A DNA stretch of 64,000 bases from contig JBLDXI010000031.1 in the NCBI GenBank assembly GCA_047495785.1, positions 310,001 to 374,000 of the forward strand, in the 5' to 3' direction. This stretch comes from Lepidodermella squamata (lineage: Eukaryota; Animalia; Gastrotricha). Numbering within the stretch: the first letter of the stretch is position 1; each line of letters opens with the position of its first letter. This document shows positions 1 to 64,000 of the stretch, in pieces. The notes below the pieces were generated by a model. The model saw only the letters and a program-made list of their open reading frames with translations. It searched no databases and was not told the origin of the DNA. The position numbers were made by a program, and so were the translations under genes.

Positions 1-608
1 CAGACTAGATCTATCGACTGGTGAAAACCACTTTAAAACATTCCTCATGGTTGAAAAGTTATTGAAAAAATGCGATGCAAAAAAAATATTACGCATACTT
101 TAAATGGGCGTAGTGATCGACGGTATTTAGGCTAAGAAATTTTATCTCCACTAAATTATATTTATCGGTAAAATTAATTTTATTTTAAGAGTTAGAGATA
201 AAAATAATTTTATTCTAGACTTCTGACCCCATTCCGATTGTTGCGTTGCCTGAAAATGTCCCTTTTTAACCCGGATTGTCCTGGTTTCGAGTTCAGATCA
301 ATACAAAACAAAACTAATATTTTTATTTTATTCTCTGGGAGGTTCAAGCTAAAAATATTTTGCGAAGCTCCAGAATTAGCCATAAATGCCGGTTTTGTTA
401 AAATTACTAAAGGGGAATATTAGGTTGAATAAAATTTAGCAGCTAAAATTTGATAAAAAATCAAGTTAAATTAAAAAAACGTGTCAGGTTTTTGATTTGC
501 TACTGTTGCGTCACAATAATGTGAACTTTGGACTCATTTTGAATTTTGAAGAGGACATTCAATCGGGTTATTCATTTTCGAAAAGCAAGCGAAAATGAAG
601 CTCTTCAA

Positions 609-2237
609 CCCTTTAGCTACCATCACGTCGTAACACGTGATCCGGGTATCTGTTACCGGTCCGGTCAAAAATTCACTTCTTTGCATAACATGAACAAACA
701 CGTTACACTTGACCATAGACATAATATCAGTATAGACTGTCTACTCATGAGAAAGGGGGTGTAACGCCATGGGCGCCAGATGGCCTGCTGATTCATGAAT
801 TTCTTGGAGGCCAAAAATCGGAAAATTCAAAATTTCCTCCATTGATTTCTTGGCGATGAAAGGTGGCATTAGAAAGAACCAAATGCCTGATAGATCTCTT
901 CAAGAGGAACACAGTGATATTTTTTACTTAATTTTAAAAATGAAGGAACTGATCAAAAATGAGGAAATATTATTTTGTTTTCGGAAATAACCCATGACAA
1001 CGGCTTCAAAAAAAGTTGAATTGAACGACTTTTTGAGGAAAATAGACTCTTCATAGCAAGAGCTACCTTTTGATACTTGGAGCGACCTTGGATAATTTTT
1101 TCCTGATTTTCAGGGAATTTCGAAAATCTCCAGCAGTGGTATTTGCATTGATTCTTAAGATTGACCCTGCGCTGAATTATTTCCAACTGCGCCATGTGCT
1201 TCCGTCACACGTGCTCACACAAAGGTTCAGGGTAGAATCTTCAGTTATTTTTCGTAATTTTTGCATTGTTTTTTCTGGTCTGAATTCTTTAAAATTCCCA
1301 GAAAATCAGTAAAAAATCATCCAAGATCGCTCCAAGTATCAAAGTGTGGATCTCAATTTAACCTATTTGGACCATGCAAAAACTGGTTCAATTTCGACCT
1401 AAATAATGGAATTAATTGCTTTTATATGAAACGCCGAGTCCATTTTTTTCAAGATTAGAGTAAGTTACTAAGCTGTGAAAAATTCGAAAAAATAACAGTT
1501 GTGTTCAGCGTAATTTAAACTATTTCGAACCATCAACCAATCGTTCGGAAAAATCAAAAGGGCCCTGGAACCAAGAAGAAAAGAATCGAATATTTTCGAT
1601 TTTTGGCCTCCAAGAAATTGATGAATCAGCAGGCCATCTGGCGCCCATGGCGTTACACCCCCTTTCTCGAGAGTAGACAGTCTATACTGATATTATGTCT
1701 ATGCACTTGACCCGTGTTCACGCTAAATGTCATCTGTTAACCCCGTTATTTATTCGAAAAATGGGTCCAAAGATCACTCGCAAAACATGTGTCAAGTTTA
1801 GGCCTCTTTTACATAATTTATAGAAAATCAAGGTGAGCTCATAAAGATTGATGAAAAAATACAGGTAGCCGCTGGATACTAATATGAAGCCCCAGGAATT
1901 TCCCTGGAATTTTCAAAGTTCACCTTGATTTTTGAAAAAATTCTGAAAATCGGCCTCGTTTGTCGACCGTGAGTAATCAAGTGATTTGTGGTAGCTACCA
2001 AGGTTTTGGAAACCCATTTATCACTTGATAAGCAAGTATAACGTGTTTATATTTTGCACGAACGCGTTAACTCGGGTTGGTTGGCAATATTCTCGAGCGA
2101 AAAGTTTTGGTTTTCAAAACTTTTCACCGCAAAAAGTGAGTAAACTCGGATCTAGAGACGTGTTTATACATTTTTTGGAAAAAATATCACGAGTTAACAC
2201 ATTCGGTCTAATACGAGTCGGTGCGGTAGCTAAAGGG
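609..2237. mobile_element. piggyBac-like non-autonomous element (MITE), interrupted by a P-like MITE
   Basis: 13-bp TIR CCCTTTAGCTACC (609) / GGTAGCTAAAGGG (2225-2237), flanked by TCAA on the left and TTAA on the right. An inverted copy of the left ~55 bp also lies at ~2440-2493. Confidence 0.65.
714..1703. mobile_element. P-superfamily-like non-autonomous DNA transposon (MITE)
   Basis: Long TIR starting CATAGACATAATATCAGTATAGACTGTCTACTC (~110 bp imperfect). Perfect 8-bp TSD CACTTGAC at 706-713 and 1704-1711. Further internal inverted repeat at ~1070-1125 / ~1288-1343. Confidence 0.8.
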
Positions 2238-4163
2238 TTAAGGCTATTACATATTTCATCTGTGGGAGAAGTATCGATTACCGATTTATCAATTTCCTAC
2301 CAACAATTTTGGGATTTTCACCATCAAGATTGAGCTTTCTCGAGCGAAACGGAAACCGCCATTTGGCAGAGATGCTCTTCAAGACAGTGGCATCAACCAG
2401 TAACCACCGGACACCCAGGTTGAAGCGTCCTAGGGCCGAACCGGTAACAGATACCCGGATCACGTGTGTTACGACGTGATGGTAGCTAAAAGGTTAGGGT
2501 AAAGTGTGCCGTCGAAAATTCACGTCACAATGCTGGTCAAACCTGAAAGCCTTTATTACATCATACGCAGATTATGAAATAATGGCTAAGTTGAGATAAT
2601 ATGAATTTTTTCTTAAGGAATTACGCTAAATAAATTAAAATCTTGGACCAAAATTGTTTTTATCTTTAAGGAGAAAATTATTTTTAAGGTCTAAAATAGC
2701 TTCGATCCCTACACCCAATATCTTCTAAGGAAATTTTAAGTAATATTACCGTTAGTTGAACGGAGACAAAATTTAGCATAATTATGATCGATAAAAGTCA
2801 AAATTCCCAAAACTTCTTCATGGTAAAATCATTGAATCCAATTGAATGCCTTAATTTCTTAAAGTCATGAAATGAACGAATGAATTTTATTTTCCGAATA
2901 ATTTTAATATCTGTGCACGCAGCCCGAGCTGCTCTTTCCGAATTAGTATACTATTTTAATTTCTAATAATTAGCCGCTGAGCTATAATTGTAGTTCTTGG
3001 TACCAATTGTCATTTTTAGCGCTATAATGGGCGGATGCTGCTTCGAGGCATCAAACTTCTTCTTTACGACCATTTTTGCCTCGAAAAACGTGACGCACGC
3101 AAAGAGGATTTTTTTCTTCGATCAGAGCCTTTTTAGCTTAGTTTCGATCTCTATTAGTCCCAAGCCGACAAAGGGTTGCCGTCCAGGCTTCTATTTCGGT
3201 AACTACGGTATACTGCTTATTCAGGTGCTCAAAGACGAAGGCGGGCAATAAGTGAAGTCAAGTTGTTCCTCAAAAATCTCGAGTAGATGGCTGGGTGGTG
3301 AGACAGGTTGCGTAACGAGTGTGAGAACGATGGTTCAACTTTCATCACCGTCTTCCAAATTTTATTTTTTTTTACTGAAATTATTTTCCTTGAATATAAG
3401 ATATGAATATACGAATATACAAACAATGACGAACAAATTGGCATGAAAAACAGCCGAACAAGTCAGTAGAATTCGGTTTCACCCCTTTGTTCGGCAAAAA
3501 CCCCTGTGTTCGGCGTTGTTCTGCAGCGCAGATGGCGGACTGGGTCATTTTAGTCATTTGTCGCGGCCGATACCGAAAGGATTTTGATAAACTAACCTGA
3601 TACAACCATCAAATTATACTGATAGGCCAGTATGAGTCCAGGTAAACCCCCAAATGAAAAGTGGAATATTTCGGTATGAAACAATGAAATGAAGATTCGC
3701 TTAAATTGTGCAATCATGCCAAAATGAAATTAGCGCCTTAAAAAGAAGTATCGCATGGAGCTCTTTATGCGCAAATGATACATTGCTGATGCTTTGTGTC
3801 AGTCAGAACTACTTGGTTTTATTTACACGCGGCAATTCATTTTTTCATTTTAGGCCACATAACTTACACCACTAACATATTTCGTATTCACTCGAAAAAT
3901 TACACAAAATTATTAAAGCATTAATTCTAAAATATGTATACGGACTGATAGCCATTGGCAGAAAATTAATACCCCAAACATTGTTTTGGAAAGCCAGGAT
4001 GCCTGTGTCTCCAGTAATTGCATGCAAAAACTTTCATATATTTAAAATCGTGAATGGTAGCTCAAGCAAAGTATGTCTGACATGATGCACAGCAGCTGTT
4101 TATTCCCGGCAGATTGGACCTGAAGCAAAATTATATTTCTCTTGCTGGTTAATAAGTCTTAAG

Positions 4164-5093
4164 ATGGCTTACCTTACTCTGGCGATTATCGCTGTATCCT
4201 GTGCCGCAGTCACAGCTTGCCCTCCGTCGACGACGACAACTCCGTGTCCAACAGGCAGCGCTGGTTGCCCCTCAGGTCAAACATGCGCAGCGTCAACTAG
4301 TACTTGTGATACTAGCGCCAATAATTGTATTTCTAAAAGCGCCACCCAATGCCCCACTGGACAGTCTTGCGCAGCTGCGGTAATTTGCAATATCCCTCAT
4401 ACTTTTAATCAAGGTGATTCCTCTATATATCTCACAGACACTTTACCAAATGTGCTCAATGACAACCCAGGGGTCGCCCACAACTGCACAGGTTGCTCAA
4501 AGTGTTAAATTTTGCCACAACGAAGCTGGAACCGGAGCCTCAATGTGTACCAAGTATCTGACAGGATCTGCTGCTGTGGTATTTTTTCGATTTCGCAACG
4601 AAACACAATATATGATCAAATGATATGGCTAGATTGCTACTGATGCCACCAACACTTTCTCCACATTTTCTGCTTGCTGTCAAGCCACAACTGCTACAAA
4701 TACCAATATCAAATATGAAGTCATACCGCAGGCAGCCACTACCGCTGGAATTTTGACTTGCATTGGAGCAGTCGATTCGACTCCATACAAAGTAACAGCC
4801 CCTACTGCAGCTGTCACCGCTGGGGCCTTCGCGTATTGTGTCCGTTTCCCCCACACTTCTAACGTTGCCAACGGTCAGCTAGTAACTGGTGGAGTGGTAA
4901 GCATGCGTTTTGTTGTTCATATCTATACATTGTATTATACACCTTACAGGCAGGAGTTTCGACATATGCTTTCGCTACGTACACAGCGTGCTGCTATGCT
5001 ATCGGTGGAGCGACTTCTAAACCACCGGGTATCGCCACTAATACCATTTATGGAGTGGCGAATATGGAAATCTGCGGGGCTACCGGTGCGTAA
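4164..5093 (+). CDS. Secreted Cys/Thr/Ala-rich protein, 4 exons (4164-4379, 4438-4578, 4633-4896, 4950-5093), ~254 aa
   Basis: Signal-peptide-like start MAYLTLAIIAVSCAAVTA. Three phase-0 GT-AG introns of 58, 54 and 53 nt join the ORF-track pieces into one open frame ending ...EICGATGA*. AATAAA at 5209-5214. Confidence 0.85.
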
Positions 5094-5487
5094 TCGATTT
5101 ACCCGAACATTTGCGACGTTAATCGTACAGTGCTGTATCTACTTAACGTTCGCGCATATTACCATTGAGCCGATGATTTTCAGTTTCTGTTTTTAACTCG
5201 GCTAATGAAATAAATTTATCAAATAATCAATACTCTGAAAGGGCAATTGTTCATGATGTTACTTTACATCAATTGTACAACGATGAATAACACATGTTTA
5301 AACGGTATAAAGTCCGGGCATAAAGTCATTATCAATTAATGCTATGATTTCAGTGAAATGACTCGCTTGAGTTCATAGCTGTGAGGTATTTCTGGCTATT
5401 TCACGCAACAACAACTATTATTTGCCTCATTTCATTCAAATTTGACAGAGTCCAATGTTTTAAAACATGTTTACGTCACCTGAGCGT

Positions 5488-5695
5488 TGTTCTGAGATGT
5501 TTTATTGCTTTATTGCTGAGCAAAACGATAACGATACGCAACATTGATATTTATTAAGCAGGAAATAACCAGAGTAAAGATCCATGGTACAAACGTGTGC
5601 TTATAACGACAATGATTACAAATCAATGACTGCGCAATAGAAGCGTATCACGATAACGAGAACAACATCGAAATATTACAAGTGCTACTGTTACA
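5488..5695 (-). mobile_element. Putative 3' LTR of a chromodomain Gypsy relic
   Basis: The minus strand starts TGTAACAG right after the purine-rich tract GAAGGAGGGTATAG and ends ...AATAAAACATCTCAGAACA. No second LTR is visible. Confidence 0.5.
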
Positions 5696-5744
5696 CTATA
5701 CCCTCCTTCAGGGGGAGCGTTGCTTCGACGTGAACGTGTGACAT

Positions 5745-6563
5745 GGGCCCGGCTTCCTGGGATACTCCGCGTGAAATTTCGCAACTAGCTCCGAAGAATT
5801 TTGAACATTTGAAGCAGGTTCCCAAGTCTGTTCCTCCGGGCCGTAGCCACGCCACTCCACCAAATACTTCAATTTTCAACGTTCGAACTTGGAGTCAACG
5901 ATAAATTCGCCTTCGAACTCTTTCTCGCCATCAACTTCCAATCATCAACTTCGATGTCATTAGCGATGAAAGGTTCCAACAAAGAAGCATGAACAACCGG
6001 ATTTTCATTAAAGCAGGGAGTTGAAGCTTGAAGCGTGAAATGGAGTAATTCGAACCAGTTATCATGTTGATAAGAACAGTTATTTTTTTATTTTATTTAT
6101 ATTTGACTTGCAATTATCGCACTTGCGATTGTAGCAAACAGTAAAACAGAAAAAGAAAGATAATTGTTCACGTATTACGGCGCCTCATTGACGACTGACG
6201 ACACAAGATGTAGCTGCGTAGATATTGTTCGAGGCAAGAATTGACACGTTCCGTTTGCCCGTCAGTTTCGGGGCGAAACGCCGTCGACATTTTGACTTGG
6301 CAATTGAGTAATTCGAGGAGTCTTCTCAAGAAATGCGACGAAAATTGTGTTCCGCGGTCACTGATGGTATCCTCCGGCAGGCCATTGAGACGAAAACCTT
6401 GATGCAAAACAGCTTGCGCCGTTTGCTCAGCAGTCGGTAGTCCCGGAAATGCAATAAAATGAACCATTTTAGTTAAACGATCAACAAAATTCAAAATACA
6501 GGTCATACCGTTAGATGGCAGAAGTTCAACAACAAAATCCATTGAAATCGAAGACCAAGGCAC
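5745..6563 (-). pseudogene. Degenerate Ty3/Gypsy integrase core plus C-terminal chromodomain (chromovirus-type)
   Basis: 6168-6563 reads PWSSISMDFV...VDRLTKMVHF...ISDRGTQF...PETDGQTERVN (integrase core). ~5745-5940 reads DGEKEFEGEFIVDSKFER*KLKYLVEWRGYGPEEQTWEPASNV (chromodomain with a stop). The two parts are separated by unrelated sequence. Confidence 0.85.
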
Positions 6564-6877
6564 AACTGCGAGATACTATCGCTCCGCATACTGGTCCCGC
6601 GATAGTCCCGCACCAGGCGTCAGCATTTCAAAAAACGAGACGGAATGTGAGCGTTGAACCAGTGGCCACTAACCCAACACCCGCAATCGAATCGATTGCA
6701 CCACTGGTTCCTCATGAATAACAGTCACAAATATCGTCGATTTACAATGATTTTTTGGCGATTTTGCCATTTATGCAGTCGGCTGCCTTGTCGGCTCTGG
6801 CAGTTTTTATCGATTTGCCGCCAATGCACCAGTCGAAATTAAAAATATTTTTAAATAAAATTAAAAATTAAAGAAAT

Positions 6878-6950
6878 TGGATGCAGACGGGAATCGAACC
6901 AGTGGCCACTAACCCAACACGAATCGATTGCACCACTGGTTCCTCATGAA
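6878..6950 (-). repeat. tRNA-derived SINE-like fragment (partial second copy at ~6656-6734)
   Basis: Minus strand has A-box-like TGGTGCAATCG and B-box GGTTCGATTCCC followed by a T-rich tail. No clean cloverleaf. Confidence 0.4.
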
Positions 6951-7344
6951 TAACAGTCACAAATAAATCGATTCACTATAAACCATTATAAAACGATTAG
7001 TAGGCAAAACAAGAGTGTGAATTTAGTGAGTTCAATTGAAATTGCTGTGAATGAACTTACTCAGCCTGCTTGAAATTTCGCGGTTTTCTTAATGGCGAGA
7101 AACATGCTTTGTGAAATTTGTTTATTTTTCATGATGTCGCACCCGTCACCAGCATGTTGCTTTCCCGCATCACTGCGGGATATACGCTGCGGGTCTGTCC
7201 CGCACCCCGCAGCAGTTTATCCCTTACTCATCCCGCACTCTTATCACAGTCATCCTGCACCGCCTTGGCACTTGTCCCGCACTAGTCCCGCACTAGTCCC
7301 GAACTCATACCGCATCGACCCGCACTTGTGCGGGGAGATGGACG

Positions 7345-7626
7345 ATATTTGGATGCATTAAACCTTTGCCGCCACTCATGGGCCCACGTTGATACCCGGT
7401 CGATCTCATTCTGGGTAGCACGCTCAGCTTCTGGAAAATCCACCCCTTCAACGACAGCTGTTAGGTCATCAGCATAGGCATCGATATAACACCCCGGGGC
7501 AGTCGGCGCGGTCAGCAGATCGAAAGTGTAGACGATATAGAGCAGCGGTGAGAGCGGTGAGCCTTGCGGTACGCCGCATTTGACGGTAACTTGTCGACTA
7601 AGGAAGCCCGCAACACGAGCCTGCAA
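7345..7626 (-). pseudogene. Non-LTR retrotransposon (LINE) reverse transcriptase fragment
   Basis: GVPQGSPLSPLLY and YADD motifs, followed by W...WRQRFNASK. Confidence 0.9.
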
Positions 7627-7664
7627 GTTGCGATCCAGTGTGCGATCTTCGATCCCGGAGCTGC

Positions 7665-7930
7665 CAGGGATGGAAAAATTTGTTTTGCTGTTTCTGCCAA
7701 AATTACTAGTTGTTTCGGCGAATAACCGAGCGAATCGAGAAAATATTGAAGATTTTCCACTAAATCACTGACGATTGCTGGTACGGCTATTAAGCCTGCA
7801 AACGTCATGGTTATTTTGGGCTTTACGATTGACAACCAACTATCGTTTAAAAAACATATCGCCGGCGCCAAAAGTAATGCCCGAAAAGGCTTGTTTGCTT
7901 TAAAGCTGGCTGCAAAATTTGTTGACAGGA
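7665..7930 (+). pseudogene. Second LINE RT C-terminal fragment, opposite strand
   Basis: Translates ...LTIAGTAIKPANVMVILGFTIDNQLSFKKHIAGAKSNARKGLFALK, the LGxxxDxxLSFxxHI pattern found downstream of the LINE RT core. Confidence 0.65.
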
Positions 7931-8318
7931 GGACAGCGATAATGATGGCGAATGGCTTGGCAAAATTTTAGATTTATTGTTTATCGACCTTCCACCCGAA
8001 GGTGCTCTCGGTCCATGAGTCAGAGTTACATTATTGATCATCACATTATTGATATTTAAATATTTAATTTTTATCGTTCGTTTTCAGAATTTTTTGACGA
8101 AGAAATATATAATTTTTCCGGTTATACCGCTATAACTCGTATGTCGTTTCGATTGATTGTTTTTATTGCCAGAAATTTCGGTTTCTTTGACGTGCGAACA
8201 GGTTTCCAAGGGCGACCAAGGCTTTTCTACAACAGGCTCGCAATTAATACTTTATCAATTTTGAAAGCTCACGTTCCCAAGGTCAACAATCCCACAAGGT
8301 TCACAAGGCTCAAAGGCT

Positions 8319-11300
8319 CAGTGGAGACCGAGCATTCTTGGGACAAACGGTGGAATCAGTGACCCATGAAACAGGTGACAATTATCTGGGGACAACACAG
8401 TGGGGACCGAGCATTCTGGGAACAAGTTTTCTGTCACCAAAGTCTCGTCCCCAGATTTTTGTCCCCAGTTTTTTGTCCCCAGATTGTTGTCCCCAGAGTG
8501 TTCGGTCCTCATTCCCGAGGTGTTCGTCCGCAGAATGTTGAATTAGCAGTTTTCTGTCACCAAAGTCTCGTCCCCAGATTCTCGTCCCCAGTTTGGTGTC
8601 CCCAGATTGTTCGCTCCAAATTCCCCAGGTGTTCGTCCGCAGAATGTTGTATGAGCAGTTTTCTGTCACCAAAGTCTCGTCCCCAGATTCTCGTCCCCAG
8701 ATTTTTGTCCGCGGTTTGTTGACCCCAGATTGTTCGGTGTTAAATCCCCAGGTGAAATTTGAAAGCTGTTTGGGCTGTTTTAATGGCCACCTCGGCCTAG
8801 CTGTGATCGAATCTCCACGATGACGGTTGATAGATCGTTATTCGCTCATGCCGTTATTTCTGGGTCTACTGATTTCCGACTGGGAACCGAGAAAACCGGT
8901 GACAAATATCTGGGGACAACACAATGGGGACCGAGCATTCTGGGGACAAACTGTGGAATTAGTGACCCGCCAAACAGGTGACATAATCTGGGGACAACAC
9001 AGTGGAGACCGAGCATTCTTGGGACAAACGGTGGAATCAGTGACCCATGAAACAGGTGACAATTATCTGGGGACAACACAGTGGGGACCGAGCATTCTGG
9101 GAACAAGTTTTCTGTCACCAAAGTCTCGTCCCCAGATTTTTGTCCCCAGTTTTTTGTCCCCAGATTGTTGTCCCCAGAGTGTTCGGTCCTCATTCCCGAG
9201 GTGTTCGTCCCCAGAATGTTGAATTAGCAGTTTTCTGTCACCAAAGTCTCGTCCCCAGATTCTCGTCCCCAGTTTGGTGTCCCCAGATTGTTCGCTCCAC
9301 ATTCCCCAGGTGTTCGTCCGCAGAATGTTGTATGAGCAGTTTTCTGTCACCAAAGTCTCGTCCCCAGATTCTCGTCCCCAGATTTTTGTCCGCGGTTTGT
9401 TGACCCCAGATTGTTCGGTGTTAAATCCCCAGGTGAAATTTGAAAGCTGTTTGGGCTGTTTTAATGGCCACCTCGGCCTAGCTGTGATCGAATCTCCACG
9501 ATGACGGTTGATAGATCGTTATTCGCTCATGCCGTTATTTCTGGGTCTACTGATTTCCGACTGGGAACCGAGAAAACCGGTGACAAATATCTGGGGACAA
9601 CACAATGGGGACCGAGCATTCTGGGGACAAACTGTGGAATTAGTGACCCGCCAAACAGGTGACATAATCTGGGGACAACACAGTGGAGACCGAGCATTTT
9701 TGGGACAAACGGTGGAATCAGTGACCCATGAAACAGGTGACAATTATCTGGGGACAACACAGTGGGGACCGAGCATTCTGGGAACAAGTTTTCTGTCACC
9801 AAAGTCTCGTCCCCAGATTTTTGTCCCCAGTTTTTTGTCCCCAGATTGTTGTCCCCAGAGTGTTCGGTCCTCATTCCCGAGGTGTTCGTCCGCAGAATGT
9901 TGAATTAGCAGTTTTCTGTCACCAAAGTCTCGTCCCCAGATTCTCGTCCCCAGTTTGGTGTCCCCAGATTGTTCGCTCCACATTCCCCAGGTGTTCGTCC
10001 GCAGAATGTTGTATGAGCAGTTTTCTGTCACCAAAGTCTCGTCCCCAGATTCTCGTCCCCAGATTTTTGTCCGCGGTTTGTTGACCCCAGATTGTTCGGT
10101 GTTAAATCCCCAGGTGAAATTTGAAAGCTGTTTGGGCTGTTTTAATGGCCACCTCGGCCTAGCTGTGATCGAATCTCCACGATGACGGTTGATAGATCGT
10201 TATTCGCTCATGCCGTTATTTCTGGGTCTACTGATTTCCGACTGGGAACCGAGAAAACCGGTGACAAATATCTGGGGACAACACAATGGGGACCGAGCAT
10301 TCTGGGGACAAACTGTGGAATTAGTGACCCGCCAAACAGGTGACATAATCTGGGGACAACACAGTGGAGACCGAGCATTCTTGGGACAAACGGTGGAATC
10401 AGTGACCCATGAAACAGGTGACAATTATCTGGGGACAACACAGTGGGGACCGAGCATTCTGGGAACAAGTTTTCTGTCACCAAAGTCTCGTCCCCAGATT
10501 TTTGTCCCCAGTTTTTTGTCCCCAGATTGTTGTCCCCAGAGTGTTCGGTCCTCATTCCCGAGGTGTTCGTCCGCAGAATGTTGAATTAGCAGTTTTCTGT
10601 CACCAAAGTCTCGTCCCCAGATTCTCGTCCCCAGTTTGGTGTCCCCAGATTGTTCGCTCCAAATTCCCCAGGTGTTCGTCCGCAGAATGTTGTATGAGCA
10701 GTTTTCTGTCACCAAAGTCTCGTCCCCAGATTCTCGTCCCCAGATTTTTGTCCGCGGTTTGTTGACCCCAGATTGTTCGGTGTTAAATCCCCAGGTGAAA
10801 TTTGAAAGCTGTTTGGGCTGTTTTAATGGCCACCTCGGCCTAGCTGTGATCGAATCTCCACGATGACGGTTGATAGATCGTTATTCGCTCATGCCGTTAT
10901 TTCTGGGTCTACTGATTTCCGACTGGGAACCGAGAAAACCGGTGACAAATATCTGGGGACAACACAATGGGGACCGAGCATTCTGGGGACAAACTGTGGA
11001 ATTAGTGACCCGCCAAACAGGTGACATAATCTGGAGACAACACATTGGGGACCGAGCATTCTTGGGACAAACGGTGGAATCAGTGACCCATGAAACAGGT
11101 GACAATTATCTGGGGACAACACAGTGGGGACCGAGCATTCTGGGAACAAGTTTTCTGTCACCAAAGTCTCGTCCCCAGATTTTTGTCCCTAGTTTTTTGT
11201 CCCCAGATTGTTGTCCCCAGAGTGTTCGGTCCTCATTCCCGAGGTGTTCGTCCGCAGAATGTTGAATTAGCAGTTTTCTGTCACCAAAGTCTCGTCCCCA

Positions 11301-14300
11301 GATTCTCGTCCCCAGTTTGGTGTCCCCAGATTGTTCGCTCCAAATTCCCCAGGTGTTCGTCCGCAGAATGTTGTATGAGCAGTTTTCTGTCACCAAAGTC
11401 TCGTCCCCAGATTCTCGTCCCCAGATTTTTGTCCGCGGTTTGTTGACCCCAGATTGTTCGGTGTTAAATCCCCAGGTGAAATTTGAAAGCTGTTTGGGCT
11501 GTTTTAATGGCCACCTCGGCCTAGCTGTGATCGAATCTCCACGATGACGGTTGATAGATCGTTATTCGCTCATGCCGTTATTTCTGGGTCTACTGATTTC
11601 CGACTGGGAACCGAGAAAACCGGTGACAAATATCTGGGGACAACACAATGGGGACCGAGCATTCTGGGGACAAACTGTGGAATTAGTGACCCGCCAAACA
11701 GGTGACATAATCTGGGGACAACACAGTGGAGACCGAGCATTCTTGGGACAAACGGTGGAATCAGTGACCCATGAAACAGGTGACAATTATCTGGGGACAA
11801 CACAGTGGGGACCGAGCATTCTGGGAACAAGTTTTCTGTCACCAAAGTCTCGTCCCCAGATTTTTGTCCCCAGTTTTTTGTCCCCAGATTGTTGTCCCCA
11901 GAGTGTTCGGTCCTCATTCCCGAGGTGTTCGTCCCCAGAATGTTGAATTAGCAGTTTTCTGTCACCAAAGTCTCGTCCCCAGATTCTCGTCCCCAGTTTG
12001 GTGTCCCCAGATTGTTCGCTCCACATTCCCCAGGTGTTCGTCCGCAGAATGTTGTATGAGCAGTTTTCTGTCACCAAAGTCTCGTCCCCAGATTCTCGTC
12101 CCCAGATTTTTGTCCGCGGTTTGTTGACCCCAGATTGTTCGGTGTTAAATCCCCAGGTGAAATTTGAAAGCTGTTTGGGCTGTTTTAATGGCCACCTCGG
12201 CCTAGCTGTGATCGAATCTCCACGATGACGGTTGATAGATCGTTATTCGCTCATGCCGTTATTTCTGGGTCTACTGATTTCCGACTGGGAACCGAGAAAA
12301 CCGGTGAAAAATATCTGGGGACAACACAATGGGGACCGAGCATTCTGGGGACAAACTGTGGAATTAGTGACCCGCCAAACAGGTGACATAATCTGGGGAC
12401 AACACAGTGGAGACCGAGCATTCTTGGGACAAACGGTGGAATCAGTGACCCATGAAACAGGTGACAATTATCTGGGGACAACACAGTGGGGACCGAGCAT
12501 TCTGGGAACAAGTTTTCTGTCACCAAAGTCTCGTCCCCAGATTTTTGTCCCTAGTTTTTTGTCCCCAGATTGTTGTCCCCAGAGTGTTCGGTCCTCATTC
12601 CCGAGGTGTTCGTCCGCAGAATGTTGAATTAGCAGTTTTCTGTCACCAAAGTCTCGTCCCCAGATTCTCGTCCCCAGTTTGGTGTCCCCAGATTGTTCGC
12701 TCCACATTCCCCAGGTGTTCGTCCGCAGAATGTTGTATGAGCAGTTTTCTGTCACCAAAGTCTCGTCCCCAGATTCTCGTCCCCAGATTTTTGTCCGCGG
12801 TTTGTTGACCCCAGATTGTTCGGTGTTAAATCCCCAGGTGAAATTTGAAAGCTGTTTGGGCTGTTTTAATGGCCACCTCGGCCTAGCTGTGATCGAATCT
12901 CCACGATGACGGTTGATAGATCGTTATTCGCTCATGCCGTTATTTCTGGGTCTACTGATTTCCGACTGGGAACCGAGAAAACCGGTGACAAATATCTGGG
13001 GACAACACAATGGGGACCGAGCATTCTCGGGACAAACTGTGGAATTAGTGACCCGCCAAACAGGTGACATAATCTGGGGACAACACAGTGGAGACCGAGC
13101 ATTCTTGGGACAAACGGTGGAATCAGTGACCCATGAAACAGGTGACAATTATCTGGGGACAACACAGTGGGGACCGAGCATTCTGGGAACAAGTTTTCTG
13201 TCACCAAAGTCTCGTCCCCAGATTTTTGTCCCCAGTTTTTTGTCCCCAGATTGTTGTCCCCAGAGTGTTCGGTCCTCATTCCCGAGGTGTTCGTCCCCAG
13301 AATGTTGAATTAGCAGTTTTCTGTCACCAAAGTCTCGTCCCCAGATTCTCGTCCCCAGTTTGGTGTCCCCAGATTGTTCGCTCCACATTCCCCAGGTGTT
13401 CGTCCGCAGAATGTTGTATGAGCAGTTTTCTGTCACCAAAGTCTCGTCCCCAGATTCTCGTCCCCAGATTTTTGTCCGCGGTTTGTTGACCCCAGATTGT
13501 TCGGTCCTAAATCCCCAGGTGAAATTTGAAAGCTGTTTGGGCTGTTTTAATGGCCACCTCGGCCTAGCTGTGATCGAATCTCCACGATGACGGTTGATAG
13601 ATCGTTATTCGCTCATGCCGTTATTTCTGGGTCTACTGATTTCCGACTGGGAACCGAGAAAACCGGTGACAAATATCTGGGGACAACACAATGGGGACCG
13701 AGCATTCTGGGGACAAAACTCTGGAGACAACACATTGGGGACCGAGCATTCTTGGGACAAACGGTGGAATCAGTGACCCATCAAACATGTGACAATTATC
13801 TGGGGACAACACAGTGGGGACCGAGCATTCTGGGAACAAGTTTTCTGTCACCAAAGTCTCGTCCCCAGATTTTTGTCCCTAGTTTTTTGTCCCCAGATTG
13901 TTGTCCCCAGAGTGTTCGGTCCTCATTCCCGAGGTGTTCGTCCGCAGAATGTTGAATTAGCAGTTTTCTGTCACCAAAGTCTCGTCCCCAGATTCTCGTC
14001 CCCAGTTTGGTGTCCCCAGATTGTTCGCTCCACATTCCCCAGGTGTTCGTCCGCAGAATGTTGTATGAGCAGTTTTCTGTCACCAAAGTCTCGTCCCCAG
14101 ATTCTCGTCCCCAGATTTTTGTCCGCGGTTTGTTGACCCCAGATTGTTCGGTGTTAAATCCCCAGGTGAAATTTGAAAGCTGTTTGGGCTGTTTTAATGG
14201 CCACCTCGGCCTAGCTGTGATCGAATCTCCACGATGACGGTTGATAGATCGTTATTCGCTCATGCCGTTATTTCTGGGTCTACTGATTTCCGACTGGGAA

Positions 14301-17300
14301 CCGAGAAAACCGGTGACAAATATCTGGGGACAACACAATGGGGACCGAGCATTCTGGGGACAAACTGTGGAATTAGTGACCCGCCAAACAGGTGACATAA
14401 TCTGGGGACAACACAGTGGAGACCGAGCATTCTTGGGACAAACGGTGGAATCAGTGACCCATGAAACAGGTGACAATTATCTGGGGACAACACAGTGGGG
14501 ACCGAGCATTCTGGGAACAAGTTTTCTGTCACCAAAGTCTCGTCCCCAGATTTTTGTCCCTAGTTTTTTGTCCCCAGATTGTTGTCCCCAGAGTGTTCGG
14601 TCCTCATTCCCGAGGTGTTCGTCCGCAGAATGTTGAATTAGCAGTTTTCTGTCACCAAAGTCTCGTCCCCAGATTCTCGTCCCCAGTTTGGTGTCCCCAG
14701 ATTGTTCGCTCCACATTCCCCAGGTGTTCGTCCGCAGAATGTTGTATGAGTAGTTTTCTGTCACCAAAGTCTCGTCCCCAGATTCTCGTCCCCAGATTTT
14801 TGTCCGCGGTTTGTTGACCCCAGATTGTTCGGTGTTAAATCCCCAGGTGAAATTTGAAAGCTGTTTGGGCTGTTTTAATGGCCACCTCGGCCTAGCTGTG
14901 ATCGAATCTCCACGATGACGGTTGATAGATCGTTATTCGCTCATGCCGTTATTTCTGGGTCTACTGATTTCCGACTGGGAACCGAGAAAACCGGTGACAA
15001 ATATCTGGGGACAACACAATGGGGACCGAGCATTCTGGGGACAAACTGTGGAATTAGTGACCCGCCAAACAGGTGACATAATCTGGGGACAACACAGTGG
15101 AGACCGAGCATTCTTGGGACAAACGGTGGAATCAGTGACCCATGAAACAGGTGACAATTATCTGGGGACAACACAGTGGGGACCGAGCATTCTGGGAACA
15201 AGTTTTCTGTCACCAAAGTCTCGTCCCCAGATTTTTGTCCCCAGTTTGTTGTCCCCAGATTGTTGTCCCCAGAGTGTTCGGTCCTCATTCCCGAGGTGTT
15301 CGTCCCCAGAATGTTGAATTAGCAGTTTTCTGTCACCAAAGTCTCGTCCCCAGATTCTCGTCCCCAGTTTGGTGTCCCCAGATTGTTCGCTCCACATTCC
15401 CCAGGTGTTCGTCCGCAGAATGTTGTATGAGCAGTTTTCTGTCACCAAAGTCTCGTCCCCAGATTCTCGTCCCCAGATTTTTGTCCGCGGTTTGTTGACC
15501 CCAGATTGTTCGGTGTTAAATCCCTAGGTGAAATTTGAAAGCTGTTTGGGCTGTTTTAATGGCCACCTCGGCCTAGCTGTGATCGAATCTCCACGATGAC
15601 GGTTGATAGATCGTTATTCGCTCATGCCGTTATTTCTGGGTCTACTGATTTCCGACTGGGAACCGAGAAAACGGGTGACAAAAGAAAACTGGGGACAACA
15701 CAATGGGGACCGAGCATTCTGGGGACAAAACTCTGGGGACAACACAATGGGGACCGAGCATTCTGGGGACAAACTGTGGAATTAATGACCCACCAAACAG
15801 GTGACATAATCTGGGGACAATACAGTGGAGACCGAGAAAACGGGTGACAAAAATCTGGGGACAACACATTGGGGCCCGAGCATTCTGGGGACAAACTCTG
15901 GGGACAACACATTGGGGACCGAGCATTCTTGGGACAAACGGTGGAATCAGTGACCCATCAAACAGGTGACAATTATCTGGGGACAACACAGTGAAGACCG
16001 AGAAAACGGGTTACAAAAATCTGGGGTAAACACAGTGGGGCCCGAGAAAACCGGTGACAAATATCTGGGGACAACACAATGGGGACCGAGCATTCTGGGG
16101 ACAAACTGTGGAATTAGTGACCCGCCAAACAGGTGACATAATCTGGGGACAACACACTGGAGACCGAGAAAACGGGTGACAAAAATCTGGGGACAACACA
16201 GTGGGGCCCGAGCATTCTGGGGACAAACTGTGGAATTAGTGACCCACCAAACAGGTGACATAATCTGGGGACAACACATTGGGGCCCGAGCATTCTGGGG
16301 ACAAACTCTGGGGACAACACATTGGGGACCGAGCATTCTTGGGACAAACGGTGGAATCAGTGACCCATCAAACAGGTGACAATTATCTGGGGACAACACA
16401 GTGGTGACCGAGAAAACGGGTGAGAAAAATCTGGGGACAACACATTGGGGCCCGAGCATTCTTGGGACAAACGGTGGAATCAGTGACCCATGAAACAGGT
16501 GACAATTATCTGGGGACAACACAGTGGGGACCGAGAAAACGGGTGACAAAAATCTGGGGACAACACATTGGGGCCCGAGCATTCTTGGGACAAACGGTGG
16601 AATCAGTGACCCATCAAACAGGTGACAATTATCTGGGGACAACACAGTGGGGACCGAGAAAACGGGTGACAAAAATCTGGGGACAACGCATTGGGGCCCG
16701 AGCATTCTTGGGACAAACGGTGGAATCAGTGACCCATCAAACATGTGACAATTATCTGGGGACAACACAGTGGGGACCGAGCATTCTGGGAACAAGTTTT
16801 CTGTCACAAAAGTCTCGTCCCCAGATTCTCGTCCCCGGATTTTTGTCCGCGGTTTGTTGACCCCAGATTGTTCGGTGTTAAATCCCCAGGTGAAATTTGA
16901 AAGCTGTTTGGGCTGTTTTAATGGCCACCTCGGCCTAGCTGTGATCGAATCTCCACGATGACGGTTGATAGATCGTTATTCGCTCATGCCGTTATTTCTG
17001 GGTCTACAGATTTCCGACTGGGAACCGAGAAAACCGGTGACAAATATCTGGGGACAACACAATGGGGACCGAGCATTCTCGGGACAAACTGTGGAATTAG
17101 TGACCTACCAAACAGGTGACATAATCTGGGGACAACACAGTGAAGACCGAGAAAACGGGTTACAAAAATCTGGGGTAAACACAGTGGGGCCCGAGAAAAC
17201 CGGTGACAAATATCTGGGGACAACACAATGGGGACCGAGCATTCTGGGGACAAACTGTGGAATTAGTGACCCATCAAACAGGTGACATAATCTGGGGACA

Positions 17301-20300
17301 ATACAGTGGAGACCGAGAAAACGGGTGACAAAAATCTGGGGACAACACATTGGGGCCCGAGCATTCTGGGGACAAAACTCTGGGGACAACACATTGGGGA
17401 CCGAGCATTCTTGGGACAAACGGTGGAATCAGTGACCCATCAAACATGTGACAATTATCTGGGGACAACACAGTGGGGACCGAGAAAACGGGTGACAATT
17501 ATCTGGGGACAACACAGTGGGGACCGAGCATTCTGGGAACAAGTTTTCTGTCACCAAAGTCTCGTCCCCAGATTTTTGTCCCCAGTTTTTTGTCCCCAGA
17601 TTGTTGTCCCCAGAGTGTTCGGTCCTCATTCCCGAGGTGTTCGTCCCCAGAATGTTGAATTAGCAGTTTTCTGTCACCAAAGTCTCGTCCCCAGATTCTC
17701 GTCCCCAGTTTGGTGTCCCCAGATTGTTCGCTCCACATTCCCCAGGTGTTCGTCCGCAGAATGTTGTATGAGCAGTTTTCTGTCACCAAAGTCTCGTCCC
17801 CAGATTCTCGTCCCCAGATTTTTGTCCGCGGTTTGTTGACCCCAGATTGTTCGGTGTTAAATCCCCAGGTGAAATTTGAAAGCTGTTTGGGCTGTTTTAA
17901 TGGCCACCTCGGCCTAGCTGTGATCGAATCTCCACGATGACGGTTGATAGATCGTTATTCGCTCATGCCGTTATTTCTGGGTCTACTGATTTCCGACTGG
18001 GAACCGAGAAAACCGGTGACAAATATCTGGGGACAACACAATGGGGACCGAGCATTCTGGGGACAAACTGTGGAATTAGTGACCCGCCAAACAGGTGACA
18101 TAATCTGGGGACAACACAGTGGAGACCGAGCATTCTTGGGACAAACGGTGGAATCAGTGACCCATGAAACAGGTGACAATTATCTGGGGACAACACAGTG
18201 GGGACCGAGCATTCTGGGAACAAGTTTTCTGTCACCAAAGTCTCGTCCCCAGATTTTTGTCCCCAGTTTTTTGTCCCCAGATTGTTGTCCCCAGAGTGTT
18301 CGGTCCTCATTCCCCAGGTGTTCGTCCGCAGAATGTTGTATGAGCAGTTTTCTGTCACCAAAGTCTCGTCCCCAGATTCTCGTCCCCAGATTTTTGTCCG
18401 CGGTTTGTTGACCCCAGATTGTTCGGTGTTAAATCCCCAGGTGAAATTTGAAAGCTGTTTGGGCTGTTTTAATGGCCACCTCGGCCTAGCTGTGATCGAA
18501 TCTCCACGATGACGGTTGATAGATCGTTATTCGCTCATGCCGTTATTTCTGGGTCTACTGATTTCCGACTGGGAACCGAGAAAACCGGTGACAAATATCT
18601 GGGGACAACACAATGGGGACCGAGCATTCTGGGGACAAACTGTGGAATTAGTGACCCGCCAAACAGGTGACATAATCTGGGGACAACACAGTGGAGACCG
18701 AGCATTTTTGGGACAAACGGTGGAATCAGTGACCCATGAAACAGGTGACAATTATCTGGGGACAACACAGTGGGGACCGAGCATTCTGGGAACAAGTTTT
18801 CTGTCACCAAAGTCTCGTCCCCAGATTTTTGTCCCCAGTTTTTTGTCCCCAGATTGTTGTCCCCAGATTGTTCGCTCCACATTCCCCAGGTGTTCGTCCG
18901 CAGAATGTTGTATGAGCAGTTTTCTGTCACCAAAGTCTCGTCCCCAGATTCTCGTCCCCAGATTTTTGTCCGCGGTTTGTTGACCCCAGATTGTTCGGTG
19001 TTAAATCCCTAGGTGAAATTTGAAAGCTGTTTGGGCTGTTTTAATGGCCACCTCGGCCTAGCTGTGATCGAATCTCCACGATGACGGTTGATAGATCGTT
19101 ATTCGCTCATGCCGTTATTTCTGGGTCTACTGATTTCCGACTGGGAACCGAGAAAACGGGTGACAAAAGAAAACTGGGGACAACACAATGGGGACCGAGC
19201 ATTCTGGGGACAAAACTCTGGGGACAACACAATGGGGACCGAGCATTCTGGGGACAAACTGTGGAATTAATGACCCACCAAACAGGTGACATAATCTGGG
19301 GACAATACAGTGGAGACCGAGAAAACGGGTGACAAAAATCTGGGGACAACACATTGGGGCCCGAGCATTCTGGGGACAAACTCTGGGGACAACACATTGG
19401 GGACCGAGCATTCTTGGGACAAACGGTGGAATCAGTGACCCATCAAACAGGTGACAATTATCTGGGGACAACACAGTGAAGACCGAGAAAACGGGTTACA
19501 AAAATCTGGGGTAAACACAGTGGGGCCCGAGAAAACCGGTGACAAATATCTGGGGACAACACAATGGGGACCGAGCATTCTGGGGACAAACTGTGGAATT
19601 AGTGACCCGCCAAACAGGTGACATAATCTGGGGACAACACACTGGAGACCGAGAAAACGGGTGACAAAAATCTGGGGACAACACAGTGGGGCCCGAGCAT
19701 TCTGGGGACAAACTGTGGAATTAGTGACCCACCAAACAGGTGACATAATCTGGGGACAACACATTGGGGCCCGAGCATTCTGGGGACAAACTCTGGGGAC
19801 AACACATTGGGGACCGAGCATTCTTGGGACAAACGGTGGAATCAGTGACCCATCAAACAGGTGACAATTATCTGGGGACAACACAGTGGTGACCGAGAAA
19901 ACGGGTGAGAAAAATCTGGGGACAACACATTGGGGCCCGAGCATTCTTGGGACAAACGGTGGAATCAGTGACCCATGAAACAGGTGACAATTATCTGGGG
20001 ACAACACAGTGGGGACCGAGAAAACGGGTGACAAAAATCTGGGGACAACACATTGGGGCCCGAGCATTCTTGGGACAAACGGTGGAATCAGTGACCCATC
20101 AAACAGGTGACAATTATCTGGGGACAACACAGTGGGGACCGAGAAAACGGGTGACAAAAATCTGGGGACAACGCATTGGGGCCCGAGCATTCTTGGGACA
20201 AACGGTGGAATCAGTGACCCATCAAACATGTGACAATTATCTGGGGACAACACAGTGGGGACCGAGCATTCTGGGAACAAGTTTTCTGTCACAAAAGTCT

Positions 20301-23300
20301 CGTCCCCAGATTCTCGTCCCCGGATTTTTGTCCGCGGTTTGTTGACCCCAGATTGTTCGGTGTTAAATCCCCAGGTGAAATTTGAAAGCTGTTTGGGCTG
20401 TTTTAATGGCCACCTCGGCCTAGCTGTGATCGAATCTCCACGATGACGGTTGATAGATCGTTATTCGCTCATGCCGTTATTTCTGGGTCTACTGATTTCC
20501 GACTGGGAACCGAGAAAACCGGTGACAAATATCTGGGGACAACACAATGGGGACCGAGCATTCTCGGGACAAACTGTGGAATTAGTGACCTACCAAACAG
20601 GTGACATAATCTGGGGACAACACAGTGAAGACCGAGAAAACGGGTTACAAAAATCTGGGGTAAACACAGTGGGGCCCGAGAAAACCGGTGACAAATATCT
20701 GGGGACAACACAATGGGGACCGAGCATTCTGGGGACAAACTGTGGAATTAGTGACCCATCAAACAGGTGACATAATCTGGGGACAACACAGTGGAGACCG
20801 AGAAAACGGGTGACAAAAATCAGGGGACAACACATTGGGGCCCGAGCATTCTGGGGACAAACTCTGGGGACAACACATTCCGAGCATTCTTGGGACAAAC
20901 GGTGGAATCAGTGACCCATCAAACAGGTGACAATTATCTGGGGACAGCACAGTGGTGACCGAGAAAACGGGTGAGAAAAATCTGGGGACAACACAATGGG
21001 GACCGAGCATTCTGGGAACAAGTTTTCTGTCACCAAAGTCTCGTCCCCAGATTTTTGTCCCCAGTTTTTTGTCCCCAGATTGTTGTCCCCAGAGTGTTCG
21101 GTCCTCATTCCCGAGGTGTTCGTCCCCAGAATGTTGAATTAGCAGTTTTCTGTCACCAAAGTCTCGTCCCCAGATTCTCGTCCCCAGTTTGGTGTCCCCA
21201 GATTGTTCGCTCCACATTCCCCAGGTGTTCGTCCGCAGAATGTTGTATGAGTAGTTTTCTGTCACCAAAGTCTCGTCCCCAGATTCTCGTCCCCAGATTT
21301 TTGTCCGCGGTTTGTTGACCCCAGATTGTTCGGTGTTAAATCCCCAGGTGAAATTTGAAAGCTGTTTGGGCTGTTTTAATGGCCACCTCGGCCTAGCTGT
21401 GATCGAATCTCCACGATGACGGTTGAAAGATCGTTATTCGCTCATGCCGTTATTTCTGGGTCTACTGATTTCCGACTGGGAACCGAGAAAACCGGTGACA
21501 AATATCTGGGGACAACACAATGGGGACCGAGCATTCTGGGAACAAGTTTTCTGTCACCAAAGTCTCGTCCCCAGATTCTCGTCCCCAGTTTGTTGTCCCC
21601 AGATTGTTCAATCCTTATTCCCTAGGTGTTCCTCCGCAGAATGTTGTACGAGCAGTTTTCTGTCACCAAAGTCTCGTCCCCAGATTCTCGTCCCCAGATT
21701 TTTGTCCGCGGTTTGTTGACCCCAGATTGTTCGGTCCTAAATCCCCAGGTGAAATTTGAAAGCTGTTTGGGCTGTTTTAATGGCCATCTCGGCCTAGCTG
21801 TGATCGAATCTCCACGATGACGGTTGAAAGATCGTTATTCGCTCATGCCGTTATTTCTGGGTCTACTGATTTCCGACTGGGAACCGAGAAAACCGGTGAC
21901 AAATATCTGGGGACAACACAATGGGGACCGAGCATTCTGGGGACAAAACTCTGGGGACAACACATTGGGGACCGAGCATTCTTGGGACAAACGGTGGAAT
22001 CAGTGACCCATCAAACATGTGACAATTATCTGGGGACAACACAGTGGGGACCGAGAAAACGGGTGACAAAAATCTGGGGACAACACAGTGGTGACCGAGA
22101 AAAAGGGTGACAAAAATCTGGGGACAACGCATTGGGGCCCGAGCATTCTTGGGACAAACGGTGGAATCAGTGACCCATCAAACATGTGACAATTATCTGG
22201 GGACAACACAGTGGGGACCGAGCATTCTGGGAACAAGTTTTCTGTCACCAAAGTCTCGTCCCCAGATTCTCGTCCCCAGATTTTTGTCCCCGGTTTGTTG
22301 ACCCCAGATTGTTCGGTCCTAAATCCCCAGGTGAAATTTGAAAGCTGTTTTGGCTGTTTTAATGGCCACCTCGGCCTAGCTGTAATCGAATCTCCACGAT
22401 GACGGTTGATAGATCGTTATTCGCTCATGCCGTTATTTCTGGGTCTACTGATTTCCGACTGGGAACCGAGAAAACCGGTGACAAATATCTGGGGACAACC
22501 CAATGGGGACCGAGCATTCTGGGGACAAACTGTGGAATTAGTGACCCACCAAACAGGTGACATAATCTGGGGACAATACAGTGGAGACCGAGAAAACGGG
22601 TGACAAAAATCTGGGGACAACACATTGGGGCCCGAGCATTCTGGGGACAAAACTCTGGGGACAACACATTGGGGACCGAGCATTCTTGGGACAAACGGTG
22701 GAATCAGTGACCCATCAAACATGTGACAATTATCTGGGGACAACACAGTGGGGACCGAGAAAACGGGTGACAATTATCTGGGGACAACACAGTGGGGACC
22801 GAGCATTCTGGGAACAAGTTTTCTGTCACCAAAGTCTCGTCCCCAGATTTTTGTCCCCAGTTTTTTGTCCCCAGATTGTTGTCCCCAGAGTGTTCGGTCC
22901 TCATTCCCGAGGTGTTCGTCCCCAGAATGTTGAATTAGCAGTTTTCTGTCACCAAAGTCTCGTCCCCAGATTCTCGTCCCCAGTTTGGTGTCCCCAGATT
23001 GTTCGCTCCACATTCCCCAGGTGTTCGTCCGCAGAATGTTGTATGAGCAGTTTTCTGTCACCAAAGTCTCGTCCCCAGATTCTCGTCCCCAGATTTTTGT
23101 CCGCGGTTTGTTGACCCCAGATTGTTCGGTGTTAAATCCCCAGGTGAAATTTGAAAGCTGTTTGGGCTGTTTTAATGGCCACCTCGGCCTAGCTGTGATC
23201 GAATCTCCACGATGACGGTTGATAGATCGTTATTCGCTCATGCCGTTATTTCTGGGTCTACTGATTTCCGACTGGGAACCGAGAAAACCGGTGACAAATA

Positions 23301-25065
23301 TCTGGGGACAACACAATGGGGACCGAGCATTCTGGGGACAAACTGTGGAATTAGTGACCCGCCAAACAGGTGACATAATCTGGGGACAACACAGTGGAGA
23401 CCGAGCATTCTTGGGACAAACGGTGGAATCAGTGACCCATGAAACAGGTGACAATTATCTGGGGACAACACAGTGGGGACCGAGCATTCTGGGAACAAGT
23501 TTTCTGTCACCAAAGTCTCGTCCCCAGATTTTTGTCCCCAGTTTTTTGTCCCCAGATTGTTGTCCCCAGAGTGTTCGGTCCTCATTCCCGAGGTGTTCGT
23601 CCCCAGAATGTTGAATTAGCAGTTTTCTGTCACCAAAGTCTCGTCCCCAGATTCTCGTCCCCAGTTTGGTGTCCCCAGATTGTTCGCTCCACATTCCCCA
23701 GGTGTTCGTCCGCAGAATGTTGTATGAGCAGTTTTCTGTCACCAAAGTCTCGTCCCCAGATTCTCGTCCCCAGATTTTTGTCCGCGGTTTGTTGACCCCA
23801 GATTGTTCGGTGTTAAATCCCCAGGTGAAATTTGAAAGCTGTTTGGGCTGTTTTAATGGCCACCTCGGCCTAGCTGTGATCGAATCTCCACGATGACGGT
23901 TGATAGATCGTTATTCGCTCATGCCGTTATTTCTGGGTCTACTGATTTCCGACTGGGAACCGAGAAAACCGGTGACAAATATCTGGGGACAACACAATGG
24001 GGACCGAGCATTCTGGGGACAAACTGTGGAATTAGTGACCCGCCAAACAGGTGACATAATCTGGGGACAACACAGTGGAGACCGAGCATTCTTGGGACAA
24101 ACGGTGGAATCAGTGACCCATGAAACAGGTGACAATTATCTGGAGACAACACAGTGGGGACCGAGCATTCTGGGAACAAGTTTTCTGTCACCAAAGTCTC
24201 GTCCCCAGATTTTTGTCCCCAGTTTTTTGTCCCCAGATTGTTGTCCCCAGAGTGTTCGGTCCTCATTCCCGAGGTGTTCGTCCCCAGAATGTTGAATTAG
24301 CAGTTTTCTGTCACCAAAGTCTCGTCCCCAGATTCTCGTCCCCAGTTTGGTGTCCCCAGATTGTTCGCTCCACATTCCCCAGGTGTTCGTCCGCAGAATG
24401 TTGTATGAGCAGTTTTCTGTCACCAAAGTCTCGTCCCCAGATTCTCGTCCCCAGATTTTTGTCCGCGGTTTGTTGACCCCAGATTGTTCGGTGTTAAATC
24501 CCCAGGTGAAATTTGAAAGCTGTTTGGGCTGTTTTAATGGCCACCTCGGCCTAGCTGTGATCGAATCTCCACGATGACGGTTGATAGATCGTTATTCGCT
24601 CATGCCGTTATTTCTGGGTCTACTGATTTCCGACTGGGAACCGAGAAAACCGGTGACAAATATCTGGGGACAACACAATGGGGACCGAGCATTCTGGGGA
24701 CAAGTTTTCTGTCACCAAAGCCTCGTCCCCAGATTCTCGTCCCCAGTTTGTTGTCCCCAGATTGTTCAATCCTTATTCCCTAGGTGTTCCTCCGCAGAAT
24801 GTTGTATGAGCAGTTTTCTGTCACCAAAGTCTCGTCCCCAGATTCTCGTCCCCGGATTTTTGTCCGCGGTTTGTTGACCCCAGATTGTTCGGTCCTAAAT
24901 CCCCAGGTGAAATTTGAAAGCTGTTTGGGCTGTTTTAATGGCCATCTCGGCCTAGCTGTGATCGAATCTCCACGATGACGGTTGAAAGATCGTTATTCGC
25001 TCATGCCGTTATTTCTGGGTCTACTGATTTCCGACTGGGAACCGAGAAAACCGGTGACAAATATC
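8319..25065. repeat. Complex satellite array, basic unit 681 bp, 23 cores, with variant and higher-order units
   Basis: Identical ORF-track peptides recur every 681 bp (8827, 9508, 10189 ... 13594). Each unit has a TGTCCCCAG-repeat arm, a ~130-bp unique core and a TGGGGACA-repeat arm. Variant units of 401-1362 bp occur after ~13.6 kb. Confidence 0.97.
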
Positions 25066-25080
25066 ACACTATATTTCGGT

Positions 25081-25098
25081 AGCGCCAATTTGCGCCAC
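25081..25098 (+). repeat. Left subterminal 18-bp direct repeat (partner at 53178-53195)
   Basis: AGCGCCAATTTGCGCCAC versus AGCGCCATTTTGCGCCAC, 17/18 identical. Confidence 0.8.
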
Positions 25099-25459
25099 TG
25101 CGCGCCAGTTACAGCCACCCGCGGCGCCGCGTACTTGAGTGTGTGCAAACAAGGCAAACACCGCATATTCTCGCCGTGGGATAACGCCCGCACTCGGGCG
25201 GTTTAAAGTTAAGCCTTGAACTATTCCAAAATTCAATGAACGGTGTTGACTTAAAGCGCATACTTCGACACGCTATCGATTTCCGAGTATTGAAATGAGA
25301 AATGGATAAAATAACACGTCTTTCCGGGGTGTCTTTGTTAAAACACTGATGAAACCATCGATGCGGTGAGTACCAGCAGTATATTAACCCCAAAATTCCA
25401 GAATTTCAGCATTAATAGTCAATTCTGCATCATTTTCAAACCCAATTTCGAACAAAGCT

Positions 25460-26404
25460 ATGCTATCAGCTGTAACAGTGGTTGTAGCCATTTCTTCGTG
25501 CATTTCAATTTTGCACGCGGAGCCACCTCAACTGGCTCCTGGTGTTGGCGCTTCAATCGGTCGCCAGTGGTATCATCAGCTGGCGTCAAACAATTCAACA
25601 GCCATGGTCGAATTCGTAAATTCATTGCCGACGCTCTGTTCATCAAACGACGCCGCGGAAGATTTGCCTGTTCGAATGATGGCCGCCTACTACGACGCCA
25701 ATAAGTTGGCGCAACCCGACTGCACCGAGCCGACGTTCGATTCCTGCATGGTTTCCATTGGCGGCGATACCCTCAAGCGATGGCTGGAGTTTCGCTATCA
25801 AGCGCCGTATGTGTGCCAATTTATTTCTTACCAAAATCAATCTTTAATAGACCAACTTGACTCGCTCCTTGTAAATTCCCGGTATTATGAGCAAATTAAG
25901 GTGGCGATTGAGAATTTTTTTATTCGTTGCGCCATATCTCAAATTTTCTGGTTGCCCAAGATGGAAAATGAGTTTAATATTGCCCGTGGGTTAGTTTACG
26001 TTTTCCTTATTACAATCGGTCTTCTATTTGCTTGCATCTGCTCGAAAGTATTGATAGTTTTCGCATTGCAAATGACATTAGGGGAAATTCTTATTTCAAT
26101 TTCGTTCCTACTAACTGATGACATCGTCAATGATAACATCTCGCCGCATCTGATCTGCCTTATTTTTCGTTACGCCCTTACTGTGCGCTTTCTTTTCTAC
26201 AACTGTCCCAAAAACTCGGAAATAGGAAAGCTTTTAATGCTAGTGAAATGCTGCGCGAAACAAATTGTTGTGAATTCGCGAAAGCGAAAGGCGGCTACTT
26301 TCGATGAAGAAGCTCTCGTACCCGCATTAGACAGTCCGCCGAAAAATCCGCCTCGCAGAACAACTCGTAGTTCTAATGCTTCAAATCGTAATAACGCTGC
26401 TTGA
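25460..26404 (+). CDS. Signal peptide, Cys-containing lumenal domain and ~3 TM segments; GEX1/KAR5/Brambleberry-like (tentative)
   Basis: Intact 314-aa ORF. N-terminal hydrophobic leader; LC...PDCTEPTFDSCMVSIGGDTLKRWLEFRYQAPYVC matches by eye the Cys-rich domain pattern of that family; three hydrophobic segments; basic C-terminal tail. Confidence 0.6.
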   Translation: MLSAVTVVVAISSCISILHAEPPQLAPGVGASIGRQWYHQLASNNSTAMVEFVNSLPTLCSSNDAAEDLPVRMMAAYYDANKLAQPDCTEPTFDSCMVSIGGDTLKRWLEFRYQAPYVCQFISYQNQSLIDQLDSLLVNSRYYEQIKVAIENFFIRCAISQIFWLPKMENEFNIARGLVYVFLITIGLLFACICSKVLIVFALQMTLGEILISISFLLTDDIVNDNISPHLICLIFRYALTVRFLFYNCPKNSEIGKLLMLVKCCAKQIVVNSRKRKAATFDEEALVPALDSPPKNPPRRTTRSSNASNRNNAA

Positions 26405-26703
26405 AACTGTTCTCTCGTCTATTTTGAACTAACAATGTCTTTTTTGAGAAACTAGCCCACTTCTGTAATTTTTCGAGTCTCAATCTCTTGTACAGTTCGG
26501 TTAAAGTTTTGCCGCCGCTTTTTTCAATTATTCGCGAAGGTTACTTATTACTATTGTTATGAAAAATGACAGTCTTGTTTTTCGGCTGAACTAACAATTT
26601 TGATTTTGTGAGCTTGGGAACTTTTACTTTCAACGTAAATTGTTGCTTTTACGTGGACGTTTTTTATGATGTATAAAAAATAAAATCACGAGATTTCGGC
26701 TCC

Positions 26704-28004
26704 ATGGTTGAAGAAAACTTGGAAACCGACAAGCTTTCAATAATTAATTTTTGTGTTTTTTTGTTATTTAGAGCTTTGTTTTACATTGAAATTCTGCATC
26801 GCATGGCGGTTTTTCTGTCGCAAGCCGCGCTCGACAACCACGTTCGCGCAGAGATCTCGCGCCAGATCCCGGCCAGCTTCGCCGATTCTATGCTCGCGGC
26901 GACTTTGGTACCGCCGATCATCACCGCTCCGTTTATCGCCCCTTCAGGGTGCTTGCAGTCTCGGTCGGAAATTTGCCTTTTCCCGACAGTCCCGTTCTGG
27001 GCACAACAACAAGCAGCTGCCTATCAAATGCAAATGCAGTTTCAGCAAGCCTCCTCGAGCTTTTTGCCACCTTTTTCACCCTCTCCGAAGCCTAAAGAGA
27101 CCGGGCGCCGCGAAAAAATCTGCCGCTTTTGTAACACCAAGCGAAGCAGCAACCACTTTCAACGGCACGTTCGGAATTGCAAAGCGGCGAAAGCCAGGAA
27201 TGTCTCGATGGAGGAGCGCGAAATTGCCGCCACTATGGGCATCACGGCGGAAGCCCGCGACCGCGATGCCCTGCTAGAAAAGGTGTCATCCAAGGTCGCC
27301 AGTGTCGTGTCTAGAGGCCTCTCACGCGAGATACGGCCAATCAAGTGTCCGAATTCTGTTTCGAAACTTCCCGTCATCGTCGAGCGAACAGCTACATCGA
27401 CTACGTCGGGCCAGCTTAAGCAATGCAGCGAACATTTCAAGACGCTAATTGAGCTGTATCACGGTGGTAGTCGCTACAGATGGCTGCCCAAGAAGAAATC
27501 GAATACCAGGAAAGCAAAGAAAACTCGTCTCGCGTCGATTTTCACTCTATCAAGGACCTACAACCTCGAACAACTGGAGAGTTTCGACCACTGGGATCGA
27601 TTTTTCGAGTCGGGTGGCGCCATCTTACGTTTGAATCAGCCGAAAGTTGTCAAAAAATCGAAGGGCAAAAGCAAGCCGGCTACAGTCGGTCGCCGTGCCC
27701 AGTACTCTCGGATCAAAGAGCTAGGCGACTTTGTTTCCTGGCTTGCGGCGAATGGTCACATCGTCGAATCTCCGAAGCTGAAATCATTGCTCTTGGATAC
27801 AACGTCGCAGCTTCTCCAAGGCTCAAAACGAGAAAGCGGCCTCAAGAAAACCGAAAGAGCGAAGTTTGCCCATGACATGGAGCTACCGATGAAATTTTAC
27901 CAGCACATCGACGAGCTGATCGCTGAACGCCGAAAGGGGCTGAACCTTTACGGGCTCAAAATCGCTCGAATTGCAGTTGCGGCCAATTCTCATACCGGTT
28001 GCCG
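26704..28004 (+). CDS. Tyrosine recombinase exon 1 (C2HC zinc finger, ends inside the catalytic Arg codon)
   Basis: Zinc finger CRFC-x12-H-x3-C. The ORF ends NSHTGC-CG followed by the consensus donor GTGAGT at 28005. Alternative start Met at 26803. Confidence 0.8.
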
Positions 28005-30162
28005 GTGAGTAACAGCTTCGTCTTAATTTTTCAAACATAGCGCAGCCGGTTTTTCCTTTGGATTAACGATGAATCATGATTGAGTCATCAGAGCGTCATT
28101 TGGCTGTAGTGAAAGAATCGAAGTTTTCTCCGCGATTCTTCGCGATTCTTCAATTTCAAGGTGTTTTAAGGCGATTTGGAGCCTGTTACTACCTGCTGCA
28201 TCCGGAAACGGTTTCCTCAATAGCACCCGGTTCAAAAAAATTACGCCACTGATAAATCAGCAATATCATTTTATTTCGGCCGGCCATCGCGGCCATCGCC
28301 GTGAAAATAAGAAGGCAATTGGAGAAAAATAATCAGATTCACAACAATTATGCGCAATAAAATATTGACAGGAATGATCATAATTCAAATTTTCGCAGCC
28401 GGGACGATTTTGAAACCGCATACTTCCTACAAGATATCAATACTCAGTAAGCTTTGAGGCATTCATCAGCTGACAATAACCAGGTTTCCTAAGTGAAAAG
28501 TGAAAGTTACCTCAAAGTTGGGCATAGGTATTGACGCCAAAATTGAAGCAGGGAAAGAGCAATAAATAGGCATTAGAGGCACTGATAAAAAATCCGATTG
28601 AATTTAAAGCCGCAATATTTAATGGAAAATTAATACAATTACTCGAGGAATTTTCAGGCAGAATGAAAGCCGATTGAAAACAATTGATAGTGATAGAGAA
28701 TGTTCACGGCCAGCGGGGATTCTTCGCAGATCATAATAATATAAACAAGAATTTATTATTTGCAAGAATTCTTTGAAACTTTAAACGAAAATTTACAAAA
28801 TTGGTCGAGTCAGAAAGATGTAAGATTTTTCCATTTTTTTTTTTAATTTATTGTAACGCGGGAAAAATTATAGCCATGGTTGGGAATCTGGAGGCATGAT
28901 TTTCGCTAAAATCTGAGAGATTCGAACTCCATTTTTGAGGAACGAGAAAAAGATTAATTAATAGCGCAGTTTCCTACACTAACGTTTAAAAAATAATGAA
29001 AAATTCTACATTTTTTTCTGCACAATGAGACATCAGTACAGTCGTGTAGGACAAGGTGTCACGGCAGCATGAAATAGGAGCACGCACAAATTCATACATA
29101 ATTTACGTTATAGTCACGCGCGAGTAGTTTAATTTAGGTAAATTTAAAAACCACCTACTCACACGTTATAGCTGAAATTTTTTTCGAACATTTCTGGTAA
29201 AAGCTGTTATCAGAAGTAATTTAAACGAAGAGATAATAACATCGCAGTCGGTTTGAAAAAAAAGATGGCATATTAAATGCGACCATAACTACTGCAGTTT
29301 TGCGCGCAAAGTTCGAATTCACTAGAGCGTGTCGCATTGAATTCAGACCTGTACAAGGTGGCTAAAAAGTGCGTAATTTTTGCCGTCGCTAATCAGACGT
29401 ATTACAGTCAGTGTGAGCAACTTTTCACAAGTTCTGTAGATCTTGAAAATCAGACATCCTGGTGCCGAGTTTGAGCCCAATTCAGTTATGACATCGATTT
29501 GCGCTTTTACCGCCGATACTCGGGGTTCACGTTACAAGTGAGGCTCCAGCAAGAGAATTCTCAACAATTTTTGCCTGGGATTGCGGGGTAGGTAATTATA
29601 ACGCCACGTGCGGTAAGCTAACGAGAAAATACTAGGGCCTACAGAGCCGATACGGACGGATTTATGCATTATTTGATAGAAAATCATTTTTCAGAAATTT
29701 CAGTAATCGATTGCAGATTGCAGCATCGTCATATTTTCTACATAAATGTATAAATCAGACGGTACCTGGTACCCAAAAATGAGGAGAGGTTATAATGTCC
29801 ATACAAGTTGCTTATCAATATTGTAACGCATAAAATGTTGATAAAACGACGCGAAAACGTGTAGCAGCGCCAAGGCTTGAATTCAGTACTGGAGCCTCAA
29901 ATTGCTGAGAGCTGGGTTCCAATTTTTTATTAATAAAAGCCGTATAACCGCAGCTCTCAGTGCATGTTCTGTGGCGTGTTCAATAAGGGTTAAAATTATG
30001 GTATCAATTGGCCTAATAAGCCGAATTCAACTAAAAGAAGATATCATCACATATTATCGAATGAGAAAGTATCATCTGAGTATGTGGCCGAAAGGAAATT
30101 CAGCACTGGCTTGAAATTATTGCTCGATTTTCGATCGCACACACCGGATCGTCAATCAGATG

Positions 30163-30430
30163 TTCCATAGCTGGGCGTTGGTTCGGTAGCATGCAGGAAT
30201 GACAGCTGAAATAAAATCAGATATTAAAAAAAATAGAAAACGCAAGAAATTTTAAAATTTAAAATTGAATTATTTGAAATTTTGAAATTTTAATAAAATT
30301 CCATAGCTTGGCGTTGGTTCGATGGCATGCAGAAACGAGCTGAAATGAAATCAGATATAAGAAAAATGGGGAACGCGAGAAATTTTAAAATTTAAAATTT
30401 TAATATTTGAAATTTTGAAATTTTAATTTA
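30163..30430. repeat. Two-copy diverged tandem repeat, ~135 bp
   Basis: TTCCATAGCT(G/T)GGCGTTGGTTCG...GAAATTTTGAAATTTTAAT occurs twice. Confidence 0.75.
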
Positions 30431-30748
30431 AAAAATGGATGATTAGAAATATTTAAATTTTGAATGACATCGAGGATCAAGGCAATAGACAAATTCAGGA
30501 AATTTCTTAAAAAAAGAGGTGGAAAATCTGATAAATTACCGAGCTTTCTGTAGACTATATCGATATCGAAAGCCAGTAAGCTGCACGCACTCATCGGTCA
30601 AAGCATCACCAATCGATCGGCTGCTTTCCAATCTAAACAAAAATAAGAATATCATAGATGTTGCAATTTTTCATTCATAATGGCGCCGTTACAGTAAAGC
30701 TGGGAGCAGGGGGAATACCAGGTTAAAAATTTGGCAGTTGCGCAGTAG

Positions 30749-30877
30749 GGGTCTATTTCATCTGCTCGCGGAATATTTGTTTTTCATTGTGAAATTCCAT
30801 TTTTCTGATTTAAAATGAAATTAAAAGAAATTTCACAATGAAAGAGTCAATTTTCCGCGAACCGGTGAAATAGACCC
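30749..30877. mobile_element. Small foldback MITE (PIF/Harbinger-like)
   Basis: TIR GGGTCTATTTCA / TGAAATAGACCC, largely palindromic body, TAG on both sides. Confidence 0.55.
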
Positions 30878-33800
30878 TAGGAGTTGCATAGGGCCTATTA
30901 ATTTTCAGATTTATTCACGAAGGAAAACAATAAAATTCTTCATAATCAATAAATTACAAAATGAAATTTGAGGCTGAAATCCTTATTATGGTTTGCTATG
31001 AAACCGATAGCCTGACTTGATTTCAGCGTCCAATCAATTCTTAGGAATTTGATCTGTTGGTAGGGGATTAAGAGGGATCAAATTGAGAAATTTACCTTGG
31101 GAAAACAGCTTAGGTCAGCTTTGATTCCTGATTAGCATTGCCGTAACACAACTGGACTAACGGTGTGGTTAAACGGCCGCAAACTTGAAACTTGGCCGGC
31201 GAATCGACAGCCATGCATCAAAAAGTGCCGCGATGAAAAAGCGAAAAATACAATTCTAAAATTAAAAAAATAATGAACTGAAGGATGAACGGCATGCGGC
31301 ATAAGCCAGTAAGACAATTGCGACGCTTGGATTGTTACGTGAAAATAAGTGCGCAACAACTCCAAGTTCGCGCACAATGAAGAACACGCACGAAAAAATT
31401 GAGAAATAAAAATTGAGAAAAAAATCCCCTGATAACAAATAAATTTAATAAAAAATCGGAAAATACCCAGTCCGGCCTAATAGTTCCTGGCGTAAACGCT
31501 TGAAGGTTGAACATTATGCATGCAATTAAACTTTGGATCGAATTTAAATGAAAATTTTCAGTGAAAAGGAATTGGAAATTCGAAGAGCTGCTAATGCCTA
31601 TATTTGTGGAAAATAATGCCCAGAATATGTGTATCGCGAAGGCTGACAGAACTGAACGGTTTGATTTTACCATAGCGTTGGTGATAGTTAAGAGCCAGGT
31701 AATACAAAGAGTTACCACAAACCCACAAGCGAAAGAAATAAAAAATTTCTAAATTTCTAAAATTAGGCTCGAATTAAACCGATTTTTCAGACAATTCCAC
31801 TTTTCGCTCAAAAAATTCGGCTTTCGGCAAGCTCGCGTTTTGGATTGACAGTTTTCCAGCAGTTAAATTACCATAAAATTGTCATGATTCGCAGCTATTG
31901 GTTTGTATTGAGGTAAAATTATCAGACTACATTTTTAGAAATTTTACAACACTTTCTGATTTTCTGAATTTTGGCAAGTTATCACGCCAAGAAAATGCCA
32001 TCATTTCAAGATGAAATATTATTTCAATGAAAACAATGACCCGTCAAGCAAGGCGAGTCATTTAACACCAGAAGTTGAACGCAAAAGGGGCCGCAGCGAT
32101 GAAAGAGCAACGCGATGATAATGATGGCTTTTCCGCGCGTTGAGGTCATGCGGCTGTTTCTATAATTGAACGTAATAAAATAAAGCGGCAGACACTGACG
32201 AAGTGTTTCAGCCTAAAAGCAAAGAAACTTCCTCTAGTACCTGCTAGGGACTGGGGATAAATATTGATAATTTGATTTGGCAGAATTATTTGCTCGTACT
32301 GCGACGAGTTAATCCTTCTGACCATTGTTGCGCAATCGGATTATTTACAAACCTTCGATTTCGTTATTGCGGGTTCGAATTTTTCGCTTTTGTATGCTTA
32401 CAATTTTTCTTGAGTAATTAACTGCTTTTGGCTAATTTTCGATTATTCTACCGCAGCGACCTTGAAATCGTCGCTGAAGCAATGAATTTAGCTTGATGGG
32501 CGGCGGTTTTCTTATAATTTAACGTTACTTCTATTTGCCTCTTATGAACACTAAAATTGGAGTGCAAGTTTCATAAAATCGAAAACTTTTTCATTGGTAG
32601 CACATAGAATTTTGAATATTTGAATATAATATTTGAATAGTTTCGTGACGTTATCAGTTACCTATTTTACATGCTTACCGCTACGAATTCCTGCAACTAT
32701 CGGACGCGAAGTGGAATAACTAAGTAAGTTTCATGTCTTCATTGGAATAGGCTGCTGTCTACAGAAAATAAGAATTTTTTAAATTATTACTTTCCTTCGC
32801 GCCAGAAATCTCAAATTTGATAATGAGACGTATTTTTACTTTGCCAAGCCGTCTACTAGTAAGAATGACAAAAAAATTATCAACAAAATGTCTGTTTTTA
32901 AAGGAGATTTCAAAGTAGAAAAAGTCTTGAAATTGGCGGTTTTTTCAAGAAAAAAACAGGACAGCGTGAATGAGCATCATCAATAGTAGTAGTTAGTGAA
33001 GTTTATTCAAGAATTCCGAAACTTAGCCAAAAAATTCCAAAAGGTGGGTCGAAACCTCGAAATTAGAATTTTTAGTGTAGTGCAAAAAAGTCGCTATGAG
33101 CCCGCTAATCCCTCAGAGTGAATCACGCTAGTACTAAACATGCGAGAAGCTGGAGGGGGTTCGGAGGGGGTTCGGTTTTACAATGAAAAAATACTCCTCC
33201 GCCAGTAATGTTACGTAATGTGCTTCACTCACAATGAAAATCGAGACTCATTTTTTCGACTGGATTTTTTGCATGACAACCTAACATTGTGCTCGGATTA
33301 TCACCATTTTTTTCGAAAAAACACACCGTTTAAATTTTCCAATTGCGGTTAATAGAAAAATGAAACGGAAAAGGAAAAAGCCATAAAATCTAGACAATAA
33401 ATAGGTGAATCCCGAATCTCGTCTATACGTCGCTCGTCGTCAAAAATTGAAAGCAATTTTATCAGCATTTTTTACGCGAATTTTTATTTTTTATCGGCTA
33501 TGTGGAATTACTGTGGGCTGTGGGGTCGATGTGACAAAATGAAAAAAATGTGAAGGAAGACACGCTCCGTTTCACGTATTTCTACAATTTTCTATTTTAA
33601 ATTATTTAGCATGCCGTTATTATCAAGCCGAGCCGGTACCAAATTCCAAGACCGAACTTTCGAAAAGGAAAAACCTAGAACATCAGTCGAGCGTGCTACG
33701 AAAAATGTCGTTTAGTCGTTGGTCGTTTAGTGGCATCGGACTCGACAGTGATGTACCAATTATTACCAGTACGATGACGGCCTAATTCATAGCAACGCGG

Positions 33801-34977
33801 TTGAATCAAGCGAATTCGCCGAAACCATTCAACCGTGAAAATTTCGTATAAATCGAATACTGTTTTGGCAATCGTCCTTTTCGATTGCCCGGCGAGGCTT
33901 TGTAGCCCTCTAGCTTCGTTCAGCCAAATCCTTATCATGACACAACGATGACCCGAAAAGCATCGGTATCTACTTCGTCAATTTCTCTCTAAACCTATTT
34001 TCCCGCAATTTTACCGCGAACGAAGCGCGGTCAATGAGGTTGCATCGAATTCATCCAGCCGTTGCTACGCAGCTGGTGAGGTTCTTGTTGTTCTCGTCTC
34101 TTGCCTTCTTGGGGAAGCATTGAGCTGGAAGCTTCAAGTTTCGTTGGATCCAATTTGGTACTCGTGATCTGATTGAAAGGTCAGCTATTTCTTTCTATTA
34201 TTTCTCCGACTGATTATTCATCAAATATTTGTAAAACGGGCCTTAAATCAACGACTTGTGTCTTGTGTTGAATTTTTTAGCAAATGTTCTCTGAAATTTG
34301 TAGCTGTCGTCATATTTGCCCCGGACATCTCCCACGCTTGAGCTCCGCTAAATTTATTGATTATTTAAAAAAATTATAATTTAAAAAATATTATTTTTTC
34401 TTTGTTATCCATTTTCAGCCTCTATTATAATTTTTTATAACGACTAATTTTATGCCCCTCGTCAGCTTCGATCACCTTGGTTTAAATTTTCCAGAATTTT
34501 TCGCTATATCTCCACCCACATTTCTCGGCGACCTCAGGCGTGAATTAGAGCCCTCGAGCCTTTTCTCCCGGATTATTCCGAATTTTTCTAAATTCATAAA
34601 CTGTTTTTGAAAAATTCCCGGAATGAAGAAAAATGCTAGAGGTTCTATCGTGATTTTCAGGGGGAAAATAAATACAACAGCTTGAAAACAACAGTTGATT
34701 ATCTTCTGATGAAATTAAGCTGGATCGTTTTCTAGCGGGTCCAATTATTCCGAAAATAATTCCAAATATTTCCAAAAAATAATATATTCAGTTTCTTGTA
34801 TTTTAACTCAGGCTACCGTAGCCGCTGATACCCGATACAATTTGAAATGAATGGAATCGGAGTCGAAACTAAAACGATCGCAAATCGGGGACTCTAGTTA
34901 ATTCGAACAATGCTCGGATTGTCGGCTAAAAATTACCAGAAAATATTCTGCGACTCGATTTCTAAAACCGGCGTGCT

Positions 34978-35534
34978 GAGGTGCGTTTTTTATTAAAACC
35001 GAGGTGCTATTGTTCAGCGCTGTGATCAATTTTTCGGTGAGATTCGCAACAGAAAAATCACAATCGGCACGTCTATCATGAACTGACCGGCTCGAATTGC
35101 GGTCAAGGCCGGTCAGAAAAGACAAATCCCCGCGCGGATTAAGAACATTTGGCCGCGGCTAAATCTTGACATGGCTGTAATTAATTTACGGCCATGCAAC
35201 ATGTGACCCTCGTTAATTTCTGACCCCATGTCTTAAGAGCTAATTTTATCCAAACTACGCAGAAAGGGTTTTTATTTTCTCTGCAATTATCGAACATGAA
35301 ATCGATTTTAAAAAAAATCGATCAATTTGGTAAAATTTATGAAAATCCAAAGCGTTTTAGGCGATTTCTGACCATTATTTTGAATCCAAGGGTGCCGACA
35401 AGTTCGAATTTCTTAATTTTAAATTTTTGAGTTTTTGATGGGGTTTGAGAAGCTCTAACTTTTCGTGTGTCATCTGGTGTTAATTGATGTAATTAGTCTT
35501 CAGCACACCACGGTTTTAATAAAAAACGCACCTC
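34978..35534. mobile_element. MITE with GAG...CTC termini (Sola-like, tentative)
   Basis: 24-bp perfect TIR GAGGTGCGTTTTTTATTAAAACCG. Flanks TGCT / TGCG. Absent from the paralogous block near 48330-48375. Confidence 0.65.
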
Positions 35535-35825
35535 TGCGAGCGAGCTCGTCGGAATGACTCAACCGTGACGGTATTTACAATTTACAAGTCATTGTGCCTT
35601 CAGTCGTCATTGAGAAGTCGCAGGCGGGCAACAACTTCAGCCTGGACGAGACAAATTTCCTGTTCAATCAGTCTTGTTAAAGGTAAGAATGTAGCTATAA
35701 TTTTATCGTATGGATTTTCATCGAGAAATTTAATGTTTTACAAGTTCGAAAAATATCCCACTCCTCTCTATTACTTTCTACTCTAGTATTTTCTCTATCC
35801 AAATTATTTATAAATTATTTTGAAA

Positions 35826-36457
35826 GATACTTTAATCCGCAGCAATTTTTTTCTTTTCGCAGCAAATTTGTTCTTTCCGCAGCAATTTTTTTTTCTCGCA
35901 GTATCACTTTCTTTTCGCAGCAAATCAACGTTTTTTCCGCAGTAAATGCTAATTGAATAACTAATTGAAATAACATAGCCACCGAACTATATTAAGGCTA
36001 TTCAATATTTAAAATGTATACCCGTACATGTACATGTATCCCGTGAAGAAATGCCTCAAAAACCTTTAAGAAATAGCCCCACAATGTTTCTCGTTGGGCA
36101 AATCTTAATGCGGTATGAAATTTCATTTAACTCAATACCTAACCAGGTTAGTCGGTTATTCAACTGGTTAGGGTTAGGTTAGGGTTAGATGCTGGGTCTT
36201 AAAATCGGGGACTTTGAACGGATTGGTATATTTTGGTATGAGGATATTTCAAGACTCTAAGCCGTCCTAGATTTTCATTTTCGTTTACTATTATTTATAT
36301 TCCCCGTTCTTTTCCTATTTTAGCTAATAAAAATAAATTGCTGCGGAAAAAACGTTGATTTGCTGCGAAAATAAAGCGATACTGCGAGAAAAATAAATTG
36401 CTGCGGAAAGAACAAATTTGCTGCGAAAAGAAAAAAATTGCTGCGGAAAGAAGTACC
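35826..36457. mobile_element. Foldback element with ~115-bp inverted arms made of ~20-bp subrepeats
   Basis: (TT)CGCAGCAA-type repeats at ~35836-35942 are mirrored at ~36335-36450. Absent from the paralogous block near 48610-48650. Confidence 0.7.
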
Positions 36458-36852
36458 GTCCATTATTTTTTATGAATATCTGGCCGTAATCAATTAAGGT
36501 GAATTCAGCTTGGTGTAGATTATTTCGATTTTTTTCTTTTTTCTCCATGATTTGGTGATGATTCGCGACAACTCAGCTGCTAAGATGCATCTTACGTTGT
36601 GACACTTCTTGATTCGCAGGTGATCATGATCGAAATTTTATCTAGCTTTCAACTTTTAACGAGCCTCGCTGTGATTTTTGCATATTTTTAGCTCATTTTA
36701 GTTGACAATTGATATCGTGAAAAACAGGGCAGCCAAACCTTTCTATTCCTCCTTTTAACGTCTTATGTTATGCCTTTCCTCAGCTTCAATCACCTGGGTT
36801 ATAAAATTCGTTTTTTCACCATACTCACCCACATATTTTAGGCGGATTTACT

Positions 36853-37505
36853 TGTCATCGGATTAAACACTCAACACCAATACGTTTCAAAAGGTTTATT
36901 CATATTTTCAATACCAGCTACCGGTTTCAAGCCACCAACGCTCGAACATCAGAAATGAGTTACGACGCACCTCCGTACGCAACAATAATTCGTAACTACG
37001 CATCAGCAATCTCGAAATACGCAATAGGAAATCGATCAGCAATCGATTCAAAGATAATGCGCAATCAATACGCAATAGGAATAATGACTCATCTCCATGA
37101 TGCAATCGATACGTCATAATAATTATGACTCATCATAGCTTCGACTTAATAAATATGAATCATCTATAGAAAGTACTATGATGGATCTTGGCAATATTCC
37201 AATGACGCAGTAGCATGAGCCTATATAAACTCCATGTTTCTCATTCTGTATCAACTAACTAACAAGCTTAACTAGCAGACCACTAGAACTAGCAAAGCTA
37301 ACGGCTCACGAGCTTTGATTAGTTTATGACACTAGAGTTACGTGTGCTACTAACTGTCGACGAAGTCATCCGAAGACTTCTGCCCTGTGTCACCGAACAA
37401 GTGTCGCAATAAAATATCAAATACCAGAATTAATTCTCTATCTGTTATTCGAGTTGATCAAGCTACTGGTTTGATATAACTCTGTTCTAATAGATAGGTG
37501 TGACA
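36853..37505 (+). repeat. 5' LTR
   Basis: TG...CA ends, internal TATATAAA and AATAAA; repeated at +9369. Confidence 0.95.
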
Positions 37506-37510
37506 TATTC

Positions 37511-37523
37511 TGGTGGCAGCGGT
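37511..37523 (+). other. Primer binding site, probably tRNA-Leu
   Basis: TGGTGGCAGCGGT just after the 5' LTR, complementary to the ...ACCGCTGCCACCA 3' end typical of tRNA-Leu. Confidence 0.75.
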
Positions 37524-37697
37524 TAGCGAAACCACCCCAATCACAGAACAATTACGGCGCAACACGCTAGAATTGACATTTATCGCCCAAATCGGAAGAA
37601 GAACCTCAGGTTCAAAAAGGCAACTCAACGAGTCAAACAAGCATTGATTCTTTACTACAATATTCGCTACAAACAAGTAACCAGCACATGGTAATCG

Positions 37698-38684
37698 ATG
37701 GCACACACCACTCTAGAATTACAAAGATGTCTTCACGCTTTGCCGAAAATCTCGAGCGAATCACCAGAAGAATTCGAGGAAAGCTGGCAGCATTTCAGCG
37801 CTATTGCCATAGCATGCGGAGTAGACGACACCGCAGCAACTCGCGACGTATCAGCCACAGCGATACCAGACGAAACAACACGAACAGCAGCAGCTACAGC
37901 CCAAACAGCAGCAAGGGACAAAATTCGCATGGTTTTGAAAGTCTTGCCTGCATATCTGCCGGCTAAACTGCTCGAAATTTGGGAAGCCGAAAACCGCGAT
38001 TCGGTCTACAGCTTAAAGGCGGCAAAAGAAATACTGGCCAAAGGAGCCCATTTGGAAGTCGACAAAGCTGTCGCTGAGGTTCGATTTCAAAACAAAACTC
38101 AGCAACCCAGCGAGACAGTCCGAGATTTCCTTGCAGCTCTCAGGAAGCTGATGAAGTTAGCCGACCCGGAGGCAACAAAAGCCATCCAAGACGCAAAACT
38201 GCTTGCTCGCTTCATGGCAGGTCTACGACCAGACCTTCGAATCGCCGTCTTCAAAGCAAGCGGCGACCCAGCTACGCTCGAAAAAGCCGTTGAATTGGCC
38301 GAGCGAGAAGAACGAGCGCTTAAACTTGGCGCCATCGGCACTTCACCAGTTATCGGCAATATCACAGACTCCACGACACCATTGTTAATCGGTCTGTTGA
38401 CACAGCAAATAGAGCTGCAAAAGAAAAAGGACGAAAAGTTAGACCAACTAGCAGATAAGATGGAAAAGCTAAGAGTTGGGGAGCCGGAGGATCGACCATT
38501 TCGGCGCAACAATAACTCTTTCCGTGGCAATAGCAACGGACCGGGACGGTTCAATAACCAGAGAAGACGACCCGTTAAATGCTATAACTGCGGAAAGGAG
38601 GGCCACATCAAACGAAACTGTCGTCGCCCAACAAAAAGTGAATCCGAGCTCAATAAACCCGCCGAGCAGGACTGGGGAAACTAG
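37698..38684 (+). CDS. gag: Gag with CCHC zinc knuckle
   Basis: 328-aa ORF with QQPSETVRDF and CYNCGKEGHIKRNC motifs. Confidence 0.93.
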   Translation: MAHTTLELQRCLHALPKISSESPEEFEESWQHFSAIAIACGVDDTAATRDVSATAIPDETTRTAAATAQTAARDKIRMVLKVLPAYLPAKLLEIWEAENRDSVYSLKAAKEILAKGAHLEVDKAVAEVRFQNKTQQPSETVRDFLAALRKLMKLADPEATKAIQDAKLLARFMAGLRPDLRIAVFKASGDPATLEKAVELAEREERALKLGAIGTSPVIGNITDSTTPLLIGLLTQQIELQKKKDEKLDQLADKMEKLRVGEPEDRPFRRNNNSFRGNSNGPGRFNNQRRRPVKCYNCGKEGHIKRNCRRPTKSESELNKPAEQDWGN

Positions 38685-38736
38685 GAAGGGCCGGTGTAGC
38701 AAACGGGGGAACGCCGTCCCAAAAGCCAAACCCCGC
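38675..38736 (+). promoter_or_regulatory. -1 ribosomal frameshift signal (slippery heptamer plus predicted H-type pseudoknot)
   Basis: G GGA AAC immediately precedes the gag stop; pol is in the -1 frame and open from here. Stem GGGCCGGTGT / ACGCCGTCCC, and loop CGGGG can pair with downstream CCCCG. Confidence 0.8.
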
Positions 38737-38749
38737 ATTAATAGCTCAA

Positions 38750-41700
38750 GTGGGTAAAAACAGTGTTAAGGGACTAGCCGTAGAATTTACAGTAAACAAT
38801 AATAAAATAAACGTTCTAGTCGACACGGGAGCCGCTAAAAGTTGTGTAAAGTCTAAGTACCTACCCAAGGGAACTCTGACAAAGAAGGCAACGGCAGTAG
38901 GCCCCGACGGCAAGCCCCTCAACCTGGCAGGAGAAGCAGAAATTCTGTTTCAACTGGGACCCCATTCCTACAAGCACAACTTTCTGTTTGTAAATAATTT
39001 ATGCACAGAAGGGCTCTTGGGCGCAGATTTCCTAGGAAAATGCACCACCAAGGTCAACTGGTCTAAAAGAGAAATCAGCCTCGACGGAAATAAAATACCG
39101 CTGAAGGAACTTAACCAGACCATACAAGTTAACCAAGTGGTCATACCAGAAGCCCTAGAACCCATAAGGCTAGTAAAAGCCACACAAATAGCCCCGGAAA
39201 CGGCAGCGCTAGTGGAAGGACACGCGGACATACCGGACGGTAGGGTAGGCATTACAAACCCTATCGAGCTGGGAGGAGAACAGCCCGCATACCTAATAGG
39301 TCACGCACTGGTCCGCGCAAAGGAAGGGAAAATAGTAGTGCCCATCCTAAACGTGTCAAAATGCCCGCTAGTCCTACACAAAGATCAAAAGATAGCTTAC
39401 CTAGAACAGGTCGCCGAGTCCGAAATCCCCAACAAGACAGCTCCGATCATCAACTCGGTAGGAACAGAAGTGCAAAAGAAAGCAGAACAAGCCACTGTGC
39501 CAGAAGGTATCGACTTAAGCTCACCACAGTTAACAGACAAGCAGAGGGAGCAGTTGAAGGCCTTGCTCATCGAGTACAACGACATCTTCTCGAAAGGAAA
39601 GCGGGATCTCGGCAAATGCAATGTAGTAAAGCACGAAATTCGGACCACGGGAAGACCGGTAAAGCAGCTACCGCGAAGAACGACGTTCAAAGAACGCGAA
39701 ATCATCCGAAAGGAACTGGACGAAATGCTAGCTGCCGGAGTCGTCCGACCAAGCACAAGCGGATGGGCCAGCCCGATCGTACTCGTGCCCAAGAAGGATG
39801 GTTCCGTACGCTTTTGCATCGATTTTCGGAAATTAAATTCCATGACGGAAAAAGACGCATTCCCGCTGCCCCGGATCGACGATACACTCGACGCCCTGTC
39901 GGGAGCAGCCTGGTTCACAGGCATCGACCTTGCATCCGGGTACTGGCAAGTCGGACTCACGGAGGAATCAAAACCAAAGACGGCATTCTCAAGTCCATTT
40001 GGTTTGTTCGAATTTTGCGTACTCCCATTCGGAATCAGTAACGCACCGGCGACGTTTCAAAGACTAATGGGATACGTCCTGAACGGACTACTCTTCGAAC
40101 GATGTTTGGTATATTTGGACGACATCTTGATATTCAGCCGAACATTCGAAGAACATCTCGACAGCATCCGACGGGTATTCGATCGACTAAGACGCGCAGG
40201 ACTGAAAATAAAAGCGTCTAAATGTCATTTCGCACAGCAAGAAGTACCATACCTTGGCCACATCGTGACTGCACAAGGGGTGAGACCGGACGAAGGAAAG
40301 GTCAAAGTAGTCCGCGACTACCCAGCACCACGCGACATTACGGAGGTCCGAGCATTCCTCGGTCTAGCCTCGTATTACCGCCGCTACGTACCTGATTTCG
40401 CAAAAATCGCGGCCCCACTAACCGCGTTGACTCGCAAGTCAGAACAAAACTTTCGTTGGTCAAGCGAAGCGCAAGAAGCCTTTGAAACCTTGAAGCAAAA
40501 GTTGATAAGTCCGCCTATATTAGCATATCCAAGGTTCGACTTACCCTTTCGGGTTTACACAGACGCTTCCAACTTCGCAGTTGGCGCTGTCCTAAGCCAG
40601 GTACATGACGGTAAGGAGGTGGTGATCGCCTATGCCAGTCGCACGCTTAACAAGACGGAGCAGAAGTACTCGACAACAGAGCGAGAGCTGCTTGGTGCGA
40701 CGTGGGCCATTAAGACGTTTCGACCGTACTTAGCGACGCGACACCAAGGAGGAAAGTTCGAATTGATCACGGACCACAATCCACTGGTCACCATTAACAG
40801 ATGCCGCGATGTCGGAGAAAAGCTGTCACGATACCAGATGTTTTTACAAGAGTACGACTTCGACTTCATCTATCGTCCTGGAGCCAAACACGCCAACGCA
40901 GACGCTTTGTCAAGACGACCCGAACCCATAAACGTCGTAGGTCTCCAAAGCGACCCCGATGTAATCGTCGCCCTAGAAGAAATAAAGCAAGCTCAACAAA
41001 AAGATGATTCCTGGAAAAAGGCAAAACTCTTACATAATTCCAAAGGAGTAATTGTAAAACTCGGCAACGATAACCGTCCATGGATACCGCCAGCATTACA
41101 AGACAGAGTATTGAAAAGCTTGCACAACGATGTGAATGCAGGACACTTGGGACTCGATCGTACCCTGGATCGCGTTCGACAACGATTTTACTGGCCAAAG
41201 ATGGAAGAAACAATTGCTGACTACGTCCGGAAATGCCATGACTGCCAACAACGAAAAGCGCCAAACGCGCACCCGGTCGCTCCCCTGTAACCAATTGACA
41301 CAACGGAGCCAATGGCACTCGTAGCATGGGACGTAATGGGTCCAATCCAACCTACAACAAAGAAAGGCAACAATTACATTCTGCTAATAGGCGACCACTT
41401 CACAAAATATATCGAGGGATATCCGCTTAAAAATATTACAGCCGAATCAGTGGCTGATTGTTTGCTCGACTTTGTTTTTAGGTGGGGGCGCAGCCAAATT
41501 TTGCTGAATGACAACGGTCGAAACTTCGAGGCCAAGCTAATAAACGATATCTGCGCAATCCTGGGTACTAAACACGTACACACCACACCATACCACGCTA
41601 TGAGCAATGGGTTTTGCGAGCGCATGAACAAAACAGTACAGGATATCATAGCTAAATATCTGACTCCCGCTACGCAATTCGATTGGGATGTCTATCTTAA

Positions 41701-42715
41701 ATCAGCGCTATTTGCGTATAACACCAGCACGCACGACTCAACATCTTACGCACCATTCTATCTAATGACTGGCCGGCACGCAAAGCTACCGATAGACGTA
41801 GCCATTCAAGAGCCAGCATTCAGTCATGAAATCCAAAACCGTAGTGAGTACGCACAAAAAGTCTACACACGCTTACGCACCGCATTCAAAGAAACGCGGC
41901 AAAAACTAGCGCAGGCGCGCGCACGCCAAAAGCGTACATACGATCAAGGAAGCAAAAACTGCGAGCCTTTCCAAGAAGGCGAGCTGGTGTGGCTGCATAA
42001 CCCAGTGGTAAAAAGAGGGCAGTCTGCGAAATTCCATTGCGCATGGCGCGGCCCGTACACGGTCGTAGCGCGCTACGGAGCGCTCAACTACGCAATACGA
42101 CTGTTTAACGGTAGCGGTAAGGAAAAAGTAGTACATCGCAACCGCTTAAAAGAGTACTATGGCGATGTCCCGGCTCAACTAGATAAAATGACCGAATTTG
42201 AGATAGCGCAACAGCAACAGCGCAACTCACGCAGCACAACGCAGACCACATTACAAAAGAAAAGCCGCACATTGCAACTGTTACCCGCAGACGAGTATGA
42301 CATAGAACAATGGAACACTGAGGCATCGGCGCCTAGTCTGCCAAACAATAACACGTCAAATCAAGCGCGCACGGTCAGCGCCGAAGAGCTACAGAGGCTG
42401 TTAGCGCACCAACCGATAGTGCGAATGGAGCCAATACAGACTACGCAATACATAACATACAGTGAGGCAGCAAGCAGAAACCTGCCCAACATCACGCCAC
42501 CACCACTGCCAGAAATAGCATCTGGGCCCACCATGACACCACAAAACACCATAACGGCCTCAGAACCCAGCTCTGCAGAAACAGGGATCACGTGTAAAAC
42601 GAGTGGAAGCAGCAACATAATACACAGAGAGTTACCGGCAAGAGCGGCTAAACTGGGAAAATGTTACAAAGAACCGCGCATAAACGAATCTATGTACCAG
42701 AAATCGGACAAGTAG
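38750..42715 (+). pseudogene. pol: Pol (PR-RT-RNase H-IN) with one in-frame TAA at 41288-41290
   Basis: LVDTGA, YLDD, YTDAS, HHCC finger and DDE core are present. ORFs 38750-41290 and 41312-42715 share a frame. Confidence 0.92.
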
Positions 42716-42907
42716 CCGAAAAAGGAGGGAGAAATATTCAAACAAAAAGAAAACTCGCTAGCAAGACGTCTTAAAATTTCCCGGGAAGAGCGCTTACGAG
42801 CAACCTTTCTTTTTGATTGAATAAGGAATTGACAGCTCGAAGGCCGGAGCGCATAAACTACGTAAGGATAAAATTACAGAGACCGTATTCATCAACACGA
42901 TTGGACA

Positions 42908-43420
42908 ATGTGCAACTACATCGCTTTAGGAAAGAACGTGCTGCAGGCACTAGCGCTCATCGCGATGGTCACGACGACCGCGTTCCTGATTTATAAAACT
43001 GTAAGCGGGTTGGAAGCGCTAAAACAAGAAATACCGATCGCCGCTATGATAGCCGCCGAGCCCGCGCGCACATCAATAAATGAAACGCAAGTGGCTCCGT
43101 GCGCAGTCGCTAATGAACACGCAGATAATAATACCGACGCGCTCAACGCAACAGGCGCGGCCGCACCCTGTGCCGAGGTGTTAACCGACAAAAACACTAC
43201 CGGCATACCAGGGCACGAGCCGATAAAAATAGTAACAAGCCGTTGCGGAAAGACCGTTCTGGAACAACGCTGCGAAACGTTCGAAAAATGCGGCGTAGCG
43301 CTATATAAGGAGCTGATAGTTCAATGTTCCGACATTTATGAAATCGACTTGGAAATAGACCAGTGCGTCTACTACCGCCTCATCGGTGAACTTGCTTGCA
43401 TTTGCAGAAGCGCGCCTTAG
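42908..43420 (+). CDS. Gypsy accessory ORF A: N-terminal TM segment, Cys-rich putative glycoprotein, 170 aa
   Basis: Hydrophobic ALALIAMVTTTAFLIY, NxT sequons (NET, NNT, NAT, NTT), many Cys. Confidence 0.6.
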   Translation: MCNYIALGKNVLQALALIAMVTTTAFLIYKTVSGLEALKQEIPIAAMIAAEPARTSINETQVAPCAVANEHADNNTDALNATGAAAPCAEVLTDKNTTGIPGHEPIKIVTSRCGKTVLEQRCETFEKCGVALYKELIVQCSDIYEIDLEIDQCVYYRLIGELACICRSAP

Positions 43421-43499
43421 CCTAAGCGCGTAGTGCAAGAACAGCAAGTTAGCCCTAGCTCTACAAATTAAACTTGAATAACGTACCTAGTAGAGCTTC

Positions 43500-43721
43500 A
43501 TGGCGCCACATGAGGTACCGCTTGTCACCAATTATCAATATCGCCACAACTGTATACCCGAAATTCTTGACTTCTCGTTCACGTCGCTCTTCGACTTATT
43601 TGAAAACCAGACTAACTTCGATCATGACGACTGGCCTGATGATGGCGAATTAGAAGAATATTCGGCGCCATTGTCACCCAGCGTACCATGGGACACACTG
43701 TCACCAAGCATAACTAATTAA
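43500..43721 (+). CDS. Gypsy accessory ORF B, acidic, 73 aa
   Basis: ATG-initiated and co-oriented with the neighbouring ORFs; no recognised domain. Confidence 0.35.
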   Translation: MAPHEVPLVTNYQYRHNCIPEILDFSFTSLFDLFENQTNFDHDDWPDDGELEEYSAPLSPSVPWDTLSPSITN

Positions 43722-43796
43722 CCAATTAACATTGCATCCTAGATTCGAACAACTAATTGTTAAACTAACGCTCAGGCATAAAGAATTACCTCAACC

Positions 43797-44378
43797 ATGG
43801 ACGTCAACACTGGCAACCAAAACGACAATCGCGCAAGCAGCGATCTCGAGCGAAACCAACGGGCGCTGCGATTGATACTGACTTTCTTTACGATCGACGG
43901 GTGCCGCTGGCGCCAGAAGCAGCGCCAGCAGGGCCGGTATAATTTCAAGCCGGTGGACCATACAATAACCGACCCCATTCGGCTGTGGTGTAATGACTGG
44001 CTATTTACATCCAGTCTGGAGCGGTCCCTGCCCGAGCAGTATCCGGAGCCCGGCTGGGAAGAAGGACGGCCCGACGAAGTCTGGGTCTGGTGGCGGGCGT
44101 TAGCAGATCAGGCCAACTTCCATTTAATGGTCGAAGCTCTGCATCGCCCAGACGTGATCAAACAATTCGGCCCAGAAATTATCGCTTGCCTTCAAGTCTG
44201 GTATCAAAACCAGACCGTCCTCGCGCAATTAAGGGAAACGTTCGGAGGGGAAGAAGTCGCCCGATGCTGCTTCGACCTCTTCGGCACGGAGCCTAGCGGA
44301 CAACCCAGCCAGCGCGGACCGCCACGATTGCTCGCCGTCATCACACCAACACAGCGACAGACTCCTGCAGACCCGTAA
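43797..44378 (+). CDS. Gypsy accessory ORF C, Trp-rich, 193 aa
   Basis: Good start context (ACCATGG); GC-rich open frame between AT-rich spacers. Confidence 0.6.
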   Translation: MDVNTGNQNDNRASSDLERNQRALRLILTFFTIDGCRWRQKQRQQGRYNFKPVDHTITDPIRLWCNDWLFTSSLERSLPEQYPEPGWEEGRPDEVWVWWRALADQANFHLMVEALHRPDVIKQFGPEIIACLQVWYQNQTVLAQLRETFGGEEVARCCFDLFGTEPSGQPSQRGPPRLLAVITPTQRQTPADP

Positions 44379-44646
44379 AAACTGCTCACCCAGGACTCGA
44401 AAGCCACAGCGATCCGCAAAGTTGTATCCCTGGAAAACAAAAAGCAAAATTGCTAACAGGCGTCTGTTACATTGATACCTTGTTAAATAATACTAGTCAA
44501 CTATCAAAATGATATTATACTCATATCCTGGCATGACAAGTAAATAACTAAGGCATAATAAATAAATAAGCCTGGCCTAATGACTTATGTCTTCAACTTG
44601 TTAGAACTCTGTTACCTCAATATAAAATTAATTTTCAAAACTCACA

Positions 44647-44946
44647 ATGGCTCTGCAAGATCGCGCCGCGGCCCTGTACAGGCAACCGACGACGGTGCCC
44701 GAACTCAGAGCTTACCTCGACTTTGCATTCGGGGAAATTCTGACGAGGGTTGACCACTTCAACCCGGTCGGCTTCGATGGTCGGCCGGTCAGCCCCATAG
44801 GGACAAGGATTGTACCCACAATCCTTATTTTCCTCGAGACCTCGTTCGAACTGATACTACTCGTATTAGATACTATCTCGCCAACCACAACGCCTGCAAC
44901 GTCAGAGGAGACGTTGACAAATGGTTCACCCATGATGGAAGAATAA
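44647..44946 (+). CDS. Gypsy accessory ORF D, 99 aa
   Basis: ACAATGG start; GC-rich block after an AT-rich spacer. Confidence 0.5.
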   Translation: MALQDRAAALYRQPTTVPELRAYLDFAFGEILTRVDHFNPVGFDGRPVSPIGTRIVPTILIFLETSFELILLVLDTISPTTTPATSEETLTNGSPMMEE

Positions 44947-45178
44947 ACAGCCCCGTCACAACAGAGGAACTTCATAATGTTCGACCATAGATAACCAACC
45001 ATGACAGCCATACTAGCACCGACAAATCATCACAAGAAGCCGACTCATTAAACCATAAGCTCAGTCTTTACTGTTTTACAAATCTAGAACCTAGAAACAA
45101 TAAAAGGAAAAGGCAAAATTTAAAACTTGTTAAACTTAATATAATCTATAATCTTAGAATTTTGAAAAATTATTATCA

Positions 45179-45775
45179 ATGGCTGCCAAAGTTTCCAAGA
45201 AAGAACTGTCGCCATCCAAGATGGAATCGCGGCGTTACCGTTATGCTCGCGAGTATCAAGAGGCCACACCAGAGGAACGAGTCCGTATGGACCGGACAAA
45301 GAGACCGGCTCCATATGATCAACTCTACGCCGAAAGTATTCCCCTAAGATCGAAATACATATCGCGAGAAGAAAAGCAGCAAGAAGAAGAAGCCATTGCG
45401 CTACGAAGAACTTTGGCTGGAGAAGCAGCCACGAGCAACGGGATCTATCGTCTAAGCAAGCAACCACAGGAAGAGACCCAGAGGTGCTCACCTAAGATCC
45501 TGGTACCAAAATTGGCGGTCGAAACTATGCCGAATCTGAGCGCAAGTACGACTGCAGTAACAACAGGCCAAGAGAAGGAGGTAGCAGGACCCGTAAGGGA
45601 CAATCACTATGTGCAAACACAGCCAGCCCATGTGTTCAACATGCACGTAACAGATGGCAAATTCAACATAAATTTGGACACAGTGGTCCGGATCCAGCAT
45701 GAATTCCCGCCAAAGGCCGGATGCGTATCAGTCTGGTCACCCGAAACATATCAACAGCAAGAACCGAAGTGGTAG
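45179..45775 (+). CDS. Gypsy accessory ORF E, charged, 198 aa
   Basis: ATG-initiated open frame bounded by AT-rich spacers. Confidence 0.55.
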   Translation: MAAKVSKKELSPSKMESRRYRYAREYQEATPEERVRMDRTKRPAPYDQLYAESIPLRSKYISREEKQQEEEAIALRRTLAGEAATSNGIYRLSKQPQEETQRCSPKILVPKLAVETMPNLSASTTAVTTGQEKEVAGPVRDNHYVQTQPAHVFNMHVTDGKFNINLDTVVRIQHEFPPKAGCVSVWSPETYQQQEPKW

Positions 45776-46221
45776 AAAGAAGAGCGTAAAAGATGAACAC
45801 TGCGTGAACTTCCCTATGTCACCCATTAAAACCTAGAAACGATTTAGATAAACAAAATACGAAAATTGTTAGTAAAAGCCCTAGAGAACTAAGTAAAACG
45901 GTCGTTTTAATAAAGAAACCTGAGTGGACAAAGTTTTGAAGAGTGAAAAACCACCAAAACCGCTGAAAAATCACGTTCACCTACTAACTTAAACCTGCAA
46001 CTTTTTCTCGAAAACTCCTGAGAAATGTGAAGGAAAAATATATTTTAGCTAAATAAATAATTATTGATGCTAAAATAATATTTTAAAAATATTTTAAAAA
46101 TTGTTTTACCAAATAAAATTTAGTTTTCGCCGCAGGATTCTGGAATTTTTGCCAAAAATCAACCGACGCGTTTTGAAAAGTCGCCATCATTTCGGGACGA
46201 AATGTAAAGTAACGCGGGAGG

Positions 46222-46874
46222 TGTCATCGGATTAAACACTCAACACCAATACGTTTCAAAAGGTTTATTCATATTTTCAATACCAGCTACCGGTTTCAAG
46301 CCACCAACGCTCGAACATCAGAAATGAGTTACGACGCACCTCCGTACGCAACAATAATTCGTAACTACGCATCAGCAATCTCGAAATACGCAATAGGAAA
46401 TCGATCAGCAATCGATTCAAAGATAATGCGCAATCAATACGCAATAGGAATAATGACTCATCTCCATGATGCAATCGATACGTCATAATAATTATGACTC
46501 ATCATAGCTTCGACTTAATAAATATGAATCATCTATAGAAAGTACTATGATGGATCTTGGCAATATTCCAATGACGCAGTAGCATGAGCCTATATAAACT
46601 CCATGTTTCTCATTCTGTATCAACTAACTAACAAGCTTAACTAGCAGACCACTAGAACTAGCAAAGCTAACGGCTCACGAGCTTTGATTAGTTTATGACA
46701 CTAGAGTTACGTGTGCTACTAACTGTCGACGAAGTCATCCGAAGACTTCTGCCCTGTGTCACCGAACAAGTGTCGCAATAAAATATCAAATACCAGAATT
46801 AATTCTCTATCTGTTATTCGAGTTGATCAAGCTACTGGTTTGATATAACTCTGTTCTAATAGATAGGTGTGACA
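46222..46874 (+). repeat. 3' LTR
   Basis: Copy of 36853-37505, preceded by the purine-rich GCGGGAGG. Confidence 0.95.
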
Positions 46875-47675
46875 TACTCAGGCGTGAAGTAGAGCCTTTT
46901 CTCCTGGATTTTTACGATCCATAAACTGGTTATGAAAAAATAACACAAATGAAGACTTATTCTATCGTGATTTCAGGGGAAAAATAGCGTAAAAATATTA
47001 TATAAAGATACCAGCCCTAAATGCAAAACACCGTTAAATTTGGTGGCTCTAATTTTTCTCCTAGACATTTTTACGCCCATTTTCAAGTCGATTCACTATT
47101 CACATCTTCATGTCTCCGCGCCTCTTATTTTATTATTTAATTACTCTACGTGATTTTTTTTTATAGATAACGCTTTATCAAGGCATGAGGATTTCAAGGC
47201 CGGCGTTTGACTCGGCTGGCTCACAATGCGCCTATAAATTCGAAAAACTTGGAAATTTGTGGGAGTGGACTCGACTGACTTGGCTCGAATTCCCCAAAAG
47301 CATTCAGCATTGAAAAATTTCGGACGAACCAGTCTGTTTAAGGAATCGTTCTCTCTTCAATTCGTCGCCCTTGAGTTTCGTTCAATCAAATGACGTCAGA
47401 CCAGACACGGCGATGACCCGAAAATTATCGGTATATGCTGAGGCCTGAAACGCGGAATTCTCTCAGAACAGCTACATTTTCCCGCATCTCAACCGTGAAA
47501 ATCGCGCGTTCAGAGAGAGCGATCTCCAAACGAAATAAGCCGTGGCCACATTTGCGCTGCAGCGATTGGCCGATGCCGTTTTCGTTGATATTGTATTTTT
47601 GGAAATGCTAAAGCCTCGACTTTCGGTCGATTCTGTTACTGGTGACCTGACAATAGGTAAGCTACCTAATTTAAT

Positions 47676-47989
47676 CGGATTATCTTTCAGCGGAACCTAA
47701 TTTGCTTTTTGCGGAACCAAACTGGAAATCTGCCAAGAGTCATTATTTTCATATTTCTATGAATTCTAGGCTAAGCCTGAATTCTGAATTGAACACTGCG
47801 TTCTGCGTTTTATGGAGAATGTTGCGCTGAATTCACAGGTGAATTTTCTAGAATTATTGTGGCCAATCTTGACCTGCAATAAATATCCGAAAAGCGATTT
47901 CCGGCCACTAGAAAAGTCTAAAATTTGGTTCCGATACAGCAAATTTGGTTCCGCTCACCGTAAATTTGGTTCCGCTAAAAGGAGGACCC
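47676..47989. mobile_element. Mutator-like MITE
   Basis: 9-bp TSD TAATTTAAT (47667-47675, 47990-47998) and imperfect TIRs carrying GCGGAACC / GGTTCCGC repeats. Confidence 0.6.
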
Positions 47990-49093
47990 TAATTTAATGC
48001 CTCATATCGATTTTTTATTTTATTAATTTGAGAAACCGGTGGGGAATTTCATTTCGGCAATTCGACTCATACATTCGGTAGATTCATTCAGGCGTGACGT
48101 GAAGTCTCCGAGCTTCAAATAATTTAAGAACAGTTCATTGTGTGACAAAATTAATAAATTCTAAACATTATAATCAGTTCATTTTATTGTTAATCCCAGG
48201 CAACCCCAGCCACGAGCCCCGACACTACCTGGTGCAATTTTTGGAATCGGAGTCGGAATGAGACGCAACGTTAATTCGAGCTATGTTCGGACTGTCGGCA
48301 TGTCAGTAAATTGGCCTGCGACTCGGTTTAAAAATGTCCACCCGAAAACGAATTTATCAGACACACCGCAATCACTCGACCGTGACGGACTTGCTGTTGC
48401 AAGTCTAATTTGAGCCTTCAGTTGTCACTGAGACGTCGCTGGCTGGCAAGAACTTCATCCTGGACGGGACAAATTTCCAGTTCAAGCAGGCTTGTGCAAG
48501 GTAGGCTAGTAGCAGTAATTTTTTCGCTTTTATTTTTATCACGAAATTTATTGAAATTGGTAATGCTGTGCGACTGTGAACATAATTCCACTCTTCTCTA
48601 TTGTTTTCCGAATTATTTAAAAATGAAAAATTAATACCTAAGAATATCTTGCCGTAAAAAATCAATTAAGGTGACTTCTCGGATTAGATTTTCAAATGTT
48701 TTCTTGGATTAATTTTGTTTCATAATTTGGTGATAATTCGTGAAAACTCAGTCACGAATTTCCATCTTACGTTGTGAAATTTTATTCGCTGGCGATCGGG
48801 ATCGGAATTATCAAGCTTCCATCAAGCCTCGCTGTCATTTTTGCTAATTTTCACCATTTTGTACTTTATTATTAATTTCTTTAAAAATACGGCAACGAAA
48901 CCTTTTTATTGCTGATTGTAGTACATTCAAGAATTTGAATCATACGTTATTAGGTCAGTTTTTTGAGGCAGAGATTCTTTAAAAATTCCATTAATGATTG
49001 ATTACGTATTTAAAATCAACCAAGCGTGACAGAATTACTATTTGGACCATGTAAAAGAAGTTGAAGTTGAAGCTGAGCATAGATAGACATTAA

Positions 49094-49675
49094 CCCGTTA
49101 ATGCCCGTAACTATTTTTCATGAATATCATGACGAAAACATTATTTCCGACTTAGGGTGCTATGGAACATTTTTACAAGCAGCTCAAGCTGAATCCAACG
49201 ATATATAGATTACATAGGGTCATTTTCGAAGTATATTTATATATATTATATGCTGTTACGTAATACATATAATATATAGCTAAGTACTTGAATTCCAATG
49301 GAAAACCGATTTGACAGGTGTCAAATTCCGAAATTCGGTAATTTAATATGCTAATTGGTAAATTCATGGTTCTTTTTGCATAAAATTCGGCATTTGACAA
49401 ATTTTATTTTGGCCAATCATACCAGGGTTCCATTTGGCACCGATTTCCCGTAAATCACTCCTAAAGGTATCGATCGGATCAAATCGAATCCTTCGATTTC
49501 GATCGATCGATATTCCGAGGCCCGATCTGATTACCCCCTTGATATGGATATCGTTGGATAGGAAATTTTGTATAGGTTCGGGAAGGTTCCCTCAATTTCT
49601 TTGCCCGATAATTCGTGAATCCACTAGAAGCCTCAGAGCACGTGTCATCTATATAGGACGCCGGGCGTGAATGGG
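49094..49675. mobile_element. piggyBac-like MITE
   Basis: TTAA on both sides; imperfect 14-bp TIR CCCGTTAATGCCCG / CGGGCGTGAATGGG. Confidence 0.65.
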
Positions 49676-51166
49676 TTAAGACGCTAATTCCAATTTTCTC
49701 GTAGAAAACTGTCGATTTTTCCGTCTCCAACACGGCGTTTCCCTCATATTTTGGCGTCGTTTTACAATAGGCCACCCTAATTATGGCCGCTTGGATTATA
49801 CCTATAAATCATCTTCAATTTCCGCATCATTCAGACCTAGAAGATTGTGAATTTTCTGCTTTGAGTTGGATGCATAATCATCTCACGCTACTAAATTGTG
49901 TAAGGTCTTGCTTGATCCCTCAGCTAGCTTTTGCGCGAATAATTTGCAATTCAAATATTCCTTCGTTTACAGGAATGAATTCACTTCTCCAATCTCCTAT
50001 TGCAAGCCGAAAATGGGTCGATTCAACTTCAGCCGAGAACCCTTCAATCGAGGATGTCTCGCAATCACCCTGAGATCCTGAGGAAACTGCCGAACGTAAA
50101 TCGAAATCGATTCGCCCAGCTTCGAAGACCAGCATTTTGTCAAATCCACCAGAGTGTAATCGCTCGTCTTGTTACATCACAAAATTATGCTGCACGTCCG
50201 CCCGAAGTTTCTCAGACTTCATCGAACTTCAAACTCGATTGTTCATTGCTTCGTAACTCATTTCGCAACTGTTGACGATCCTTTTTAGCTGGAACTGCTT
50301 TTAAACATGACGAATCAATAAAAGTTTCATAGTTTCACTCAAATACCTTCAAAAAGCCTCGACTTCGATCTATGAACCTTAGCAAATTCTTGCATGAAAC
50401 ATCACTTGGGTTCATTCCTTCAGTTTTCAGTTATTCTTGATCACTGGAACCTTTCAGTTCCAGTTTAGAACATTCAGTATCCTGTTTTGAAGTGACAAAC
50501 AGCTAGAATAAACATATCTCCGACTGCTGCCATGAAAAACCGGCTTTAAATGCATCAAAACACCGAGTTCAAACCTTGGTTTGCTGGTTGAACCTCGAAC
50601 ACGAGAAATTTTTACGGCGGCGTCGCCCGTTGCCATGGAAACGGCTAGTCAAGGTCGCGTTACTATAATTTTATTTTTCCGATAACTATTTTGATGAGAT
50701 AAAATTATTTTTAAGAATTAACAGCGACTTAATTAACAAAAATTCGCGTACAATAAATCCCACTTTTGTAGGAAAAACAGGCTGCGCTATGAAGATTCAA
50801 CAAACGTGAAAAATTTTTAGTAATTTTTTATCGATCATTTAAATTATTTTTCCAAATTCCATTTCACGTCAAAAAGCATAAATTTCTAAAAAAAATCGTG
50901 CGATCGGGCATTTTTCAAATTTAATTTTAATTTAATTTGAGGGCAATTTTCAAGTTCAAATGCATAAATTTCCAAGGTTGAATTTGATCGGAAATTCCAT
51001 CAATCCTTAAAACAAACAAATCACCGATTCTGGAATCGATTATTCGCTTCAGTTTATTTCGCTCAAGTATTCAAATAATTTGGTGCTCACCACCGATTCA
51101 GAGGTGGACAAAATATTCAAGGTTTTATCATTTCCAGCTTTTTCATCGTCATTTTTTATTTTTCAG

Positions 51167-51854
51167 AGCTTCTGGAATTCGGAAAATGAAACTTACTGAG
51201 TGGAAAGCGAGGGATGGCGATGCTGATGGAGAAGGTTGGGTTTGTGTTGAGGTAAAAGGAATGAAAAACTCGATTTCTGGATTCCCGTTCGTCACCTTCG
51301 ACCCCGCAACAGCCGCCTTAATTCAAAGCTACATCGATAATGACCGGCCGGCGTCGAAAAACAAGCGGGTTTTTTTGACTCAAAAACGAACAAGAATCAG
51401 TTCCTCGACGCTGAACGAGTACGCAAACCTCGGTTGGCCGTCGTTCAAAGAAAAGTTTCAGCCGAATTTCAGCCGGCCGCTCAGTGATACCTTTACACTT
51501 ACCACCCAGCGCCGAGCAATCAATACTACTACGCGTTCAGAGAAGGACCCCGACCAGCCGCCTCAGGCCAAAGTTAATCAGGCGTTGGTGCAAAGTGAGC
51601 CCACGGGCGAGTCGGTCTATACCCTCACCGCTGCAGTTTCGGAGGCGATCGGGGTCGCAAAATGGGCGTACTACAAGTGTGCGAACCGCCTTGATCCGTC
51701 GAACCCAGAGCTACGCCCGTTCGCATACAGGCCTGTCAAAGCCGTCCCGCTTTCATCAAACAACACCGAGGGGTCTAAGGAGTCGAAGGATAGTGAAGAC
51801 GAAAATTCCTCGAGCGAAGACGAAAATTCCAGCAGCGACGATGACTGCTGCTAA
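51167..51854 (+). CDS. Tyrosine recombinase exon 2 (catalytic domain)
   Basis: Acceptor TTTTTTATTTTTCAG ends at 51166. Splicing to 28004 gives TGC-R-ASGIRKMKLTEW in frame, then VKGMKN, RP...VFL, TTQRRAINT and ALVQSEPTGESVY. Spliced protein ~662 aa. Confidence 0.82.
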
Positions 51855-52471
51855 AGTATTATTGTCTTGTGTTGTAGTTGATTTTTTACTTGATTTTTCG
51901 GCGCTCACATTGATCAAACTTGTGGAAGAAATTTTCAAAAGAATTAAATAATACAGAAATTCGGGAAGATAAAATTTCATTTTTCGGCGCAAAAAAACGG
52001 CGCAAAAAATCTTTTTTTCATCTGTTGCTATGTTCGCGCTCAATATTTAAAAAATTACGCTTGATCCTCACATTTTTATTATCTTCTTTACTATCTTCTC
52101 GTTTGATATATTGCTCGCGTAATTTCACGATGTCTGATTTCATGATGTCATGTGATTTCTGTCACAAAAGTTGTTATCCAATTTGGTCTATCGTATCAAT
52201 AAAAACGCTCGAGTTACGGCGATTACGCGATCTGAGTCTTGGAAATGCGAATGACGTAGGTGCGATGATGAGATGCGACGCGCAAGGCAGACCGTAAAAT
52301 GCAACGACGCGCATCGGTTAGGAGAGAGGTGTTAAAAGCGTGTCCGCCATCGCCATTTTCAGCAACGGCCTTGAGCTACAATGACGCCAGGTGCGTATAA
52401 AAACCGGCGGAGCATCATCAGTCCAGCATTGGTATCATTTTCAGCAATAAGTTTTTCGATTATTTCTCATA

Positions 52472-52852
52472 ATGCCTTCTTGGTCTGCGTATTTCGACCA
52501 TCGGCGCCCTTGTCAGCTTTTCCGGGTACTTTGCTCGCCATCTGCGAGTGAAGGGCCGTCATCGTTTTCGACTGCAACCTCGACTACGACGACTACAACC
52601 TCGACTACGACGACTACAACGAGCTCGCTGTCTTCGACTTCGTTCGATGACTTGCTGAAATCGCCGCAACGTTACTACGACGATATGCACGCCACCTACA
52701 CCGCTTTTGTTGTAGTCATCGCGATCTTGGCGGTAAGTCTGTTGGTCTCCGTTGCGGTCGGCGTCGGTTATCTATTCCGCGCGGCCATCGCTAAGCGTTG
52801 CTGTCGCAAGGCGACGTTTGAAGAAGCTGCCATCAACGCCGAGCGCCGCTAG
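52472..52852 (+). CDS. Small single-pass membrane protein with a Ser/Thr-rich stalk, 126 aa
   Basis: Poly-Thr tract, TM segment AFVVVIAILAVSLLVSVAVGVGYLF, then KRCCRK. TATAAAA at 52396-52402 and AATAAA at ~53065. Confidence 0.7.
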   Translation: MPSWSAYFDHRRPCQLFRVLCSPSASEGPSSFSTATSTTTTTTSTTTTTTSSLSSTSFDDLLKSPQRYYDDMHATYTAFVVVIAILAVSLLVSVAVGVGYLFRAAIAKRCCRKATFEEAAINAERR

Positions 52853-53198
52853 CGACACGACTTTCTCGCGTGATCACCCTCGCCGCGGTCGTTCCGTTCT
52901 GAAGGCAGAAATCAAGGCAGAAGTGCATCAACCGGCTGACGAAGAATCGCTGGAAGAACTGTTTTCAGCTTAAAATGCCGCCTTAAAGCGGACTTAAACC
53001 GGCCCTTTTCAGGGCCACAAGTGATTGCAACAGTGTTTTATTCCTGGTGTTTCCGGAGTATGAAAATAAAGTTCATATGAGAGCGAGCCGCGGTAGATGG
53101 TGCGTTGATAGTGTTTAGCCATTGTGTCAACAACTTGAGCGCATGTTTGCGCATTGCGTAATCGCCTGCTGTGCGCGAGCGCCATTTTGCGCCACAAT

Positions 53199-55711
53199 AA
53201 TATCTGGGGACAACACAATGGGGACCGAGCATTCTGGGGACAAAACTCTGGGGACAACACATTGGGGACCGAGCATTCTTGGGACAAACGGTGGAATCAG
53301 TGACCCATCAAACATGTGACAATTATCTGGGGACAACACAGTGGGGACCGAGCATTCTGGGAACAAGTTTTCTGTCACCAAAGTCTCGTCCCCAGATTCT
53401 CGTCCCCAGATTTTTGTCCCCGGTTTGTTGACCCCAGATTGTTCGGTCCTAAATCCCCAGGTGAAATTTGAAAGCTGTTTGGGCTGTTTTAATGGCCACC
53501 TCGGCCTAGCTGTGATCGAATCTCCACGATGACGGTTGATAGATCGTTATTCGCTCATGCCGTTATTTCTGGGTCTACTGATTTCCGACTGGGAACCGAG
53601 AAAACCGGTGACAAATATCTGGGGACAACACATTGGGGCCCGAGCATTCTGGGGACAAAACTCTGGGGACAACACATTGGGGACCGAGCATTCTTGGGAC
53701 AAACGGTGGAATCAGTGACCCATCAAACATGTGACAATTATCTGGGGACAACACAGTGGGGACCGAGAAAACGGGTGACAAAAATCTGGGGACAACACAA
53801 TGGGGACCGAGCATTCTGGGAACAAGTTTTCTGTCACCAAAGTCTCGTCCCCAGATTTTTGTCCCCAGTTTTTTGTCCCCATATTGTTGTCCCCAGAGTG
53901 TTCGGTCCTCATTCCCGAGGTGTTCGTCCGCAGAATGTTGAATTAGCAGTTTTCTGTCACCAAAGTCTCGTCCCCAGTTTGGTGTCCCCAGATTGTTCGC
54001 TCCACATTCCCCAGGTGTTCGTCCGCAGAATGTTGTATGAGCAGTTTTCTGTCACCAAAGTCTCGTCCCCAGATTCTCGTCCCCAGATTTTTGTCCGCGG
54101 TTTGTTGACCCCAGATTGTTCGGTGTTAAATCCCCAGGTGAAATTTGAAAGCTGTTTGGGCTGTTTTAATGGCCACCTCGGCCTAGCTGTGATCGAATCT
54201 CCACGATGACGGTTGATAGATCGTTATTCGCTCATGCCGTTATTTCTGGGTCTACTGATTTCCGACTGGGAACCGAGAAAACCGGTGACAAATATCTGGG
54301 GACAACACAATGGGGACCGAGCATTCTGGGGACAAACTGTGGAATTAGTGACCCACCAAACAGGTGACATAATCTGGGGACAACACAGTGGAGACCGAGA
54401 AAACGGGTGACAAAAATCTGGGGACAACACATTGGGGCCCGAGCATTCTGGGGACAAAACTCTGGGGACAACGCATTGGGGCCCGAGCATTCTTGGGACA
54501 AACGGTGGAATCAGTGACCCATCAAACATGTGACAATTATCTGGGGACAACACAGTGGGGACCGAGCATTCTGGGGACAAACTGTGGAATTAGTGACCCA
54601 CCAAACAGGTGACATAATCTGGGGACAACACATTGGGGCCCGAGCATTCTGGGGACAAAACTCTGGGGACAACACATTGGGGACCGAGCATTCTTGGGAC
54701 AAACGGTGGAATCAGTGACCCATCAAACATGTGACAATTATCTGAGGACAACACAGTGGGGACCGAGAAAACGGGTGACAAAAATCTGGGGACAACACAA
54801 TGGGGACCGAGCATTCTGGGAACAAGTTTTCTGTCACCAAAGTCTCGTCCCCAGATTTTTGTCCCCAGTTTTTTGTCCCCATATTGTTGTCCACAGAGTG
54901 TTCGGTCCTCATTCCCGAGGTGTTCGTCCGCAGAATGTTGAATTAGCAGTTTTCTGTCACCAAAGTCTCGTCCCCAGATTTTTGTCCCCAGTTTTTTGTC
55001 CCCATATTGTTGTCCCCAGAGTGTTCGGTCCTCATTCCCGAGGTGTTCGTCCGCAGAATGTTGAATTAGCAGTTTTCTGTCACCAAAGTCTCGTCCCCAG
55101 ATTCTCGTCCCCAGATTTTTGTCCGCGGTTTGTTGACCCCAGATTGTTCGGTGTTAAATCCCCAGGTGAAATTTGAAAGCTGTTTGGGCTGTTTTAATGG
55201 CCACCTCGGCCTAGCTGTGATCGAATCTCCACGATGACGGTTGATAGATCGTTATTCGCTCATGCCGTTATTTCTGGGTCTACTGATTTCCGACTGGGAA
55301 CCGAGAAAACCGGTGACAAATATCTGGGGACAACACAATGGGGACCGAGCATTCTGGGGACAAACTGTGGAATTAGTGACCCGCCAAACAGGTGACAATT
55401 ATCTGGGGACAACACAGTGGGGACCGAGAAAACCGGTGACAAATATCTGGGAACAACACAATGGGGCCCGAGCATTCTGGGGACAAACTGTGGAATTAGT
55501 GACCCACCAAACAGGTGACATAATCTGGGGACAACACAGTGGAGACCGAGAAAACGGGTTACAAAAATCTGGGAACAACACAATGGGGCCCGAGCATTCT
55601 GGGGACAAAAATCTGGGGACAACACATTGGGGACCGAGCATTCTTGGGACAAACGGTGGAATCAGTGACCCATCAAACAGGTGACAATTATCTGGGACAA
55701 CACAATGGGGA
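53199..55711. repeat. Continuation of the satellite array (3 cores)
   Basis: Resumes exactly where the unit was broken at 25065. Confidence 0.95.
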
Positions 55712-56008
55712 CCCAGTCGGAAAAAAGTAGACCTAGCTAGACCTACTCGACCTAATTTAGATAGGCCCCTATAGATCGTAGCGTGATCAAATTTTGCAAC
55801 TGGGGTAGATCTAGCCACGGTCACTATAGGGAGCAAGTAGATCTAGCTGTGTAGATCGACGATAGGTCTACACACGTGTAAATAGATCGAGAGTAGATCT
55901 AGCAAATAATTGAATCGTAACAAAAATGGCTGAATGAATCATGGCTTGGGTCCACCTACGGTCTAAGCATGACCTTGTCAGGTACAAATCTATTTCACCC
56001 GAAATCTA
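55712..56008. repeat. TAGATCTA-rich spacer, possible DNA transposon end
   Basis: Starts CCCAGTCGGAAAAAAGTAGACC and has many TAGATC/TAGACC motifs; separates the forward and inverted satellite blocks. Confidence 0.45.
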
Positions 56009-56407
56009 TTCTCGGTCTCCACTGTGTTGTCCCCAGATTATGTCACCTGTTTGGTGGGTCACTAATTCCACAGTTTGTCCCCAGAATGCTCGGGCCCCAC
56101 TGTGTTGTCCCCAGATTTTTGTCACCGGTTTTCTCGGTCCCCACTGTGTTGTCCCCAGATAATTGTCACCTGTTTGGCGGGTCACTAATTCCACAGTTTG
56201 TCCCCAGAATGCTCGGTCCCCATTGTGTTGTCCCCAGATATTTGTCACCGGTTTTCTCGGGCCCCACTGTGTTTACCCCAGATTTTTGTAACCCGTTTTC
56301 TCGGTCTTCACTGTGTTGTCCCCAGATTATGTCACCTGTTTGGTAGGTCACTAATTCCACAGTTTGTCCCGAGAATGCTCGGTCCCCATTGTGTTGTCCC
56401 CAGATAT
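56009..56407 (-). repeat. Inverted block of the satellite GGGGACA arm
   Basis: Reverse complement of the unit arm; ends at ...GTCCCCAGATAT. Confidence 0.9.
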
Positions 56408-59322
56408 CGTTCGTGTTGCGACGTAAGGGACCGCCTGTACTAGTGCATATTTCTATATATCATTATACCGCTATCATTAACTGGGGAGCGGTTGCATCCC
56501 AAATTACTATGTTTGGTTCAAGGGCTATAAAATTGCCATTAGCTGCGATTGCTATCGTGCGTTCTTGGACTCTTGGAGAGAAAAGAGAAATTCAGCTTTT
56601 TCGCCTATCATTCCTATAATTCTTCAATTTTTTCACGCTTTCTTCTCTGGAATTCTTCGATTGCAGATTTAACAGGTAGCAAAAACGAGCTGCCGTGACC
56701 AATGAAAAACTATTATTATCCGTGTTTCGGTGCCGTAAATCTTTATTTTCAATGCAGCGAAATAATTGAAAATGAACAAAGGAAATGAAACTAAGAGAAC
56801 AATTCATCACACTTTGTTTAACAGAAATGGCGATAACAGGTTGAATATATCGAAAGAGCCAGCACTCTGCAATAGTATAGTAGCGACCTTACGCCGTAAT
56901 TTTCCATTTCCGATTCCCAATCCATATCCAATATCCAATCTTTATCCAATCAGCTATAACTCAAGTGCCGAATTCGAGTAAAAGTTGAAGTATAATAATC
57001 CTAATCAACAATGCAGAATATAAAATTTAACACAGCAGCTAATAGGATGTACTTTACTACTTTAATAGCTGCGAGAGATATTGCAATAAGATTTTAATGA
57101 ATTATTATTACGTATTTAGAAACGAGCCATTCTAAATTAAAAGTTCCTCTGATTTCTACGAAAAAGTATAGAATGATATTCATGCACATGTAATATTATT
57201 GGAAGTAGATCTCGCCCCAGGAAGATTTGGCGGATAAATCTTTGAATTAGGAAACAAGAGGTCTTCAAAGTTTTCTGAAAATGTATCACTTAAAACCGAA
57301 ATGAACTAACAATTTTCGTTGACGGCGAAACTCCATTGGTTAACTAATTAACTAAGTAACGATAACTAAATTGATAAGCCCAAGAAAGATATTTATATAT
57401 ATTATATGCTGTTACGTAATACATATAATATATAGCTAAGTACTTGAATTCCAATGGAAAACCGATTTGACAGGTGTCAAATTCCGAAATTCGGTAATTT
57501 AATATGCTAATTGGTAAATTCATGGTTCTTTTTGCATAAAATTCGGCATTTGACAAATTTTATTTTGGCCAATCATACCAGGGTTCCATTTGGCACCGAT
57601 TTCCCGTAAATCACTCCTAAAGGTATCGATCGGATCAAATCGAATCCTTCGATTTCGATCGATCGATATTCCGAGGCCCGATCTGATTACCCCCTTGATA
57701 TGGATATCGTTGGATAGGAAATTTTGTATAGGTTCGGGAAGGTTCCCTCAATTTCTTTGCCCGATAATTCGTGAATCCACTAGAAGCCTCAGAGCACGTG
57801 TCATCTATATAGGACGCCGGGCGTGAATGGGTTAAGACGCTAATTCCAATTTTCTCGTAGAAAACTGTCGATTTTTCCGTCTCCAACACGGCGTTTCCCT
57901 CATATTTTGGCGTCGTTTTACAATAGGCCACCCTAATTATGGCCGCTTGGATTATACCTATAAATCATCTTCAATTTCCGCATCATTCAGACCTAGAAGA
58001 TTGTGAATTTTCTGCTTTGAGTTGGATGCATAATCATCTCACGCTACTAAATTGTGTAAGGTCTTGCTTGATCCCTCAGCTAGCTTTTGCGCGAATAATT
58101 TGCAATTCAAATATTCCTTCGTTTACAGGAATGAATTCACTTCTCCAATCTCCTATTGCAAGCCGAAAATGGGTCGATTCAACTTCAGCCGAGAACCCTT
58201 CAATCGAGGATGTCTCGCAATCACCCTGAGATCCTGAGGAAACTGCCGAACGTAAATCGAAATCGATTCGCCCAGCTTCGAAGACCAGCATTTTGTCAAA
58301 TCCACCAGAGTGTAATCGCTCGTCTTGTTACATCACAAAATTATGCTGCACGTCCGCCCGAAGTTTCTCAGACTTCATCGAACTTCAAACTCGATTGTTC
58401 ATTGCTTCGTAACTCATTTCGCAACTGTTGACGATCCTTTTTAGCTGGAACTGCTTTTAAACATGACGAATCAATAAAAGTTTCATAGTTTCACTCAAAT
58501 ACCTTCAAAAAGCCTCGACTTCGATCTATGAACCTTAGCAAATTCTTGCATGAAACATCACTTGGGTTCATTCCTTCAGTTTTCAGTTATTCTTGATCAC
58601 TGGAACCTTTCAGTTCCAGTTTAGAACATTCAGTATCCTGTTTTGAAGTGACAAACAGCTAGAATAAACATATCTCCGACTGCTGCCATGAAAAACCGGC
58701 TTTAAATGCATCAAAACACCGAGTTCAAACCTTGGTTTGCTGGTTGAACCTCGAACACGAGAAATTTTTACGGCGGCGTCGCCCGTTGCCATGGAAACGG
58801 CTAGTCAAGGTCGCGTTACTATAATTTTATTTTTCCGATAACTATTTTGATGAGATAAAATTATTTTTAAGAATTAACAGCGACTTAATTAACAAAAATT
58901 CGCGTACAATAAATCCCACTTTTGTAGGAAAAACAGGCTGCGCTATGAAGATTCAACAAACGTGAAAAATTTTTAGTAATTTTTTATCGATCATTTAAAT
59001 TATTTTTCCAAATTCCATTTCACGTCAAAAAGCATAAATTTCTAAAAAAAATCGTGCGATCGGGCATTTTTCAAATTTAATTTTAATTTAATTTGAGGGC
59101 AATTTTCAAGTTCAAATGCATAAATTTCCAAGGTTGAATTTGATCGGAAATTCCATCAATCCTTAAAACAAACAAATCACCGATTCTGGAATCGATTATT
59201 CGCTTCAGTTTATTTCGCTCAAGTATTCAAATAATTTGGTGCTCACCACCGATTCAGAGGTGGACAAAATATTCAAGGTTTTATCATTTCCAGCTTTTTC
59301 ATCGTCATTTTTTATTTTTCAG

Positions 59323-60010
59323 AGCTTCTGGAATTCGGAAAATGAAACTTACTGAGTGGAAAGCGAGGGATGGCGATGCTGATGGAGAAGGTTGGGTTTG
59401 TGTTGAGGTAAAAGGAATGAAAAACTCGATTTCTGGATTCCCGTTCGTCACCTTCGACCCCGCAACAGCCGCCTTAATTCAAAGCTACATCGATAATGAC
59501 CGGCCGGCGTCGAAAAACAAGCGGGTTTTTTTGACTCAAAAACGAACAAGAATCAGTTCCTCGACGCTGAACGAGTACGCAAACCTCGGTTGGCCGTCGT
59601 TCAAAGAAAAGTTTCAGCCGAATTTCAGCCGGCCGCTCAGTGATACCTTTACACTTACCACCCAGCGCCGAGCAATCAATACTACTACGCGTTCAGAGAA
59701 GGACCCCGACCAGCCGCCTCAGGCCAAAGTTAATCAGGCGTTGGTGCAAAGTGAGCCCACGGGCGAGTCGGTCTATACCCTCACCGCTGCAGTTTCGGAG
59801 GCGATCGGGGTCGCAAAATGGGCGTACTACAAGTGTGCGAACCGCCTTGATCCGTCGAACCCAGAGCTACGCCCGTTCGCATACAGGCCTGTCAAAGCCG
59901 TCCCGCTTTCATCAAACAACACCGAGGGGTCTAAGGAGTCGAAGGATAGTGAAGACGAAAATTCCTCGAGCGAAGACGAAAATTCCAGCAGCGACGATGA
60001 CTGCTGCTAA
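59323..60010 (+). CDS. Duplicate of tyrosine recombinase exon 2
   Basis: Same translation and acceptor as 51167-51854; it has no exon 1 of its own. Confidence 0.7.
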
Positions 60011-60627
60011 AGTATTATTGTCTTGTGTTGTAGTTGATTTTTTACTTGATTTTTCGGCGCTCACATTGATCAAACTTGTGGAAGAAATTTTCAAAAGAAT
60101 TAAATAATACAGAAATTCGGGAAGATAAAATTTCATTTTTCGGCGCAAAAAAACGGCGCAAAAAATCTTTTTTTCATCTGTTGCTATGTTCGCGCTCAAT
60201 ATTTAAAAAATTACGCTTGATCCTCACATTTTTATTATCTTCTTTACTATCTTCTCGTTTGATATATTGCTCGCGTAATTTCACGATGTCTGATTTCATG
60301 ATGTCATGTGATTTCTGTCACAAAAGTTGTTATCCAATTTGGTCTATCGTATCAATAAAAACGCTCGAGTTACGGCGATTACGCGATCTGAGTCTTGGAA
60401 ATGCGAATGACGTAGGTGCGATGATGAGATGCGACGCGCAAGGCAGACCGTAAAATGCAACGACGCGCATCGGTTAGGAGAGAGGTGTTAAAAGCGTGTC
60501 CGCCATCGCCATTTTCAGCAACGGCCTTGAGCTACAATGACGCCAGGTGCGTATAAAAACCGGCGGAGCATCATCAGTCCAGCATTGGTATCATTTTCAG
60601 CAATAAGTTTTTCGATTATTTCTCATA

Positions 60628-61008
60628 ATGCCTTCTTGGTCTGCGTATTTCGACCATCGGCGCCCTTGTCAGCTTTTCCGGGTACTTTGCTCGCCATCTG
60701 CGAGTGAAGGGCCGTCATCGTTTTCGACTGCAACCTCGACTACGACGACTACAACCTCGACTACGACGACTACAACGAGCTCGCTGTCTTCGACTTCGTT
60801 CGATGACTTGCTGAAATCGCCGCAACGTTACTACGACGATATGCACGCCACCTACACCGCTTTTGTTGTAGTCATCGCGATCTTGGCGGTAAGTCTGTTG
60901 GTCTCCGTTGCGGTCGGCGTCGGTTATCTATTCCGCGCGGCCATCGCTAAGCGTTGCTGTCGCAAGGCGACGTTTGAAGAAGCTGCCATCAACGCCGAGC
61001 GCCGCTAG
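60628..61008 (+). CDS. Duplicate small Thr-rich membrane protein
   Basis: Same translation as 52472-52852. Confidence 0.7.
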   Translation: MPSWSAYFDHRRPCQLFRVLCSPSASEGPSSFSTATSTTTTTTSTTTTTTSSLSSTSFDDLLKSPQRYYDDMHATYTAFVVVIAILAVSLLVSVAVGVGYLFRAAIAKRCCRKATFEEAAINAERR

Positions 61009-61354
61009 CGACACGACTTTCTCGCGTGATCACCCTCGCCGCGGTCGTTCCGTTCTGAAGGCAGAAATCAAGGCAGAAGTGCATCAACCGGCTGACGAAG
61101 AATCGCTGGAAGAACTGTTTTCAGCTTAAAATGCCGCCTTAAAGCGGACTTAAACCGGCCCTTTTCAGGGCCACAAGTGATTGCAACAGTGTTTTATTCC
61201 TGGTGTTTCCGGAGTATGAAAATAAAGTTCATATGAGAGCGAGCCGCGGTAGATGGTGCGTTGATAGTGTTTAGCCATTGTGTCAACAACTTGAGCGCAT
61301 GTTTGCGCATTGCGTAATCGCCTGCTGTGCGCGAGCGCCATTTTGCGCCACAAT

Positions 61355-63867
61355 AATATCTGGGGACAACACAATGGGGACCGAGCATTCTGGGGACAAA
61401 ACTCTGGGGACAACACATTGGGGACCGAGCATTCTTGGGACAAACGGTGGAATCAGTGACCCATCAAACATGTGACAATTATCTGGGGACAACACAGTGG
61501 GGACCGAGCATTCTGGGAACAAGTTTTCTGTCACCAAAGTCTCGTCCCCAGATTCTCGTCCCCAGATTTTTGTCCCCGGTTTGTTGACCCCAGATTGTTC
61601 GGTCCTAAATCCCCAGGTGAAATTTGAAAGCTGTTTGGGCTGTTTTAATGGCCACCTCGGCCTAGCTGTGATCGAATCTCCACGATGACGGTTGATAGAT
61701 CGTTATTCGCTCATGCCGTTATTTCTGGGTCTACTGATTTCCGACTGGGAACCGAGAAAACCGGTGACAAATATCTGGGGACAACACATTGGGGCCCGAG
61801 CATTCTGGGGACAAAACTCTGGGGACAACACATTGGGGACCGAGCATTCTTGGGACAAACGGTGGAATCAGTGACCCATCAAACATGTGACAATTATCTG
61901 GGGACAACACAGTGGGGACCGAGAAAACGGGTGACAAAAATCTGGGGACAACACAATGGGGACCGAGCATTCTGGGAACAAGTTTTCTGTCACCAAAGTC
62001 TCGTCCCCAGATTTTTGTCCCCAGTTTTTTGTCCCCATATTGTTGTCCCCAGAGTGTTCGGTCCTCATTCCCGAGGTGTTCGTCCGCAGAATGTTGAATT
62101 AGCAGTTTTCTGTCACCAAAGTCTCGTCCCCAGTTTGGTGTCCCCAGATTGTTCGCTCCACATTCCCCAGGTGTTCGTCCGCAGAATGTTGTATGAGCAG
62201 TTTTCTGTCACCAAAGTCTCGTCCCCAGATTCTCGTCCCCAGATTTTTGTCCGCGGTTTGTTGACCCCAGATTGTTCGGTGTTAAATCCCCAGGTGAAAT
62301 TTGAAAGCTGTTTGGGCTGTTTTAATGGCCACCTCGGCCTAGCTGTGATCGAATCTCCACGATGACGGTTGATAGATCGTTATTCGCTCATGCCGTTATT
62401 TCTGGGTCTACTGATTTCCGACTGGGAACCGAGAAAACCGGTGACAAATATCTGGGGACAACACAATGGGGACCGAGCATTCTGGGGACAAACTGTGGAA
62501 TTAGTGACCCACCAAACAGGTGACATAATCTGGGGACAACACAGTGGAGACCGAGAAAACGGGTGACAAAAATCTGGGGACAACACATTGGGGCCCGAGC
62601 ATTCTGGGGACAAAACTCTGGGGACAACGCATTGGGGCCCGAGCATTCTTGGGACAAACGGTGGAATCAGTGACCCATCAAACATGTGACAATTATCTGG
62701 GGACAACACAGTGGGGACCGAGCATTCTGGGGACAAACTGTGGAATTAGTGACCCACCAAACAGGTGACATAATCTGGGGACAACACATTGGGGCCCGAG
62801 CATTCTGGGGACAAAACTCTGGGGACAACACATTGGGGACCGAGCATTCTTGGGACAAACGGTGGAATCAGTGACCCATCAAACATGTGACAATTATCTG
62901 AGGACAACACAGTGGGGACCGAGAAAACGGGTGACAAAAATCTGGGGACAACACAATGGGGACCGAGCATTCTGGGAACAAGTTTTCTGTCACCAAAGTC
63001 TCGTCCCCAGATTTTTGTCCCCAGTTTTTTGTCCCCATATTGTTGTCCACAGAGTGTTCGGTCCTCATTCCCGAGGTGTTCGTCCGCAGAATGTTGAATT
63101 AGCAGTTTTCTGTCACCAAAGTCTCGTCCCCAGATTTTTGTCCCCAGTTTTTTGTCCCCATATTGTTGTCCCCAGAGTGTTCGGTCCTCATTCCCGAGGT
63201 GTTCGTCCGCAGAATGTTGAATTAGCAGTTTTCTGTCACCAAAGTCTCGTCCCCAGATTCTCGTCCCCAGATTTTTGTCCGCGGTTTGTTGACCCCAGAT
63301 TGTTCGGTGTTAAATCCCCAGGTGAAATTTGAAAGCTGTTTGGGCTGTTTTAATGGCCACCTCGGCCTAGCTGTGATCGAATCTCCACGATGACGGTTGA
63401 TAGATCGTTATTCGCTCATGCCGTTATTTCTGGGTCTACTGATTTCCGACTGGGAACCGAGAAAACCGGTGACAAATATCTGGGGACAACACAATGGGGA
63501 CCGAGCATTCTGGGGACAAACTGTGGAATTAGTGACCCGCCAAACAGGTGACAATTATCTGGGGACAACACAGTGGGGACCGAGAAAACCGGTGACAAAT
63601 ATCTGGGAACAACACAATGGGGCCCGAGCATTCTGGGGACAAACTGTGGAATTAGTGACCCACCAAACAGGTGACATAATCTGGGGACAACACAGTGGAG
63701 ACCGAGAAAACGGGTTACAAAAATCTGGGAACAACACAATGGGGCCCGAGCATTCTGGGGACAAAAATCTGGGGACAACACATTGGGGACCGAGCATTCT
63801 TGGGACAAACGGTGGAATCAGTGACCCATCAAACAGGTGACAATTATCTGGGACAACACAATGGGGA
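61355..63867. repeat. Satellite block within the duplication
   Basis: Copy of 53199-55711. Confidence 0.93.
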
Positions 63868-64000
63868 CCCAGTCGGAAAAAAGTAGACCTAGCTAGACCT
63901 ACTCGACCTAATTTAGATAGGCCCCTATAGATCGTAGCGTGATCAAATTTTGCAACTGGGGTAGATCTAGCCACGGTCACTATAGGGAGCAAGTAGATCT

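Follow-up and report, generated by a model that had tools for sequence, protein, structure and literature searches.

The window, the whole 64-kb stretch of DNA that we analysed, contains a satellite array interrupted by three co-oriented genes lying between two copies of the hexamer AATATC. Its features, with coordinates numbered from the first letter of the window, are as follows.

21408-22055, + strand: uninterrupted paralogue of the insertion site in the same satellite array (empty-site equivalent), from alignment
25060-25065, + strand: left AATATC, 6-bp direct repeat in satellite sequence, crossover core or target duplication
25066-25459, + strand: left terminal region, first ~17 bp conserved with the relative L002
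25460-26404, + strand: gene 1, intact and intronless, multi-pass membrane protein of 314 aa, from ORF and comparison
26803-28005, + strand: exon 1 of the tyrosine recombinase (YR) gene; ORF open from 26704, likely start Met34 at 26803
28006-51166, + strand: single YR intron of 23,161 bp
28037-50790, no strand assigned: block whose two boundaries form a 20-bp inverted repeat with 1 mismatch, from repeat search
36853-46874, + strand: nested Ty3/gypsy LTR retrotransposon, ~10 kb, with gag, protease, RT, RNase H and integrase
49229-57385, + strand: unit of a tandem segmental duplication, 8.16 kb; second copy from 57386 to the window end
51167-51854, + strand: YR exon 2 (228 aa)
52472-52973, + strand: gene 3, small membrane protein with a single span and an N-terminal part rich in Ser/Thr, from ORF and comparison
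52974-53198, + strand: right terminal region
53199-53204, + strand: right AATATC, 6-bp direct repeat, from the junction and the empty-site comparison

Inspection of the junction sequences showed that the satellite breaks off at ...GGTGACAAATATC and picks up again at TGGGGACAAC with zero loss of satellite sequence. The intact site, GGTGACAAATATCTGGGGACAAC, is present more than 25 times within the window and contains a single AATATC; the insertion has exactly 6 bp of it at each junction. When the left flank, one AATATC and the right flank were rejoined and aligned with the uninterrupted paralogue at 21408-22055, they agreed at 99.2% over 648 bp with the junction spanned, and therefore no satellite base was lost. 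Both the clean break and the hexamer at each junction had been claimed by the first-pass annotation of this DNA, and both are upheld by this comparison. The insertion footprint is unusually clean because the satellite provides dozens of empty-site copies. The 6-bp repeat alone cannot distinguish a YR crossover core from a staggered-cut target duplication. The satellite unit at the insertion point is 681 bp, and a second, unrelated sequence meets the satellite at the same ATATC position (56405/56406).

The distance between the two AATATC copies is ~28.1 kb, and ~23.2 kb of this is the single intron of the YR gene, whose homologue in relatives measures ~53-69 bp. The element appears to be 28 kb long because later mobile DNA filled this intron; its previously claimed size of 28 kb must accordingly be reduced to ~5.0-5.4 kb for the functional element, the remainder being later insertion into the YR intron. 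The block at 28037-50790 probably represents a TIR-type transposon, now decayed, by which the intron was filled; it showed no clear target duplication, and ten of its ORFs (75-127 aa) were scanned without a Pfam match. Nested within it, the Ty3/gypsy element has 655-bp LTRs that are 100% identical and a TACT target duplication (36849-36852 and 46875-46878), and is very young. RT, RNase H and integrase were found exclusively inside this nested element with its own LTRs and TACT duplication, in keeping with the earlier statement that the surrounding element has no RT of its own. The reported absence of TIRs likewise held, as repeat searches at the element ends revealed neither terminal inverted repeats nor long terminal direct repeats. 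The lesson of the locus is that what passed for a 28-kb cargo element is an element of ~5 kb whose intron has been stuffed.

Exon 1 of the recombinase gene encodes a CCHH zinc knuckle, an N-terminal helical domain and a box I that ends in TGCR, and has the splice donor CCG/GTGAGT. Exon 2 supplies the beta-hairpin Lys (GMK), Arg-II (TTQRR), a Gln at the His-II position (LVQ) and, 9 residues further on, the Tyr. The two exons splice in phase across 28006-51166, a phase-2 intron that immediately follows the arginine of box I, to give a recombinase of ~630 aa comprising the zinc knuckle, the N-terminal helical domain and a tyrosine-recombinase catalytic domain. An exhaustive profile search identified 16 YR relatives at E<=0.001; the 13 taken into our alignment (A2), all of them metagenome proteins, have in common RPS..EW, MKN, QR(R/H) and LGH+9=Y, and two weaker profile matches were bacterial repeat proteins. 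A protein word search with exon 2 found one relative and that with exon 1 found none. The window's own YR, gene 1 and gene 3 gave no Pfam match even at E<=10, and neither the window YR nor its relatives matched DUF3504, GCR1_C or DUF3435 in Pfam at E<=10; one relative (P0012) matched Phage_integrase (PF00589) at E 1.4e-3, and the language-model features of another (P0005) pointed to DUF3435 clusters only at 0.91. An AlphaFold model of exon 2 (pLDDT 81) was compared with 48,161 chains, and the top 20 were all tyrosine recombinases or type IB topoisomerases, with moderate Z scores of at most 7.2, the best being that of archaeal XerA over 136 residues. The best Foldseek matches were to Tn1549 integrase, XerA and Cre, an Atlas shape search led to Phage_integrase clusters, and XerA was also the best match of the YR profile against the PDB (E 0.97). 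The middle gene is a real, very divergent tyrosine recombinase with the YR fold and the R...K...R...(H/Q)...Y motifs. Its activity is putative, because His-I, the first catalytic histidine, is missing family-wide and His-II is replaced by Gln in the subfamily of the window YR.

The metagenomic relative L002 has all three genes, in unchanged order, within ~3.9 kb; its gene 1 is 45% identical to that of the window (E 9e-76), its YR matches at 32% and 50%, and the N-terminus of gene 3 is also matched. The YR intron, short in these genomes, lies at the same codon in L002 and in a further relative, L001. The protein word search with gene 1 found two relatives, and in L011 a remote gene-1-like membrane gene adjoins a more distant YR; JGI metagenome contigs and IMG/VR, scanned with the YR and gene 1 alignments, yielded no relatives. 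The gene content proposed by the first-pass annotation thus stands, namely three co-oriented genes (all on the + strand, their order kept in L002) encoding a spliced zinc-finger tyrosine recombinase, attested by motifs, in-phase splice and fold, and two membrane proteins. Its description of the membrane proteins as cargo does not, since these genes are conserved alongside the recombinase at 32-50% amino-acid identity and therefore seem to be accessory genes of the element's core, not passengers. Targeting of the satellite, which had also been proposed, is without support because only a single insertion is present here; moreover, L002 is surrounded by unique AT-rich DNA, not satellite. The right end of L002 is ambiguous, lying either at the TTCTTC repeat at 4154 or at the contig break at 4142.

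GCGCC pentamers recur near both ends of the window element. They stand in 10-bp phase at 25082, 25092 and 25102 on the left, with another at 25124, and at 53179 and 53189 on the right, where their orientation is the same as at the left end. Helically phased subterminal pentamers are found again in the relative, with GCCCC there in place of GCGCC. No lox- or dif-like dyad was detected at the predicted circle junction, where the ends are joined, or in the target. Judging from the Crypton model in the literature, the recombinase would bind the phased pentamers, the flanking 6-bp repeats would exchange so as to excise the element as a circle, and the circle would reinsert at a matching short core. 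An 11-mer, TATTTGTCACC, common to the satellite and the right end of L002 suggested that the satellite derived from element ends; this idea was dropped as chance, as aligning the satellite unit locally with each of the four ends gave scores within the shuffle range.

Crypton DNA transposons, reportedly described by Goodwin et al. in 2003, are rare and poorly understood, and to our knowledge nearly all those recognised in animals are either domesticated genes or elements that encode a recombinase and nothing else. The window element has the structure that defines them, with a YR, no RT, no TIRs and 6-bp terminal direct repeats, and also resembles them in its intron-containing YR gene and its lack of long terminal direct repeats. 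It differs from them in a YR that has no Pfam family, lacks both DUF3504 (CryptonA) and GCR1_C (CryptonF), belongs to a family without His-I and has Gln for His-II in its subfamily, and in having, in addition, two conserved genes for membrane proteins and subterminal arrays of phased pentamers. Compared by domain content, the window YR and its relatives had neither of the two Crypton clade domains. Hallmarks of Cryptons include 6-bp terminal direct repeats, and in some there is a second gene, which in oomycete families encodes a Ulp1/C48 peptidase (Kojima and Jurka 2011, PMC3212892). In the literature that we searched, no Crypton is described as encoding membrane proteins, and a Crypton lineage with a fixed three-gene set would broaden the known coding capacity of YR transposons. 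Of the earlier suggestion of a Crypton-type layout unlike those described, the Crypton structure with unusual accessory genes survives; the 28-kb size, the cargo and the satellite targeting do not.

DIRS, Ngaro and PAT retrotransposons share a tyrosine recombinase with the element and are thought to form a circular intermediate. Besides genes for gag, RT and RNase H, these retrotransposons possess terminal repeats of the inverted or split direct type, whereas the only RT here belongs to the separate nested Ty3/gypsy element. The Starship and Enterprise elements of fungi are likewise YR-mobilised DNA with short flanking direct repeats and extra genes. In Starships a DUF3435 captain occupies one end, and the variable cargo amounts to tens or hundreds of kb; the present element has no DUF3435, its gene set is small and fixed, and its bulk is intron fill. 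A circular intermediate was recently reported for these giant elements (bioRxiv 10.64898/2026.09.21.753150).

The reading that we favour, with a probability of about 80%, is that the locus holds a single copy of a Crypton-like DNA transposon that has three genes, is compact at ~5.0-5.4 kb, integrated at AATATC in the satellite and was secondarily enlarged. That it is instead a genuine giant, cargo-carrying YR element of 28 kb, Starship-like and specific for this satellite, we consider very improbable. The two AATATC copies do enclose 28.1 kb that inserted as one block or has since become one, and the unrelated sequence abutting the satellite at the same ATATC (56405/56406) would suit such specificity, but ~23.2 kb are a single intron with a counterpart of ~53-69 bp in relatives, and this intron houses an LTR retrotransposon that is complete and has a target duplication of its own, as well as an inverted-repeat-bounded block whose scanned ORFs lack Pfam matches. 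In addition, L002 fits the same three genes into ~3.9 kb outside any satellite, and the DUF3435 signature of a captain was not found. It is hardly credible, too, that there is no mobile element and that the satellite expanded around a host gene cluster, or that unrelated contigs were mis-assembled within the repeat. While the satellite array and the 8.16-kb tandem duplication, which has no mismatches, do make the region unfriendly to assembly, the rejoined flanks match an intact array unit at 99.2% with exactly 6 bp repeated, the three genes occur together with conserved terminal sequence in relatives from other samples, and in the relative a contig break (L002:4142) falls close to the end of the element, as a repeat would cause.

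The block could also be mobile and yet have been inserted by cut-and-paste (DDE-type) or by another enzyme supplied in trans, with AATATC as an ordinary 6-bp target-site duplication and the recombinase in a resolution or domesticated role. A perfect 6-bp flanking repeat is the usual trace of staggered-cut transposition, the joined ends show no dyad-symmetric core site, the best candidate hexamer flanking L002 differs (TTCTTC), and the subfamily of the window YR is missing both canonical histidines. We nevertheless regard this as quite improbable, since the ends are without terminal inverted repeats, the element encodes no transposase, the ends bear direct phased pentamers that covary between families, and 6-bp terminal direct repeats are a published Crypton hallmark (PMC3212892).

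Returning to the Crypton-like transposon, its membrane proteins have tails that bear on what they may do. In the gene 1 protein the N-terminus is signal-like, a helical domain contains conserved cysteines, a hydrophobic block provides 1-3 membrane spans, and the tail, which is basic, includes RKRKA (NLS-like) and PPRRTTRSS (HMGN/Dsup-like). The tails of both membrane proteins are basic, with a motif PRR[ST][ST]R[LI] that corresponds to the nucleosome acidic-patch anchor of HMGN (RRSARLSA) and Dsup (PPRRSSRLT), the motif definition being that of PMC12487698. The gene 1 tails of relatives read APRRSSRLS and APRRSTRLS and the gene 3 tail of L002 reads NPRRSTRIA, and the core RRS[A/S]RL[S/T], including the two anchoring arginines, is matched in sequence by P0026, P0027 and L002 gene 3. 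In these relatives the tails therefore match those of HMGN and tardigrade Dsup; unlike in those soluble chromatin proteins, the predicted motif ends transposon-encoded membrane proteins, and the window copies are degenerate, RRTTRSS of gene 1 being partial and the gene 3 tail out of frame. The membrane proteins gave no match to Pfam HMG14_17. The general layout of gene 1 (signal, Cys-containing helical domain, C-terminal spans) is compatible with the nuclear-fusion proteins KAR5/GEX1/Brambleberry; a likeness to these found no Pfam match at E<=10 and no Atlas match, and the predicted model of gene 1 (pLDDT 48.6) was too poor for a structure search.

The short linear tail motif suggests that both proteins are putative nuclear-envelope proteins that may hold chromatin, and their serving in nuclear retention or delivery of the element is speculative. 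We tentatively raise, and on balance doubt, a larger scheme in which a new animal Crypton-type branch carries a pair of nuclear-envelope proteins that would grip nucleosomes via an HMGN/Dsup-type anchor and tether the excised circle or the surrounding chromatin to the envelope, so that a centromere-less intermediate would be kept in, or delivered to, daughter nuclei. Herpesvirus LANA represents such an episome-maintenance strategy, and if the scheme is true, episome maintenance of this kind would exist in a eukaryotic DNA transposon. HMGN/Dsup-like tails on transposon-encoded membrane proteins would be an unexpected and directly testable addition to the users of the motif; according to the 2025 structural paper (PMC12487698), Dsup is the sole non-vertebrate protein known to use it, and an untapped set of further proteins with the motif is predicted.

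In the present copy, a frameshift near 52830-52850 splits the membrane span of gene 3 from its conserved SRD-PRR tail, and with this frameshift and a 23-kb intron the copy is therefore probably no longer autonomous. The order of events would be insertion of the element, uptake of ~22.75 kb into the intron (the inverted-repeat-bounded block first, then the very young Ty3/gypsy element inside it) and 8.16-kb tandem duplication of the right end. Only one full copy of the element lies within the 64-kb window, the second right end (57386-61360) being the product of this segmental duplication, which copies the right 3,976 bp of the element together with adjoining satellite. The duplication is very recent, its copies differing by 1 indel in 3,976 bp and by 0 in 2,640 bp.

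The satellite that carries the element has a higher-order unit of 681 bp, itself composed of 14-bp GTCCCCAGATT-type subrepeats that occur in both orientations; variant sub-arrays have periods of 44, 78, 109, 123, 167 and 401. The main features of the locus are as follows.

8320-25065, 53205-56405 and 61361-64000: satellite stretches
25060-25065 and 53199-53204: the two copies of AATATC between which the element lies
25082, 25092 and 25102: GCGCC pentamers at the left end of the element
53179 and 53189: GCGCC pentamers at the right end of the element
28037-28056 and 50771-50790: 20-bp inverted repeat with one mismatch
36853-46874: Ty3/gypsy LTR retrotransposon, with LTRs at 36853 and 46222
49229-64000: tandem segmental duplication of an 8.16-kb unit, with one indel

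At the left junction (25065/25066) the satellite breaks off after ...GGTGACAAATATC, and at the right junction (53204/53205) it restarts with TGGGGACAAC; over 25 copies of the uninterrupted site string are present in the window. When 500 bp of left flank (including one AATATC) and 500 bp of right flank were joined, the product matched 21408-22055 at 99.2% over 648 bp, spanning the junction. No satellite base was therefore lost, and exactly 6 bp, AATATC, are present at both sides, as the first-pass annotation had read from the junctions. The base preceding AATATC differs, being A in the satellite and T at the right end of the element. Neither the predicted circle junction nor the target shows a dyad-symmetric core site. 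A likeness of the satellite to the element ends was rejected because it failed a shuffle test. We conclude that this is a genuine insertion of a genuine tyrosine-recombinase element.

The recombinase is encoded by the middle of the three genes, in two exons. Exon 1 includes a conserved knuckle, C-x2-C-x7-H-x3-H, and runs to ...SHTGCR at the donor CCG|GTGAGT (28005/28006); exon 2 begins at 51167 after TTTCAG|, where the Arg codon is restored in phase and the protein goes on with ASGIRKMKLTEW. The window protein had no match in Pfam, and when 1.84 billion representatives were searched exhaustively with a profile, only 16 proteins reached E<=0.001, two of the weakest being bacterial FG-GAP/Ig-repeat proteins that are presumably spurious. 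The 13 relatives in our alignment are all unnamed and come from a few metagenome assemblies in ENA and Logan (source checked for ten). Their alignment shows, in order, box I (RPS..EW), whose arginine is the final residue of exon 1 in the window protein, a hairpin Lys (MKN), an invariant Arg in F.F..QR(R/H), and LGH with a Tyr nine residues on. The whole family lacks the initial histidine of the canonical HxxR motif, and LVQ stands in place of LGH in the window protein and its closest relatives. One relative, P0012, matches Pfam Phage_integrase (E 1.4e-3, 162/172 model positions). An AlphaFold model of exon 2, made from a 16-sequence alignment, had a mean pLDDT of 81, and its best 20 structural matches among 48,161 chains, in a search independent of Foldseek, were all tyrosine recombinases or type IB topoisomerases. 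These included XerA (Z 7.2, 136 aligned, rmsd 3.6), the Tn1549 integrase, Cre, Flp, XerH, the Brujita and SSV1 integrases, IntI and lambda integrase. The top Foldseek rows named the same recombinase families with weak E-values, an Atlas shape search led to Phage_integrase clusters, and the best match of the profile to PDB sequences was again XerA (E 0.97). Each of these lines is modest; sequence and structure are jointly consistent, and we accept the middle gene as a tyrosine recombinase with a CCHH knuckle, in agreement with its original description as a zinc-finger/tyrosine recombinase.

The intron of this gene is 23,161 bp long in the window copy, compared with 53 bp at the homologous codon in the metagenomic contig L001 and a gap of ~57-69 bp between exon calls in a second such contig, L002. 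Most of it is a 22.75-kb block (28037-50790) enclosed by the 20-bp inverted repeat, whose arms are 31 bp from the donor and 376 bp from the acceptor; a shuffling control predicts 0.01 matches of this kind. Within the block is a complete Ty3/gypsy element with gag, protease, RT, RNase H and integrase recognized by Pfam, the gag and pol domains being distributed over three ORFs; three more ORFs 3' of the integrase (42908-43420, 43797-44378 and 45179-45775) had no Pfam match. Its LTRs show no difference over 655 bp and it is flanked by a TACT target duplication, which identifies it as a separate, very young insertion. It also holds the only RT between the junctions, so the earlier statement that no RT belongs to the recombinase element itself stands. 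The 12.7 kb of the block outside the LTR element contain no ORF longer than 130 aa and no transposase ORF; ten ORFs of 75-127 aa in this part gave no match when scanned against Pfam, and no clear target duplication was seen around the block. The block may be a large TIR transposon that has decayed.

The contig L002 (ENA ERZ27332993, 4,874 bp) encodes a homologue of each of the three genes, arranged and oriented as in the window. Identity to the window is 45% over 288 aa for gene 1 (E 9e-76), 32% for recombinase exon 1 and 50% for exon 2, while the small membrane protein matches gene 3 over its N-terminal 26 aa (54%, E 5e-6). Copies nearly identical to the L002 element (99.5-99.8%) are present in assemblies from three or four samples, and one contig with such a copy stops at the equivalent of L002:4142, near the inferred element end. 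The first ~17 bp of the left ends can be aligned (ACACTATATTTCGGTAG in the window, ATCATATATTTCAGTGG in L002), and both elements carry direct-orientation pentamers in 10-bp phase at both ends, with GGTCCC and GCCCC as the phased motifs in L002. The "18-bp att-like direct repeats" proposed earlier are these phased pentamer arrays. A candidate flanking repeat, TTCTTC, would give an L002 element of 3,930 bp, an uncertain figure. In a more distant recombinase family (P0004, ~31% identity), the gene directly downstream encodes a signal-peptide, cysteine-bearing, multi-span protein collinear with gene 1 (22% identity, E 0.003). The gene order, short introns and ends shared by these relatives argue that the membrane genes belong to the element as conserved genes rather than as passengers, and that the ancestral element was compact. 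The proposed 28-kb cargo-carrying element was therefore wrong in both size and interior, since without the block the element measures 5,379 bp. The window copy is probably dead. Satellite targeting, also proposed, is not supported: the window has a single insertion of the element in satellite and the L002 element is located in unique AT-rich DNA, so specificity for the satellite is not shown. An acidic ORF (L002 4137-4493, minus strand) adjoins or lies within the relative's element. Its segment ...KSTVQSQSRYFNKFLKFCNWKREE... may resemble N-terminal domains found in other eukaryotic proteins derived from recombinases.

Gene 1 encodes 314 aa with a signal-like N-terminus, conserved cysteines, a highly conserved segment (YYEQIK.AIENFFI.CA.SQ), a hydrophobic block of one strong and one or two weaker spans, and a basic tail. 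It had no match in Pfam or Atlas, and its AlphaFold model (pLDDT 48.6) was unusable. The likeness to KAR5/GEX1/Brambleberry suggested earlier for this protein is putative and would be one of general layout. After an RKRKA stretch the tail reads PPRRTTRSS in the window, and APRRSSRLS and APRRSTRLS in the gene 1-type relatives P0026 and P0027 respectively; gene 3 of L002, which is not homologous to gene 1, ends its tail in NPRRSTRIA, and the gene 3 tail of the window is out of frame. The HMGN nucleosome-binding core is RRSARLSA, and the Dsup segment placed by cryo-EM on the nucleosome acidic patch is PPRRSSRLT, anchored by its first and last arginines (PMC12487698). Pfam HMG14_17 gave no match. 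From this close match of a short motif, recurring in two unrelated proteins of one element, we infer that the tails may bind nucleosomes and would face the nucleoplasm. Such an orientation suggests that both proteins could reside at the nuclear envelope.

The element fits the published structural definition of Cryptons, which have a tyrosine recombinase, direct repeats of 4-6 bp at their termini, neither TIRs nor long repeats, and occasionally a second gene (PMC3212892). It lacks the DUF3504 that marks CryptonA and the GCR1_C that marks CryptonF, differs from DIRS/Ngaro in having no RT of its own, and is unlike Starships in having neither DUF3435 nor real cargo. Our literature search found no Crypton with membrane-protein genes and no published description of the small family to which this element belongs; to that family the locus contributes clean empty-site proof, conserved phased end motifs and HMGN/Dsup-like tails.

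A second "right end" is present, since 49229-53204 is repeated at 57386-61360, the two copies (3,976 bp) differing by a single indel, and the satellite following both copies is identical over 2,640 bp (0 mismatches). This is a tandem segmental duplication, either very recent or an assembly artefact, rather than an independent transposition. Between the copies, an unrelated 300-bp spacer (55715-56010) separates plus from minus satellite stretches in a foldback-like arrangement. An inverted stretch of the satellite ends ...CCCCAGATATC at 56405/56406, at the same repeat-unit position as the element junctions to within a base, and is followed by 980 bp of unrelated ORF-poor sequence, the far side of which is cut off at the duplication boundary (57385/57386). 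The shared satellite position could be prone to breakage or exchange, and the feature at 56395-57385 may be what is left of a second event there. Upstream of the satellite, ORF fragments at 6168-6563 and 7282-7626 (minus strand) resemble a retroelement integrase core and reverse transcriptase and are the remains of other retroelements.

Follow-up and report, generated by a model that had tools for sequence, protein, structure and literature searches.

The window analysed in this study, a 64,000-nucleotide stretch of contig JBLDXI010000031.1 (positions 310,001 to 374,000 of the forward strand) from the gastrotrich Lepidodermella squamata (assembly GCA_047495785.1), carries a long insertion in satellite DNA; all of the features described below lie on the plus strand. 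Alignment of the satellite located an array of 681-bp monomers at 8306-25065 and a more diverged stretch of the same family, ending in an inverted portion, at 53205-56407. Identity to the satellite ends at 25065 and begins again at 53205; the sequences on either side are the adjoining halves of one satellite monomer, and the same 6-bp word, AATATC, stands in direct orientation at both junctions (25060-25065 and 53199-53204), being either a target duplication or a crossover core. Elsewhere in the window, the 27-bp target word is found uninterrupted in 33 exact copies, and in 75 copies if up to two mismatches are allowed. The precise interruption of one monomer, together with the 6-bp repeats, demonstrates the insertion of a mobile element, which as it stands occupies 25066-53198 and is referred to here as Crypton-like. 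The placement on a mobile element of the membrane-protein gene considered below, as proposed in a previous sequence-only reading of this DNA, is thereby substantiated.

No terminal inverted repeats or long repeats were found at the ends of the element. An 18-bp subterminal motif, a candidate recombinase-binding site, is present at the left end (25081-25098) and, in the same orientation, at the right end (53178-53195), so that the two copies are direct and not inverted. A pattern search of the window, for which the chance expectation was 0.15, found this motif confined to the two ends and to a duplicate of the right end. The duplicate belongs to the segment 57389-64000, a 100% identical repeat of 49233-55844 that provides a second copy of the 3' part of the element and of its right junction. 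The GC content of the element's own parts is 0.47-0.48, against 0.37-0.38 for the background.

The element span consists of about 5 kb of its own sequence and about 23 kb of foreign DNA. Within the latter, a nested Ty3/gypsy LTR retrotransposon (36853-46882; LTRs of 661 bp, 99.7% identical), a neighbour and not a part of the Crypton-like element, carries gag and pol in two ORFs of the same frame with one in-frame stop, and the reverse transcriptase present in the window belongs to it. Terminal inverted repeats of the 23-kb foreign block were looked for and not found, and an Rfam search of the window gave no RNA genes. No reverse transcriptase, gag or methyltransferase belongs to the element itself, which consists of three genes alone both in the window (≈ 5 kb) and in the related loci L001, L003 and L006; capsid or packaging genes are likewise absent from the 5-kb element.

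The leftmost gene is intact and intronless and encodes a three-pass membrane protein of 314 aa (25460-26404, ATG to TGA); one copy of it is present in the window. Its hydrophobic leader, with a Kyte-Doolittle peak at residues 10-13, is a predicted signal peptide of approximately 20 residues (25460-25519) with a putative cleavage site at its end, and equivalent leaders are found in P0003, P0016 and the product of L009. It is followed at residues 21-165 (25520-25954) by an all-helical Cys-rich domain with a conserved juxtamembrane helix, predicted to be luminal; the AlphaFold model is confident for this helical ectodomain (pLDDT ≈ 78-87 across residues 30-125). The domain contains five cysteines, namely, four conserved in the family and one extra, and a column of N-x-S sequons is conserved across the family alignment on the luminal side. 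Three transmembrane helices are predicted by AlphaFold and hydropathy within residues 166-248 (25955-26203), at 166-193, 196-218 and 229-248 in the model; the helical juxtamembrane stretch precedes them, and a disordered basic tail ends the protein. These parts agree with the architecture named in the sequence-only reading (signal peptide, Cys domain, short helical stretch, three transmembrane segments and basic tail). An acidic loop follows helix 2 and the basic tail follows helix 3, an arrangement that would fit the positive-inside rule. The third helix is weakly hydrophobic in the hydropathy plot, and the tail would be luminal if this helix fails to span the membrane.

This protein has homologues that share 44-48% of its residues and remote ones that share approximately 23%; homologue matches reached E = 2e-74 and 1e-57, and a profile match reached 1e-119. 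Within clades, pN is 0.27-0.37 against a pS of 0.78-0.88, and the synonymous sites of the gene are saturated with far fewer amino-acid changes. The ORF is therefore confirmed as a real, conserved gene, far beyond chance. A profile search carried out exhaustively on 1.84 billion proteins, with no restriction on length, gave seven matches, consisting of the element family and one spurious protein, P0008, which was rejected as a kringle-repeat serine protease. Searches of Pfam, PHROGs and PDB sequences with the membrane protein returned nothing meaningful, a Foldseek comparison of the full model with PDB and BFVD gave non-significant membrane-protein noise (E > 0.3), and a scan of JGI metagenomes with the membrane-protein alignment gave no relatives. 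None of the proteins of the window had an identical entry in the protein collection.

In every informative locus, the membrane gene is immediately followed downstream by a tyrosine-recombinase-like gene, and usually then by a third gene for a small single-pass membrane protein. This complete order is observed in the window, L001, L003 and L006/L007, and the pairing of the first two genes extends to the remote clades L008/L005 and L009; the linkage was seen in each of the six independent lineages for which sufficient flanking DNA was available (6/6). L005 and L008 represent a single locus that differs by an indel, and not two separate insertion sites. The third gene of the window element (52472-52973) contains one reading-frame change, either a frameshift or an unrecognised short intron, and is intact in its relatives P0039 and the 152-aa ORF of L001; the encoded small membrane protein has a mucin-like Thr-rich ectodomain. 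In the remote clade of L008/L009, the available DNA contains no clearly homologous small gene. The sequence-only reading had regarded the membrane gene as captured cargo, a suggestion not supported in view of its conservation as the partner of the recombinase gene across clades as distant as the ≈ 23% level; as judged from these loci, the gene is a standing core part of the element, not a recent capture.

The same data bear on another explanation, in which the reading frame belongs to the host, or arose by chance, and happens to stand beside repeats without being part of any mobile element. The single copy in the window and the fact that no family member bears a name would suit it. However, the ORF is located inside an insertion with defined junctions, is strongly conserved, and is linked to the recombinase-like gene wherever enough flank is available; the junctions and the conserved gene order already contradict such an origin, whose probability we consider next to negligible.

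The tyrosine-recombinase-like gene comprises two exons at 26803-51854 (with the start at 26704 or 26803) and was delineated by homology to the genes of L001, L003, L006/7, L008 and L009. It is interrupted once by the large block of foreign DNA, the splice position is conserved, and the intron is common to the recombinase-like genes of its relatives. The possibility that this split marks an integration site inside the element's own intron was rejected, since a single satellite monomer supplies both outer junctions, one half at each. The first-exon product tails could not be placed by MAFFT against an uninterrupted remote homologue. The gene has an N-terminal zinc-finger/DNA-binding part, and the start of the second-exon product matches the NCBIfam archaeal XerA model (E = 0.0021) and, over the same residues, Pfam Phage_integrase (E = 0.034), both below threshold. 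By motif reading, candidates for Arg, Lys, x-x-Arg, His/Gln and Tyr follow in the usual order and spacing, and the first His of the R-H-R-Y tetrad is Thr, Ser or Asn in all recombinase-like members. No recombinase model matched the other members of the family, DUF3504 did not match the recombinase-like protein, and the AlphaFold model of the second-exon product (pLDDT 33) has no usable fold. A homology search with that product returned nothing and missed even the known relatives, and a JGI metagenome scan with an alignment of the second-exon products gave no relatives. The putative assignment as a tyrosine recombinase rests on these sub-threshold model matches together with the motif reading.

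The more specific proposal of the sequence-only reading was that the three-pass protein resembles the GEX1/KAR5/Brambleberry proteins of nuclear-envelope fusion. The residue pattern quoted in its favour, C...PxCTE-T-xxxC-xxx-I-xx-DT-xxx-W-xxxxxx-A-xx-VC, is present in the translation. Members of that family have a signal peptide, an N-terminal Cys-rich domain, a helical region and two to three C-terminal transmembrane segments (PMC4291462, PMC7586128), with three such segments in GEX1 (PMC4291462; PMC7586128; PMC10609895). The window protein resembles this published architecture in having a predicted signal peptide, a luminal Cys-rich domain, a helical region and C-terminal transmembrane helices, and its likely nuclear-membrane location is a further point in common. 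Six cysteines of the Cys-rich domain are conserved in every orthologue, in Kar5 as C56, C68, C91, C105, C116 and C141 with the spacing 12-23-14-11-25 (PMC4291462). Six luminal cysteines are also found in the remote element members P0006, P0016 and the L009 product, with similar spacings of 12-23-12-6-22, 12-24-12-6-22 and 12-19-12-17-25, a comparison with Kar5 that was made post hoc and by spacing alone. Against these six-cysteine relatives, the joint replacement of two cysteines by Ala noticed in the sequence-only reading also holds: the window's clade is devoid of the first and the third cysteine, both being absent together, and the window protein has Ala in both places.

The resemblance did not extend to any significant profile or structural match, the outcome that the sequence-only reading had itself named as a refutation. 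The Pfam model Tht1 (PF04163) matched none of ten family members at E ≤ 10 (the window protein, P0001-P0004, P0006, P0007, P0012, P0016 and the L009 product), GEX1/KAR5/Brambleberry proteins were absent from the seven matches of the 1.84-billion-protein search, and no structure of the family appeared in the PDB fold search. Kinship with GEX1/KAR5/Brambleberry could not be demonstrated by these profile searches or by the PDB and BFVD fold searches, and the architecture, the Kar5-like six-cysteine spacing of the remote clades and the joint loss of two cysteines are suggestive of it. Should the protein be a true, very divergent and shortened member that promotes nuclear-membrane (pronuclear or karyomere) fusion to the advantage of the element, the poverty of sequence similarity would find a parallel in a family known for retaining little besides these cysteines. 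However, the element protein is half the size of the known members or less, its luminal region has approximately 145 residues instead of several hundred, and its Cys-rich domain is separated from the first membrane helix by short helices of approximately 40 helical residues in all, with no long coiled coil, where the known members have one to three coiled-coil regions. In addition, two of the six orthologue-conserved cysteines are missing in the window's clade, and the gene is transposon-encoded and not a single-copy gene of the sexual cycle. Taken together with the empty PDB searches and the profile search that returned the element family plus a spurious protease, this leaves membership in the GEX1/KAR5/Brambleberry family as a minor, though real, possibility.

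The tail of the membrane protein provided a further and, with respect to the cysteines, separate line of evidence. Its linker is variable among relatives, and two islands are kept within it: a basic, NLS-like RKRK cluster (26279-26290) and a terminal motif, PRRS[ASTK]RLS in the relatives and PRRTTRSS in the window copy (26351-26374), which resembles the nucleosome-binding motif of HMGN and Dsup. In these proteins, the motif puts arginine anchors into the acidic patch of H2A-H2B, the Dsup segment concerned has been seen on the nucleosome acidic patch by cryo-EM, and Dsup has so far been the sole non-vertebrate protein shown to use an HMGN-type motif (PMC12487698). P0003 agrees with the HMGN core RRSARLSA at seven of its eight positions, P0001 agrees with the Dsup segment at seven of nine, and P0002 and P0004 have the variant RRS[TK]RLS. 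Shuffling each tail 10,000 times produced the full motif in no more than 7 cases. Moreover, the small membrane proteins of the element end in NPRRSTRI, and the motif is thus common to both membrane proteins. The window copy is degenerate, with Thr-Thr and without Leu, and keeps the R-R-x-x-R part alone; the remote member P0016 has Lys-Lys-Thr-Thr-Arg alone, and P0006 has a short tail without the motif. The combination of such a motif with an NLS-like cluster in the tail appears to be a new observation. It suggests independently of the luminal domain that the membrane protein may act at the nuclear envelope, which would also suit a GEX1/KAR5/Brambleberry relative, although such Arg-rich tail motifs might also serve as sites for kinases or 14-3-3 proteins, or as Arg-based signals for ER retrieval.

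The latter functions of the tail would be expected if both membrane proteins were surface or secretory proteins, i.e., an envelope-like or adhesion pair aiding transfer between cells or hosts, or modifiers of host membranes. The signal peptide, the glycosylation sequons and the disulfide-rich ectodomain of the large protein, along with the mucin-like ectodomain of the small one, are consistent with this role, and nematode transposons and LTR elements with membrane-fusion or env-like genes are known. However, neither the profile search of PHROGs nor the fold search of BFVD linked the protein to a viral glycoprotein or fusogen, its ectodomain is very small, and capsid and packaging genes are lacking in the 5-kb element. 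The HMGN/Dsup-type wording at the C-terminus, placed after an NLS-like cluster, also suits chromatin better than trafficking, and a surface or secretory function is in our opinion distinctly unlikely. The two membrane proteins are unrelated to each other, yet they end in the same motif and are retained together on one mobile element. They could therefore also be a selfish, toxin-antidote-like pair, in which the large and small proteins compete for one cellular site via the shared motif, with the result that the element is preferentially inherited. Nematode toxin-antidote elements use novel membrane proteins as toxins. In the available DNA of L008/L009, however, the large protein and the recombinase gene are not accompanied by any clear homologue of the small gene. 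We regard this pairing as highly improbable.

In the explanation that we favour with moderate confidence, the window protein is a conserved glycoprotein of the ER/nuclear-envelope type, a core gene of an approximately 5-kb Crypton-like transposon, and docks on chromatin. The element comprises three genes on the same strand, encoding the three-pass membrane protein, the tyrosine-recombinase-like protein and the small single-pass membrane protein, and its position in one satellite monomer between two copies of the 6-bp word is what would be expected if the recombinase integrates a circular form. The signal peptide would insert the three-pass protein into the membrane, so that the small disulfide-bonded helical domain stays luminal and the disordered basic tail of about 65 residues is exposed on the cytoplasmic/nucleoplasmic side. 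Given the NLS-like cluster and the terminal HMGN/Dsup-type Arg-Arg-Ser-x-Arg, transport to the inner nuclear membrane followed by docking on the nucleosome acidic patch is the most likely working model; the small membrane protein with the same motif would dock likewise, presumably to the benefit of the element. A bolder version can be formulated, in which a Crypton-like family encodes its own inner-nuclear-membrane proteins, one of them a miniaturised descendant of GEX1/KAR5/Brambleberry, and both clamp the membrane to nucleosomes via the HMGN/Dsup-type motif, influencing nuclear-envelope assembly or fusion in the germline or early embryo for the element's own transmission. We hold this combined version to be quite unlikely. 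If its GEX1/KAR5 link were true, it would be the first case of sexual-cycle fusion machinery on a mobile element.

Among eukaryotic DNA transposons, Cryptons are the class about which least is understood, and a recombinase is believed to be nearly all that they encode. The retention of two membrane proteins in a deeply diverged lineage would demonstrate that even a simple DNA transposon is able to bring along its own cell-biological module; as the nucleosome-gripping motif of HMGN and Dsup stands at the end of both, this module is probably aimed at the nuclear envelope and chromatin. Known Cryptons (Goodwin 2003; Kojima and Jurka 2011) are tyrosine-recombinase-only elements without terminal inverted or long repeats, with terminal direct repeats of 4-6 bp as the recombination substrates (PMC3212892). 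The element described here is similar in having no reverse transcriptase, terminal inverted repeats or long terminal repeats, in the 6-bp direct repeat at both termini, and in the zinc-finger/DNA-binding part at the N-terminus of the recombinase-like protein; one extra gene is also carried by some Cryptons. It differs from them in the two conserved membrane-protein genes beside the recombinase-like gene, in a recombinase that is too divergent for Pfam, gives no match to DUF3504 and has the tetrad histidine replaced, and in insertion into a specific satellite word, the precision of which suggests a site-specific safe-haven strategy.

A further analogy may be found among the tethers of the inner nuclear membrane. 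LBR, LEM-domain proteins and yeast Heh1/Heh2 combine a membrane anchor with a disordered nucleoplasmic extension that contains an NLS and a chromatin-binding element. The element protein likewise has a membrane anchor and a disordered tail with an NLS-like cluster and a predicted chromatin-binding motif, whereas it has no LEM, Tudor or sterol-reductase domain, its contact with chromatin would be made by a short acidic-patch motif, and its luminal Cys-rich domain has no counterpart in these tethers. With HMGN and Dsup, it shares the Arg-Arg-Ser-x-Arg-Leu-Ser wording near the C-terminus of the membrane proteins and no further similarity; the motif is placed here at the C-terminus of integral membrane proteins, and the HMGN-type motif would, if so used, gain membrane proteins as well as a new animal group among its bearers.

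The ORF at 25460–26404 on the forward strand of the window is as the sequence-only reading had described it, an intronless gene running from ATG to TGA and encoding a 314-aa protein of the same architecture, and the cysteine-containing residue pattern quoted in that reading is present in the translation. The protein opens with a hydrophobic leader, which is followed by ~145 residues that include the cysteines, by three hydrophobic/amphipathic helices and by a basic tail; hydropathy supported the leader and membrane helices 1 and 2, and helix 3 more weakly. The AlphaFold model, made with seven family sequences, had a mean pLDDT of 64.6 (78–87 across residues 30–125), with an all-helical ectodomain, membrane helices at residues 166–193, 196–218 and 229–248, and a disordered tail from residue 267.

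This membrane gene is a real gene under constraint. Within clades, pN was 0.27–0.37 per site against a pS of 0.78–0.88, which is saturated, and the gene is intact in the window and at loci L003, L006/L007, L002, L005 and L009 of relatives, with one in-frame stop at locus L001. A word-indexed search found two homologues (E = 2e-74 and 1e-57; 44–48% identity). Exhaustive HMMER searching of 1.84 billion representatives of any length, with a profile built from three sequences, resulted in seven proteins: four were either close members or fragments, P0006 (E = 8e-6) and P0007 (E = 5e-5) were remote members, and the seventh, a kringle protease, was a spurious match. Further members were obtained by cluster and contig look-ups, and every relative stems from a metagenome or read-archive assembly that carries no annotation.

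At four loci of relatives (L001, L003, L006 and L007), the membrane gene is followed, 94–127 bp downstream, by a two-exon gene of ~570 codons and then by a gene for a small single-pass membrane protein; gene spacing of ~100 bp is operon-like. All three genes recur in the window with order and strand unchanged, the last at 52472–52973 (+) with one change of reading frame. In remote clades, whose membrane proteins share only ~23% identity with the window protein, a homologue of the second gene again lies 3′ of the membrane gene (P0017 at locus L008; P0046, a single 593-aa ORF, at locus L009). Because the pairing holds there too, the membrane gene is a long-standing partner of the second gene and not a recent capture, and the previous idea of captured cargo gives way to that of a core gene.

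Several features of the module were observed in passing. In the small membrane protein (window 52472–52973, P0039, P0042 and L001:3511–3969), an N-terminal motif of two Cys is conserved, and a Thr-rich stretch and a polybasic juxtamembrane run are present as well. At L006 (2–781, 5493–6254) and L007 (312–1118), the genes flanking the trio are an ORF with a FLYWCH zinc finger and one for a MULE/ZSWIM RNaseH-like transposase, neither of which has a counterpart in the window; a Lin-15B-like neighbor also occurs at L006/L007. L008 (70–110) and L005, otherwise 99.5% identical, differ by a palindromic indel of ~35 bp upstream of the membrane gene.

The second gene was searched exon by exon, with the exon products as separate queries. 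The start of the second-exon product matched the NCBIfam XerA tyrosine-recombinase model (E = 0.0021) and, over the same residues, Pfam Phage_integrase (E = 0.034), both below the curated thresholds. In the family alignment, a box-I-like Arg is followed, in the usual order and spacing, by a Lys within a Gly-Met-Lys-Asn hairpin, then by Thr-Gln-Arg at the position expected for H-x-x-R, by Gln (His in P0046) and, about ten residues on, by Tyr; the first exon encodes a C2HC zinc-finger-like motif. A phase-2 intron of 54–57 bp lies within an Arg codon at L001, L003 and L006/L007, and the window intron is at the same codon; these introns end in T-rich tracts followed by AG (TTTTCAG in the window), and the remote clade lacks the intron. 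Short introns of this kind, the operon-like gene spacing and the FLYWCH, Lin-15B-like and MULE neighbors at L006/L007 would suggest a nematode-like host. The gene is thus probably tyrosine-recombinase-like, and only probably so, since structure prediction of the second-exon product gave no confident fold and no other family member matched the recombinase models.

The sequence-only reading had also likened the membrane protein to the GEX1/KAR5/Brambleberry nuclear-envelope fusion proteins. Members of that group have a signal peptide, an N-terminal Cys-rich domain whose six cysteines occur in all orthologues, between one and three coiled coils and, toward the C-terminus, two or three TM segments; they reside in the nuclear membrane and belong to the Pfam family Tht1 (PMC4291462, PMC7586128, PMC10609895). 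The overall architecture of the 314-aa protein does match. However, the profile search that this reading had proposed gave no Tht1 match at E ≤ 10 for ten family members, no protein of this group was among the exhaustive HMMER matches, searches of the PDB (by sequence and by fold) and of BFVD gave nothing, and the AlphaFold model has no long coiled coil. In the remote clades, the luminal cysteines number six, with spacings of 12-23-12-6-22, 12-24-12-6-22 and 12-19-12-17-25, which resemble the 12-23-14-11-25 of the six conserved Kar5 cysteines, as derived from published residue numbers (PMC4291462), although this post hoc likeness by numbering is no substitute for an alignment. The window's clade lacks the first and third of these six, so that the joint absence of two cysteines noticed earlier stands, and it fits the loss of one disulfide. 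Homology to GEX1/KAR5/Brambleberry is unproven and, in our judgment, unlikely.

A nuclear-envelope role is nevertheless the best functional guess, on new grounds independent of that kinship. The otherwise variable tail contains two conserved islands, a basic R/K-K-R-K cluster and a terminal Pro-Arg-Arg-Ser-x-Arg-Leu-Ser. One relative's tail has 7/8 residues of the HMGN core motif, and another has 7/9 residues of a Dsup segment located on the H2A-H2B acidic patch by cryo-EM (PMC12487698). The elements' small membrane proteins, unrelated to the 314-aa protein, end in a similar Asn-Pro-Arg-Arg-Ser-Thr-Arg-Ile, and the L009 member ends in Arg-Arg-Ser-Gln-Arg; when each tail was shuffled 10,000 times, the full motif appeared in no more than 7 cases, and the window copy retains a reduced form, Arg-Arg-Thr-Thr-Arg. 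The leader, the cysteines and a column of conserved sequons speak for a luminal N-terminus; with three membrane helices after it, and by the positive-inside rule, the tail should be cytoplasmic/nucleoplasmic. Some membrane proteins, such as yeast Heh1/Heh2, are known to reach the inner nuclear membrane by means of an NLS-like cluster carried on a disordered linker. Tail motifs, topology and the NLS-like cluster together suggest a working model, each step of which beyond the presence of the motifs we infer: the 314-aa protein is a predicted inner-nuclear-membrane protein that would dock on nucleosomes via its tail, and the small membrane protein may assist or compete with it in this docking.

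In the window copy, beside the intact membrane gene, a single ~23 kb block of background-like GC (0.37–0.38) splits the recombinase-like gene; terminal inverted repeats of this block were looked for and not found. The block contains a young Ty3/gypsy LTR retrotransposon (36853–46882; 661-bp LTRs, 99.7% identity) with gag and with pol as two same-frame ORFs containing one in-frame stop; three further ORFs lie past pol, and that at 42908–43420, which encodes a membrane helix, may be env-like. Around this nested element, 28005–36852 and 46883–51166 place ~13 kb of DNA of the same background composition inside the 5-kb element. Elsewhere, an 8156-bp unit (49233–57388) is repeated at 100% identity from 57389 to the window end (64000); the repeat is an assembly artefact or else a tandem duplication of very recent date. 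Retroelement debris occupies 4000–8300, with an integrase-core fragment at 6168–6563 (−) and a reverse-transcriptase fragment at 7282–7626 (−), together with a secreted-looking Cys/Thr-rich ORF at 4164–4508 (+).

The three genes lie between homogeneous copies of a 681-bp satellite on the left (8306–25065) and copies in the same orientation on the right (53205–56407). The satellite has 109-bp subrepeats; the left array is 96–100% homogeneous, and the right one is 82–93% similar, with an inverted stretch at its end (56009–56407). When both junctions were aligned with intact monomers, the match to the satellite broke off at 25065 and began again at 53205 with the position that follows directly in the monomer, the 6-bp word AATATC being present at both junctions. 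The uninterrupted 27-bp target word occurs elsewhere in the window in 33 exact copies and in 75 with up to two mismatches. Additionally, the only occurrences of an 18-bp motif are just inside the two element ends, in direct orientation (0.15 expected by chance). The mobile-element context proposed previously is thereby confirmed and narrowed to a Crypton-like element whose ends are defined and lie inside one satellite monomer. The element lacks both terminal inverted repeats and long terminal repeats and encodes no reverse transcriptase itself, and it shares these absences with Cryptons, together with short terminal direct repeats, which in Cryptons are 4–6 bp long and are taken as the recombination substrates, a circular intermediate having been proposed (PMC3212892).

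Follow-up and report, generated by a model that had tools for sequence, protein, structure and literature searches.

A Crypton-like tyrosine-recombinase element with a predicted 23-kb intron in the gastrotrich Lepidodermella squamata

Organization of the element

The window is a 64,000-nt stretch of the L. squamata genome (assembly GCA_047495785.1, contig JBLDXI010000031.1, positions 310,001 to 374,000, forward strand). It contains a Crypton-like tyrosine-recombinase element (25060..53204, + strand), which is 28.1 kb long and about 5.39 kb without a block inserted in its intron. The element lies in a GTCCCCAGA satellite at its GACAAATATCTGGGG site, with AATATC at both element ends; the window has 29 copies of the empty satellite site on its + strand. 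The left junction (25060..25082, +) is the target-shared AATATC followed by the left end of the element. In-register comparison with the left end of the marine metagenome relative L011 gives 16 matches over the first 23 element bases. The right end and second AATATC are at 53189..53204 (+), and contig L001 stops at the relative's equivalent base. The termini are in register with those of L011, in which only 1-2 nt are shared in the same register, not a 6-nt repeat.

Without the intronic block, the element has three ORFs only, as does L011, and the gene order (predicted membrane gene, recombinase, second membrane gene) is common to both. Cargo gene 1 (25460..26404, +; 314 aa) encodes a signal-like N-terminus, a Cys-containing domain, and at least two hydrophobic segments. 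It has 44-45% identity to L012 and to the L011 gene that precedes the recombinase, and searches found no Pfam family or Atlas match for it, nor a resemblance to GEX1/KAR5 in either. A second copy of this gene, about 5% diverged, is present in the DNA run. Cargo gene 2 (52472..52852, +; 126 aa) encodes a Ser/Thr-rich stretch and one hydrophobic segment; L001/L011 have an ORF of the same architecture after the recombinase gene, and the two N-termini share 54% identity over 26 aa.

Sequence from 49233 onward recurs in tandem at 57389..64000 (+), including an acceptor (59322), exon 2 (59323-60010), cargo gene 2, and the right end. As assembled, the duplication has 0 mismatches over 6,612 nt and a unit spacing of 8,156 nt. 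The duplication of exon 2 was overlooked in the sequence-only reading.

Recombinase gene structure

Exon 1 (26704..28004, +) ends in CG and is 32% identical over 413 aa to exon 1 of L001/L011, which ends at the same TGCR. Read without splicing, its ORF (26704-28008) runs to HTGCR and then meets a stop. It encodes a CxxC..HxxxC zinc-finger-like motif, a helical core-binding domain, and a helix up to the catalytic Arg. The true start may be Met34 (26803), because the alignment with L011/L001 begins only at residue 28. Exon 2 (51167..51854, +) supplies the last base of the Arg codon, the catalytic domain, and an acidic tail, and is open over 228 codons. Its Pfam Phage_integrase match is sub-threshold (E 0.13) and starts at profile position 34. 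Homology searches with the spliced model were run exon by exon. Exhaustive phmmer identified 15 relatives of exon 2, and a word-index search with exon 2 as query found none.

The sequence-only reading had joined these two ORFs in phase 2 within the Arg codon, from a donor CG/GTGAGT starting at 28005 to an acceptor TTTTCAG/A ending at 51166, which predicts an intron of 23,162 nt. The coordinates and the alignment to family profile A1 agree with this join. Columns 19-211 are covered by exon 1, whose alignment ends at the catalytic Arg (E 7e-11); exon 2 picks up the profile at column 213 (E 6e-38). Homology fixes the exon join and confirms the splice sites at 28005 and 51166; the conserved intron position in L011 supports the sites themselves rather than splicing over 23 kb. 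The splice motifs are not rare, with eight further TTTTCAG and eight further GTRAGW sites within the intron. However, no more than 36 codons are open after each of the eight rival acceptors, all of which run into a stop by codon 28, and the only TTTTCAG acceptors that open the long frame are 51166 and its duplicate at 59322. An alternative acceptor AG at 51067 is in the same frame and was rejected, since it would add 33 non-homologous residues directly after the Arg. Judged against the relative, both exons are frame-intact, as had been proposed.

Catalytic residues and fold

In exon 2, the invariant residues are Lys at 51264 (K33), Arg at 51510 (R115), and Tyr at 51618 (Y151). Across the aligned relatives, the order Arg (end of exon 1), Lys, Arg, Tyr is invariant, which is the order of the superfamily and the one anticipated from the letters alone. 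Both catalytic His positions are replaced in the window recombinase. The first (H-x-x-R) is T in the window, and relatives have N, G or Q there; the second (His/Trp) is Q in the window and L011 and H in P0002/3/5/9.

The fold comes from P0002, an intronless natural relative with 31% identity to exon 2, rather than from the joined window protein. Its model (pLDDT 76) matches XerA, Cre, and XerH (Z 11.6, rmsd 3.3 over 168 residues), and Foldseek ranks nothing but tyrosine recombinases in its top 48 rows (best E 5e-4). A single-sequence fold of exon 2 alone was useless (pLDDT 36). Both window exons align to the family profile of P0002; the expected Xer/Cre-type fold was thus obtained on a relative, and the prediction of a two-exon tyrosine recombinase holds. 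The modeled fold is that of the tyrosine recombinase superfamily. Searched by sequence with the family profile, the PDB yielded no recombinase. Viral origin found no support; the viral fold matches were generic integrases with 9-17% identity.

Contents of the intron

Two pieces of native intron remain. The 5' part (28005..28035, +; 31 nt) carries the GTGAGT donor, and the 3' part (50794..51166, +; 373 nt) carries a polypyrimidine run and the TTTTCAG acceptor, so the intron before insertion was about 404 nt. Between them is an inserted, unoriented block of 22,756 nt (28036..50791) with CA...TG ends and AA on both flanks. Its terminal inverted repeats (TIRs; 28036..28057, +, and 50770..50791, -) are 22 nt at 95% identity, and the block-end 12-mer occurs only at the two block ends and in the duplicate copy. 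CACTA/Mirage/Chapaev-type DNA transposons have CA...TG TIRs, a 2-nt target duplication, and a DDE transposase. The ends and AA flanks of the block fit this type, but no transposase ORF was found in the block outside a Gypsy element. In AT-rich DNA a 2-nt AA duplication is weak support, and the TIR ends could come from two copies.

The block interior holds a diverged internal duplication (70-77% identity), MITEs, and the Gypsy element. One MITE (49094..49675, unoriented) is piggyBac-like (TTAA-CCC...GGG-TTAA). The Gypsy-type LTR retrotransposon (36853..46874) is on the + strand, which is also the recombinase strand, and has a TACT target duplication and AATAAA in its LTR. Its pol is interrupted by an in-frame stop (41288-41290), and its extra 3' ORFs are without Pfam match. 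Because the two 653-nt LTRs (36853-37505 and 46222-46874) are identical, the insertion is very young. The length of the intron is owed to nested insertions, as the sequence-only reading supposed.

Nesting is a normal decay route of transposable elements, and introns inflated by them are known generally; a giant intron by itself is ordinary nesting. Among coding MULEs of maize and rice, more than one-third have nested insertions, often LTR retrotransposons (PMC3903597). Unlike in MULEs, the insertion stack of the window sits inside an intron, and therefore the coding frame is spared.

DNA contigs were compared over 25000-29200 of the window, with the longest pieces considered. The exon-1 contig (1,764 nt) ends exactly at 28035. 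DNA depth jumps from 92 to about 1,500, with foreign flanks, at 28036-28039, before dropping to 200-450 over the first 500 nt of the block. The block end is a multi-copy repeat. The contig branch exactly at the insertion point suggests that an allele without the block exists; the alternative continuation at 28036 is read from the contig end rather than from its own letters. The DNA run contains exon 1 in a single form and hence gives no sign of a second 28-kb copy.

Relatives and age of the intron

Relative L011/L001 has a GT-AG phase-2 intron of 54 nt at the identical position in the Arg codon. SRA accessions neighboring the samples of this relative are Antarctic seawater metagenomes (PMC13638183), and a JGI metagenome scan found no locus. 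More distant relatives are intronless at the Arg codon, including the one with the Xer/Cre-like fold. By this comparison, the phase-2 Arg-codon intron appears as old and small in the subfamily, and the 23-kb size is not a family feature, since the intron of relatives is 54 nt or absent. Host-gene introns in the window measure 58 and 53 nt, the range given earlier, which makes the 23,162-nt intron about 400 times longer.

Comparison with known systems

Crypton DNA transposons were reportedly treated by Goodwin in 2003. Cryptons are eukaryotic DNA elements with a tyrosine recombinase as their only enzyme and without TIRs of their own (Kojima and Jurka, 2011, PMC3212892; background in PMC13465315). 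Likewise, the recombinase is the sole mobilizing enzyme of the window element, which has no RT or DDE of its own. Another likeness is a recombinase gene with an intron; Glomhoppers are often intronized (PMC13465315). The AATATC found at each end and in the empty satellite site would be a further, less certain one, given the 1-2 nt of L011. In the broad sense, a Crypton would have a 4-6-nt direct repeat or microhomology shared with its target, a circular excision intermediate, and dispersed copies. However, the window recombinase has T and Q at its His positions and is flanked by two conserved putative membrane-protein genes, whereas the described second genes of Cryptons are a DDE transposase, C48 peptidase, or HTH (PMC13465315). 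Both exons and nine relatives gave no Pfam match to DUF3504 (CryptonA) or GCR1_C (CryptonF), and the window recombinase gave no above-threshold match to Phage_integrase.

Starships are fungal elements with a DUF3435 captain as first gene and variable cargo (PMC10104507). The window element resembles them as a tyrosine-recombinase element with cargo and short direct repeats, inside which other transposons pile up. In contrast to Starships, its recombinase is the middle of three genes (also in L011), its host is an animal, the native size is about 4-6 kb, and the cargo is fixed. DUF3435 had no Pfam match, only an Atlas feature match of 0.89, which leaves the element outside the Starships. XerA/XerH, Cre, and Tn1549 integrase (PDB 4a8e, 5jjv, 1kbu, 6emy) share the two-domain fold and Arg-Lys-Arg-Tyr order at only 8-16% identity; compared with Xer/Cre, the window recombinase has a predicted spliceosomal intron, a zinc-finger-like N-terminal extension, and His positions that are not conserved in the subfamily. 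DIRS/Ngaro/PAT retroelements, which combine RT/RNase H and a tyrosine recombinase with split direct or inverted terminal repeats, were rejected, since the only RT is that of the Gypsy, a distinct element equipped with LTRs, a DDE integrase, and a target duplication, and L011 is without RT.

Origin of the 23-kb intron

We consider it probable that a compact Crypton-like element with an old, small Arg-codon intron was swollen by a recent, copy-specific block that more likely impairs splicing. The element of about 5.4 kb, in the order membrane gene, recombinase, Ser/Thr-rich membrane gene, would most likely excise and integrate by site-specific recombination at short AT-rich microhomology, as its recombinase fold, R-K-R-Y residues, and termini suggest. 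The subfamily gene would have held a small phase-2 intron (54 nt in the relative, about 404 nt here before insertion). The element would have landed in the satellite, and a multi-copy, TIR-bounded block would later have entered the intron 31 nt downstream of its donor site. This insertion, and the Gypsy and MITEs within the block, are documented by TIRs, target duplications, and the depth of contigs. The frame would look intact because the exons were untouched by the insertion. The 23-kb size would be a recent accident of the window copy, probably absent from another allele if the contig branch is read correctly. The block would more likely lower or abolish correct splicing than be tolerated, because of same-strand LTR poly(A) signals, eight decoy TTTTCAG sites ahead of the true acceptor, and typically very short host introns.

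The same history could have another outcome, in which the 23-kb intron is spliced efficiently, the recombinase is still made, the intron is a safe landing zone, and the element could be mobile at 28 kb, in keeping with the inference of the sequence-only reading that the intron absorbs nested insertions. Exons, splice sites, and both element ends are all intact; the donor escaped the insertion, and 373 nt of native intron remain on the acceptor side. However, intact frames need no selection when the insertions are very young, as the identical LTRs indicate. The Gypsy is in sense orientation and brings poly(A) signals, the DNA run has one exon 1 form and no second 28-kb copy, and relatives have an intron of 54 nt or none. 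Intron definition also restricts intron size in short-intron organisms (PMC2614967). Efficient splicing is rather unlikely, though it is the strongest of the competitors.

Two further readings concern the block itself. That it is a stepwise patchwork of separate insertions, with two CATAG ends from different copies of one repeat family instead of one 22.8-kb element, is improbable. Its heterogeneous interior (70-77% duplication, MITEs, Gypsy, no transposase found) and the fall in depth from about 1,500 to 200-450 near the left end fit this reading, but the 12-mer has just two matches in the unit, at the ends, in the proper inverted orientation and each bordered by AA, and removal of the block yields a plausible 404-nt intron and 5.4-kb element. 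Mis-assembly over repeats, giving a false 23-kb spacing (or 8-kb duplication) where the real intron is short, is very improbable. The 6.6-kb duplicate has zero mismatches, the region is filled with repeats, and none of the longest contigs spans the exon-1/block junction. Yet a mis-join would create neither matched TIRs with AA flanks nor the Gypsy target duplication, and the branch at 28035 needs two real continuations.

Significance

The underlying element matters more than the giant intron. It represents a Crypton-like lineage that escapes Pfam. Its His positions are non-canonical, its termini are conserved, and it has two putative membrane-protein genes as fixed cargo. It was found in L. 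squamata and marine metagenome contigs, and the literature searched held no description of it. There is a slim chance that the finding means more, namely that these cargo-bearing tyrosine-recombinase elements form a family of animals not described before, in which the conserved Arg-codon intron is spliced even at 23 kb and the enzyme is kept while transposons are swallowed. In an animal with short introns, the element could then be mobilized like a Starship, as a vehicle of 28 kb. The locus offers a natural test of splicing length in such an animal, with the same gene at 54 nt (relative), about 404 nt (the probable empty allele), and 23,162 nt.

Results

The recombinase gene is read from two exons on the forward strand (26704-28004 and 51167-51854). 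Exon 1 ends in ...ACC GGT TGC CG, followed at 28005 by the donor GTGAGT, and an intron of 23,162 nt runs to the acceptor TTTTCAG ending at 51166. The first base after 51166 completes an Arg codon, and 228 open codons follow; the sequence matches the donor, acceptor and split Arg codon described in the sequence-only reading. The unspliced exon-1 ORF meets a stop directly after the junction Arg. The intron also contains eight further TTTTCAG and eight further GTRAGW sites, so splice motifs by themselves would not be convincing evidence for the junction. All internal TTTTCAG acceptors lead to a stop within 28 codons; a long frame opens at just two acceptors, the one at 51166 and the identical copy at 59322. 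The small host gene (4166-5200) has introns of 58 and 53 nt, in agreement with the 53-58 nt given earlier. It is Cys-rich and of secreted type, and is flanked by piggyBac-like elements and decayed retroelement pieces.

Exon 2 has a weak match with the Pfam Phage_integrase profile (E 0.13, from profile position 34). An exhaustive search with exon 2 found 15 relatives, five of which are single ORFs (398-633 aa) uninterrupted through the junction (e.g., ..LTGVRPSG..). Against a profile of these five, exon 1 aligns over columns 19-211, up to the Arg (E 7e-11), and the alignment restarts with exon 2 at column 213 (E 6e-38). The closest relative, one element type on three contigs from marine metagenome assemblies (L001, L002 and L011, counted as one independent case), has its recombinase split at the same place. 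Its first exon (381 codons, ending TGCR) is 32% identical to exon 1, a 54-nt GT-AG intron cuts the Arg codon after the second base, and its second exon shares 51% identity with exon 2. The comparison of intron length suggested earlier thus gives, in this relative, 54 nt at the identical codon position; because of this small intron in the same Arg codon, the position is old in the subfamily and the usual intron size small. Contigs L003, L006, L007 and L010 from the same marine samples carry distant family members whose recombinase lacks the intron. In L003 a faint homolog of the upstream cargo gene precedes the recombinase (E 7e-5), and L010 has a hydrophobic ORF at its end; from these two, the three-gene cassette may be family-wide.

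The recombinase fold expected of the spliced product was found, of Xer/Cre type, in P0002, a natural intronless relative standing in for the window protein. For the P0002 model (12-sequence alignment, pLDDT 76), every one of the 48 best Foldseek matches is a tyrosine recombinase (best E 5e-4), with XerA, Cre, XerH, Tn1549 and lambda integrase represented, and a structure-wide search superimposed it on XerA over 168 residues (Z 11.6, rmsd 3.3). Atlas neighbours include bacterial XerC/D and unnamed chordate clusters. Four residues, the junction Arg plus K33, R115 and Y151 of exon 2, do not vary across the aligned family, and they stand in the order expected of a tyrosine recombinase. The first His position varies (T, N, G or Q); at the second, the window and L011 have Q and distant relatives H. 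The predicted enzyme type, tyrosine recombinase, is secure by inference from relatives; the window enzyme, with its altered His positions, has putative recombinase activity.

The intron contains a 22,756-nt block (28036-50791) bounded by a 22-nt inverted repeat (28036-28057 paired with 50770-50791, 95%), with AA on both outer sides. A 12-mer of this repeat has no other occurrence except in the duplicate (chance expectation 0.1). The block holds a Gypsy-type retrotransposon in the same orientation as the recombinase (36853-46874; identical 653-nt LTRs containing AATAAA, TACT target duplication), a piggyBac-like MITE (49094-49675) and other small inverted-repeat elements; a search of the block for a transposase ORF found none. 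Without the block and one AA the intron would be 31 + 373 = 404 nt, and nested insertions are therefore the source of its length, as the sequence-only reading had proposed. The Gypsy pol has a single in-frame stop in integrase (41288-41290) despite the identical LTRs. Three extra 3' ORFs in this retrotransposon (42908-45775; 170, 193 and 198 aa) have no Pfam match; the first combines a hydrophobic segment at its N-terminus with a Cys-rich tail. The block also carries an old internal duplication (34435-36750 vs. 36753-36852 + 46877-48913; 68-77% identity), the second copy of which is interrupted by the Gypsy. Both copies include an exon-like piece with a terminal GT donor (35683 and 48501), perhaps decayed gene fragments.

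An 8,156-nt unit beginning inside the MITE (49233-57388) is repeated at 57389-64000 with 0 mismatches over the 6,612 nt visible, supplying a second acceptor, exon 2, downstream cargo gene and right end. Either a recent duplication or an error of assembly may account for the repeat.

Contigs at the insertion point come from the one DNA run holding the locus (X1). Depth is 92 over exon 1 and about 1,500 from 28036 onward, and other contigs carry foreign flanks joined at 28036-28039; therefore, the block's end is a dispersed repeat. The exon-1 contig (1,764 nt) is fully aligned, and its last base is exactly 28035. Overlaps between contigs of X1 are 30 nt long (e.g., 25910-25939, and a start 30 nt before a variant at 26302), so plain entry into a repeat should end this contig near 28065. 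An end at 28035 would mean two different next bases, most simply explained by a probable allele that lacks the block. X1 also contains another version, ~5% diverged, of the left part of the element with its upstream cargo gene (window 25167-26400), with a 190-nt deletion (25951-26142) and no extension into the recombinase exon.

The whole element (25060-53204) interrupts a satellite site, GACAAATATCTGGGG, whose empty form is found at 29 places on the window's + strand. The site is split at 25060-25065 and 53199-53204, each junction showing AATATC. The element so delimited carries a membrane-type gene of 314 aa (25460-26404), the recombinase and a Ser/Thr-rich membrane gene of 126 aa (52472-52852); in L011 these three genes keep their order over about 3.9 kb. 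The element shrinks to about 5.39 kb once the block is taken out. The termini of L011 and the window are in register (16/23 at the left end), and at the right end L001 stops at the base equivalent to the window's. The relatives in L012 (1-50) and L011 (232-275), only 67% alike, both start with TCATCAT and continue with GGCCCCA-type subterminal repeats, which suggests a constant left-end spacer. The satellite that hosts the element at its AATATC site is large and complex (8300-25060 and 53205-56407), with subunits of 14, 44, 78, 109 and 123 nt, a higher-order unit of 681 nt, the core GTCCCCAGA and inverted segments. A second element with this target may end at 56400-56420, where, on the minus strand, unrelated sequence meets the satellite at the same ATATC site.

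Discussion

The comparisons establish a two-exon gene with a conserved intron position, a block nested in that intron, and a conserved three-gene cassette with its ends. The element would work like a Crypton and, as far as is testable, fits the broad definition. Domain tests for CryptonA, CryptonF and Starship were negative, and a DIRS-type retroelement was rejected. Excision and integration at sites of short homology have been proposed for Cryptons (PMC3212892). The recombinase would bind both element ends and excise the element, which would then integrate at AT-rich sites with short homology. Crypton junctions have been argued to reflect target microhomology and not true duplication (PMC13465315); the two junctions of L011 have only 1-2 nt in common, which would fit such microhomology. 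The element would have entered the satellite first and the TIR block the intron later, with the Gypsy joining the block shortly before or after its arrival there.

Intron definition restricts intron length in short-intron species (PMC2614967). Since this is such a species, a same-strand LTR places poly(A) sites 9 kb into the intron and decoy acceptors stand before the real one, correct splicing in this allele is probably diminished or absent; removal of the 23-kb intron to join the two exons seems unlikely. The youth of the insertions accounts for the intact recombinase frame, and selection is not required.

In the literature searched, no description was found of a family of elements combining fixed membrane cargo with altered His positions, and this one appears to be undescribed. 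Nested insertions are common in transposase-coding elements, affecting over a third of coding MULEs (PMC3903597). The giant intron is therefore ordinary in origin; it is real in DNA and particular to this copy.
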